Shown: piece after piece, positions 1-64,000 of the stretch
Layout of the letters: each line of letters opens with the position of its first letter
How positions within the stretch are numbered: the first letter of the stretch is position 1
The notes under the pieces: model-generated
What the model saw: only the letters and a program-made list of their open reading frames with translations
Databases searched by the model: none
Told to the model about the DNA's origin: nothing
Source of the DNA: Paraspadella gotoi
Taxonomy: Eukaryota; Animalia; Chaetognatha
Length of the DNA: 64,000 nt
Direction: 5' to 3'
NCBI GenBank assembly: GCA_051294375.1
Contig: CM119264.1
Span: 19,909,590-19,973,589 of the forward strand
Program-made: the position numbers and the translations under genes

Positions 1-69
1 GTTCTATACACAATACACAAGCACCAATTCTATTTTTAAATTTATCTTTTAAAAATTGGATATTCATAG

Positions 70-288
70 GATCCAATGAATTACTTGGTATGAAATTAAC
101 AAAACAACTTAAAGAGCCAGAAGATAATATGTCAAGTGGAATTCTTCTTAAACCTTGGGAAAATGAAAAAGATACGGAATCAGATGAAAAAGAATTACAA
201 GCAACAAATGAGAATGAAAAAATGAAATTCCCGGAAAAAGAAAATAAAAAACTTCATGTAGCAGAACAAGAAAAATTATCATCAAAAG
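70..288 (+). CDS. Class B repeat exon of a large K/E/P-rich multi-exon gene (GSNELLGMKLTKQLKEPE...EKLSSK)
   Basis: catag|GA acceptor, AAAG|gttaaa donor; 219 nt, phase 1-1, open; similar to later class B exons. Confidence 0.8.
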
Positions 289-399
289 GTTAAATTACTA
301 ATTTAAAATTAAGTTTTGACTTTTACAAAAAATCAAAACATTTCAGAATGTTTTAGATAAAGATTACAGTTGGGAGTACAGGTACAATATTTTAATTCA

Positions 400-442
400 T
401 GACCAATATTTTGATCCATTGGAGTGATCATCTTCAGGGCTA
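400..442 (-). ncRNA. Minimal hammerhead ribozyme motif, family 2 (GAAA mutated to AAAA)
   Basis: Reverse complement reads tagcc-CTGAAGA-t-gatc...gatc-aAAATATT-ggtca; inverted copy of 604-646. Confidence 0.65.
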
Positions 443-603
443 AATAAAAAGGTAAATAGAGCAAAAAAAAGAAGAGAGAGACAGAGTGAGTGACCAAAAT
501 AAGGGATTAATCCCTCCACCCCTCCTTGTTTTTAAAGTCATTGTCCACGTCCTGGGCCACAGTCTCGGCGCCTTATCCACAAAGCCTCTTCAACCTACTC
601 ATT

Positions 604-646
604 TGGCCCTGAAGATGATCTGTCCAATGGATCGAAATTTTGGTCA
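604..646 (+). ncRNA. Minimal type-I hammerhead ribozyme motif, family 2
   Basis: tggcc-CTGAAGA-t-GATC(tgtccaatg)GATC-GAAA-tttt-ggtca: both core boxes, helix II GATC/GATC, helix I tggcc/ggtca. Confidence 0.75.
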
Positions 647-700
647 CGAATGAAAATATTTTACCTGTACTCCCAAGTGTAATCTTAATCTAATTCATTA

Positions 701-1275
701 CTATCTAGGAAAAAAGTATATAACATTTTTAATAACAGATATCTACTCGAAAACTTGTTTGATTTAAAAAAAATCAGAATGTTTTCAAATTTACATTAAA
801 TTTTTTTTCAGTAGCTTCCCTCTTTTTTTTTGTAGGTCAAATCGTTTAGAAGTTAGAGGCAAAAAAATATTGTTACTTCAAATGAAAAGTGTTGAAAAAA
901 ATCATATTTAATTTTCCACCATTTTTGGTATTTAGTTATTTGTTTTTTATTTCGAATAGAGTTAATTATTTTTTTTTAATTTGGTAATGCTGAAGGCCTT
1001 GCACCTTTTCTTGGTTCAAAAATGTACTATTATAGCTCTGAGAAAAGAGGGAAAGATGCGCAACAATAACATCGGGGCTAAAAAAATTGCATTAAAGATG
1101 TAGAAAAATATTTCACTGTCATACCTCAATTTCCTGTATGAGAGCATGCCCAGATGAATGCAGGCAGTAGTCAATGCCGAGGAAGAGCATACCAAATATT
1201 AAGAATGTTTTACCCATGTTTTGTGTACTTTTTATTGAATTAATGAATTATGTTATATACTTTTTTCCTAGATAG
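701..1275. mobile_element. Tc1/mariner-like MITE
   Basis: TIR CTATCTAGGAAAAAAGTATATAAC at both ends, flanked by TA; a truncated second copy starts at about 1701. Confidence 0.8.
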
Positions 1276-2273
1276 TATCTTGGTACATGTGATGACTCTC
1301 AAAGAATTTCATATTTTTACCCTTTTTTTTTCTATCAATTTTTTTCTGAAAAATTATTTATTTTGTGAGAGTATCTTCTTATTGAAAAGAACATATTTCA
1401 ATAGCAATACCCCAATATTCTAAAATTTGAACAATCCTTTTGAATACTTTAAAATTTTTTTTTTTTTTTAAATAAAATAAAATCTCACTTCATCATTCAA
1501 TGTATTTTATTTTAATTTTTTTATGCTAAAAAAGTTCACTGCAATGAAAAAAACTACCTTAATACTGAAAATGTTTTAAAAATTAAGATCTAAAATTAAT
1601 GCAATAACCTAAACTGGTTATAAAGGCGGGTCAAAATTTATACCTTTGTATCATTAAGAATTCTGTAATACACAATTAATTTATCCATTCTATATATATA
1701 CTATCTAGGAAAAAAGTAAATAAAAGACTTATGTATGTATGTTTTATTTGTTTTCTGTACTGAATCAACCTTGTTACATTCGAATAAAAACATTGTTAAA
1801 AATTTATTTATTTAATAAACAATATATAAAACTTGGGTAAGACATTATCAATATTTGGTATGCCCTCCCTGAGCTTTAATATGGATGTTGTGCGTCTTTC
1901 CCTCTTTTCTGATATCTATAATAGCACTTTTTTGAACCAAAAAAATTGCAATGCCTTTAGCTTGCCAATTTAAAATTAAATAACTAACTCTATTTGAAAT
2001 TTAAAAAAATAACTGAATACAAAAAATGATGGAAAACTAAATATAATTTTTTTAATCATCATACCATAATTTTATATTTTTTGATAGCGGCAGGTTTCTG
2101 TGTGCCACCTTGTATCAAGGATAAGACTACCAAGTAGAATTGTATGTTTTGATAAATAAAAAGTTTGATAGGGGTAAATTTATGTTTTGAATGAAATTTA
2201 AATTGTTATTTTAAAATATTTTACTTAGAGAAAACAAAGTGTTTTTAAATTTGTGACAACGATTTATTTTAAT

Positions 2274-2320
2274 AGACGGACACGTTTCGACTCTTTGGGT
2301 TCGATTCTTCATCAGCATTT
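2274..2320 (-). ncRNA. Minimal type-I hammerhead ribozyme, family 1, in PLE 3' end
   Basis: Reverse complement aaatg-CTGATGA-a-gaatc...gagtc-GAAACGTGTC-cgtct, followed by an AATAAA-like tail. Confidence 0.8.
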
Positions 2321-3237
2321 GAAATTCACAAACTTTTCAGTTGTTTTCATTGACTTTCGAGAGAAAGAAAGGAGAGAGAGAGGGAGAGCTTCCAACAAAG
2401 AATTGAGTAAAGGACAGTGGTCAGAGGGAGGGAAGGGAAGGAGAGTAAGTAAATGTGAAATTTGGTGAAAAGAGAGAGAGAGAGAGAGAGAGAGATAAAG
2501 AGAGACAAAAATTATTACATTTAGTAATGTACAACAGTGAAAAAGAAATAAACTAAAAATAAATAACAAAGATTAATAAATAATTGTTTGTGAAAAATTA
2601 GAGATTTGAAATAATGAAAAACTGAAAAATTGAAATTTGAAATGGAAGAATAAGTTATGAGGGATAGATAAGATAAAGGTAAGGGAAAAATAAGGTGAGA
2701 AAGAGCTCAAAATGAGCTGCCTCCCCCCTGGCAGGGCAAATGAAGGGCGTTAACAATGAGCTCGGGTCATTGGCTTGTAATGGGATGAGAGGATATTCTG
2801 GTGGAGTGGGAGAGGTTGGGATCTGGCAAGGATCCTGCTGGAAATATGCCAAGCGCCACTCAAATATCTCTCTGACCTGATAAGCCTGCCGAGAGCCCTC
2901 CTCTCACCTGACGGTGAGGCGGGCGGTTGTCTGTTCTGGCCTGTTTAGAAACAGGAGATACAGACTCCCCTCCCTCCTCCTGCAGCCGTCGCTTTGGGCG
3001 GCGCTCAGTACGAGGAGAGTCGTACCAAGTTGCAGTAGGGTCGGGAGAGGCATTGGACGTCCTTCGCCTGCTAGGAGGCCTCCGCCTGACCCGTTGAGTG
3101 GAGACAGGGGAATCACCGTGCGGTTGAGGTGGCGTTGGGTGCTCCACCACAGTTTTGATTAGCGAATCATAGCTTGGAGGGAGTTCGAATCGTCCTCCAT
3201 CACGGTTCAAAGAAGGCTCGAGCGCTTTGATGTAAAT

Positions 3238-4040
3238 TTTTAACCCACTTAATGAAAGAATTTTTAAAAATAAAAAATTTTTACAAGGAATTCAAATCTG
3301 CAATCAAAATTAAGAAAAGCCTATTTTGAAATTTTTCGATTTTATAAGGGTAATACTATATAAAAATATAGCCTACTGCGAAAATTAAAAAAACATAAAA
3401 TTAATTTTTTTTACAAATTAATGTTCACTAAAGCATATTAAAATTCCTAAATTCAACTTTAATTAAAATTCTAAAAGTGAGGAACGAATATCATTATACT
3501 AATGAACATTTATGTAATAAAAAAATTTAGAATAAATTTTACAATTTACGCAGTAGGCCATATTTATACTAGTACTAAACCAATAAATGTTAAAATTTCA
3601 AAACAGTTTTTTTAATAATTTTTTGGCAGATTTGGATTCGTCATAAAAAGTTGATAAAAAGAAATATAACTCTTTTTGAAAAATTTCTTCATTAAGTGGG
3701 TCAAAAATTAGTAAAAGCTATATTTTAAGCTGAAAATTAACTTTTTATATATTAAATATAGTTTTTTTAATTTTGAACCCACTTAATGAAAGAATTTTTA
3801 AAATGATTTATATTTTCTTTTATCAACTTTTGACGAGGAATTCAAATCTGCAATCAAAATTAAGAAAAGCCTATTTTGAAATTTTTCGATTTTATAAGGG
3901 TAATACTATATAAAAATATAGCCTACTGCGAAAATTAAAAAAACATAAAATTAATTTTTTTTACAAATTAATGTTCACTGATGGTATGTTTTTCATAATT
4001 GACTTTTAGAATTTCCGTATGTAACTTTCACTACGCCTTA
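3238..4040. mobile_element. hAT-like MITE (TAAGGCGTAG family), rearranged, replacing the PLE endonuclease core
   Basis: Ends in ...TTTCACTACGCCTTA and is near-identical to 49073-49683; internal duplication 3240-3430 vs about 3775-3980. Confidence 0.75.
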
Positions 4041-4771
4041 TTGCTCACGTAGAGAGCCGCAGGTCGTCACTGAAGTGGAGATCCCCTGCTTTGTTAGCAC
4101 CCGCACCAATGATTCAGTGATCTCCTGGTGGTAGGGGAGGGACAAGTGACCCAAGTTCTTGAGACGCTTCTGCTTATCTCTCGGTTGTGCTGTGGTGGGC
4201 AAGGTCGGTCCTTCAGCAGCAAGGCCTCGTTCTTCCTCCTGGGGGGCGGAGGTTGAACCTTCGTTAGCAGCTACTTGGACAGCCCCTTGGTGGCCACTGT
4301 CCTCAGCCAGATTCTGCCGGAACCTAGCCTTTTCATAAGCCCACAGAGGGTAACCATTGATCGCCAGGGCTCTTTTGATGTGCTCAAGCTCGGCGGCCTG
4401 AAGCTCGGGGGTCGACGGAATCAGAATCGCCCTTTTGGTAAGGGACCTGACCGTGGCCAGCTTGTGCGACAAGGGAGCATGCGAATCAAAGGGAATATAT
4501 TGGTCAGTGTGGGTCGGTTTGCACTTTGTTTTCTCTAAATATTAAATAACAACGAAAAGAAAAGATTATCTCATGTAATATTTTACTTAACTTAGTTATA
4601 ATTTCTTGTTTAATGATTCTTTTTATTATCTTAAAGTCCATATTGAAGGGTAAAATAGTTTTTAAATTCTTTTCATTGATGAAAAAATGGTTTCAACATT
4701 ATATAGTTTTTTTGTTATCGCGATAACAGCTAAAAAACTTAAAAAAGATAAAAGAATCATAATTTTTACAG

Positions 4772-5016
4772 CATTGCCTTATCGGTATGATGAAAACAAC
4801 TCTGACATTGAGTTTACTTCTGAATTACCAGAATATAATTTACCAGAGAAAAGGAAAGACAAAATTAAATGTATTTGACAAAAAGAACCAAAAGATAATG
4901 TCAAGAAAATAAAACTGTGATTACCGAAGTTCCTGACTGGAATAAGTTGAATAAGACTCATGAAATTACTGAACAGAATTCAAATAAAATTATGTTGGGC
5001 ACAAGGAAAAAATCAG
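4772..5016 (+). CDS. Class A repeat exon with in-frame stop/frameshift (assembly error or pseudoexon)
   Basis: tttacag|CA acceptor, TCAG|gtaaaa donor; ALPYRYDE...LPEYNLPEK and VPDWNKLNK...RKKSG lie in different frames. Confidence 0.6.
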
Positions 5017-5150
5017 GTAAAATCATTTTTTTTCAATTACTATATAGTATAATAAAAGTAAAAACAATTTTATGTAATGTGTTTAATAAAAGATTTAATG
5101 TTCCTTCTTTTCACTTAACAATACCTATAATAATACAGATTGTCTTATAG

Positions 5151-5368
5151 GTGATGACGAATTTCAGATATGCAATTTTCAAAAAAAATTAATAAGGTAG
5201 ATGAGTTTAGATCTGATTATGATAATCTTAAACCTTGGAATAAAGAAGAGCAATCAGCTGAGAAAAAAGAAAATGATAATATTTCCCTCCAAAAGATGAA
5301 AAAGTTAACTGACGAAAAATGTATTGATTCACGCTTACCAGAAGATATTTCTACTAATCTAATAAAAG
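5151..5368 (+). CDS. Class B repeat exon with 1-bp frameshift near the 5' end
   Basis: ttatag|GT acceptor, AAAG|gtaata donor; 218 nt; LKPW motif shared with exon 70-288. Confidence 0.6.
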
Positions 5369-6432
5369 GTAATATGCCCAGAACAAAAAAGAGGTAACAT
5401 TATACTTTGTAAAATTCAACTAATTTTTATGAGAACTATGAAATGGGTTCTGACTTAAAACTTGCCCTCATAGGAAAAACTACTATTTCCTTCAATAATT
5501 TGTACTTAACAATATCTATAAAAAATTTAGTTTAATAAATCTTTTAATTAGTTCATGTTTAGCTTAAGTCAGCTACTCGTTCATAAAGTATACATTTCCA
5601 TGGATCCTTCCAAAGCTAAGTAGCTGATAATGATAAAGTTTTTACATTAATGGTACTATTGTATAAATAATTAGTTGAGACTGATGTAATTTTGATTATA
5701 AGTGCTGTTGGGCACTAACTCTATTTGAAATTTTAAAAAATAACTAAATACAAAAAATGGTGGAAAACTAAATATAATTTTTTTAATCATCATACCATAA
5801 TTTTTGTCACTATTGTTGCTGTCAGATAGTCGACAGTTCTAGAGGGGATGGGTAGGACATTCTGCTTCTTTAATCTTATCCTACATTTTCATTAATCAGG
5901 GAGATTGCAGTAAAAAAAACTGCGCAGCCAAAAGTCAAGAGTCACCATTCTTCATCTTAATTTTTTGCAAAATTTGCCTAAATTTTTACATAATATCTAA
6001 TATATCTATAACATAATTTTGAGCCAAAATTGCTATATATAAACTGTGATTACCTTCAAACTGATTTTTTTCACCTTCTCCTCGCTTTTATTATTACTAT
6101 TTTCGTCTTCTACAGTACCAATATTTAACTCAATTTCAACTCATATCTAATCATATTAAGAGTAGGTATTATTTAGTCGATCTTTAGAGTTACATTGTAA
6201 TTTTGACTTAGTAGGCGAAATATCCTTGAGGATAACCTATTGTCATTAGTTTTATTTAAAACATTCATCCTTTGAATTAATTCAATAATAAGCATAAAAC
6301 AAGTAATCTTACAATTTTTCATTAAAAAGTATTCAGAAAAATCTAAAACTCAAGGAATCTTTAGAGAAAGTAATCTTTCCCCCTATTTTTACTAAACATC
6401 TGAATAAACATTTTGAAAAAAAAAATTTTCAG

Positions 6433-6677
6433 CTTTGCCAAGTGAGGTTAATGATAGTAAATCAACTTCCGAAGTTATATCCTCATTACCAAATTATGAT
6501 CTTCCAGTCAAAGGGGAAAAGACAAAGTTGGAAAAATTCGAAAAAAAAACTAAAGAAGCTCAAAGAAAATCCCAACAACGATTACTCCAGTATCTGAAAG
6601 GGAAAATGTTGAAAAACCAAATGAAAAGACTGAAATCCCTTCCATGAGTGTAAAAACTGGTACACTCAAGGAATCAG
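6433..6677 (+). CDS. Class A repeat exon with 1-bp frameshift
   Basis: tttcag|CT acceptor, TCAG|gtaaag donor; 245 nt (246 expected); ALPSEVNDSKSTSEVISSLPNYDLP...ITPVSERE...KESG. Confidence 0.65.
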
Positions 6678-6714
6678 GTAAAGGTAAAAAGGTATAATGA
6701 TAAATGTCTTTAAG

Positions 6715-6930
6715 GTATTTTTTTTTCAAATATTGATATAAAATTAACAAAAACACTAAAAGAGCCAGAAGGTAATATGTCGAATGAAGTTCATCTGAAA
6801 CCTTGGGAAAAAAATTCAGCTGAAAACGAATCAAAAATACCGAATGAGAGTGAAGAAATAAAAAAAATTCCGGGAAAAGATAAAAAAAATAAACTCCAAA
6901 AATCGGAACTTGAAAACTTTATCTCCAAAG
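6715..6930 (+). CDS. Class B repeat exon, 5' boundary uncertain
   Basis: KLTKTLKEPEGNMSNEVHLKPWE...ISK G|gttaaa, homologous to exon 70-288. Confidence 0.5.
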
Positions 6931-7204
6931 GTTAAATTGCAATGTTAAAATTTAATTATTATTATTTATTTTTTTCGATTGTTAAATAATTTTTTTAAGA
7001 AAATATTTATGGTTATCCCTCTCAGAACTTGTTTTTACATTCAAACGAATATCATTAGGCCAATTTTTTTTCCCCAGCTATTTAATATTTTTAGATCTTT
7101 TGCATATTAACTAAAAGAGTTAACTAAATAATGTCAAATTCAACAATCTTCATCCTAATTTGATAATTTGTTTTCAATATATTGTTTGTTTTTGATAATG
7201 ACAG

Positions 7205-7345
7205 GTTTTGATAAATTACCGGGCATGAAACTAACCCAAAGACAAGTGAAGCTAGATGTTAAAAGTTAAAATTTATGATAATGAAATTGAAAAAGAGGCA
7301 TTTCGAAAAGAATTGATAATCTCAAATGAGAAAGAAAATTTCGAA
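7205..7345 (+). pseudogene. Degenerate, 3'-truncated class B exon
   Basis: gacag|GT TTT GAT AAA TTA CCG GGC ATG..., TAA after about 20 codons, homology stops near 7345. Confidence 0.55.
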
Positions 7346-8193
7346 GTACAAGATATAGAGTGTCTCAAGCGTACCTTCACTTTACTGATTCACTTACTGT
7401 ATTCATTTGTACAGTTGTAAAAAATGCAGAAGATCTTACAGTTTTATATAATTTCTTTATTAGTCATATTTCTTTATCTGTGAGTTAAACTTGAAGCTTT
7501 ATATTAATAATACCATACGCGTTTGGTTTTACCAAACCTCCTTTACTTTTACCATAACCCTTACTTATCTACAAACAAGTTTGAGCAAACAATGTCGGAT
7601 CTGCCTACGATAATTAATTAATTTTTTATTTAATCGATTAATCAATTAATTAATTTTAAAATGTAATAATTAATTTTAAATTTATATTCAACTTATCATC
7701 ATCGATGTCCTTAAAATTGGGTTAGGACAGTTATTAAATATGTTTTGTTTACATTTTATCAAAACAAACAAATATCCTCTATTTTATTTATGTCTCCTTC
7801 TCTCTCTCTCTCTCACTCTCTCTCTCTCTCTCTCTTTTTATGCAATTGCGACGATCTTTATGCTTTTAAAATTTTTTAACTTTCATCATTTTTTCACATT
7901 AATTAATTAATTAATTAATTAAAACATTTATTAGTAATCATTAATATTAAAGATTCAAGTAAATGTGACTTATGTTTTTTCCAACTAAACTCATTTCCAC
8001 TGGCACACTTCCGTCAAAACTTTATATAATTATTATATATTATTAAATATTTAAAAGCTTCAGCGCAACAACCCAATGAACTAATTCAAAAAGTTACATT
8101 GAAAATCTATTTAGTAGTAAAAGGAAAAAAAAAATTTTAAAGAGAACTAGAAGTTATAAAAAGTGTTCAATTTTGGCCCGCCTTACTAGATAT

Positions 8194-8695
8194 TAGGCCG
8201 GAACAGGTTGAAAACTAGAAGTTCCCTAAAATAAATAATGGTTAAGCGACTATTAAATAATATGAAAATGAAAAATAATTTTTAAAATTTTGCTTATCAA
8301 TTTTTTATAGATTCTGATCGAGCTTTAAAAGTTAGATAAAGGTTATTTATACAACTTTTTAAAAATGTTTTGTTTTAGTAATGAAAAATTAAAAAAAATA
8401 AAATTCCGCCAATAATGATGATGATGATTTTTTTAAGGTTTTTTCTATTTTTAACCAATTTATTGTCAAAATTTGAAAAAATTTAAGCTCTACAAGAACC
8501 GTTCTTAAAAAAATCAAATTTAAAAATTTTTTTTGTCATTTGTTATATATTAATAAATATTTAAAAGCTTCAGTGCAACAACCCAATGAACTAATTCAAA
8601 AAGTTACCTTGAAAATCGATTTAGTAGTAGAAGGAAAAGAAATTTTTTTGAGAGAACTAGAAGTTATAAAAAGTGTTCAATTTTGGCCCGCCTTA
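8194..8695 (+). mobile_element. hAT-like MITE, preceded by a partial tandem copy (about 8030-8185)
   Basis: Ends TAGGCCGG...CCCGCCTTA; 8-bp TSD CTAGATAT at 8186-8193 and 8696-8703. Confidence 0.75.
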
Positions 8696-8900
8696 CTAGA
8701 TATATTGCATGTGATTAAACAATGTTATCAGAAAATAATTTTATCAATTTTATGTATTTTGTAAGTATTTTAAGTATTTTTATTCAGTGAGTAAAATAAC
8801 AACTTTTTTATTCGCTAATTTTTATCTCGGACTGTCTGTCTTTTTCTCTCTCTCTCTCTCTCTCTTTGCAATTGCAACGATCCTTATGCTCATTTTTCTG

Positions 8901-8932
<32 letters not shown>

Positions 8933-8966
8933 TTGCAATTGCGACTCTCCTTATGCTCATTTTTCT

Positions 8967-9007
<41 letters not shown>

Positions 9008-9969
9008 AATTGCGACGATCCTTATGCTTTTAGGATTTTTTTAACTTGCATCATTTTTCTGCTTGCATCATTTTTACAACTTGCATAATTTTTTTAAATT
9101 GCATCATTTTTTCACATTAATTAATTAATTAATTAATTAATTAATTAATAAAACATTTATTAGTAATCATAAATTAGTAATCATAAATAATAAAGATTAA
9201 AGTAAATGTGACTTATGTTTTTTTACATTTAAACTCATTTCCACTGGCACAATTCCGTCAAAACTTTATATGTAGCTTCTTCACACACTTTTCTACCCGC
9301 TCACAAATTTTCATCTCAATCTATTATGGGTTAAAATAAGTAAAAATATTCAAGTAAATGTGACTCATATTTTTTTTCATTTAAACTCATTTCCACTTGT
9401 ACGTTTCCACCGAAACTTTATATCAAGCGTCGTTACACATTTTTCTACCCACACAAAAAATTTGAACTCAATCTATCCATCCAATTATGAATAATTAGAG
9501 TACTTATTAGTTGAAATAAGTAAAAATATTTAGTAAATGCGACTTATGTTTTTTCTACTTAAACTCATTTCCACTCACACGATTCCGTCGAAACTTTATA
9601 TCCAGCTTTCCTACCCACAATAAATTTTCATTCCAATCCAACCAGCCAATCACGAGTTATTGGAGCTTTTTGCTAAGGTGGGACGGATGGACGGATTGAT
9701 TGACTGATTAATTAATTATTGATTAATTAATTGACTAATTGATTAATTAACTGATTAATTATTTGATTTATTAATACATCCTGCATATACATTTAATATA
9801 AAAGGAAAAAAGAATCATAATCAATTAGTGAAACAGGTTTTTTTGTTTTTTTCCATTTAAACTCATTTCCACTCAAAAGATTCCATCGAAACTTGGTTTC
9901 CGGTTCAATCACACACTTTTCTACTCACATACAAAATCCAGGTCAATCGATAATTAAGTGGTAATAAGC

Positions 9970-10305
9970 TAACTTGGTCAACTTGCATAATTTAATCAAC
10001 TTGCATAATTTGGTCAACTGACATAATTTGGTTAACTGACATAATTTGGTCTACTGACATAATTTGGTCAACTGACATAATTTGATCAATTAAGATAATT
10101 TGGCAACCGGGATAATTTGGTCAACTGGCATAATTTTATCAACTGGCCTAATTTGGTCAACTGGCATAATTTGGTCAACAGGCATAATTTGGTCAACTTG
10201 CAGAACTTGATCAACTTGCAGAATTTGGTCAACTGGCATAATTTGGTCAACTTTAAGAATTTGGTCAACTGGCATATTTTTGTCAATTGGCATAATTTGG
10301 TCAAC
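9970..10305. repeat. 18-bp minisatellite (TGGCATAATTTGGTCAAC)n inside a HINE
   Basis: Direct tandem repeat; same unit at 55995-56275; AT-richer variant at 9045-9115, 18945-19098 and 20333-20520. Confidence 0.9.
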
Positions 10306-12314
10306 TCAATCAATCAATCAATCAATCAGAGAGAGATAGAGAGAGAGAAAACTTTAAAAAATTCAAATAAATGTGTCTTTGTTTTTCTAATTTGAACTCT
10401 TTTCCACTCCTACGATTCCATCAAAAAATTTATATCCAGCTTATCACATACTTTCCTACCCACACACAAAATTCAATTTCGATTTATCTATCCAATTTTT
10501 TAATAAACATAATAATTAGTAGTATAATTTAAGTAAAAATACTTCAAGTAAATATGACTTTTGTTTTTTCCATTTTAACTCATTTCCACTCGCACGATTC
10601 CATCGAAACTTTATATCGAGCTCAATCACACACTTCCTACCACATACAAAATTTCAAGTCAATTGCCCTATCCACTCATGAGAAATTGGCGTTCAAATAG
10701 TGAAATATATTTTTTTGTTTTTTCCATTTAAACCAATTTCCACTCGCACGATTCCCTCGAAACTTATATCCATCTCAATCACACAGTTTCCTACCCACAC
10801 ACAAAATTTCATACCAATCCATCCATCCAATCACGAGTAATTGGAGTTTTTGCTAAGGTGGACGGACGACGGACGGACGGACGGACGGACGGACGGACAG
10901 ACGGACGGACATCGTTTTTTTTGCATAATTAATCATAATTCGATGTTCTGACATGATATAGAGTGTGCCGACAATATTGAGGGGGCGGACCGACGGACCG
11001 ACAAAGTGAGTTATAGAGTCGGGATCTGCTGATAAGCAGATCCGACTAAAAAGGAAAATTAGTAAAAAGGCAGTAAGAAGCGAAAAGTGGCGAAAATCTG
11101 TGACAAAATGTTATACTCCTTGATTTGTCAGTTAAACTATATAGCCAAAAATTATTAAAAAAGATTATAATTATACACCAAATGATAGCTGAAAAAAAGA
11201 TTTTACTCTCTGATCCAGCTTTTAGCTATTTGATTTTGCTACAATCTGATTTTTTTTTTGATATCTTTTATTTTAGAGTAAAAATAAAATTCTCAATGAG
11301 CATAGGTCAGTTTATTTTTTTCTGATTTTTAAAAAAAAGACTTAATATCTTTTTTATTTCAGTTAATATTTATACTTTTATGAATAAAACAAAGCTCACA
11401 TGAATGTATAAAGTTAGAGGAGACGAATTGGAATGGCAAAAGTATAAAAAGTAAGAAGCTTGGTGAAAATGTAAGTTAAGAATGAGAGATCAAAAAGGAA
11501 AACGAGAAATAGATTGATAGAAAGAAAGATAAAAAAATAAAGAAGGATATTGAGTGAGAAAAAGAAGGAGTTATTGTTGTTATTATGTTTATACTTATTA
11601 TTGTTGTTAGTATATATTTCTACTTTTTAAAATGAAAAAATAAATAGTTAATTTTTTTTATTTAAATTAATTTCTACCAGAATGATTTTGTCCAAACTTA
11701 AGATTAAGCTCAATCAACCTCTTTTCTGGCTACACACAAAATTTCAGATCAATCCATCAATTTACTCAAATGTAATGATAGGTTAAAATTACAGATGGAT
11801 TCACAAATAAATAAATGTATGGAAAGAGGAAAGGATTTAATTTTTTTGGATAATTTTTTATAAATCCGTATTCTAAGATGAACCAAGTAATTTACCAACA
11901 AAATATGAGGGGTGGACAGATAAATGGATAAAATGGTTTATATAATTAGACTATTATAAAAAAAATTATATATTAAATTTTTTTATTATCCTATATTTAG
12001 TCATATCCTAACTACCAAATATTATTTTGCATTGATTTTTTTTATATATATGAAGAAAACCATAATGTTTTATATAACCTATTCAGAGATGACGATTTCA
12101 ATCACCGATTTTTTTTATGGCTGCAAACAAAAAAAATTTGTGAAATCGGAGCATGTCTTCACCTTTTTTAAAGATGTTGAAGTAGTTCGTCTCTTAAAAA
12201 GATGAAAATCAGGATTTCTTTGAATTATTTTTTAACAAAGTTTATAAAACATGGTAGGAAGGTTCATTTAATCAGGCTTAATAAGAATCTGTAAAAAAAA
12301 ATTCAATAACGTTT

Positions 12315-12780
12315 AGCACCCCCTCCATGATGTTGAAGTTGCTCGTCATTCGTCAATAACGTACGCAGCCAAGCACTTAAAATTAAACAATTTGAACCAA
12401 ACTTCCTGGACGGGTCAATTGTCATCTGCTCTATCTGTTAAAAAAAACCCGATCAAATTTGGATCATATTTTGGCCTTTTAAAAAGATGTTAAAAACAAT
12501 CGTCCATAATTAAATTAATTGAATTAATTTTTTTATAATTATTATCAAACTTTGTAAATAGGATAAATAAAACAAGCTTGACAAGACTAAAATAAAAATA
12601 ATAAAATTAGGTATGTTTAACACCTGTTTACCCCCTCCGTGATGTTGAAGTTGCTCGTCAACCGCGTCAACGCAGCTAAGAACTTAAAATTAATCAATTT
12701 GAACCAAACTTCCGAGATGGGTTAATTATCATCTACTCTATCTTTAAAAAAAACCCCATCAAAATCGGATCATATTTTAA
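12315..12780. repeat. Tandem duplication of about 315 bp within an unclassified element
   Basis: CCCCTCC(A/G)TGATGTTGAAGTTGCTCGTCA...TTTGAACCAAACTTCC...GGATCATATTTT occurs at about 12318 and about 12632. Confidence 0.65.
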
Positions 12781-12944
12781 TCTATATAATAATATATATA
12801 CCAAAAAAAAATTTTATGAACTTATCTTTCCGGTGGTTCTATCAAATTTATAATTTACCTTAACAATTTGACACAGCGTTCATTTGTAAAGTGACTGTAC
12901 ACTTGAGTCACTGTATAAAAAAATTGTTTCCAAAATGTAAACTG

Positions 12945-13130
12945 GGTACTCTGGGAGTGAATAAACAAGACTGTGAGAGAGTCTTGATTGAAAGCTTGCA
13001 GGGACCTGCTCTGTCATTATCTTGTAAGAGTGATGGAGGCCTTAAACCACCAAAGGCTGTCCAAAGTCAGGGGCAAGATAGTTTATTTATTAAATGAATG
13101 GATGATTTTTATGTTGGTTGTACCAATTTC
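12945..13130. repeat. Dispersed repeat fragment (unclassified, possibly a retroelement 3' end)
   Basis: Reverse-complement copies at about 23340-23460 and about 53350-53535 (GATGGAGGCCTTAAACCACCAAAG...CAGGGGCAAG). Confidence 0.7.
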
Positions 13131-13174
13131 ATATAAGTTTTTAAATGTTGATTGTTTTGTTGACAGGTTCTGTT

Positions 13175-13776
13175 GACAGGTTGAAAACTAGAAGTTCTTT
13201 CAAATAAATAATGGTTAAGTGACTGTTAGAGATAATGAAAATGAAAAATAATTTTTAAAATTTATTTTATTAATTAGTACACGGAAGCATTTAAAGATTT
13301 TTTTATTACTATATAAAGTTTAAAATTTTGTTTTAATTTTTTAATTTTTTTTAATAGATTCTGATAGAGCTTTAAAAGTTAGATAATGGTTTTTAATACA
13401 AATTTTTAAAAGTTTTTTGTTTTATTAATGAAAATTTAAAAAACCATGAAATTCAGCCAATGATGATGATGATAATGATTTTTTAAAGTTTTTTCTATTT
13501 TTAACCAATTTATTGTCAAAATTTTAAAAAATTGTAGTACTTACCTTCATTTAACTTTTCAAGCTTTATATGAATCCGTTCTTAAAAAATAAAATTTTGT
13601 AAAAAAAATTTGTTATTTGTTATATATTAATAAATATTTAAAAGCTTCAGTGCAACAACCCAATGAACTAATTCAAGAAAAGTGACATTGAAAATCGATT
13701 TAGTAATAAAAGGAAAAAAGAATTTTTTTTGAGAGAACTAAAAGTTATAAAAATAGTTCAATTTTGGCCCGCCTTA
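13175..13776 (+). mobile_element. 5'-truncated hAT-like MITE (8194 family) inserted in a class B exon
   Basis: ACAGGTTGAAAACTAGAAG...TTGGCCCGCCTTA matches 8194-8695; lies between exon start gacag|GTTCTG (13167) and CTAGGCATGAAA. Confidence 0.75.
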
Positions 13777-13780
13777 CTAG

Positions 13781-13969
13781 GCATGAAACTAACAAAAAAA
13801 CTTGAAGAGCGAAAAGATGTGAAATGTGAAATTTCAGACAATGAAATCGAAAAAGAGGGCACTCAAAAAGAATTAAAAATATCAAATGAGCCTGAATATG
13901 TTCCAGACCCACTCTTTAAAAATATACTGGTCAAACATGAAGAAAGCGAAAAAAAATCATCTCCAAAAT
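13781..13969 (+). CDS. Class B exon remainder with a candidate new acceptor
   Basis: ccttactag|GC ATG AAA CTA..., CCA AAA T|gtaaaa; 189 nt, phase 1-1, open. Confidence 0.6.
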
Positions 13970-14049
13970 GTAAAAGAACAAGTTTGCTTAATTGTATTTT
14001 AATTTGATAATTTTTTTTTCAATAAATTATATATTTTGGACATTGACAG

Positions 14050-14262
14050 GTTCTGATAAATTACCGGGCATAAAACGAACAAAAAAACTAGAGAAACCAG
14101 AAGTTTTTAAATCTGATGAAATTTCAAAAAATGAAATAAAAAAAGAATTGATAACAAATGGGGTTGAAAATGTTACACGCCCACCTCTAAAAAAAATTTC
14201 AGACAAAGATGAAAAAAATGAAAATCTCCAAGCAGCGGATCAAAAAAATTTATATCCAAAAG
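14050..14262 (+). CDS. Class B repeat exon
   Basis: tgacag|GT ... AAAG|gtaaaa; 213 nt, open. Confidence 0.85.
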
Positions 14263-14701
14263 GTAAAATAAGCAAGTTAAAATAAAACTAATATTTTTAA
14301 ATAAAACTTGTGTTTATTATTAAATTCATTTTAAAAAAGGTTTTATAAATGTTAAGGTAAAATTGTTGTTTTATCTCTGGTTTATTATTAAAGTAACACC
14401 ATAATAAAATTTTATAAAAATTAAGAAGAAAATTTAGTGGTTTTTACAATAAAAGTTTAGAGAATAAATTTTATTAAATTAAAATTCAGCCATATTGATT
14501 AAATGTTCAATGTCAGTAGTACCATAATAAGTAGAAAAACAAATCATTACTGAACCAAAAGGTTCAAACAGTAATCAGATTGGTCCTAGCTATATGATTC
14601 TAGTCTTAACCAAAGTCGGAAAGGGCTTGGCAAAAGTGAGACTTGCTGAAGTTGACTTGCTGAAAGCTTAGAACTCTGACCAAAGTTCCAGCACGTTATG
14701 C

Positions 14702-15238
14702 TAGCCATAGCCGATGAAATTTAAATGCTAATGTATACAACGTTAAAATAATCTATATGAGCATAGATTATAGTATTAAAATATTTTTTGTCAAAAATAA
14801 TTTTTTCTGAGGGTACTCGCCGAATTAAAATTATTATATTAATATATAAAGAAGAAAAAAAAATTGAAATCTTAAAATTTTTCAATGGATTCTGATAGAG
14901 CATAAAAAGTTAAACATAAATATAATTACAGCTTTTAAAAATTCTTACATTTTCTTAGTAAAAATTTTAAAAAAATTATAAAATCATCAAAAGATGATGA
15001 TGATGACAATTTTTTATAGTTTTTCTTATTTTTGACCTACTTATCAAAAAAATATTTAAAAAAGAATTATACTTTGTGTAGACAACTTTTTAAGAGTTAT
15101 CTGAATCTGGTCTTAAAATTAAAAATTTCTCAAAAAAAATTTTGGCCTTTCCTATCTATAAATAAATATTAAAAAAATACTTACTAGGGTACAGAGCCAT
15201 ACAAGAAATTTTTTGTCCATTGAATGCGGCTACCTCTA
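14702..15238. mobile_element. TIR MITE (TAG...CTA ends); related copy at about 58905-59483
   Basis: Imperfect TIR TAGccaTAGCCG / CGGCTACCTCTA; GTTATGC on both flanks. Confidence 0.6.
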
Positions 15239-15490
15239 GTTATGCCCCTGACGAAAAAAATTTTAGGACTACATAATAAGGAAAGACATATCACCTTCTT
15301 TTCTTTTGCTTGTTTTTAGGTTTTTGCAGTAATTTTTAATTTAAAAAGTAATTTTGCTATTGTAAAATATTTAATTAACTATAAATGTACTTTATAAAAC
15401 GTGCTAATATAAAAGTTTAAAAAGTACTATAGCTAAAGAAAAACTTTGTTATATTTGAAAATATATACCTTAACTTAATAAAAAAGCACC

Positions 15491-16027
15491 TACACTCATG
15501 TGCAAAAAAACGCGCCACTTTTTAACTTTAAACTCCAGACGTTCTATTAATACAATTTTAAAAAAACGATATAAAAAAAATAAAATTAAAAAAAAAGAAT
15601 CAATATGTCTAAATGTCATTACAATCGGTCAAGTGGTTTAGGAGTTATGATTTTTTAAACTTGAGTGTTCCAAAACCAAACGGGAATATCGATTTTTATT
15701 TAAAAGCTTCAGAATCATGGAACTTTCATTTATTATATGTTTCAATAACCTTAGGATTATTATTCAGGGATCTGGGGCAATCTAGTTATCCAGTTATCCC
15801 TCCAGATATGCAATATATTTTTTTTAAAAAAATTTTGCGGTAGAATACTTCATTTTAAAAAATCACTGCTCCTAAATGGATGGCCCGATTTTAATAAAGT
15901 TTATGCCAAACTTATCGTCTTTCAATAAACTTTAATTTACTTTTAAAATTATTTAAAAAATTTAAGTATACAGGGTGATTTTTAAAGAGTGAAATAAAGT
16001 GGCGCGATTTTTTTGCTCATTACTGTT
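15491..16027. mobile_element. Tc1/mariner-like MITE; truncated copy at about 57432
   Basis: TACACTCATGTGCAAAAAAACGCGCCACTT ... AAGTGGCGCGATTTTTTGCTCATTACTG inverted termini. Confidence 0.7.
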
Positions 16028-16145
16028 CATCATTATATTTTTAATTATTGTAAAACCAATTTAAATTAAAATATTTTGAAATGCATAAAAAAGTAAAATA
16101 TTCATTAAAATATGCTACTAATTTTAACCAAATTAATATTTTTAG

Positions 16146-16397
16146 CTTTCCCACATAGCTTAGATGGTACAAAGTCCAAATTTCCTGAATTTGTATCAAC
16201 AATATCAAAATATGATCTTCCAGAAAAAAGAGAAAAGACAATGTTAGAAAAGATAGAGAAAAAACCAAATGAAGAAAAACAAAATAAAATTTTAACAATA
16301 ATTAGTCCAGTACCAGACTGGGAGAGAATTAAAAAACCAAATGAAAAAACTGAAAATGTTCCAATTCATTCAATAACTTTTACACGAAAAAAGCCAG
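16146..16397 (+). CDS. Class A repeat exon
   Basis: tttag|CT ... CCAG|gtaatg; 252 nt, open; AFPHSLDGTKSKFPE...VPDWERIKKPNEK...KKPG. Confidence 0.85.
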
Positions 16398-16700
16398 GTA
16401 ATGTCAATATTTTGAGAAACAAAGTTATGTTACATGATTCAGAAAAATCTTGGAAATATCTTTTAAAAACCTTAAACCTTTTTGTTATGACTAAATCTGT
16501 AATAATTCAGGTTTAAATTCTATGTATAATTCTAAAATAAATCTTTCCTTTAAATAAATTTTTCTGTACTCAGCCGTTTCAGTTTAAAAATATTATTTTA
16601 TTAAATTTTGGAAGCAGTAAATGGCTTTCAAATATTTTAGACTTACAATAAAAAATATTAGTTTTGGATTTGAAGTGTTATATGTTTTGGACATTGACAG

Positions 16701-16913
16701 GTTTTGATGATTTATCGGGCATGAAACCAACAAAAAAACTAGAGGGGCCAGAAGTTTCAGATAATAAAATAGAAAAAGAGACATTTCATGAAGAAGTGTT
16801 AATAACAAATGGGGATGAAAAGGTTTCTCGCCCACCATTAAAAAAAATAATTGACAAAGATGAAGAAAATGAAAATATTCAACTAGCGGATCAAAAAAAT
16901 CTATATCAAAAAG
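16701..16913 (+). CDS. Class B repeat exon
   Basis: tgacag|GT ... AAAG|gtaaaa; 213 nt, open. Confidence 0.85.
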
Positions 16914-17125
16914 GTAAAAAGAGCAAGCTTAAAACATACATATTTCTTAATAAAATCATTTTAAATTTTTTTAATAAAAATTTAGGTAATTTTTTTTAAT
17001 TTCGGGGTTATGAATTAAGCAATGCACTGCTAAAATTTTTACAAAAATTAAAAACAAAATTTAGTTGGTTCATTTAATCTCATCGCATACACCATTAATA
17101 TGGAGTAACAATGTAAAACAATTTT

Positions 17126-17786
17126 TAGTCGGATCTGCTTATCAGCAGATCCCGACTCTATAATTCACTTTCTCGGTCCGTCGGTCTGCCCCCTCAATCT
17201 TGTCGGGCATTCATTTATATCATGTCAGAACATAGAATTATAATAAATTATGCAAAAAAAATTTCTGTTCGTCCATCTGTCCCACCTTAGCAAAAAACAC
17301 CAATTACTCGTGTGTGAGTGGGGAGGTGTGTGATTGAGCTGGATATAAAGTTTAGATGGAATCGTGCGAGTGAAAATGAGTTTAACGGGAAAAAACAAAA
17401 AAATCTGTTTCACTATTTGAACACCAATTACTCATAAGTGGATGGGGCGATTAACCTGAAATTTTGTACGTGGGTAGGAAAGTGTGTGATTAAGCTGGAA
17501 ATCAAGTTTCGATGGAATCGTTTGAGTTTAAATGAGTTTAAATGGAAAAAACAAAAAAACCTGTTTCACTAATTGATTATGATTCTTTTTCTTTTTATAT
17601 TAAATGTAAATTCAAGATATATTAATTAATCAAATAATTATCAGTCAATAATTAATTAAAAAATCAATTAATCAATCAAAACAAACATTTTGGAACAAAT
17701 TAATTAATTATCAATTATTAATTAATTAATAATCAATTACCGATAATGATCGTGGGCAGATCCGACATTGTTTGCTCAAACTTGTT
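17126..17786 (+). mobile_element. HINE (DINE-1/Helentron-like), short copy
   Basis: Same 5' hairpin/subTIR and 3' GCAGATCCGACATTGTTTGCTCAAACTTG end, between T runs. Confidence 0.85.
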
Positions 17787-17940
17787 TTTAAACATGTTTG
17801 CCTTTTAAGATTTTTGCCGAATCTGACTTCCTATTACAAACTTATAATTCCCCTAGTTTTTTCCTTAAATGAGCAAAAAGAATACACTACTTTCTATTCT
17901 TTTATGATTTCTGGGTGAAAACTATAATAAATTACATAAA

Positions 17941-18039
17941 CATATTGTAAAAATATAATGTCTTGTGAAACCTGTGAGTTAAAAAAAAAACATATTGTAA
18001 AAATATAATGTCTTGTGAAACCTGTGAGTTAAAAAAAAA
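17941..18039. repeat. Exact 50-bp tandem duplication
   Basis: CATATTGTAAAAATATAATGTCTTGTGAAACCTGTGAGTT(A)n twice. Confidence 0.9.
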
Positions 18040-19098
18040 TTCGCTCAGTTTATTATTGAAAAATAATTAACGTCTTCCGGCTCCTTCCAGTAAACATCCC
18101 TGTTCTTCAAAATAAACTAATGCTTACTTTTTGCTGGTGGAAAAGAAAGAAAAATACTTAGGCTGTGACTAAAATTTTTTAGAATTTTGTAAGCATGCCT
18201 GTTAAAGCAAACAAGCAAATATTTAAAAGTTTTCTTTATTTAAAAAATTAGATTACAATTTAGCCTTTTTTCTTTCAGAATAATCAAAAAGAATTTAATT
18301 TTCATTTATTCTTCAGGGGAGTCATTTTAAAATTTATTTAAATTTTGACTTTAGCGATTTACTTACCCTAATTTTCCCAATTTTAAAAAAAAAAAAAATT
18401 TTCCATCTTCTTTGTAACTTTTGCTAACTACTACGAAAATTTGTCTCTTACTTTTTCTACTATGAGCATTTTCCTTTTACTTTCTATAGAAATTTGCTCT
18501 TCTGTCTGCACCCACTACATCTTCCCTTGCATCGCTTTACACAAAATAGCAAATTTTTGCCTGATTTGGTCTTAATAAACCAGATGGCTCCAAAAACAAA
18601 AGAGCGTTTTTAAAACAAAATAGTAATGAATTTTAGTTTTAGTAAATCTTTTTTTTTATATTTTTACAAAATATGAAAATATACAAAATTACTTGTTTTA
18701 CTATTTTCTTATTGCTTGCGTTGTGAATGGCCTCCTTTCGCCGCATGCAACATAATCTTAAAAGTATAATGATCTTGCCAGACCTTACAATCAAAAAAAT
18801 TAATAAAAAAGTATATTGCATATTGCAGTAAATCATGATTAAATGTAAATTCAAACAAAAATATTTGAATCGATATGAAACAAAGAAAATGGACAAACAT
18901 TTAAGCTTCCTTACAGCCTCACTAATGAAACTTGATAACTCGATAGTTGAAAGTTAAAAAAATGCTGCAAGTTGAAAAAATTATGCAAGTTAAAAAAATT
19001 ATGCAAGTTGAAAAAATTATCCAAGTTGAAAAAATTATGCAAGATGAAAAAATTATGCAAGTTGAAAAAATTATGCAAGTTAAAAAAATTATGCAAGT

Positions 19099-20332
19099 TG
19101 TTCTAGAATTATATGTTGGGATTAATATCCTAGAAGCCCGGGTTCACCCGTTGATGTCGGTAGAGTCAGGAGTCTTTAGTCTTTAGTCAACTGACTATAC
19201 TATACTGGGTGCATCAGTTAATTTCATGATTCAGTCCACAAATTATAATATATATTACTATTCTAAGCTAATAAGGGTTAAATATAGGTTCCTAAACCTT
19301 TATCCAGGCTAACCTTGTTGAAGACATCCCTCAATTCCCTATCATGTCCTACCGCAGGGCGTACACTGGGTATCTCAGCAAATTCCCTAGTCCCTAGCCT
19401 ATTCATGTTCTTACTAACTACTATGATAATTCAGTGAAACACTATCTTCTTTTAATACATCTATTACCTCCTATGGAGGCATGTTTAAATTCTCAGACAG
19501 TGATTAGATATATAGATAATAAAGAACCAGGAATCAGGGCTATTTATAGCCTAAGTTTATATATTCTTATATGAAATGAACCCTTAGCATTAATTATTAT
19601 AATACAGTTTAATGACCTTTTATACATATTACAGAAGAATGCTTAAATGCATATAACACTTGGCTTATACCGTTTATACCTTGATACAGTTGCACTACAG
19701 TGCATATAGTTTACCAATCTAGTTACATCTTGAAGACATATAGTCTTTACTTAACATTTACTAAGAGAGGCAGAGGTCTGCACTCAATGAGTCTTCAGAA
19801 ACAGACTGACTTTTTGGCTCTTCCTCTTCTCCTTTTATTGCCTTTCAGAGCTTTCGTTCTGATAGCTATCATATCATAAGTAATAAAATAACTATATTCC
19901 GTTTTGATAATCTTACGGGGATGGTATCAGAACTATCCAGATCGCCCTTGTTCTGAACTCCTACGCAACGGTCCAGATTTCATCCAATTCCAAATCTTAA
20001 AAGATTCTCTTCCTTTAATATTCTTTAGGGTCATTAGGCTTTATTTATTTATATATTATTAATATCATATTAATCTATTAAAGCCCTGATTCCTAGTTTA
20101 CAAAGGAATAATCTCAGAAATAATTTGTTTATGCATACAGGTATATATAATTTTTTTATATATATATATATATATATGATCAGAGTATGAGAAATCAATC
20201 ACAGTTTTCTGATTATAAATGTGTAGTCACACATTTATTATCATTTAATAGCAATCATTTCCTCATAAAATAAGATAAACATTAATAGCAATTGAAGCAC
20301 TCAGTCAATCTAGCTCTTAATATTATATTACA
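19099..20332. mobile_element. Solo LTR (about 1.23 kb) inserted in an 18-bp minisatellite
   Basis: TG...CA ends with imperfect inverted termini (TGTTCTAGAAT / ATTATATTACA); 5-bp TSD CAAGT at 19094-19098 and 20333-20337; no ORF. Confidence 0.75.
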
Positions 20333-22460
20333 CAAGTTAAAAAAATTATACAAATTGAAAAAAATTATGCAAGTTGAAAAATGTATGCATGTTAAAAAAA
20401 TGATACAAGTTGAAAAAAATATGAATGCTAAAAAAATGATGCAAGTTAAAAAAATGATGCAAGCTGAAAAATAATAAAAGTTTAAAAAATGAAAAAGCTA
20501 AAAATGATGCAAATTTAAAAAAATATTATTATTGTTGCAGTAGGCAGTGATTTCTATTTGGGTATTTTCAACAATGAATTTGGAACTTTATTAACTATTA
20601 TTTCTTTTTTTCCCACTGATAAATATGAAACACCCTTTATTTAAAAAAACGGTTGGTTATAGTTATCTTCTCTTTATAACATAGAAGTCACTGGGTGAAT
20701 TTCTATGCTTTCAAAATACGGTAAGACATGATTTCTTTTACGACGATCATTCCAAATACGGTTTCATCCTTAATTAAGAAGAAACTAAAAACGATTTTTC
20801 ATGATAAGACCAACTTTTAGAGATTAAATTGCTCGTAAGATCTGTCACGTATTTTAGTTATAGTACTGCTTAGGCAAAAAAAACGGCATGCTATAGTATA
20901 AAACTTTTTTCCTTTTTTTCTACTCCTTTTCTTATTTACGTTTCTCTTTTGAACTTTCTCTCTGTCCGTCTCTCTTTCTCTCTGTCTTTCTCCCTTTCTC
21001 TTACTTTTCTCTCCTCATAATTATCTGTGTCATCCATTCTTTTCTTCCTTTACCTTTATTTCCCTTCCGCTCTATCTCTGCTTTTCTCTCCCTCTCTGAT
21101 TCTCTTTCTTCCTTTTTTCTTGTTTTTTCTTTTCTCTTAATCATTCTCATTCTCCCTCTTCTCCTCATATAATATTTTTTTTCCACTTGTTCTCCCTCTC
21201 CCTGCCCTTTTTTTTCACCCATACTCTGCTTCCCTTATCTTTTATTTTTGTCACTAATTTTTCAAATATTTCAAATGTATTGTAAGAAAAAAATAGGGTA
21301 TTGCAAGATTTTAGCGGAAGTTTGGTTGCCTAGCAGATTTAAAAAATCGACAGATTTTTGCGGAAATTTTTTCCGCAAAAACGTGTCGATTGGGAGGAAA
21401 AAATGTCCTGAAGCTTCCCATTACATTAAAAGAATGCGGTTTTTTTTTAAAAACTTGAACATTAGTGTGTTTCTCATCTGATGAAACTATAAAATTAGTT
21501 AAAAAACGAGTTTTAGTTTTAAAAAAAATGCACCTCACAAACCTCACAAATTAAAAGTCGGCTTAAAATTTTTTTTACAGCCAAAGTATTGAATATTTTG
21601 CCATAATTTTTTAGGTGTTGGAAGCTCAGTTGAATAGGAATATTTGCCTAGAATTGTAAGTAAATCAAACAATTTTTGTTTAACAAATTGTAATAAAAAC
21701 TAAAAATGTGAGTTTTTGACTAGTCAATTTTAAAATTAATTCAAAGGCAAACAATAGATTTTCAATTGAATATGAACTGACTCAGAGGTAAGGAAGATAA
21801 AAAGGACCCGAAAACTGAAATAAAAAATTTTCTTAAACCATCTTGTCATTCAAATCTCAAGACAAAAGTCAAAATGGACAAAAATGGACATAATTTTTTT
21901 TATTAAAAGTAGCAAAAATGATATTGATTCTTGATTAGAAAATGCTACAGATGATTTCAATTAATCCGTAATCTAGCCCACTTTGTCTTTGGGTTCTAAT
22001 TTAATTAATTTTGTAGGTAATATTCTAGCAATATTGCAAAAAGTGGTTTTTTTGCTGAATTCCTCGATAGAAATCACTGCCAGTAACAGTTCAGTTTAAG
22101 CCCTTGAAAGCGATTTACATGTATTGGCGCAGTGTGTTTATTAGAGTGGAGCACTGGGGAACATAAATTTTATTTGAGTGAACAAATAAGGATATTTAGA
22201 CGTGAGATAATATGATTAAGGAGTACAAAAAATATTTTGCTTATATTGTTATTTTTATATTTTTTATTTTTAAAATTTTTATTAAAGATTCTGATTCTTT
22301 ATAAAAAGTTAGATCAAAAATATAAAATATTTTATTAAAAATTTCAATGTCTTCAGCCTCAAAATTGGAAAAAAAGGTCAAATTCTTCACTTTTTTACGC
22401 TTTGTAATAGAATGATGAAACGTTTTTGGTCATTTTTCGCAGCTTTAACCTAAAAATATC

Positions 22461-22960
22461 GGCACTTTTATACAAAGAAGCCCCCTTGCTACGGCTCCTG
22501 AAGCAGCGGACTCGGGCACACGCACAAAAATTTTATCTTTTGCTGCTTGTTTTATCGTTTTATCGTCGCTTTCACCGTCGCAACTGCTTCCTCCATCGAT
22601 CAAATTATCGTCGTCGTTTCTGTTAATCCCAATCTTGGCAGAGGCTTAATTCTTTTTCTCCTGAGTCACCCAGCAAGCTAGAATTTTATTGTTGCAAAAG
22701 TAGCGTCGGGAAAAATGACCCTAATCCCTTACCCTAATCCTAACCCTAATCCCTAACCCTAATCACAACCCTAATATTTATCCTCTAAACTAACCTTATC
22801 CCTAACCGAAACCGTAAACAATTAATCCATCGTTCAAATTATCGTTCAAATTATCGTCGTCGTATTTGTCGATCCTGACTCTAAGTCATCCAGCCAGAAA
22901 GAGTAAGAGAGATTTGCTGCTCCGTCATACGGCAAGGGGGCATCGATGTATGAAAAGGCC
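22461..22960. mobile_element. GG-terminated (Merlin-like) MITE carrying telomeric (CCCTAA)n repeats
   Basis: Imperfect TIR of about 30 bp (GGC...ATACA..GA.GCCCCCTTGC); 8-bp TSD AAAATATC; CCCTAA array at about 22718-22810. Confidence 0.75.
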
Positions 22961-23627
22961 AAAATATCATGTAACATTTTTTATTTTTTTCCAGCGAATC
23001 CGAAACTGTTCTTAAAATTAAAAAAAATATGATTTTGAAATTTTATGATTTGATAAGGATATTACTATAAAAAAATTCAATTAATGATACTGTTATGCAA
23101 ATTTTTTTTTGAAAAAGGGCTTAATTGTTTTTTATTACATATACAAAGGCAGCAAAAAAACATTGTTCCATCGCTCAATCTTTTCATCATTCCACCCTAG
23201 TGTTTATGTTTTTAAGTACAGTAATTTTTACTTTAAAAATTTCATTTTTTATTAAAAAAATATTGTATTATCAATGTATTTATAAAAAATTCAAATATAA
23301 AAGTTTAAAAATTATTTTAGCTAAAGAAAAACTTTGTTATGAAATTGGTACAACCAAAATAAAAATTATCCATTCCTTTATAAAATAAGCTTACTTGCCC
23401 CTGACTTTGGACAGGCTTTGGTGGTTTAAGGCCTCCATCACTCTTACAAGATAATGACATAACAAGTCAAATATTTGAAAATATTTACCATTATAAAATA
23501 AAAAAACCTACTTACTTATAAAATTATTAGGTAAAATCAAATTTGAATGGAAATATTTTAAAAGGCATAAAATGTAGATTCACTCATGAAAATATGATAA
23601 CACTTTCTACTAAATTAATATTTTCAG

Positions 23628-23867
23628 CTTTCCCACATAGTTTAGATGGTACCAAGTCCAAATCTCCTAAAATTGTATCAGCAATACCAGGATATGATCT
23701 TCCAGAAAAAATAGAAAAGACAATATTAAAAATCATTGAAAAAAAACCAAATGAAGAAAAACCAAATAAAATTTCTCCAGTTTCAGACAGGGAGAAAATT
23801 AAAAGCCCAAATGAAAAAGCTGAAAATCTTTCCATTGGTTCAAAACCATATGCACCAAGAAAATCAG
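23628..23867 (+). CDS. Class A repeat exon
   Basis: tttcag|CT ... TCAG|gtagaa; 240 nt, open. Confidence 0.85.
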
Positions 23868-23974
23868 GTAGAAAAATATTATACTATCTGAAATAGCAAA
23901 ATATTTTGTAAGATAATGTTATGTTTTATGACTCAAAATCATATTTAAAACTATCTTTTAAAAACCTTTATTTT

Positions 23975-25114
23975 TAGTCGATCTGCTTATCAGCAGATCC
24001 CGACTCTATAATTCACTTTTTCGGTCCGTCGGTCCGCCCCCTCAATATTGTCGGGCACCACTTATATCATGTCAGAACATCGAATTATGATAAATTATCA
24101 AAAAAAAGATTCCGTCGTCGTCCGTCCGTCCTGTCCTCCGTCCTCCCACCTTAGCAAAAAACACCAATTACTCGTGATGAGATGGATGGATTAATGAAAT
24201 TTTGTGTGTGGTGGAAGTGTGTGATTGAGCTGGATATGAAGTTTCGATGGAATCGTCCATGGAAATGAGTTTAAATGGAAAAAAAAAATTTCACTATTTG
24301 AACACCAATTCTCACGAGTGGATGGGGCGATTGACTGAGAATTTTGTATTGAGTAGAGAAAGTGTGTGATTAAGCGGAAATCAAGTTTCGATGGAATGTT
24401 TGAGTGGAAATGAGTTTAAATGAAAAAAACAAAAAACCTGTTTCTAATTGATTATGCTTCTTTTTCTTTTTATAGTAAATGTAAATGCAAGATGTATTAA
24501 TAAATCAAATAATTAATCAGTTAATTAATCAATTAGTAAATAATTAATCAATAATTAATTAATTAGTCAATCAATCCGTCCATCCGTCCCATCTTAGCAA
24601 AAAGCTCCAATAACTCGTGATTGGCTGGTTGGATTGGAATTAAATTTTGTGTGTGGGTAGGAAAGTGTGTGATAAAGCTGGATATTAAAATTTCGATGGA
24701 ATCGTATGAGTGGAAATTAGTTTAAATGGAAAAAACATAAGTCGAATTTACTAAAATCTTTTTACTTATTTTAACCAATAAATACTCAATTAATCATAAT
24801 TGGATGGATAGATTGAGTTGAAATTTTGTGTGTGGGTAGGAAAACGTATGACGAAGCTTGATATAGTTTCAGTGGAAACGTACCAGTGGAAATGAGTTTA
24901 AATGAAAAAAATATGAGTCACATTTACTTGAATCTTTTTATTTATTTTAACCCATGATAGATTGAGATGAAATTTTGTGAGCCGGTAGGAAAGTGAGTGA
25001 AGAAGCTAGATATAAAGTTTTGACGGAATGCAAGTTGAAAAATTATGCAAGTTGAAAAAAATGATGCAAGTTAAAAAAAATCTTAAAAGCATAAGGATCG
25101 TCGCTATTGCATAA

Positions 25115-25149
<35 letters not shown>

Positions 25150-25557
25150 GAGAGAGAGAGAGAGAGTGAGAGAGAAAAGAGAGAGAGTGAGAGAGAGAGA
25201 GAGAGAAGGAGACATAAAATAAAAAAATCTTAAAAGACTCAAGATCGAGCCAGAGCCCACTATCATAGAAAATTAATGAAAAAAACCGGGAAAAAAACGA
25301 ATGAATCATGCGATAAACGAATTGTTGATGTACTAGTAATTGATTGAGGTAATACTAATTGATTGATGTAATAGTAATTTATTGATGTAATAGGAATTGA
25401 TTATTGATTCGATGATAATCAATTATTGATGCGATGATAGTCATTCACTGCTGTGATGATAGTCATTCAGTGATGCGATGATTGTCATTCATTGATGCGA
25501 TGATTGTCATCATTGATGCGATGATAGTCAATAAAACAAACAAATGCGTGTATGAGT

Positions 25558-25618
<61 letters not shown>

Positions 25619-25631
25619 GAGAGAGAAAGAA

Positions 25632-25666
<35 letters not shown>

Positions 25667-26119
25667 AAGAAAGAAATAAATCCACGAAAATCTCGGATGA
25701 AAATATGGGATTTTGTATTGAAAAAAGCGCGGAATAAATGGCAATAATAAAAAGTTTTAGAAGGAAAAAAATAATCAGAATTTTTCAAAAAAACAAACGA
25801 TCACGCAAAAGATCGGACAGATAGGGACAGACACACAGAGAGACAGAGAGACAGAGAGAGAGAGAGAAAAGAGAAAGAGAGAGAGACAGCCGCTGCAGAG
25901 AAAAAGAGAAAGAGAAAGAACGATATATAATAATTAAAAAGAGAGAGAGAGAGAGAAGCTCTACAGCCCCTTTACTCGTTAAAGAATCAGCAGTACTTAT
26001 GGCGCCGCACGTAGCGTGAGCTATTCTCTACCCAAAGGACCGGGTTCGCGCCCTGTTCGTGGCATCGTTTTTTACATTAGTGAACCCACATTATATCTAA
26101 AAAAATTTTTGTAAAAAAA

Positions 26120-26150
<31 letters not shown>

Positions 26151-26690
26151 AAGAAGCTGGACAGACGCTGCAGAGCCGGAACTCGTTTTTAGAAGAAGCA
26201 GTGACGGAGAAAAAAGAGAGAGAGAGAGAGCGACATATAATTAAAACGTTTTTGTTTTGTAAATAAAACATAAACAAATAACAATATTGATATGAAACAT
26301 GAGAATTTTTAAAGATCTTGATGATTAGAAGCCATATATGAAAATTCAACTCCTATGATATCACACTTTCAGAAGCCATGATTGCAAAAAAGCGAGACCG
26401 AAAGCTAACCGAAAAAAAATCGAGACAGGACGGGCTTTGCCCGCCTGGCTCGATAATAGAGGATATTTGTTTGTTTTGATAAAATGTAAATAAAACATTT
26501 AATAACTGTCCTGACTCAATTTTTAAGGACATCGATGATGACAAGCTGAATATAAATTATAATTAATCTATTAATTAATTAATTAATTTAATCTATTAAT
26601 TAATTAATTAATCTATTAATTAATTAATTAATTAATCAATTAATTAATTAATTATCGTAGGCAGATTCCGACATTGTTTGCTCAAAACTT
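23975..26690 (+). mobile_element. HINE, long composite copy with (AG)n tracts, a repeat of about 20 bp (25320-25530) and a tRNA-like insert
   Basis: 5' hairpin and 3' subTIR/stem-loop as in other copies. Confidence 0.75.
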
Positions 26691-26730
26691 TTATTTTTTT
26701 TCTAAAATTAATAAATACGTGATACTAAAG

Positions 26731-26947
26731 GTTTAGATGGTACCAAGTCAAATCTCCTAAATTTGTATCAGCAATACCAGATTATGATCTTCCAGAAAAA
26801 ATTGAGAAAAACCAAATGAAAAAAAACCAAATGAAGAAAAACAAAATAAAAATTTTCCTGTATCAGACAGGGAGAAAATTAAAAGCCCAAATGAAAAAGC
26901 TGAAAATATTTCCATTAGTTCAAAACCATATGCACCAAGAAAATCAG
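26731..26947 (+). CDS. 5'-truncated duplicate of exon 23628-23867 with two 1-bp deletions
   Basis: taaag|GT TTA GAT GGT ACC...; ends SKPYAPRKS G|gtaaaa as in the parent; 217 nt. Confidence 0.55.
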
Positions 26948-27585
26948 GTAAAATAAATATTATACTATCTGAAAGAGCAATATATTTCGTGAAATAATAT
27001 TATGTTTTATTACTCAAGATTATCTTTAAAATCCTTCAAAATTTTTCTTTTTATAAAGTCAGCGATACTAAAGGTTTTAATACAATTATTATATTTCAAA
27101 AAGAAATTTTTTAAAAATAAATTTGTAGGTAATCTGCTGTTTAAATGTAATTTATGTGGAATGCTAAAACTATAACATGAACATTAATTTCTATTATTCC
27201 TAAGAATTATATATTATCAAGACGCTAGTAAAAGATAGCAAATATGAACAAGTAATATTGTAATTTTTCATGAACAAAAGACTAATCAATAATAGAATTA
27301 TTTTTTCCATAAACATGAAAAAGATATAATTATTACAGTAGATAGAAAAATAATAGAAAAAAATGATCCCAGCATTTTTAAAAATTCAAAAATTTCAAAA
27401 ATTGGTTCTTCATACAATAGAGAGGAGCTCTCGAAAACAAAAATTTTATTTGAGATATGTCACAATGATATAACTATGTGCCTATTATTATTAAATACAA
27501 AAAATATTTTACTTATATTCTGAGTGGAATATCAGAAATGACAATATATTTGTAATAATACCCTTTTGATATTATAAATATCAAA

Positions 27586-28396
27586 ATCCCGACTCTATAA
27601 TTCACTTTGTCGGTCCGTCGGTCCGCCCCCTCAATATTGTCGGGCACTCACTTATATCATGTCAGAACATCGAATTATGATAAATTATACCAAAAAAAAA
27701 CGATGTCCGTCCGTCCGTCTGTCCGTCCGTCCATCCCACCTTAGCAAAAAACACCAATTACTCGTGATGAGATGAATGGATTGGAATGAAATTTTTTGTG
27801 TGGGTCGGGAAGTGTGTGATTGAGCTGGATATGAAGTTTCGATGGAATCGTCCAAATGGAAATGAGTTTAAATGGAAAAAAAAAATTTCACTATTTGAAC
27901 ACCAATTACTCACGAGTGGATGGGGCGATCGACTTGAAATTTTGTATTTGAGTAGAAAAGTGTGTGATTAAGCTGGAAATCAAGTTTCGATGGAATCGTT
28001 TGAGTGGAAATGAGTTTAAATAGAAAAAACAAAAAACCTGTTCCCTAATTGATTATGCTTCTTTTTCTTTTTATAGTAAATGTAAATGCAAGATGTATTA
28101 ATTAATCAAATAATTAATCAGTTAATTAATCAATTAGTAAATTAATTAATCAAATAATTAATCAGTTAATTAATCAATTAGTAAATTAATTAATCAATAA
28201 TTAATTAATCAGTCAATAAATTAAAACAAACATTTCTGATCAAATTAATTAATTAATTGCCTAATTAATTAAATAATTAACTTGAATAAATTAATTATTA
28301 ATTAAATAATTAATTAATTAACTTGAATTAATTATTAATTAATTAATTACCGATAATGATCGTGGGCAGATCCGACATTGTTTGCTCAAACTTGTT
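27586..28396 (+). mobile_element. HINE, slightly 5'-truncated
   Basis: CCCGACTCTATAATTCAC..., (GTCC)n, canonical 3' end. Confidence 0.8.
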
Positions 28397-28626
28397 TTGA
28401 TAGATGTTAAAAAGTTAAATGAAAAGTAAAAAACGTTTTTTTAAACTTTTAATGTCTTCAGTGCCAAAAATGGAAAAAAGTTTAAAATTTTTTTTAACTA
28501 TTTGACTGTGTATAGAAGCTATATTATGGTGAAATGTTTAATTAATTTTTAAGGCCGTATCATTAAAATATCATATAACATATTTTACAAAAGTTTTTTA
28601 ATTTTTTTTGCTAAATTAAATATGTT

Positions 28627-29984
28627 CATGGTAGGCCAGAGATGATGTTAAAGAAACAAAAAAGTGCCATCTCTGAAACCTATAAATTCTTAAAGTATAC
28701 CCATGAGACACTTAATGTGGTAGGTCAGTAAAATTCGATAGGGGCAGGTTTTATTTTAAATGCTAATTAAAATTTTTTGACTTTTACAATTTTTTGTTAT
28801 TGAATTATAAGTAAAAATCATAATTTAAAAAAAATATTAATCAATCAGTTTTTTCAAACAGATTATTTCTTATAAATAAAAGTACAAATATGTTCTCAAA
28901 ATGCAGTTCTACTTATTAGGCCTTAAAACAAATTTCTAAAAAAAACTGATATAAAATTATCATAAAAAAATAAATAATACAGATAATTAATTTTTTTAAA
29001 ATAATTATATGTTTTATTACTTATCAAAAAAAGTTATTTATAAAATTATATTATCATCAAAAGTGGAATCTAAACCAAGGAATCGAATCGTATTCTTATC
29101 GGAATCAAATGTTATAATAATAAATGTTATAATAATAGCTCACTTAATATTTGATATATATTATTAATAGACAAATGTGTAAAAATAATAACATACATAA
29201 TGCTTTAACTTTTAATATTTAATTAAAGTATATAATAATATTTTTAAAAATAGTTTTGTAATTTTCAAAATTTTTTATATTAAAATTATTATTAATTAAA
29301 AAAACTTATTTTGAAGCCTCATAAGTAGAACTTTATTTTGAAAGGTTACTACCACTATGAAAACATATCTGTATCTTATTTTTAAGAAATAATTTGTTCA
29401 AAAGTACTAATTGAAGAGACAGTAATTATTATTATGTGTTAATAATAGAACCGTTCAATATAAGCAGTCCCTGAGCTTCGGATCAGGCTGTAACACCGAG
29501 TTACAGGCGGGTTAAGCGCCCCGTCCCTCTTAACTGCCAGGCGACCACCGGGCTAGAACCCCGGACCTTTGGGTTGGGAGGCGAATGACTTGCCTCCAGC
29601 ACCAATGGCCGCTGATGAACGGTTGGTGGATTTTAGTCCACCATATAATTGATTAATCTTTTTGAAAACAAAAATTTAATTTTTACTTATATTTCAATAA
29701 CAAAAAGTAATAGAAAGTTGGGAGAGGTCTCAAATTAAAGTTTATGCTTTGTAGATAATGACATATAGATATAGACATTCAACTTGTAAGCATATTAACT
29801 AAACTACTTTAAAAATTTTATAAAAAGATTTAAAAAACTTTAATTAGCATTTAAAAAAAAATTCTCCCTTTATCGAATTTTACTGACCTACCACATTAAG
29901 TGTCTCATGGGTATACTTTAAGATTTTATAGGTTTCAGAGATGGCACTTTTTTGTTTCTTTGACATCCTCTCTGCCCTACCGTG
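28627..29984. mobile_element. Long-TIR (foldback-like) non-autonomous DNA element; truncated copy at about 39132-40140
   Basis: CA(T/C)GGTAGG.CAGAG..GATGT.AAAGAAACAAAAAAGTGCCATCTCTGAAACC... inverted over more than 130 bp at both ends. Confidence 0.8.
29460..29613 (-). mobile_element. tRNA-derived SINE fragment nested in the foldback element
   Basis: GC-rich island; reverse complement has A-box-like TGGTGCTGGAGG and B-box-like GGTTCTAGCCC with tRNA spacing. Confidence 0.55.
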
Positions 29985-30646
29985 TGTTCTTAAAAATGAA
30001 AAAATATTGTGTTGAAATTTTATGACATTATAAAGAAAAACGATTTCTGATACTGATACAGTCAAAATTTGTTTAAAGGGCTTGAATTTTATCATTTACA
30101 TATAAAAGGCAGTATATGTAAACGACATCTACTTTGGGAATAGATTTTGGCCTTAATTACAGTGTGTCTGTTAAGAAAAGCTTACTGCTCCTATACCAGA
30201 TCAAAAAACTTTAATTCATTATAATGAATATGCGCACAAGTATGAACCATTTTATAGGATACCTAAATTTTAAAAATTGAACAAAGCAAAGACATGTAGT
30301 TTTTATATAAAGCAATTGGTAAAACATTTTTTTCATTAATTTTTTAAAAAAATATTTAATATTTAATTAAAAAATTGTCCCAGCACCTTTTAGGCCATTT
30401 TTGGTTTTTAAGCTTAAAATACATTATACTAATTTAACGAAGTGAGACAAACGAGTTTAATCTCATTTTTTTATGCCAGAAAATATATCAGAAAATATAT
30501 CATTGAATATATTTTTCCTTTTTAGTTTATATGCATATTTGCATATTTACTTTAAAAAAATTTATGTTTACAAAATGACTAAAAACTGGCGTTTTGTTTT
30601 TAATCAAATATTTTTTCAACATGCTGAATATTTTGGATATTGACAG

Positions 30647-30874
30647 GTTCTGATGAATTACCGGATTTGAAACCAGAAAAAAAAATAGAGGAGCAAGATG
30701 TTAAATATGACTATATTCCAGATAATAAAATAGAAAAAGAGGCATTTCAAAAAGAATTAGTAATTTCAAATGGAGTTGAAAATGGTTCATCCCCACTTTT
30801 AAAAAAGATATTGGACAAGGATGAAAAAAATAAAAATCTTATAGTAACAGTTCAGAAAAAATTATCTCCAAAAG
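30647..30874 (+). CDS. Class B repeat exon
   Basis: tgacag|GT ... AAAG|gtaaaa; 228 nt, open. Confidence 0.85.
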
Positions 30875-31235
30875 GTAAAAAAGTAATACATATGTATGGG
30901 TTTCTTATTGTAATTAATTTAAAATGGTTAAATAAATATTGAGATAAAAAAATTTTATCCCTGGTATATCAATACATTAATATTAAAAGGTTTTTAATAT
31001 TGAAATTTATTTTTTTTAATTGAATGTTTCGTTTTAGTAAATTAGAAAAATATTTTGTTGAAGTCAAATTAAGCCATACTGCTTTAATAATCTGTAAGCA
31101 AACACATCATTACTGAACCAATACTAACTGCAATCAAAGAGGTACAAGTTACAGGTTTTGGGTCAGAAAGGGTGTAACTCACTGAAAGCTTTTAGCTGGG
31201 ACCAAAGTTCCAGTATGCAAGAGTAGACTGGCCAT

Positions 31236-31849
31236 TAGGGTGAAGTGAAAGTTTGGAATCAAAATTTAGCAGTTATATCTTGAAAACTATTATATTAGTG
31301 AATACTAATCTATAGTTATTTTTCTTTTTTTATAAATATAATAGCCCAGTCAGCTTATTTTGTATATAGTACTACCCTTATATAATGTTAAAATTTCAAA
31401 ATGGTTTTTTTTTAATTCTGAGAACAGATTCAGATTCCTTGTTAAAAGTTGATAAAAGAAAATATAAATCTTTTTAAAAAATTATGTCATTAAGTAGGTT
31501 AAAATTACAAAAAACTATATTTTTAAGCTCGAAATTAAAAATCAGTATCTTAAACATAGTTTTTTAGATTTTTGACCAACTTAATAAAATAATTTTTAAA
31601 AAAGAATTATACTTTCTTATATTAACTTTTTGTAAGGAATCCAAATCCGATCTTAAAATTTAAAAATTTGTATTTTGAAATTTTAGCCATTATATACTTA
31701 TTACTATATATAAATGTAGCTCACTGGTGCCCACTAATGTATAAAATTAAAAAAATAAATTCACCAAAGTATTTTTAATGGTTTTTATTTTCACGTTTTA
31801 TATGCTAAATTTTAATTTTCTAAAATTTTATCATTTTCACATCACTCTA
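31236..31849. mobile_element. hAT-like MITE (TAGGGTGA family); other copies at about 37061-37632 (inverted) and about 60815-61366
   Basis: TIR TAGGGTGAAGTGAAA / TTTCACATCACTCTA; 8-bp TSD CTGGCCAT. Confidence 0.88.
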
Positions 31850-31956
31850 CTGGCCATGGATTAAAAAAATCTTTAGAACCATAGAATCAGGAAGGACTTT
31901 TCACCTCTTAAATCATCAAAATATGCCAACATTTTTTAATAAATTACTCTTTTTAG

Positions 31957-32193
31957 CTCTTCCACAGAGCTTAGATGGTATAAAGTCCAAATCTCCGGAA
32001 TATGTATCCACTATACAAGATTATGATTTTCCAGAAATAAAAGAAGAGATAACATTAGAAAAATCAGAGAAAACACCCAAAGAATCAATGATTACTCCTG
32101 TACCAGATTGGGAGGAAATTAAAAACCCAACTAAAAAGGATGAAAAACATGAAAATATTCATGTAACAGATCAGAAAAAAATATCTCCAAAAG
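31957..32193 (+). CDS. Chimeric A/B exon (C1-like)
   Basis: tttag|CT ... AAAG|gtaaaa; 237 nt, open. Confidence 0.85.
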
Positions 32194-32454
32194 GTAAAAG
32201 AGCAAGATTAAAAAGACTAATATTTCTGTCTAAAACATACGTACGTGTTTCTTACCAAAATCATTTTTAAAATGGTTTAATAAAATGGTGTATTTTTACT
32301 TTAATATATTATAAATTTTTTAAAAAAATTATTAACTAAATTTAATTTTTTTTTACTGAACCAAAAGGTCCCAGGTTCTAACTATAATTAAAGAGGTCAG
32401 AAAGGGCTTAACTAACTAAAAGCTTAGAGCTGGAAGTTAAGTTTCAGCATGCAA

Positions 32455-34210
32455 GGTTCTACTTGATCAAGTTGGGCCCTGGCGATGTTGCCTGTACCAC
32501 CACTGACGACCTCGCCAGTGATAAAAGTAGCGAATATAATGAAAGGCGCAAGTTAGAGATAAGGCTTACGGCTGATGTTGAGGCACGGGGATCAACGCAT
32601 CACCTGCAGGCTTGGGGGAGAGGCACGGAGTTGAACGGGAGGTCCGGGTTAGGGTTGGGGAGAGGCCTGCAGTTGATGCGTCGAAGACGGTTAGGGTTAG
32701 AGTTGAGGCAAGACGTACGGGAGGCCCGGCCCCGGGTTAGGGTTAGGGGAAGAGGCATAGAGTTGAACGGAAGGCCAAGGTTAGGGTTGGGGTAGAGGCT
32801 CATTGTTGACGTGTCGAAGGCGGTTAGAGTTAGGGTCTCTGGTTAAAACTTGGCATATTGTGGGCCAGATCTGGCATAATTTCAGACCGTTTAGCCAGTA
32901 TAAAATGATCTGGCAGATAGCATACAATCTGGCATATTCAAAATGTGAAAAAAATTTAAGGTTTTTTGATCTACAGCATTGGACAGAGTATGAAAAACAC
33001 TTCCTTTGGCAATGTATTATGGAGATTATGCAGAATAAACAGACAGTAAACAAATACAATAAAATAGAATTTGATGTTGAGTTCTTGAAGATAAGTTGAA
33101 GAGTGATCTCGTTCCCTCTCCTCTTTCCCTGCCGTCGGTTTCCTGAGGGAAGCCTCCCCTCTGATTGGTCAATCAGAAGAAAAAACGGAAAAACCAAGAG
33201 AGGCAAACCATTTGGTCTATCAAATCCCTCTACTGGTCCATTTCCTGCGATGTTACCCCCCCTCCTATTGAGAATATGGTCGAACATTCTTCTTAGCCCC
33301 AGTCTCTGTTTCTCCATCTGCTATGTCTGCATGATAACCCCTTGTCAAGCTCATAAGTGAGGAGTGAAAGGCTGTGGGTCAGTTGAGGTCCACCATGGGA
33401 GGTATTGTCTAGTTCTGCAGTGGCCATCGTGACATGAGGGATTCACCCTGTCAATCTGTTTATATAACATGTGGTGTTTTCTAAACTTTGTGAACGGATG
33501 TTGCTTGGTATACAAAGTTTGCGAATTTCGATGGATTGAAGGCGGTTTGATTTTGAGATCCATCAGTTTGGGGATGATTGTTACAGAATCTTCTTGGTTT
33601 CTTTGTTCTTCCTCTTTCTTATGCTGCTTGTAACTAAAGTTTTTAAGGATTGTCACTTTAGTATTAAGTTTTCTCAGTTGGTCCTCAATGGAATGAATTT
33701 TAGCCTCAAGCTTTGCACTGGGAAGAGACATTGGGTTGTTGCTGTAGGTTGTTTCCATTTTGTTGTTTTTGATTACAACTGTTGCTTCATTGATATGACT
33801 GTGGTTGAGTTTTTCTTCTTTGTAAGTATGCTTGTTGCCTTGATTGATCTCATATTTTTTTCATGTGCAAGGCCTGCTCGATCATTTTGGTATGGATTAG
33901 AAATTGAAACTAGAGTATCTGAAAGAGTTTTGATCAAATGGGAAAAGTCTGGTATAATTTGAAGAGTTTTGCTTTGGGTTTCCTCAGTTTGTGTTGCAAT
34001 TGTATTGCTATTATTGCAATTGTATTGCTATTATTGCTATTGCTATTATTGCATACTAAAAAAAACTCTAGCCATTTTTAGCATAATTTAGGGCGCTATC
34101 TGACACACGTTTTTTCTGCAGAGTTTTAACCAGAGGTTAGGGTTGAGGCACGGAATTGTACGGGAGGGGTTTGGGTGAGTGTTGAGGGTTAAACGGGAGG
34201 AGTTAAATGG
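32455..34210. mobile_element. TTAGGG-containing insertion with a nested TIR element
   Basis: Interrupts the conserved intron unit; GC-rich, with GGTTAG(GG) tracts and a repeated GAGTTGAACGG(G/A)AGG motif on both sides of 32837-34135. Confidence 0.6.
32837..34135. mobile_element. Unclassified TIR element with internal cargo (ORF 33351-33758, - strand)
   Basis: Perfect 14-bp TIR CTCTGGTTAAAACT; 8-bp TSD GTTAGGGT. Confidence 0.85.
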
Positions 34211-34266
34211 GAGTAGATTTACTCATCAAAATATGCTAACATTTTTTACTAAATTACTCTTTTTAG

Positions 34267-34527
34267 CTCATCCACAGAGCTTAGATGGTATAGAGTCTAA
34301 AGCTCCAGAATATGTATCGACAATACCAGAATATTGTTTTCCTGAAATTATAGAAGAGACAACAATAGAAAAATTAGAAGAAACAAAAAGCCAATTAAAA
34401 CAAAATAAAATCTCATCAATGATTAATGAAGAACCAGACTGGGAGGGAATTAAAAACACAAATGAAAAAGCTGAAAAAAGAGTTAAAAATCTTAATGTAA
34501 CAGATCAGAAAAAAATATATCCAAAAG
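34267..34527 (+). CDS. Chimeric A/B exon (C2-like)
   Basis: tttag|CT ... AAAG|gtaaaa; 261 nt, open. Confidence 0.85.
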
Positions 34528-34570
34528 GTAAAAGAGCAAGATTAAAAACCTAATATTTCTCTCTAAAACA

Positions 34571-35465
34571 TACCCTGTGACCCAGAATGGATGGCACTAA
34601 TAAAATCGCTGCCATTCTTATATGTATTAAGGTATATTCACCCGGATTGTTTTTAGGGAGAAAAGTCATTGACGATTTATGTGTATCAATTTCAATTTAA
34701 GAACCTACTGTTTGTTTACTGTGAAAAATTGAAATTTTATGAAGCATATTGAAAACGAAAAATCGTTGGTTTGAATCTTCCACCAAATGTATACACGTTA
34801 ATGGGAACCAGAAGTACTAATTTTTCAAAAAAAAAAGTTTTCGCTGCCTAGGATCAGGAAATTTATGCATTCAGTTTCACCAAATATAAGGAATCTCGGT
34901 TGGTGAAAAATTCTCAGATTTTGAAAATACACCAGCGGCAGCGTGTGGAAAGGTTCACCCAGGATAACCGGAGGCTCCTAAATTCATATTTTGAAGGAGA
35001 AGGGCTTACCAGAGGCTGAACTAACCACCTTTGTACTAAAAGATGGTTGTGGCAGTGTGGTACGCCAATATGATTAAAAAAATGGAATAAACCTCACAAC
35101 AACAAATGCTGCAAAACTAACCTAGACATCTTTTTTGTACTGGGTAACATTAATTAGATGTGTTGGCAAAACCCCAAGTCATAAACTGCGCTGAGTCAGA
35201 TTGTAGAAGCAAATATGCAGCAGATTACTGGCGACATTATTTTCCCAATCTTAATTAATTTTAGGAATCAGATTTTTGTCTCTTACAAAAGGAGAACATT
35301 ATGAGCAATTTGTGCATACACTAAATCAGTTTTGCATAAATCTGGTACTTTTTTAAAAACGTTAAGGACTTTTCTATCAAATGACATAATAAGTATATTT
35401 AAATATAAGTAGTTTTGGTGGAATAAATTTTTACTTTGTGCCATCCATTCTGGGACATGAGTGTA
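34571..35465. mobile_element. Tc1/mariner-like non-autonomous element
   Basis: TA-C.CT.TG.CCCAGAATGGATGGCAC inverted termini, TA flanks. Confidence 0.8.
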
Positions 35466-35468
35466 TGT

Positions 35469-36033
35469 TAGAGCGTAGTAGAAGTTACTTACGAAAATTC
35501 TATAAGTAAATTATGAACAGTAATTTGTAAAAAAAATCATTTTATGTTATTTAATTTTCGCAGTAGGCTATGTTTATATATAGTACTATCTTTCCAAGAG
35601 AGAAGAAAGTTTTTTGCGTAAAAACAATTAATTTTATTTTTAGCAATAAAATCGGACATGTTTCGACTCGATTTTCGAGCCTTCATCAGCGTTTGAAATA
35701 ACAAATTTGGTTTTCATAAACAATAAATTTGTGAGAGAGAGAGAGAGATAGAGACAAAGGGAGAGAGAGAGAGAGATAAAAGTTTTCAACAAAAAATTGA
35801 GTAAAGGATGCTGGTCAGATGTAAGGACAAGTGAAGTTGAGGGTAGGAAAGAATATTTGAAAAATAAATTTGAAATTGGTGAAAAGGGGAGAGAGTGATA
35901 GAGAGAGAGAGAGCCAGAAAAATAATAATTCATAACTTTTTTTTATACATAAATGTTAATTAATGTAATATTGTTTGTTCCTTACTTTTAAAATTTTAAT
36001 TAAAGGTAAATTTAGAATTTTTACTACGCTTTA
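35469..36033. mobile_element. Internally deleted hAT-like MITE containing a PLE 3'-end insertion (about 35595-35935)
   Basis: TAGAGCGTAGTAGAAG ... TTACTACGCTTTA termini related to the 49073 element. Confidence 0.65.
35650..35694 (-). ncRNA. Minimal type-I hammerhead ribozyme, family 1
   Basis: Reverse complement aaacg-CTGATGA-a-GGCTCG(aaaat)CGAGTC-GAAACATGTC-cgatt. Confidence 0.8.
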
Positions 36034-36739
36034 AGGTACGTGTTTCTTACTGAAATCATTTTTAAAATGGTTTAATAAATATTTAGATAATTGGTTTTAA
36101 ATTTATGGTATATTATTTCTTTATTTTTATATCAAATTTTTTTAGAAAATTATCAACTAAATTTAATTTCTCTTAAAAGAAAATTTATTTATTGTAAATT
36201 TATTTATTGTAAATTAGAAGAAAAGAAGTAAATATGAATAATATGTGGGCAAACACATCATTACCAAAAGGTCCCAGGTTCTAACTGCAATTCGAGAGGT
36301 AAGAACTATTGGGTTTGGGTCAGAAAAGGATATTTTCACTGAAAGCTTAAAGCTGAGACCAAAGTTTCAGGATACAAGGTGAGACAGGTTATAGATTAAA
36401 AAATATTGAGGACCATAAAATTAGGAAGGACTTGTCCCCTCTTAGGAACTTTTTTTATACTTAGGTTTTTGCACTATTTTTCACTTTATTAAGTCAAATT
36501 TTGTTTGTAAAATAATATAAATAAATATAACTACATTTATAAAAGCAATCTAATATAAAAGTTTAAAAATTATTATGGTAGAAGAAGTCAATGCATTCAA
36601 AGAGAAACAAACTATTTTAGAAATACTTACCTTAAAATAATGAAACCAATTTAAAAATGAAATATATTATTAAAAGGTATCAAATTGTAAATTCAGTCAT
36701 AAAAATATATTAACATTTTAACTAAATAACTCTTTTTAG

Positions 36740-37009
36740 CTCTTCCACAGAGCTTAGATGGTATAAAGTCCAAATCTCCGGAATATGTATCCACTGTGCC
36801 AGATTTTGGTTTTCCAGAAATAAGAGAAGGGAGAAAATTAGGAAACTTAAAGGAAACACCAAGTGAAGTAAAAAATAATAAAAACTCATCAATGATTACT
36901 CCAGTACCAGAGTGGGAGGAAATTAAAAACCCATTTGAAAAGGCTGAAAAAAAAGATGAAAAACCTGAAAATATTCATGTAACAGATCAGAAAAAAATAT
37001 CTTCAAAAG
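36740..37009 (+). CDS. Chimeric exon C1
   Basis: AG/GT boundaries, 270 nt, open. Confidence 0.87.
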
Positions 37010-38740
37010 GTAAAAGAGCAAGATTAAAAAAAATAATATTTTTCTTTAAAACATATGTACTAGAGTGATGTGAAAATGATAAAATTTAGAAAATTAAAAC
37101 ATAAAAACCAATAAAAATACTTTGGTAAATTTATTTTTTAATTTTATACATTAGTGGGCACCAGTGAGCTATATTTTTATATAATAATAAGTATTTAATT
37201 TCAAAATGCAAAATTTTAAATTTTTAAATTTTAAGATCCGATTTGGATTCTTTGCAAAAAGTTGATACAAGAAAGCACAATGCTTTTTTAAAAATTCTTT
37301 CATTAAGTTAGATAAAAATATAAACTATATTTAAGATACCGATTTTCAATTTCCAGCTTAAAAATATAGTTTTTTATAATTTTAACCTACTTAATAACAT
37401 AATTTTTAAAAAAGCTTTATATTTTCTTATATCAACGTTTAACAAGAAATCTGAATCTGTTCTCAGAATTAAAAAAAAAATTTTGAAATTTTGACATTAT
37501 ATAAGGGTAGTACTATAAAATAAGCTGACTGAGCTAATATATTTTTAAAAAAAAAAAATAATTACAGAAAAGTATTCACTTATATGATAGTTTTTAAGAT
37601 ATAACTGCTAAATTTTGATTCTAAACTTTTACTTGTATGTATGTGTTTCTTACCGTAATAATTTTTAAAATGGTTTAATAAATATTAAGATCAATTTTTT
37701 TTTATTTTTGGTATTTCTTCAATTTCATATTAAATTAATAAATTAATAACACATCATTACTGAACTAAAAGGTTCCAGGTTCTAACTGCAATCAAAGAGG
37801 TAAGAACTATAAGTTTTGGGTCAGAAATAGCTATACTGAAAGCTTAGAGCTGGAACAAAAGTTTCAGAATGCAAGGGAAGATAGGTTACATATTAATAAA
37901 TCTTAGGCACCATACAATCAGGAAGGACTTGTCATCTCTCAGAGACATTTATACACTTTTTTTAGGTTTTTTGACTATTTTCGACTTTAATTAGTAAAGT
38001 TTTGTTTATAAAATAATATAATATATATTTGGATATTGGGATTAAAGAGCCGAAATCCATGAAGGGTATAGGTTCCCATCTGATGACCTTCTCATTGTAT
38101 AAACATAAAATATAAAACAATTATTTAAAAAAAAATATTTAAAAAATAAGATAAAGAAAAAATGTAATTTTCATTAAAGAACTTTCCCTAATGTGCATCT
38201 CAATCAGAACATACGATTCTACAAGGTAGCCTTATCCCTATTAGTAACTTATATAACTTCAGCCTCTTAGATATTATGATTTTTCATTAATGGCTTTCTA
38301 ATAAGAATGATATAGGATATCTATTAGAAAACTAGGACAGATTATAATCTAACCTTGTGTTGTATAGATGTTCCCTCTATTACCAGATGACAAAAATGAC
38401 TTCTCCTTCCCAAAATGGGTTATTAGATATAATGATAAGTATTTTTTTTTAAGAAAGCAATACATATATATATAATTAAAGAATATAGATTAAATAGTAA
38501 ATCCTTTATAAAATAAAAAAATAGAAAATAGTAAAACAAGAGATTTGAAAATTTTTATAACTACATTTATAAAAGCATTCTAACTTAAAAGTTTGAAAAA
38601 AGTTAAAAAAACATTTTTTTAGAATTACTTACCTTAATATAATAAAACTGATTGGGAAATGAAAAATATTTTTACTAAGTATCAAATCGTAGATACGCCC
38701 AAAAAATATGTCAACAATTTTACTAAATTACTCTTTTTAG

Positions 38741-39010
38741 CTCATCTATTGAGCTTACATGGTATTAAGTCAAAATCTCCAGAATCTGTATTCATTATAC
38801 CAGATTATGGTTTTCCTGAAATAAGAGAAGAGACAACATTAGAAAAATTAGAAGAAACACCAAGTGAAGTCAAACAAAATCAAAACTCATCAATGATTAC
38901 TCCAGTACCAAAGTGGGAGGAAATTAAAAAAACAAATGAAAAGACTGAAGAAAAAGATGAAAAAAATAAAAAACTTATAGTAGCAGATCAGAAAAAAAAA
39001 TCTCCAAAAG
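38741..39010 (+). CDS. Chimeric exon C2
   Basis: AG/GT boundaries, 270 nt, open. Confidence 0.87.
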
Positions 39011-40577
39011 GTAAAAGAGCTCTTTTAAATTAAAACTATCATTTTTCTCTAAAAAATATATACATGTTTCTTATTGAAATGATTTTTAAAATGGTTTAAT
39101 TTATATTTAGATAATTTTTTTTATATCTGGTACACGGTAGGGCAGAAGGGATGTGAAAGAAACAAAAAAGTGCCATCTCTGAAACCTATAAAATCTTAAA
39201 GTATACCTATGAGACATTTAATGTGGTAGGTCAGTAGAATTCGACAAAGGCAGGATTTTTTTTTAAATGATAATTAAAGTTTTTGAAATTTTTTTATAAA
39301 AATTTTTAAGTAGTTTAGTGAATATGCTTAAAATTTGAATATCTATATGTCTATCATTATCTACAAAGCATAAGCTTTAATATGAAACCTTTCCCAACTT
39401 TCTATTACTTTTTGTTATTGAAATATAAGTAAAAATTAGAATTTTTTTTCAAAAAGATTAATCAATTAGTACCTTTAAACAGATTATTTCTAAAAAATAA
39501 AGATACAAATAAATATGTTCTCAAAATGCAGTTCTACTTATGAGGCTTCAAAATAAGTTTTTTTAAATTAATAATACTTTTAATATAAAAATATTAATGT
39601 ATATTCTAATTAAGTATTAAAAGTTAATGCATTATGTTTGTTAATATTTATACACATTTGTCATAATATATATTAAATATTGAGTAAGCTATTATTATAA
39701 TATAATTTATAAATTTTTTTTTTTAAATAATAAAATATATAATTACTTTTAAAAGCTGGATATGATTTTAAATTAAAGTGCTCAGCTAATATTTATCTGT
39801 TAGATTATTTGAGATTAAGTTTTAATTAAATATCACATATTTAAAAAAAATAAAATTAATTATCTGTATTATTTATTTTTTATAATAATTTTATATCATT
39901 TTTTTAAAAAAATGTTTTAAGGCCTAATAAGTAGAACTGCACTTTGAGAATATAATAATATAATAATATAATAACTTTAAGAAATAATCTGTTTGAAAGA
40001 ACTGATTGATTAATATTTTTTTTAAAAAATTATGATTTTTACTTATAATTCAATAATAAAAAATCGTAGAAAATTGGGAGAGGTCTCAAATTAAAGCTTA
40101 TTCTCTGTAGATAATGATAAATGTATAGACATTAAAATTGTATAATTGAAGTAAAAGTGCCCAGGTTCTAACTATAATCAAAGAGGTACAAGCTATAGGT
40201 TTTAGGTCAGAAGAGGCTGAAATCACTGAAAGCTTAGATCTGGAAACAAATATTCAGCCTGCAAGGGTATTCAGGCCACGGAGTAAGAAATCTTTTTGAC
40301 CATAAAATCAGGATGGACTTGACTTTAATAACTAAAGTTTTATTTGCAATATATTCAAATTAAATATATATACATTTATAAAATCATGTTAGCATAAAAG
40401 TTTAGATATTAATATGGTGGAAGAAGTTCATGCATTAAAAAGTAAATAAACTATTTTATTAATACTTGCCCTAACATTATAAAACCAATTTGGAAATGAA
40501 ATATTTTAATAAGTATAAAGTCGTAGATTCAAAAATCAAAATATGCCAACATTTTTTACTGAATTATTATTTTTTAG

Positions 40578-40847
40578 CTCTTCTTCAAAGCTTAGATGGT
40601 ATAACGTCCAAATCTCTGGAATATGTATCCACTATACCAGATTATGGTTTTCCAGAAATAAGAGAAGAGACAACATTAGGAAACTTAAAGAAAACACCAA
40701 GCGAAGTAAAAAATAATGAAAACTCATCAATGATTACTCCAGTACCAGAGTGGGAGGAAATTAAAAACCAAAATGAAAAGGCTGAAAAAAAGGATGAAAA
40801 ACATGAAAATATTCATGTAACAGATCATAAAAAAATATCTTCAGAAG
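40578..40847 (+). CDS. Chimeric exon C1
   Basis: AG/GT boundaries, 270 nt, open. Confidence 0.87.
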
Positions 40848-41341
40848 GTAAAAGTGCAAGATTAAAAAAAAATAATATTTTTCTATAAAAATATGTACGC
40901 ATTTCTTACTGAAATCATTTTTAAAATGGTTTAATAAATATTTAGATCAATTTTTGGTATTTCTTCAATTTCATATCCAAATTTTTTTAAAAATTCTTAA
41001 CTAAATTTAATTTCTTTTAAATAAAAAGTTTATTTATTAAGTAAAATTAAGCAATACTGCTTGAATAATTTGAAAAAGATCCCAGGTTTTAACTACAAGT
41101 GAAAAGGTACGAACTATAAGTTTTGGGTTAGAAAGGGCTATACTCACTGAAAGCTTAGATCTGGAAGCAAAGTTTCAGAATGCAAGGGTAGACTGGCTAC
41201 AGATTAAAAATTCTTGAGGACCATACAATCAGGAAGGACTTGTCACACCTCAGGGAATTTTATACAATTTTTTTTGGTTTTTGGATTCTTTTTCACTTAA
41301 ATAAGTAAAATTTTGTTCCTAAAATAATATAATATAACTAC

Positions 41342-44273
41342 TAGACCTCCCCAGTATACAAAAATTGTCTCCCAAGTTCTCACTCGGTTCGGTTTCCCGT
41401 TATTTATCAACATTAGATAAGTTTTAACTCAAATCTTGAAAAAAAATGTGACCGCGTATCAACCCAATGAAGCGTCAAAGTCAATTAGCGCAATCCTCGT
41501 ATTGTAAATTTTTTTTTCTAAAAAAATCTAATGATTTTTCCTTATTGTTAATTTTTTATTAAATAATTTGCTAAAATTTGCTAAATAATTTAAAACTAAA
41601 TTAACTATTTAAAAAGTATATTTTTTAAAACAGGGCATCTGTATAAACCGGATGTAAGGTAAAAATAACCGGAGGTAAGGGAAAAATAACCGGAAGTAGT
41701 ATTAAAATAACCTTTCCTTGAAAAAGGTACAATTTTAGACTAAGGCAATTAAAAGAACTAAAACTTAGCATTTGAAGAGCTTATGCCTACAATACAGAGA
41801 GTAGGGAGACACAGTACAGCATATATATATACATACAATATATATAATACATATATACAATATATTAAGCATAATATATAACATAAGAATTATGTTTAGA
41901 AAAAACAAAGTTTTTATTGTTTACAAACAACGATTTTTTTGTTTAAAAAATGGACATGGTTAAATTTTTTACAAGATAGACTCTCGGTTGTATAAGGTTC
42001 CTTTTTATTATTGAATTTGTATTTTGCCGCTTACGAAGTATCTAATTGATCAAGTATTTTAAATGTAGATCTCGGATTGGTCAGTCCTTTTTCACTGTTC
42101 CTTAACCAAAGTTATAAAAGAGACCTGCTTACCTAAAACTGAGGATAAATAACCAATGATTCGTTACAGTCAGTAAAAATTTTAAATGTTATATTTGCAA
42201 TTTTATGATTAAGTTTAAAGTTGACTATTTTTTAAGTTTCTCTTTTTTATGTTGAGAAATAGACTTGCTACATGATTCATGCCTCACACCCATGTTATAT
42301 CTACTACAATAAAAATTACTAAATTTATATTGAATTTTTATAGAGAAATAGCAAAGCAGAATATACTAGCTCGTTCACAGCGTTACATGTTTCAACTCTG
42401 TGGTTGCAAGAGAGAGAGAGAGAGAGAAAGAGAGATAATGGTTGTCAACAAAGAAACTAAGAAAATAAAGTAAAAGTTTTGAAATCCAAAATAGTGAAAT
42501 TGTGAATAGTTTGAGTTGCCACACTTTCTGACTGATATTAAAAATGGCGACAAAGGAGGATTCAAAAATTGTTTATTACAGTTTAATATGACCAACAAGG
42601 GAGTAAAAGCATTTGATTTGTTTGTAAACAAGCTCAAATAAAACAAAATCTTTGTTAAAAATATAAACAGTCCTAAAACCATTCAAAGTTGGAGGCAACT
42701 GCCGGACAGTGATATCGAGTTGATGCTGTTTGGATCAGGGATAAATCCTTTGGGGACCATTCTTAATACTACTCAAATGTCCATTAAGCCCGCTGCACCT
42801 GTCGAGAGCCCTCTTCTCACCTGACAGTAAGGTGGGCAGTCATCCGTTATTGCTTCTTTTGCAACAGGAGTGACGGACTCCTCTTCCTCTATCTAAAGTA
42901 TTCTTTTTGAGGGATGCCCGGTTCGTGGAGAGACGAACTAAGTTCAGTAGGGTTGACCTTGTTTTGCTTCCCTTAACCCTGTCTCTACTCCTCTTACCTC
43001 CCATCACTCTCCATTCTCTGTTCTTTGTTAAAAACCTTTATCTCTCTCTCTCTCCCTCTCTCTCTTTTTCTCTCTCTTTATCTGTTTTTTTAGTTTTGGC
43101 TGATGAAGACTCGCAACCATAGATTCGAAACATGTCTGGTGTTTGAAACAAAAAAATAAATAATAAAAACTTTTGTTTTCCTTAAATTTCAAACGCAGCG
43201 AAAAGAAAGCCAAAGTACAATTATTATTATTATTTTGAAAATTTCCTATTTTATATGGATATTATTATTCTATGATACTGTGCCCCAAACAATATGAGCA
43301 AAATATTTTTTTTATTCAACTATCATGTTATCTCACGTCTAAATAACCTTTTTTGTTTACTCAAATTTGTACTCAATTTTTTTCCCTGAAAGCTCTACTC
43401 CAATAAAGACAGCTTCTCAGTCATATGTCAATTTAAACTTAATTCCTATTATTTTTAATTATTATTTCCAATTTTTTAAATTATTATTATTACCAATAGT
43501 AGAATTAATATTATTATTTTCAATTATTTTCAATTTTTTTTTTTAAAGAACAAAAATTATAATGATCGATATTTAAATTCGTCTTTTGATCGAGGAAAAA
43601 ACTAAATTTTATAAAAATCATTGAGAATTAATAGTGTATTTCAGTTCAATTTGCTCTTTATCTAGCAAAAAAGTTAGGAAAAAAATGTTTGTGGCATTTC
43701 CATAAATTGCCTATACAAGTAATTTTTTTTTACCTGACTTAAAAAATATTACCTTTAATTTTGAATTGATTGAGGATATGGCAAAGCTTGCCCGAAACTC
43801 ATTTCCCATTGCTCGAAAAACAAAGATAAAAAATAATTAGTTAGATTATCATAATAATAAAATATAATAAAAATCTAACTTTTTGTGACATTTAAAATTA
43901 ATTTCATTAAAATTGGAACAATAAAAACATTTATAGGCTGAAAACCTTACTTCCGGTTAAGGCCACGCCCCATAATAACAAGATTTTTTTTAATTTAATA
44001 AAACAAAAATAGGAGAAGAAGCTACTGGTGTATTTTAACTAATGTTGGTAAAAAATCCTTATGTTATAACATATTAAACCTCTTTCTTTAAAAATTATTA
44101 TCATTTTGCGCTATATTTTTTTGCATCAATACTACTTTGACACTCGATTAGGTTTATTAGCAAAAACATTTTTTGCTTAAACAGGCTTTTAGAATGAATT
44201 TAAGTTAAGAAATAATGGGAAACCGGACCGAGTAAGAACTTTGTATGGGTTTTTTTGAGGCTGGGGAACTCTA
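41342..44273. mobile_element. hAT-like non-autonomous element (2.9 kb) with a nested PLE fragment (about 42690-43200)
   Basis: Imperfect TIR of about 60 bp (TAGA..TCCCCAG...AAGTTCT.ACTCGGT.CGGTTTCCC.TTATTT); 8-bp TSD ATAACTAC. Confidence 0.85.
43096..43140 (+). ncRNA. Hammerhead motif, family 1, degenerate helix I
   Basis: CTGATGA-a-gactc...gattc-GAAACATGTC. Confidence 0.65.
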
Positions 44274-44482
44274 ATAACTACAATTACCAAGCATTCTAAC
44301 ATAAAAGTTTAAAAATTATTATGGTTGAAAAAGTTTAAGCATTCAAAGGTAAACAAACTATTTTAGAAAAACTTATCTTAACATAAAACCAATTTGGAAA
44401 TGAAATATATTATTACTCAGTATCAAATCGTAGATTCACTCATCAAAATATGTCAACATTTTTACTAAATTACTCTTTTTAG

Positions 44483-44752
44483 CTCTTCCACAAAGTTTAG
44501 ATTATATTAAGTCTAAATCTCCAGAATTTGTATCCACTATACCAGATTATGGTTTGCCAGAAATAACAGAAGAGACAACATTAGGAAAATTTGAGGAAAC
44601 ACCAAGTGAAGTAAAACAAAATCAAAACTCATCAATTATTACTCCTGTACCAGAGTGGGAGGAAATTAAAAACCCAAATGAAAAGACTGAAGAAAAAGAT
44701 GAAAAAAATAAAAATCTTCTAGTAGCAGATCAAAAAAAAAAATCTCCAAAAG
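44483..44752 (+). CDS. Chimeric exon C2
   Basis: AG/GT boundaries, 270 nt, open. Confidence 0.87.
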
Positions 44753-45516
44753 GTAAAAGCGCTTTTTTAAAATATAACTATTATTTCTATCTAAAAATAT
44801 GTACATGTTTCTTATTAAAATTATTTTTAAAATGGTTTAATAAATATTTAGATATTTTTTTTATATCTGGTATATTATTACATCAATACCATATTAATAT
44901 TTTTTAGAATATTAAAAACTTAATTTGATTTTTTTTTAAATGAAAGTTTAGTTATTGTAAATTAAAAGGATTGTTTTTAAAGTAAAATTAAACCATACTG
45001 CTTTAAGAATATGTTGGAAAACACATCATAACTGAAGTAAAAGTTCCCAGGTTCTAACTATAATCAAAGAGGTATTAGCTATAGGTTCTTGGTCAGAAAA
45101 GGCTGAAGTCACTAAAAGCTTAGATCTGGGAACAAAGTTTCAGCATGCAAGGGTAGACAGGCCATAAAGTAAGAAATCTTTTTGACCATAAAATCGGGAT
45201 GGATTTATCACATCTCAGCAATTTAAAACACTTTTTTTTAGGTTTTTGAACTACTTCCACTTTATTAACTAAAGTTTTATTTGCAATATAATATAATTAA
45301 ATATAAATATATTTAAAAAATCATTATAGCATAAAAGTTCAAATATTAATATGGTAGAAGAAGTTCAGGTATTCAAAAGCAAAAAAACTATTTTAATAAT
45401 ACTTGCCCTAACATAATAAAACCAATTTGGAAATAAAATATTTTATTAATAGGTATAAAGTCTTAGATTCAATCATCAAAATATGCCAACATTTTTGACT
45501 GAATTATTATTTTCAG

Positions 45517-45774
45517 CTCTTCTTCAGAGCTTAGATGGTATAACGTCCAAATCTCTGGAATATGTATCCACTATACCAGATCATGGTTTTCAAGAAATAA
45601 TAAAAGAGACAACAGTAGAAAACTTAAAGGAAACTCCAAGTGAAGTAAAAAATAACACGATTACTCCAGTACCAGAGTGGGAGAAAATAAAAAACACAAA
45701 TGAAAAGGATGAAAGAAAGGATGAAAAACATGAAAATATTCATGTAACAGATCAGAAAAAAATATCTTCAGAAG
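45517..45774 (+). CDS. Chimeric exon C1 (12-nt in-frame deletion)
   Basis: AG/GT boundaries, 258 nt, open. Confidence 0.87.
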
Positions 45775-46218
45775 GTAAAAGTGCAAGATTAAAAAAACTA
45801 ATATTTTTCTCTCAAACATATGCACGCGTTTATTACTGAAATCATTTTTTAAATGGTTTAATAAATATTTGTATCAATTTTTTAAAAATTTTTGGTATTT
45901 TTTTAATTTCATATCAAAATTTTTAGAAAATTAATAACTAAATTTAATTTCTTTTAAATGAAAACTTTAGTTATTTAGTCAAATTAAGCCATACTGCTTG
46001 AATAATTTGTTGGCAAACACATCATTACTGAACCAAAATTTCAAATATTATTATGGTAAAAGAAGTTCATGCAGTCAAAAGTAAATAAACTATTTTAATA
46101 ATACTTGCTCTAACATAATAAAACCAATTTGGAAATGAAATATTTTATCAATAAGTAAAAAGTCGTAGATTCAATCATCAAAATATGCCAATATTTTTGA
46201 CTGAATTATTATTTTCAG

Positions 46219-46478
46219 CTCTTCTTAGAGCTTAGATGGTATACACGTCCAAATCTCAGAATATGTATCCCAGCTATAACCAGATCATGGTTTTCCAGAA
46301 ATAAGAGAAGAGACAACATTAGAAAACTTAAAGGAAACACCAAGTGAAGTAAAAAATAACATGATTACTCCAGTACCAGAGTGGGAGGAAATAAAAAACA
46401 CAAATGAAAACGCTGAAAGAAAGGATGAAAAACATGAAAATATTCATGTAACAGATCAGAAAAAAATATCTTCAGAAG
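46219..46478 (+). CDS. Chimeric exon C1 duplicate with clustered indels
   Basis: AG/GT intact; 260 nt; about six 1-bp indels in the first 65 nt relative to 45517. Confidence 0.6.
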
Positions 46479-46685
46479 GTAAAAGTGCAAGATTAAAAAT
46501 CTATTATTTTTCTCTCAAACATATGCACTGATTTCTTACTGAAATCATTTTTAAAATGGTTTAATAATTATTTGGATCAATTTTTTAAAATTTTTTGGTA
46601 TTTTTTTAATTTCATATCAAAAATTTTTAGAAAATTATTAACTAAATTTAATTTCTTTTAAATGAAAACTTTAGTTATTTAGTCA

Positions 46686-47035
46686 TTGTGGTATAATCCT
46701 TTCTTTTCGTTGTGTAATAATTAGAAAAGTTTGAAATGAATTTTCAACAACGATTTTATTTTTAATAAAAAACGGACATGTTTCGGCTTAACTACAAGTA
46801 GATTGCCACTTTGAGCTCTATCTTAACTCTTATACTTCACTATAATAATAATTGCTTAACTATCCCTCACCTCTATTTCCTTCACATTTCAAATTTCACA
46901 ATTTCATCTTCACTAACTTATTTATTCACAGAAGTTAATTGTTAACACTAATCATTAAGTTTTAAAAAATATTTATCTTTGTTGTACATTGCACAATGTA
47001 TTATTTTTCAAGTTCTCTCACTCTCTCTCTCTCCT

Positions 47036-47071
<36 letters not shown>

Positions 47072-47327
47072 ACCATTTCAATTTCTTTTGACAAACTGGC
47101 TCTATTTGTTTCACCTTAATCTGTCCTCACAATTGACCACTATCCTTTCTCAACTCTGTGTTGGAAACTTTGCCCTCTCTCTCTCTCTCTCACTCTTTCT
47201 TTATGCACATAATTTGTTTCAAATTCACTAACTTTTTTAATGCTGATGAAGGCTTGTAGTTAAGCCGAAACATGTCCGTTTTTTATTAAAAATAAAATCG
47301 TTGTTGAAAATTCATTTCAAACATTTC
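46686..47327 (+). mobile_element. Non-coding PLE-derived insertion with an inverted partial pLTR and hammerhead
   Basis: 14-bp TSD TAGTTATTTAGTCA (46672-46685, 47328-47341); about 46728-46798 is the reverse complement of about 47253-47322. Confidence 0.85.
47239..47280 (+). ncRNA. Minimal type-I hammerhead ribozyme, family 1
   Basis: aatg-CTGATGA-a-GGCTT(gtagtt)AAGCC-GAAACATGTC-cgtt; GUC cleavage triplet, palindromic ACATGT helix III. Confidence 0.85.
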
Positions 47328-47744
47328 TAGTTATTTAGTCAAATTAAGCCATACTGCTTGAATAATTTGTGGGCAAACATCATTACTGAACCAAAAGGTC
47401 CCAGGTTTTAACTGCAATTGAAGAGGTAAGAACTATAAGTTTTGGGTCAGAAAGGGCTATACTCACTGATAGCTTAGAGCAAGGACCAAAGTTTCAGCAT
47501 GCAAGGGTAGACAGGCTACAGCTTAAAAAATCTTGAGGACCATACAATCAGGAAGGACTTGTCACCTCTCACGGACTTTTATAATTTTTTTTAGGTTTTT
47601 GAACTATTTTTTACTTGAATAAGTAAAGTTTTGTTCATAAAATAAAAAAAAACAATTGCACGGTTATAAACCTTTTTTATTTAAAATAGTATATTTCATT
47701 TTATAATCTATTTCAATTTTAGCGAAAACAAAGTTTAGAGTTTG

Positions 47745-47846
47745 TACTACAACGATTTTTTATTTAATATAAACAGACATGTTTCGACTCTTGTTCGAGC
47801 CTTCATCAGTGTTTGACAGACTATCAAAAACTTTTGCAAAAGTAAA

Positions 47847-47930
<84 letters not shown>

Positions 47931-48335
47931 CTAAAGTTTCCAACAAAGTGGTGAGACAGAATAGTGGTCAGAGGTGAGGACAGGTGAAGGCAAGGACAGA
48001 TTGAGTGAGTTTTGAAAAAGAAAGTGAAATGGTCAAACAGAGAGAGAGTGAGAGAGAGAGGTAATATGATACATTTGTGTAATATACAACAAAGATGTAA
48101 GTTTTTAAAGTGGAAATAACAATTAGCTAAATAATAAATTAAATTAATTATAGAATTTGAAATGTGAAATGAGAACAATTACATTTGTTAGGGATAGTTA
48201 AGTTAAGGAGAAGAAAGGATGAAATATAAGAGATAAGATAGAGCTCAAAATGAGCTGGCCCCCCTTGGTGGAGCAAAGGAGAGACATGGACGATCTGGTC
48301 AGGTCATTAGCGCGTCAATGGTTGAGAGGAGAGTG
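47745..48335 (-). mobile_element. PLE 3'-end fragment with (CT)n tract
   Basis: Colinear with about 2240-2790 (GAGCTCAAAATGAGCTG..., GGTCAGAG, hammerhead, tail). Confidence 0.8.
47771..47814 (-). ncRNA. Minimal type-I hammerhead ribozyme, family 1
   Basis: Reverse complement AAACA-CTGATGA-a-GGCTC(gaacaa)GAGTC-GAAACATGTC-TGTTT; perfect helix I. Confidence 0.85.
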
Positions 48336-48491
48336 GAAGAAGTTTATGCATTCAAAAGTACACAAACTATTTTAGAAAAACTTACCTTAACATAAAACTA
48401 ATTTGGAAATGAAATATATTATTACTAAGTATCAAATCGTAGATTCACTCATCAAAATATGTCAACATTTTTACTAAATTACTCTTTTTAG

Positions 48492-48762
48492 CTCTTCCAC
48501 AGAGCTTAGATGGTATTAAGTCCAAATCTCCAGAATCTGTATCCACTATACCAGATTATGGTTTTCCAGAAATAAGAGAAGAGACAACATTAAGAAAATT
48601 TGAGGAAACACCAAGTGAAGTAAAACAAAATCAAAACTCATCAGTGATTACTCCAGTACCAGAGTGGGAGGAAATTAAAAAACCCAAATAAAAAGACTGA
48701 AGAAAAAGATGAAAAAAATAAAAATCTTCTAGTAGCAGATCAAAAAAAAATATCTCCAAAAG
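48492..48762 (+). CDS. Chimeric exon C2 with one extra A in a homopolymer
   Basis: AG/GT intact; 271 nt; ATTAAAAAACCC vs ATTAAAAACCC in paralogues. Confidence 0.7.
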
Positions 48763-49072
48763 GTAAAAGCGCTTTTTTAAATTAAAATTATTATTTCTCT
48801 CTAAAAAATATGTACATTTTTCTTATTGAAATGATTTTTAAAATGGTTTAATAAATATTTAGATAATTTTATCTGGTATATTATTACATAAATACCATAT
48901 TGGTTTTTTTTAGAATATTAAAAACTTAATTTGATTTTTTTTAAATGAAAGTTTGGTTATTGTAATTTAAAAGAATTGTTTTTAAAGTAAAATTAAACCA
49001 TACTGCTTTAAGAATATGTTGGAAAACACATCATAACTGAAGTAAAAGTGCCCAGGTTCTAACTATAATCAA

Positions 49073-49683
49073 TAAGGCGTAGTAAAATTCCTAAATTTAA
49101 CTTTAATTAAAATTCTAAAAGTGAGGAACAAACAACATTATACTTATGAACATTTATGTAATAAAAAAATTTATAATAAATTTAACAATTTACGCAGTAG
49201 GCCATATTTATACTAGTACTAAACTAATAAATGTTAAAATTTCAAAACAGTTTTTTCTCAGATTTTTTTGCAGATTTGGATTCGTCATAAAAAGTTGATA
49301 AAAAGAAATATAACCTTTTTGAAAAATTCCTTCATTAAGTGGGTCAAAAATTAGAAAAAGCTATATTTTAAGCTGAAAACGAACTTTTTATATATTAAAT
49401 ATAGTTTTTTTAATTTTTAACCCACTTAATGAAAGAATTTTTAAAAATGATTTATATTTTCTTTTATCAACTTTTGACGAGGAATTCAAATCTGCAATCA
49501 AAATTAAGAAAAGCCTATTTTGAAATTTTTTGATTTTATAAGGATAGTACTATATATAAATATAGCCTACTGCGAAAATTAAAAAACATAAAATTAATTT
49601 TTTTTACAAATTAATGTTCACTGATGGTATGTTGTTCATAATTGACTTTTAGAATTTTCGTATGTAACTTTCACTACGCCTTA
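49073..49683. mobile_element. hAT-like MITE, full length
   Basis: TIR TAAGGCGTAGT; 8-bp TSD ATAATCAA; empty site visible in paralogous introns. Confidence 0.9.
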
Positions 49684-50140
49684 ATAATCAAAGAGGTATT
49701 AGCTATAGGTTCTGGGTCAGAAAAGGCTGAAGTCACTAAAATCTTAGATCTGGGAACAAAGTTTCACCATGCAAGGGTAGACAGGCCATGAGGTAAGAAA
49801 TCTTATTGACAATAAAATCAGGATAGACTTATCACCTCTCAGCAATTTAAAACACATTTTTTAGGTTTTTGAACTACTTTACCCTTTAATAACTAAAGTT
49901 TTATTTGCAATATAATATAATTAAATATAAATACATTTATAAAATCATTCTAGCATAAAAGTTCAGATATTAATATGGTGGAAGAAGTTCATGCATTTAA
50001 AAGTAAATGAACTATTTTAATAATATTTGCCCTAACATAATAAAACCAATTTGGAAAGTAAATATTTTATTAATAGGTAAAAAGTCGTAGATTCAATCAT
50101 CAAAATATGCCAACATTTTTGACTGAATTATTATTTTCAG

Positions 50141-50410
50141 CTCTTCTTCAGAGCTTAGATGGTATAACGTCCAAATCTCCGGAATATGTATCCACTATAC
50201 CAGATCATGGTTTTCCAGAAATAAGAGAAGAGACAACAATAGGAAACTTAAAGGAAACACCAAGTGAAGTAAAAAATAATAAAAACTCATCAATGATTAC
50301 TCCAGTACCAGAGTGGGAGGAAATAAAAAACACAAATGAAAAGGCTGAAAGAAAGGATGAAAAACATGAAAATATTCATGTAACAGATCAGAAAAAAATA
50401 TCTTCAGAAG
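50141..50410 (+). CDS. Chimeric exon C1
   Basis: AG/GT boundaries, 270 nt, open. Confidence 0.87.
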
Positions 50411-50668
50411 GTAAAAGTGCAAGATTAAAAAACTATTATTTTTCTTTAAAACATATGTATGCATTTCTTTCTGAAATCATTTTTTAAAAAATTGTTTATT
50501 AATATTTAGATCAATTTTTTAAAAATTTGTAGTATTTCTTAAATTTCATATCAATTTTCTTTACAAAATTCTTAACTAAATTTAATTTCTTTTAAATAAA
50601 AACTTTAGTTATTTAGTAAAATTAATCCATACTGCTTGAAAAATTTGTGGGCGAACACACTATACCAG

Positions 50669-50872
50669 ATTATGGTTTTCCAGAAAAAAGAGAAGAGACA
50701 TCATTAGGAAAATTAGAGGAAACACCAAGTGAAGTAAAACAAATTCCAAACTCATCAATAATTACTCCAGTAACAGAGTGGGAGGAAATCAAAAACCCAA
50801 ATGAAAAGATTGAAGAAAAAGATGAAAAAAATAATCTTCTTATAGAAAATAAAAAAAAAATATCTCCAAAAG
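50669..50872 (+). CDS. 5'-deleted exon C2 with a candidate cryptic acceptor
   Basis: Native acceptor deleted; ccag|AT TAT GGT gives 204 nt, phase 1-1, open. Confidence 0.55.
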
Positions 50873-51610
50873 GTAAAAGAGCTATCTTAAATTAAAACTA
50901 TTATTTCTCTCTAAAAATATGTTCATGTTTCTTATTGAAATGATTTTTAAAATGGTTCAATAAATATTTAGATAATCTTTTTATATCTGGTATATTATTA
51001 CAGAAATACCACATTTAATTTTTTTAGAATATTAAAAACTAAATTTGATTTTTTTCAATTAAAAATTTAGTTATTGTAAATTAAAAGAATTCTTTTAAAA
51101 GTAAAATTAAACCATACTGTTTAACAATTTATTGGAAAACACATCATAACAGAAGTAAAAGTTCCCAGGTTCTAACTATAATCAAAGAGGTATAAGCTAT
51201 AGGTTCTGGGTCAGAAAAGGCTGAACTCACTGAAAGCTTTGATCTGGGAAAAAAGTTTCAGCATGCAAGGGTAGACAGGCCACGGAGTAAAAAATCTTTT
51301 TGACCATAAAATTAGGATGGACTTATCACCTCTCAGAGATTTAAAACACTTTTTTTACGTTTTTGAACCACTTTCCATTTTAATAACTAAAGTTTTATTT
51401 GCAATATAATATAATTAAATATAAATACATTTATAAAATCATTTTAGCAGTTCATGTTTAGAAGTTCAAGTTCAAAAGTAAATAAACTATTTTAATAATA
51501 CTTGCCATAACATAATAAAACCAATTTGGAAATAAAATATTTATAGGTATAAAGTCGTGGATTCAATCATCAAAATATACCAACATTTTTTACTGAATTA
51601 TTATATTTAG

Positions 51611-51880
51611 CTCTTCTTCAAAGCTTAGATGGTATAACGTCCAAATTGCCGGAATATGTGTCCACTATACCAGATTATGGTTTACCAGAAATAAGAGAAA
51701 AGACAACATTAGAAAACTTTAAGGAAACACCAAGTGAAGTAAAAAATAATAAAAACTCATTAATGATTACTCCAGTACCAGAGTGGGAGGAAATTAAAAA
51801 CCCAAATGTAAAGGCTGAACAAAAGGATGAAAAACAGGAAAATATTCATGTAACAGATCAGAAAAAAATATATCCAAAAG
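51611..51880 (+). CDS. Chimeric exon C1
   Basis: AG/GT boundaries, 270 nt, open. Confidence 0.87.
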
Positions 51881-52408
51881 GTAAAAAAACAAGTTTGAAA
51901 AACATTATTTTTGTTTAAAACATATTTATGTACCTTTTCATATTAAAATCAATTTTAATTTAATCTTTTTTGTTGGAAATAACGTTTTTAATCTATTTAA
52001 AATGCTAATAAAATAGCTTAAATATTAAAAGTTATTTTTTTATTTTGCCTATTTTTTACACTAATTATTAATAAATATTAATAAAATATACAATTTATAA
52101 ATAAACTTACCAAAATATTTTTATGGATTTTTTTTTATATTATGTAAGCTAAATATGACTTTAAAAATTTTAACAATATGAGTTCTCATACTCTTCAATA
52201 TTTACACTATTTTAATAGCACCATATATGCTTCAAAAATCGCCATTTCCGACAAAGAAGATAAAACTATACAAAAAATGGTTATCATTGTTAAATTCTTC
52301 AGATCTTATTAGATTAAAATAATTATGAATAGAATTAGATATCTTATATTTTGTTATCTTTGAACGCTCTACTATATGGTCTTAGAAAAAAATAATTTTA
52401 ATAATTTT

Positions 52409-53985
52409 TAGTCGAATCTGCTCATCAGCAGATTCCGACTCTAAAATTCACTTTGTCTTTCCGTTGGTCCCACCCCTTAATCTTGTCGGTAAATAATTAT
52501 TATCATATCAGAACCTCAAATTATGATAAATTATGCAAAAAAATGATGTCCATCCGTCCGTCTGTAGGTACGTCCGTTCGTCTGTCCGTCCCACCTTCGC
52601 ATTAAATTGGATGTATGTATGGATGTATGGATTGGAATAAAGTTTCTTGTGTATGTGGTAAAGTGTGTGATAAAGTTTTGATGGAATCGTTCAAGTAAAT
52701 TGAGTTAAAATGAAAAAAAAGTCACAATTAATTAAAGTTTTTTTACACTTAATTATTATATTTATGAAAAATTTGATTGATGAATTGAAATTAAATGTTG
52801 TGTGTAAGTACTGGGTAGGAAAGTATGGAATCAAGCTGGATAAAATTTTTTTTATGGAATTAGAGGAATGGAAAAGAGTTTAAGTTAAAAAACCAAAAGA
52901 CATATTTATTTAAATTTTAGTTTCTCTCTCTCTATTTCTCTGATTGATTTATTCATTGATTGATTGATTCTTAATTTGGTTAAATGATTGATTGTTAATT
53001 TTTTTAATTTATTAATTCATAAATCTATTATTATTCATAATGTAATGATCTAGTTATGATTAGTTGTTTCTCTCTACCCCATGTTAGTTCGCGAGTGACA
53101 CCAAAAAAATATTTACTATACTTTAAATATTTATTAAATATAATTCATTATCAAGTTAGTTAGAGAACTACTGGAAGTTTTTTATGTATAAGTTTCATTT
53201 CGTGTTTAATTTATTTACTATTCGTTGTTTAATTTTTTATTTAACGTGTTCTTGATTGAATTTTACAAAAAATTTACTTCATTAAAAATCCCTATTAATG
53301 GTCTAAACAATCCCTAATTTAATGGTGTAAATAAATTTTAATGATTTTAAGAAATTGGTACAACCAATATAAAAATTATCCACTCATTTAATAAATACGC
53401 TATCTTGCCCCTGACTTTGGACAGGCTTTGGTGGTTTAAGGCCTCCATCACTCTTACAAGATAATGACATAGGAGGTCCCTGCAAGCTTTCAATCAAGAC
53501 TCTCACAGTCTCGTTTATTCACTCCCAGAGTATCTGGCTTCCCTATCAATGAAGTGGTATAATGTTTCAAAGAATGTTTTAATTGTATGAAAAGACCACT
53601 CCCTTAAGTATTAGATTTAGTAATTAAGTAAGATTAAGTAATTTTTGAATAATTAATTTATAATATTTTTTTTTAAATTCATTTTTTTACTGAAAATAAA
53701 ATTTGATGACCATTAAAGAAAGGTTGTTTTACATAAGTAAATATCAAATTAATCTTATTAAATTAAAATATAATAAACGTCCAGTATATTGCTATAGAAT
53801 GGAAAAAAAATTTAAAAATATTCATCCAATGTGAAATGGTACGCATTTTTTAGGTGTTACCCGTGAACGGACACGGGGTATTTATTTCAGAATTTTATTG
53901 TCACATTCATAAGACATCCCATCTGATTTGCTACTTACTGCTAAATTATCGTAGGCAGATCTGACATTGTTTGCTCAAACTTGTT
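52409..53985 (+). mobile_element. HINE, diverged copy with nested fragments
   Basis: GTCGAATCTGCTCATCAGCAGATTCCGAC 5' end and GCAGATCTGACATTGTTTGCTCAAACTTG 3' end. Confidence 0.75.
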
Positions 53986-54153
53986 TTTTAATAATCAATA
54001 AATTAGGTAATTGTTTCCAAATGGTCTTGATATTGTTTTCTCAAGCTTATTTGTATTACAATAAGTATGAATAATATTTTTGTGACTTCCTTTTACCATC
54101 GTAAAAAAAAAACAAAGAAGTATTAATACCAACAGAATAATTTAACTTTATAG

Positions 54154-54381
54154 CTATACCCGAGAGTATGGACGATAGCAAAAATGCTTCAACATTAATA
54201 ACAAAATTACCTGATTCAGATAAAAACGAAAATTTTGAGAAAATATCAATACAAAATGGACAAAAAGAAATATCATCTACTGTCAATACGACTGTTACTA
54301 GCGAGGCTAAAATAAAAAAACCCAATGAAAATACGGAAACCCCTCCCATTAGTTCAATACCCGATACACTAAAACAATCAG
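54154..54381 (+). CDS. Diverged class A exon
   Basis: ttatag|CT ... TCAG|gtaaag; 228 nt, open; ...KKPNENTETPPISSIPDTLKQSG. Confidence 0.8.
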
Positions 54382-54783
54382 GTAAAGTTATATCTAAACA
54401 ATACATGATATTTTATAAAAAAAAATATTGCGATAAAACGAATTCAATGATTCAAGTAAAAGGTAAAAAAAAAATATTGAGAATAAAAGGAAGACAGTAA
54501 TTATAGTAAAACAATAAGTTATTTTTTAATTATTTTTTTTATTAAAAGCTTTATATTTAAATCAAATAAATAACTATAATAATGCAAATTAGGTTATTTG
54601 TTTTTTTTTTTAAATTATTCATATTTTTTTCAATTGTTATTTTTATTAGAAACAAGTTTTAAAAAGCAAACGATGCATCGGGGACAGCAAATCATCAATT
54701 TTTCAGCAGTTATATCCTTTACAAATAGATTATTGTAACTAATAAATTAAATACCTACTCTCATTATACAATACCTTACACAG

Positions 54784-54858
54784 AATCTTTTACTCCGGGT
54801 GCTGAAGTTGAAAAACTTCTTATTTTTACGGAACCCTCTCCTGATATTAAAAAATCAG
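54784..54858 (+). CDS. Small symmetric exon
   Basis: acacag|AA ... TCAG|gtcagt; 75 nt, open, phase 1-1. Confidence 0.55.
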
Positions 54859-54922
54859 GTCAGTGTTTATTTCTTCCATTATATATTTTAAAAGTTTTTA
54901 AAAATAATTATTTTTTTAATAG

Positions 54923-54985
54923 TTGTCTTCCCATCTACTTCAGAAAATTTAGTTAATCAGGCAAGAAGAACTTCTCCTTCAAAAA
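54923..54985 (+). CDS. Small symmetric exon
   Basis: ttaatag|TT ... AAAA|gtaagt; 63 nt, open, phase 1-1. Confidence 0.65.
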
Positions 54986-55010
54986 GTAAGTTGCATTAAT
55001 ATATATTTTT

Positions 55011-55948
55011 TAGTCGGATCTGCTTATCAGCAGATTCAGACTCTATAATTTACTTTGTCGGTCCATTGGTCCCACCCCAAAATATTGTCGGTAAATCATT
55101 ATTATCATATCAGAACCTCGAATTATGATAAATTATGCAAAAAAAATGATGTCCGTACGTCCGTCCGTCCCTTAGCAAAAAACTCCAATTACTCATGATT
55201 GGATGGATGGATTGGTATGAAATTTTGTGTGTGGGTAGGAGACTGTGTGATTGAGATGGATATGAAGTTTCGATGGAATCGTGCGAGTGGAAATTGGTTT
55301 AAATGGAAAAAACAAAAAAATCTATTTCACTATTTGAACGCCAATTGCTCATGTGTGGATAGGGCAATTGACCTGAAAGTGTGTGATTGAGCTGGATATA
55401 ACTAACTGTGGGACTCTGGGTCTAACTGGGTCTAACGTCTATCAAAACGGAGGGTGAATAAATGTATTTGGTAACCAAGGTCTATACTCATATCGAAAAT
55501 GTATATAAAAGGTCCAAAAAAAGGGGGAGAGAGAAAGAGTCTGAGATAGAGGAGAAGATGGACTGAACCTAAACTTGAACGCGACCCCGAATCCCCGTGA
55601 GGAGGATGAGGAGGGAGGAGGAAAAGAGAGAGAAGAGGAGCTGTAGACTCGCGTCGTCTACCGGCCTTCGATTCTGGATGGAATCGTGCGAGTGGAAATG
55701 AGTTAAAATGGAAAAAACAAAAGTCATATTTACTTGAAGTATTTTTACTTAAATTTACTCATAATTCTTATGTTTATTAAGAATTGGATAGATAAATTGA
55801 AATGGAATTTTGTGTGTGGGTAGGAAAGTATGTGATAAAGCTGGATATAAATTTTTTTGATGGAATCGTAGGAGTGGAAAAGAGTTCAAACACCAAAAGA
55901 CACATTTATTTGAATTTTTTAAAGTTTTTCTCTCTCTATATCTCTTTC

Positions 55949-55989
<41 letters not shown>

Positions 55990-56324
55990 AATTTATTGAC
56001 CAAATTATGCCAATTGACAAAAATATGCCAGTTGACCAAATTATGCCAGTTGACCAAATTATGCCAGTTGACCAAATTATGCCAGTTGACCAAATTCTGC
56101 AAGTTTACCAAATTATTCCTGTTGACCAAATTATACCAGTTGACCAAATTATGCCTGTTGACCAAATTATGTCAGTTGACCAAATTATGCCAGCTGACAA
56201 AATTATGTCTGTTGACCAAATTATGCCAGTTGACCAAATAATGCAAGTTGATTAAATTATGCAAGTTGATCAATTTAGCTTATTACCACTTAATTATTGT
56301 AGGCAGATCCGACATTGTTTACTT
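55011..56324 (+). mobile_element. HINE with an 18-bp minisatellite and a nested GC-rich fragment (about 55400-55675)
   Basis: Canonical 5' hairpin, 3' GCAGATCCGACATTGTTT. Confidence 0.8.
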
Positions 56325-56930
56325 TTCAGGCCAATCTTTTTTAATTGAACACCCACAATTTTAAAAAAATAATATATTGATCGATTTTTTTAATGAAAAA
56401 ATTGATTTAACCGACTAAAAACGGAAAGCAAAAAATATAGTAACGAAATATGAAATTAGGAAATTAGGAATATAAAACCAGAAAAAGGAAGTATTTTAGG
56501 ATCATGGCCGAAATTTTTTAAACAAAACATGACATAATACTACAATTAAAAACTTATTAATATAAACTAGAAAAATCATAGTGATGATGACGATGATAAT
56601 TTCAATACTCAAAAAAGAAAGATATTTTGTGAACAAATCTTTAAATTAAGGTTTAATGCATATAATTTATTTTAAAAAAGTTTTTTAATTTAAAAATTAT
56701 TTTAGATGTTAAAAAATCTGATGTTTATTTTTTGAAATAAAAAACAATGCATTGTCCTTTTTAATGTACATATTTAAATCCTAATATTTACTCATTTCCT
56801 TTGTATTGTTTAAAAAACCTAAAAAATAACAGTTATAATTAGTTACATCGTTTTTATCTGTTATGATTTTACCATTTTATAACATTTCATTCCCAACAAA
56901 TCACATTAAGCAATTGTTATAATCTTATAG

Positions 56931-57020
56931 GTGAACATGTTGAGAGTTTATCAATAAAACAAGAAGAACCAATTTTTCTACCTCAAGAATGTGATTTTGT
57001 CTCAGCTCCTGATGATGCTA
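56931..57020 (+). CDS. Small symmetric exon (GEHVESLSIKQEEPIFLPQECDFVSAPDDA)
   Basis: ttatag|GT ... A|gtaagt; 90 nt, open. Confidence 0.7.
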
Positions 57021-57193
57021 GTAAGTTAGATTTATTTAATACATTTTACTAATTTTTCTTCATATCTGATTAACTGTTTTACAGTTTTTGTCAGATTAAA
57101 AACCATCTCTCTTTTAATAAATTGTGACCTTATTTATTTATATTTATTTATTAAAGTTTATCTTCAAAATCTTTGCCATTTACTTTATTTCAG

Positions 57194-57277
57194 AATATGG
57201 AGAACAAAGTGGCACTTTGGTTGACTCAACTCAACCTTTTCATGAAAAAGAGAATACAAAATTCTTCAAAAATAATC
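57194..57277 (+). CDS. Small symmetric exon
   Basis: tttcag|AA ... C|gtaagt; 84 nt, open. Confidence 0.7.
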
Positions 57278-57340
57278 GTAAGTTTTAAAAACATAAATTT
57301 TAATATTTATTATCAAAGTAATGGTGTATATCATAAACAG

Positions 57341-57415
57341 AAGTTGAAAAAGTGAATGACTTATCTGAAATGCCACCAATAAGAGGACAAGGACAAGATA
57401 AGGACGATATAAAAG
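57341..57415 (+). CDS. Small symmetric exon (EVEKVNDLSEMPPIRGQGQDKDDIK)
   Basis: aaacag|AA ... AAAG|gttagt; 75 nt, open. Confidence 0.7.
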
Positions 57416-60400
57416 GTTAGTTTATACTTCCTACACTCATGTGCAAAAAAACGCGCCACTTTATATCTTTAAATTCCAGAATTATATAATAAAAATAAAG
57501 TTTTTTTAAAAGTTTAAAAGTTTTTTAAAAAATCAATTAATGTATATAAATTTTATCAATACATATAATCAGTCAGGTGGTTTAAGAGATATAATTTTTT
57601 AAACTTGAGTTCTATATCAAGAGGGGAAAATCTAATATGATTCAAAAGCTTCAGAATCATTGACCTACCATTCATCTTATTTTTTAATCACCTTAAAATT
57701 ATTATTTTGGGATGTGGGTTAATCCAGTTATGACACAATGAAAAATAATGTGGCGAAACGGTCTCGTGCTGATTTTTTCCCTTTAAAATTGTTTCTGAGC
57801 CAAATTAATTGATTTTTACTTTTGGTAATATGTGCGATGTACACTACTGGACATTACTGTGTCTGACAAAAACCCTTGACCATCAACAAAAAAGCTAACT
57901 CGATCAAAAATAGTAAAAAAGATGAAGCAATATAGCTCGAAACGCTTACAAAATTTTAGACCATTGCTTTTATAAATGCAAAAAGAATATTGTTCTTTTT
58001 GGAATATATATATATATATTTTTTTCCCCTATGATTATGAATCAGTGACTAGGGAAAAGAGAGAGGGAGAGAGACATGTAATTAAAAGAGAAAAGAGAGA
58101 GAGAAAGAAATATGAAAATAAAAGAGAGAAAATTTGTTTGTTTTGATAAAACGTAAACAAAACATTTAATAACTGTCCAGACTCAATTTTAAGCACATCA
58201 ATGATGAGAAGCTGTATATAAATTTTCAGCTTCATACACCCAAATTTAATCATAAAAAATGCGATCTATAATTTGGAACGCCAACAACGACGACGCCACT
58301 TATGGGCAAAAGCGATACAATATCATCGCAAACGCTAAGCGATTGCGACGATAAAAATGGAAAATTTATTACAGCAAAAAGTGCTAATGTCTAAATTCCA
58401 AGATCCAAAGAAAAAAAATTTACATAAACAATCTGCATACTATAATTAATAAGGCGGGCCAAAATTGAACACTTTTTATAACTTCTAGTTCTCTCAAAAA
58501 AATTTTTACAAATTTTTATCAATAAAACAAAAAAAAATTACAAAGTGTGGCCCTAGTTCCCAGAGGCCAGCTACAGCGTGACAAAGGGCATGGCCGCTGC
58601 AGGGTCACGTGTCTAAGACGATGACGTCACAGGGAAAACGTGGCACTGATTTGAATTGTTTTGTTGATTCAATTGATTCAAAGTTTATTTCAATTGATTG
58701 GTAAAATCATTTCTTTGATTAGAGACAGTTTTCCTATTTTGAATAATGTAGTATTTACATATGAAGAATAAGTAAAAATGATAAATGATAAAAACAATGT
58801 ATTTCTGATTGAGTTCCAAAACCAGACTGAAATCATTCAGCAAACAATCAATTAAAATAAACAGTTATTAAAAAATGCTTTAAAACTATAAGGACATCTT
58901 CAGTAAGCCATAGCCGATGAAATTTAAATGCTAATGTTTACACCATTAAAATAATCTATCATGACCATAGATAATGGTATTAAAATATTTTTTGTCAAAA
59001 ATGCTTTCTTCTGAGGGTACTAGCCTAATTAAAAATATTATATTACTATATAGAGCAAAAAATATTTTTTTAAAATTCTAAAATTTTTGGATGGATTCTG
59101 ATAGAGCATAAAAAGTTAAACAAGAAATATAATTACAGCTTTTAAAAATTCTTATGTTTTCTAAGTGAATATATAAAAAAACTGATAAATTCATCGATAG
59201 ATGATGATGATTTTTTACGGTTTTTCTTATTTTTGACATACTTATTGTAAAAATATTTAAAAAAGAATTATACTTTGTATAGGCAACTTTTTATGAGCTG
59301 TCTTAAAAAAAATTTTGGCCTTTTCTATCTATAAATAAATATTACAAAATTAATTACTAGGGTATAAATGCATATTAGAAATTTTTTGTCCATTGAAAGT
59401 ATTCTTAAAAATGTCTAAATAGTCGTTTGAGCATGTACTCACTCAAAAATTTTTGACTCACGCTATTGAGTGCGGCTACCCCTACTTCAGTGGATAAGTT
59501 TTAATATTGGAGAAAAAAGAAACAAAAGATTTCTTGAATTTGATAATCTTTTGAGAATCATGGCCATCTTGTTGGTTCTGTGTTGGGAATCAGATGTTCC
59601 ATATCTTAAGTCTGGTTTCGATCCCCGGAGTGGAAGGATTTATTTTGTTTATGGAATTTATCCACTCGAGCGGCCGCAAAAGTTGTATTATTAACCTTTA
59701 TCTAACTTTTAAAGCTCTACCAGAATCTATCGAAAAAAAAATTGAAAAAAAAAAATTTCAAACTTTATATAATAATAAAATTAGAAATCTACTATGAAAT
59801 TAAATTCAATAGGGGCGGGAGTTCAAAACTTTAGTCTTAAAGTCTTCTTTTTAAGTAAAAAAAGATTTTTTTAAAAAAGTTTGATTTTAATGCTTTTATT
59901 GTTGCTATTAAAATTACAATATTACTATATAATGATAAAACATTTTTTAATCAATCTTAACTGTTTTGATGGATTCTGATAGAGCATAAAAAGTTAAATA
60001 AAAAATTTAACTACAACTTTCAAAAAAATTTATGTTTTCTTGGTCAAAATTAAGAAAAAGTAATAAAATTATCGAAAAATGATGATATGATGATATAAAT
60101 AGTTTTCATATTTTTCACATACTTATGATCAAAATATCGAAAAAAGAATTATACTTTGTGTAGACAACTTTTTGCAAGCTACCTGAATCTGATCTTAAAA
60201 ATCAAAAAATCAAAAAAAATTTTTAGCCTTTCCTATTTATAAATAAATATTAAAAAATTAATATATGGAGTATGGAGTAATATCAAAAAAATTTTTCTAT
60301 TCAAATTTTTTTAAAAATGTCTAAATTTTCGTTTGAGCAGGTGCTGAATTTAATTTCTTAATCACCTTACTGAGTTAGTCTCCCCCTAATAAAATAATCT

Positions 60401-63400
60401 TTAATTGCTTCCATGCGCTAATCAATAAAATAAATTTTAAAAATTATTTTTATTTTCATATTCTCTAACAGTCACTTAACCATTATTTATTTGAGAGAAC
60501 TTCTAGTTTTCAACCTGTTCCGGCCTAATAATTATATAATAATAATAATTATAATAAATATATTTAGCTATTTTGTACATTCTTCTTATTTTGATTCATA
60601 GTAAGATTATTAAAAATAAAACACACTGTATAGTATATACTAGTGTATAGTATATACTATATTTTTTATGCGACTTTATTTAATGTAATGTCCTCGGCGC
60701 TAAGTGGGCTGAAGACTACTATCTGTAACTTCTATGCCCCCTCAGCAGCCATGGAACGTGTCCTGGGCTTTAAACCAGGGCTTGAAGGTTTTCTTAACCC
60801 CCAAGGGTGTTTACTAAGGTGAAGTAAAAGTTTGGGATCAAAATTTAGCAGTTATATCTTGAAAACTATCATATTAGTTTAATACTAATCTGCAGTTATT
60901 TTTCTTTTCTTAAAAATATAGTAGCCCAATCAGCTTATTTTATATATATATAATGTCAAAATTTCAAAATGTTTTTTTTTTTAAATTCTGAGAACCGATT
61001 CAGATTTTTCGTTAAAAGTTGATATGAGAAAATATAAATTTTTTTAAAAAATTATGTCATTGAGTAGGTTAAAATTACAAAAAAAATTATTTTTAGTTTT
61101 TTTAGTTTTTTTATATTTTTGTCTCACTTAATGAAATAATTTTTAAAAAAGAATTGTGCTTTCTTATATCAACTTTTTGCAAGGAATCCAAATCCGATCC
61201 TAAAATTTAAAAATTTGCATTATGAAATTTTAGCCTAATAAATAATTATTATATATAAATATAGCTCACTTGTGCCCAATAATGTATAAAATTCAAATAA
61301 TTAATTTACCAAAGTATTTTTATTGGTTTTTATGTTTATGTTTTATATGCTTAATTTTAATTTTCCTGCCATAATCTTCAATCGTCAAACTTCCGGTCGG
61401 GCAACGTTTAACGGGAGTCTGCTCATAAGATTGGAAAAAAAAAATTTGAAAATTTAACAAAAAAAAAACTTCGTCCCCGATGGTCATTAATTCTCCTTTT
61501 CCCGGGTACAAAGATGCGCCAATCCAAAATTTTTCGATATCAACTTTACAAAGATATAGGTTCTAAAGTGGCAAATCTTCTAAGGACGCTCTGCTCTAGA
61601 AAGCAATTAAGCGAGCCCAATTAGTCCTTTGGTCATACTTACTTCGAACATGACTGACAATTTGGTAAGTATGCATTTTTAGTCCATTTTCAAATCTTTG
61701 AATGTAAAAGTCAAATAAAATAATAGAAAAAATACCCTCAATCTTGCGCTTCGTCTTTTCAATAGAAAAGCATTGATTGATTACAAAAATCGGATACTCC
61801 AAATGTGGCCAAAGTCCTGATTTCGGTTTGAAGGCATAAACTTATTTTTAATTTTGTTTTTTTTTTCCCAGGAGAAGCTTTTTTAGGTGATAAAAGTTTG
61901 GTTTGGTTTCCTTTTTCTGTACAGCAAAATTACAACAATCTACAATGATTTACGTCAGATATAAAAGCAGTGAACGTATGAAGGATACATCATCCTCGGA
62001 ATTACTCAGAGAAAAACTTAGATAGAAAATGTTGTTTACCTTCTGGATTCTTTATACCTCAATTATTTTTTCTGTTTATTTTTGAAGAAAGTTTTTTTAT
62101 TTAATTTCGGACAAAGAATGTTTCAAATGGATGACGTTTCATGATAGAACCTCCAATCAAGTAAGACAAATTGAAAATGCTCTATATTTATACCTTTGTA
62201 TCAGAAAATCAGAAACAGATTCAGTCCATCAATGAAAGAAAATTCTGGTGAAGAGTTAAGGATCGGTTTATAAACTCGGTAAGTTAATATTGTAGACAAT
62301 GATTTTGGAGGTTATTTAAATGTTGTTGGAAATTTTTAAAAAATTTTATTAGTAGTTAATAGTGTTAGCAGCATTGTTTTAATTGGAATCAAGCTTAGTT
62401 TAGAATTACCTGAACACAGCCGAAATAGTCACAAATAACTATTTTTTACTTGTTATTAAATGTTAAGGTTTTTTCAAAACAGAAATCCTTGAAGATGACA
62501 TTACTAGCAATAATCCTGATATCAACAGTGACACGAAGATGACATCTTCAGAAATGATGCTGATATCATATGAGGCAAAGATTTAAAGCAATGATATGGA
62601 CATTATCAATCAAAGACCAAAGTCCGCATCTACTACCATCTTTTGTTAAAGATTAATAAAAAGGATAACTATTTCCAAAAGCTTTTGAAGTACACATTAT
62701 TGTCTAAGTATCAAGAAATATAGGTTTTGAAATTTTTGAAATTAATATGTTTTTAAGGCAACCTTTTTTACAAAGAATGGTAATCACGGTCCTAGCTTGA
62801 GTCAAGCTCTGGAGTGCCTACCTCCCAGGAATTTACTTACAGCAAAGGATAACAGTTTTTTAAAAAATATGAAAATGACCATTTCAAAATGGTCTATAAA
62901 ATAATTAAATGATAATGATATATGAATGTTGTAAGAATCGTATACATTTAACTAAACTAATTCTTTCGATGTTTCTAACTAAGCGGGTTCCCTAATAATT
63001 GGAGGCCGGCTGAAATTTTTCAGTGACAGGTAACATTCAAAATTCCATGAAGTAATTAATTAATTTAATAAAAATTATTTATAAATTTACAGTTTTTGAT
63101 TTGATCATTGGTGGGCTGAAATTTTTGACATTTGGTGAAGACGTTTACAACAGGAATATCAGAAGGCTTTCATAGTATTAGTGCATCAGTTTTACCGTGA
63201 ATAAAAATTCCAGTTGAAAATAATATCATTTTTTCCCTAAATAATATGAACATGTGGTATGAATATAGTAGTCAATTTGCAATGTCCAAAGCGTTAGACA
63301 GACCAAGCCTCAAAAGAAGAATCATGGTTATTAAAAATTGAGAAAAGTGGCTTTGAATTCCAAAAAAAAAAAAAAATGAAATGAATCGAAAAATCATTTA

Positions 63401-64000
63401 ACCAATCAAACGTTTTTCCCTCATATATCATTATTATTGTAGTATTTAGTAGTAAGTTCCAAATAAAAAGAAACAATAGTTTTATTGCTACTTGAAAAAT
63501 TAAAATGTTCCTGTGAAAGTTTCTGACTTATCAAATTTTTATGATCATAAGGGGTTATATCAAATTATCCTTGTCTTAATAAAATAACGCAATATTAGTT
63601 GGAATCTTACAAAAACATATATAATTAATAAATATAATATAATTATAGTATTGGTATACATTTAAGTAAAAATTCAACCCAAACAGAATCAAAGTGTTGT
63701 ATCGGTATTAACTTAGTGGTGAGGCTGTTGACTGTTTAAAATAAAGAAATTGCTACAATGATGTCGATTCCAAAAAAAATAAAAAATTTTGGTAAAATTC
63801 GTTTAGGCTAGGCTGAGAAACGTTTGGTGTATTATTTTCCTTTTAAAAAATGAAATATTTCTTTCACAGTAACATTCCAAAAATTATGTGACAGTTAATG
63901 ATGAAACCATATCAATATCATATCAAACAACCTAATTCTAACCTATAAAGTAAGGCGTGTGAAGTTTTCAGATCAAAATACGAATATGTTGTTCATGAAC

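What the first reader, a model, noticed from the sequence alone, without database searches (positions are those of the whole stretch)
70..57415. Array of about 30 symmetric phase 1-1 exons encoding a modular K/E/P-rich protein region
Seen: every intact exon is phase 1 at both ends with a length divisible by 3 (219, 189, 213, 252, 213, 240, 228, 237, 261, 270 x6, 258, 228, 75, 63, 90, 84, 75), and about 25 are paralogous. Known: symmetric exon cassettes permit frame-preserving skipping and duplication, as in titin PEVK or tropoelastin. Inference: a lineage-specific, length-tunable disordered or elastic domain, or a combinatorial isoform-diversification cassette. I recognise no named protein family in the repeat.
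Basis: partly seen in the sequence, partly recalled or inferred. Interest (0 to 1): 0.8.

Follow-up and report, generated by a model that had tools for sequence, protein, structure and literature searches.

The report
Duplicated spring exons in titin-like gene
About two dozen duplicated, frame-preserving exons, twelve of them copies of one hybrid exon, encode a predicted floppy, charged stretch that is likely the elastic spring of a titin-type muscle protein in a probable arrow worm; this is a fresh example of a known way such springs grow, and whether the exons are mixed and matched is untested.

Summary
The array is real: 26 paralogous exon units plus 5 short unique exons on the + strand. 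21 are clean phase 1-1, 3n exons; 10 paralogues are broken or doubtful. Twelve copies (type C) are one chimeric exon: the 5' part of a B exon joined in frame to the 3' part of an A exon. Stop codons were purged (0 of 600 neutral simulations leave all 12 clean), but amino acids drift (dN/dS about 0.8). Related, likely transcript-derived proteins splice the B exon at the same ends into a serial ~245-residue repeat, and one begins with the tail of an I-set Ig domain whose best matches are titin. Best reading (0.55): a PEVK-like spring of a titin/sallimus-type protein, grown by exon duplication, with likely optional exons. A Dscam-style one-of-many cassette is not supported. No reads were laid, so splicing in this species is untested. 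The relatives' most conserved helix motif is missing here. The scan noted PEVK-type exon arrays in other genomes, but not this repeat. Modest interest.

The parts
70..288 (+). A0-type exon, 219 nt, phase 1-1, intact
4772..5016 (+). B-type copy, 245 nt, frameshifted
5151..5368 (+). A0-type copy, 218 nt, out of frame from this acceptor; open as 201 nt from an AG at 5168
6433..6677 (+). B-type copy, 245 nt, frameshifted in an A run; its 5' part is the window copy nearest the relatives
6715..6930 (+). A0-type copy, open for 216 nt but acceptor not homologous; doubtful
7205..7341 (+). A-type copy, frameshifted and 3'-truncated
13781..13969 (+). A-type copy, 189 nt; 5' end replaced by a dispersed repeat, donor -1 changed; doubtful
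14050..14262 (+). A-type exon, 213 nt, intact
16146..16397 (+). B-type exon, 252 nt, intact; 51% identical to P0001 over 66% of its length
16701..16913 (+). A-type exon, 213 nt, intact; with 16146 a B-A pair of the kind that likely gave rise to C
23628..23867 (+). B-type exon, 240 nt, intact
26731..26947 (+). B-type copy, acceptor lost, frameshifting deletions
30647..30874 (+). A-type exon, 228 nt, intact
31957..32193 (+). C (B/A chimeric) exon, 237 nt, intact
34267..34527 (+). C exon, 261 nt, intact
36740..37009 (+). C exon, 270 nt, intact
38741..39010 (+). C exon, 270 nt, intact
40578..40847 (+). C exon, 270 nt, intact
44483..44752 (+). C exon, 270 nt, intact; first 209 nt B-like, last ~61 nt A-like
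45517..45774 (+). C exon, 258 nt, intact
46219..46478 (+). C copy, 260 nt, several small indels near the 5' end, splice sites unchanged
48492..48762 (+). C copy, 271 nt, one extra base in an A run, splice sites unchanged
50141..50410 (+). C exon, 270 nt, intact
50659..50872 (+). C copy, 5'-truncated at a duplication edge; open as 204 nt from an AG at 50669
51611..51880 (+). C exon, 270 nt, intact
54154..54381 (+). Divergent B-like exon, 228 nt, intact
54784..54858 (+). Short unique exon candidate, 75 nt, phase 1-1
54923..54985 (+). Short unique exon candidate, 63 nt, phase 1-1, after a 64-nt intron
56931..57020 (+). Short unique exon candidate, 90 nt, phase 1-1
57194..57277 (+). Short unique exon candidate, 84 nt, phase 1-1
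57341..57415 (+). Short unique exon candidate, 75 nt, phase 1-1, after a 63-nt intron

Best explanation
The window holds the middle of one large gene whose duplicated phase 1-1 exons encode a predicted disordered, K/E/P-rich stretch, likely the PEVK-like spring of a titin/sallimus-type Ig muscle protein, and many of the exons are likely optional, so that skipping them would shorten the spring. Steps: (1, shown) the repeat module was a B exon followed by an A exon; (2, shown by sequence) an in-frame deletion-type join fused the front of B to the tail of A, giving exon C; (3, shown) C was copied with about 0.5-1.3 kb of flanking intron to 12 copies; (4, shown) the open frame was kept by selection while residues drifted, as expected of a spacer whose length and charge matter more than sequence; (5, inferred) the chain lies behind Ig domains and works as an entropic spring, about 90 residues or roughly 30 nm of contour per C exon; (6, inferred) copies are included in series and individually skippable.
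For: Chimera: C44483 matches B16146 at 77% over 310 nt (upstream flank plus exon nt 1-209) and A14050/A30647 at 71-72% over 321-348 nt (rest of exon plus downstream flank); all 12 C copies stop matching the B profile near the same column. Frame kept: 11 of 12 C copies have no stop in the reference frame, and the one TAG sits at a one-base deletion; neutral simulation leaves 2.7-4.5 of 12 clean on average, and all 12 clean in 0 of 600 runs in each of six settings. Substitutions per site 0.108 in exons against 0.152 and 0.188 in flanks (9 copies, 36 non-independent pairs). dN/dS 0.79 in the best-fitting model, not separable from 1 (lnL -997.1 against -998.0). Relatives: P0001 was the only hit among 1.84 billion (E 4.5e-4); a profile of 17 relative B segments hits 17 of 18 window B/C units at E below 1e-3 (no bias correction). 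Spliced and unspliced forms of the relatives part at both ends of B, where the window's B exons begin and end (P0011/P0001, P0012/P0024/P0027). Nine repeat spacings of 241-247 residues in 7 proteins. The first 30 residues of P0016 hit 12 PDB sequences, all Ig-superfamily, the top three titin, and fold as a two-strand hairpin. P+E+V+K 41% here, 44-46% in four relatives; insect projectin PEVK runs from 42% up (PMC3835035, passages). Frameshifted copies 46219 and 48492 keep the same splice sites as intact sisters, which a chain that must include every copy could not tolerate. One alternative join in relatives: P0012 and P0026 share 348 identical residues and then continue into different units.
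Against: No Ig, FN3 or kinase exon lies in the window, and the Ig link rests on about 20 residues of one relative, picked after seeing it; its titin E-value (1.4e-5) is a sum over six domains, single-domain values are 4.7 or worse, and Robo, Dscam, contactin and PTPRF also hit. Whole P0016 has no PDB hit. PEVK content is below the 0.54 cut-off used for mammalian PEVK exons (PMC6469411, passages). The relatives' best-conserved segment (a lysine-rich motif plus a predicted 9-residue helix before each B) is not found in the window (best E 0.15), and B core motifs are eroded in intact copies (0 of 12, 1 of 12, 8 of 12 against 17 of 17). Homology of the A exons to the relatives is weak (best E 0.032; 5 of 30 and 4 of 30 shuffles score as well). 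A poorer-fitting model gives dN/dS 0.55 and rejects 1. The alternative join may be an assembly chimera, since P0011 switches paralogue inside a B segment. Some frameshifts lie in homopolymer runs and could be assembly errors.
Confidence: 0.55

Rival explanations
1. Same exon history, but the host protein is another Ig protein (obscurin/UNC-89- or twitchin-type, or a surface receptor) and the repeat is a passive spacer or stalk, not a tuned spring.
For: 7 of the 12 PDB hits of the Ig fragment are Robo, Dscam, contactin or PTPRF; PEVK share is only 41%; no flanking domain is visible in the window.
Against: Top three hits are titin; 36-44% charged residues, near-zero net charge and 2 Cys in 1431 residues fit a cytoplasmic spring better than a glycosylated stalk (inference).
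Confidence: 0.17
2. The array was coding but is now largely a graveyard: most copies are rarely or never included, and the working protein skips the block.
For: 10 of 26 copies broken or doubtful; dN/dS near 1 with equal mismatch at the three codon positions (0.130, 0.138, 0.138); conserved motifs of the relatives lost.
Against: No substitution-made stop in 12 C copies against a neutral expectation of about 3-4.5 clean copies; five length changes among C copies are multiples of three; donors identical in 12 of 12.
Confidence: 0.13
3. A Dscam-type cassette: one of the twelve near-equal C exons is chosen per transcript, giving variant binding surfaces.
For: Tandem paralogues of almost equal length; frameshifted copies tolerated; earlier notes report several variable-exon arrays in this genome (e1-10588509, e1-10418682; unchecked); one alternative join in relatives.
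Against: Relatives carry three units in one chain (P0021, P0026); no 12-mer complementary site shared by 8 or more of 11 C flanks, no better than shuffles; introns are long, so no steric exclusion; the product is predicted coil; no excess of amino-acid change.
Confidence: 0.1
4. Not a gene: a dispersed or tandem repeat that mimics exons.
For: No read evidence was obtained for this locus; no Pfam hit at cut-off for 17 exons scanned.
Against: Spliced homologues with matching ends; stop-codon purge; 0.6% background; all copies on one strand.
Confidence: 0.03

Closest known systems
Vertebrate titin PEVK-C region (PMC6469411, passages read)
   Same: Many tandem repetitive exons, segmental duplications within the region, lineage-variable exon number, P/E/V/K enrichment, position among Ig domains (here seen only in a relative).
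   Different: Exons here are 213-270 nt against a mean of about 76 nt; PEVK share 41% against about 70-84%; no sequence similarity was found; the main amplified unit is a chimera of two older exons.
Drosophila Sallimus (D-titin) PEVK exons 31-32 (10.1101/2024.09.30.615857, passages read)
   Same: Protostome I-band titin whose spring is lengthened or shortened by including or skipping PEVK exons, which sets I-band length.
   Different: The fly packs about 1,700 residues into one giant exon; here about 1,450 residues are split over 21 symmetric exons. Orthology was not tested.
Insect projectin PEVK (PMC3835035, passages read)
   Same: Divergent sequence, 42-100% PEVK, several alternatively spliced exons between Ig tracts.
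   Different: Projectin PEVK is at most 624 residues and mostly has no repeating pattern; this one is longer and strongly repeated.
Tandem exon duplication with mutually exclusive choice, Dscam type (search listing and abstracts only; mechanism recalled)
   Same: Tandem paralogous exons of similar length.
   Different: Variable exons there encode parts of folded domains and are used one at a time; here the product is predicted coil and relatives include units in series.

Membership tests
Titin-family elastic (PEVK) region, Sallimus/I-connectin type | I-set Ig domains in the same chain | tested here: inconclusive
   None in the window. Relative P0016 starts with an Ig F-G hairpin about 70 residues before its first repeat; 12 of 12 PDB hits are Ig proteins, 5 titin.
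Titin-family elastic (PEVK) region, Sallimus/I-connectin type | Enrichment in P, E, V, K | tested here: inconclusive
   41.4% over 1431 residues: at the lower edge of insect projectin (42%, PMC3835035), below the mammalian 0.54 cut-off, which also counts alanine (PMC6469411).
Titin-family elastic (PEVK) region, Sallimus/I-connectin type | Intrinsic disorder | tested here: met
   Predicted only: exon 16146 coil, pTM 0.12; P0016 381 of 501 residues under pLDDT 50, from a single sequence, which lowers confidence by itself.
Titin-family elastic (PEVK) region, Sallimus/I-connectin type | Repeated modules in tandem, included in series | tested here: met
   26 units in the window; serial 241-247-residue repeats in relatives. 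Serial inclusion is shown for relatives only.
Titin-family elastic (PEVK) region, Sallimus/I-connectin type | Length variation by alternative splicing | tested here: inconclusive
   One alternative join in relatives; frameshifted copies with intact splice sites; no reads for this locus.
Titin-family elastic (PEVK) region, Sallimus/I-connectin type | Muscle expression and I-band location | not testable with these tools
   Chaetognath muscle cells express titin-annotated genes (PMC12460157; 10.1101/2025.01.31.635879; passages), but no link to this locus was made.
Twitchin/projectin or obscurin/UNC-89 | FN3-Ig super-repeats, kinase, or RhoGEF domains in the same gene | not testable with these tools
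   Would lie outside the window; no genome is held.
Dscam-type mutually exclusive exon array | Tandem paralogous exons of similar length and equal phase | tested here: met
   C exons 237-270 nt, all phase 1-1.
Dscam-type mutually exclusive exon array | One exon of the array per transcript | tested here: not met
   In relatives three B units stand in one chain (P0021, P0026). Not tested for this species.
Dscam-type mutually exclusive exon array | Shared docking site pairing with selector sequences | tested here: not met
   12-mer, one-mismatch scan of 60-nt flanks and exons of 11 C copies against the window: best 5, 7 and 8 copies per site, within 20 shuffles. A site outside the window or a G-U-rich pairing would be missed.

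The most novel reading that the evidence does not exclude
This lineage rebuilt its titin spring: it dropped the helix-bearing anchor segment that relatives keep in every 245-residue repeat, replaced the multi-exon repeat by one self-contained chimeric exon, and amplified that exon into a 12-step ratchet whose combinatorial inclusion tunes spring length in 90-residue steps between muscle types.
Probability: 0.15. Interest if true: 0.6.

Novelty: new variant of a known kind. Interest (0 to 1): 0.36.

Why it matters
Exon-by-exon growth of titin-type springs is known from vertebrates and, as a few giant exons, from flies. This would be a case from a third, poorly sampled lineage, with an unnamed repeat and an unusually legible history: a chimeric founder exon, its amplification with flanks, selection on frame but hardly on sequence, and loss of the one motif that relatives conserve. 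It gives a direct test of whether such springs care only about length and composition, and a candidate gene for comparing arrow-worm muscle types. It does not open a new mechanism unless long reads show regulated combinatorial use.

Tried and rejected
No genome is held, so flanking domains could not be read. The run search listed one holder (X1, kind guessed, share 0.30) and no holder on record as RNA; no reads were laid on the window, so this is no evidence either way. Pfam: nothing at cut-off for 21 window pieces or 18 scans of relatives. First search for longer relatives with window exons alone: none among 7989 candidates. Two metagenome DNA scans: 174 and 427 pattern matches, none confirmed. 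ESM Atlas: no usable hit for a C exon; only scores of 0.76-0.77 to carboxypeptidase clusters for P0001, rejected as noise. Rfam: 0 matches. Profile-profile comparison of A exons, four short or divergent exons and 54154 with the relatives: none clearly above 30 shuffles. Search for the relatives' helix motif in six frames: none. Docking-site scan: nothing above shuffles. Alternative-last-exon reading rejected: donors are identical in all 12 C copies while the sequence behind them carries frame-changing indels. Weak donors as a sign of optional exons (no +5 G in 16 of 16 large exons, +5 G in 5 of 5 short ones) was set aside, as the large exons are paralogues and have a strong AG before the GT. 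Literature: 'chaetognath + titin' (7 papers, 6 listed), 'chaetognath + sarcomere + muscle' (8, 6 listed) and 'chaetognath/secondary muscle/sarcomeres' (74, 12 listed) showed no description of this repeat in listings; the library lacks most subscription journals, and no supplements were read.
Full report
Setting. The window is 28% G+C eukaryotic DNA with microsatellites and dispersed repeats. No whole genome is held. Two earlier notes on the same genome call it an arrow worm (e1-10588733, e1-10588163); I did not test this, so the taxon is a lead only.

Observation. Translated searches and DNA profiles find 26 paralogous units between 70 and 54381, all on the + strand: 18 of B/C type and 8 of A type. 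Five short unique exon candidates follow (54784-57415). Sixteen large and five short exons have AG/GT ends, 3n lengths and an open phase 1-1 frame, 4356 nt in all, and no forward join among them makes a stop. Only 19 of 3069 comparable non-exon segments are open in that phase. The short exons are plausible (two minimal introns of 63-64 nt), but the scan that scored them was trained on them, and two fall in the range of the minus-strand control (16.3 against 22.2, 18.0, 17.6).

History of the array. The 5' half alternates B and A exons (4772/5151, 6433/6715, 16146/16701). The twelve C copies are a hybrid: C44483 with its upstream flank matches B16146 up to exon base 209 (77% over 310 nt), and from base 210 on, with its downstream flank, matches A exons (71-72% over 321-348 nt). 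All 12 leave the B profile near the same column, and 6 of 12 hit the end of the A profile. The simplest reading is an in-frame deletion of about 500 nt in a B-A pair like 16146/16701, then tandem copying with 0.5-1.3 kb of flank. In a protein tree of 13 window and 12 relative segments the window copies form one side of a branch (100/98); five damaged B/C copies were left out, the alignment is short, and AT-driven composition could add to the grouping.

Selection. Among 12 C copies, 11 have no stop in the reference frame; the one TAG lies at a one-base deletion and depends on gap placement. Forward neutral simulation on the same tree leaves 2.7-4.5 copies clean on average; all 12 were clean in 0 of 600 runs in each of six settings, and 11 or more in at most 2 of 600. 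Five length changes are multiples of three; two copies carry frame-breaking ones. Exons differ less than their flanks (0.108 against 0.152 and 0.188 per site; 9 of 12 copies, pairs not independent). Amino acids are hardly held: pooled dN/dS 0.85-1.04 for nine intact C exons, equal mismatch at all codon positions, 0.79 by the best-fitting codon model, which does not reject 1; a worse-fitting model gives 0.55 and does. Frame matters, sequence barely: the pattern expected of a disordered spacer (inference).

Relatives. A profile of 12 window exons found one protein among 1.84 billion (P0001, E 4.5e-4), 51% identical to exon 16146 over 66% of it. Adding it to the query gave P0009 and P0010 and nine longer proteins; those E-values are inflated by having relatives in the query. 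None has a name. Most long ones come from the source labelled merc, which I recall to be assembled from marine eukaryote transcripts. Their structure supports this: P0011 shares the B segment with P0001 but differs on both sides, and P0024 and P0027 run off into unrelated sequence exactly where P0012 goes on into or out of B. These break points fall where the window's B exons start and end, and the residues read across them fit phase 1 (inference from protein; the DNA was not seen). The relatives have a serial repeat of 241-247 residues (9 spacings, 7 proteins; three units in P0021 and in P0026). The end of P0016 overlaps the start of P0021 by 38 identical residues, which suggests at least five units in a row. 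A profile of 17 relative B segments (near-duplicates among them) hits 17 of 18 window B/C units.

Host protein. P0016 begins, about 70 residues ahead of its first repeat, with a C-x-A-x-N-x-x-G stretch. Its first 30 residues hit 12 PDB sequences, all Ig-superfamily, titin first, and are predicted as a two-strand hairpin; the rest is low-confidence coil with short helices, two of them on the conserved motif before each B. This is a short, post hoc match that identifies an I-set Ig but does not choose between titin, twitchin, obscurin and receptors; whole P0016 hits nothing. Composition is 41% P+E+V+K, 36% charged, net charge near zero. Exon 16146 is predicted as coil.

What differs here. The relatives' best-conserved segment, a lysine-rich motif and the helix, has no match in the window, and B core motifs are worn down in the intact copies (the fourth motif there was used to cut the segments and is circular). 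The frameshifted copies 4772 and 6433 keep the ancestral motif best. A-exon homology to the relatives is suggestive at most.

How it likely works. Serial inclusion is shown for relatives. For this species it is inferred. Frameshifted copies 46219 and 48492 have the same splice sites as intact sisters; if real, C exons cannot all be obligatory, so some skipping is likely. One alternative join is seen in relatives (P0012 against P0026 and P0023), but chimeric assembly is also visible in that set. With 0.35 nm per residue (value quoted in 10.1101/2024.09.30.615857), the 21 exons give about 0.5 micrometre of contour and one C exon about 30 nm. A one-of-many cassette finds no support: no docking site, no folded variable domain, serial use in relatives.

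Comparison with what is known. Passages read: PMC6469411 (mammalian PEVK), PMC3835035 (projectin PEVK), 10.1101/2024.09.30.615857 (fly Sallimus PEVK exons set I-band length), PMC13322953 and PMC12198301 (reviews of titin-like proteins), PMC12460157 and 10.1101/2025.01.31.635879 (chaetognath muscle cells express titin-annotated genes). No supplements were read; gene tables there could name this locus. It works like a PEVK exon array; membership of the titin family is likely but not shown. The scan has noted PEVK-type exon arrays in other genomes but nothing like this sequence.

Verdict. Observation confirmed with corrections; elastic-spacer reading favoured (0.55); combinatorial cassette unproven. 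New variant of a known kind, interest 0.36.

Noticed in passing
window 4038-4541 (-): 167-codon open frame that resembles the C-terminal part of a Penelope-type reverse transcriptase (recalled resemblance; no Pfam hit), split from a GC-rich piece at 2860-3291 by an inserted palindromic repeat.
   Followed up: partly
window 3425-4040, 31236-31849, 37061-37634, 49069-49683, 60815-61365: A family of roughly 600-nt elements that match themselves in reverse orientation (MITE-like); the copies at 3425 and 49069 are 95% identical.
   Followed up: no
window 9950-10604 and 55677-56297: Two inverted copies (85%) of an element holding an 18-nt tandem repeat of 16-19 units, which gives long open frames on both strands.
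   Followed up: no
window 10559-11052, 17121-17676, 23970-24552, 27586-28207, 52401-52914, 55003-55391: Dispersed repeat family with (GTCC)n and (ATTA)n runs, in both orientations.
   Followed up: no
window 32400-34200: GC-richer insertion between the first two C exons with several open frames (32412-32795 +, 32781-33320 -, 33351-33860 -), none with a Pfam hit at cut-off where scanned; it replaces the upstream flank of C34267.
   Followed up: partly
window 22718-22775: Short tandem run of a 13-nt unit built from CCCTAA-like words, telomere-like.
   Followed up: no
window 18917-18952 and 23415-23465: Two further small phase 1-1 exon candidates (36 and 51 nt) with scores in the noise range.
   Followed up: no
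window 57416-64000: No further exon scored above threshold, so the next exon of the gene lies beyond the window or has a different composition.
   Followed up: partly
window 5168, 26867, 46284, 50669: Damaged copies contain internal AG sites that would restore an open phase 1-1 exon (201, 81, 195, 204 nt), so some may be rescued as shorter exons.
   Followed up: partly
P0018 and P0019: Two relatives identical in long stretches differ by an in-frame loss of 37 residues between two similar short motifs; allele, splice variant or assembly artefact.
   Followed up: no
P0011-P0026, 30 residues before each B segment: A conserved lysine-rich motif plus predicted 9-residue helix in every relative repeat, with no Pfam match; a candidate binding site, possibly for actin (guess), absent from the window.
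   Followed up: partly
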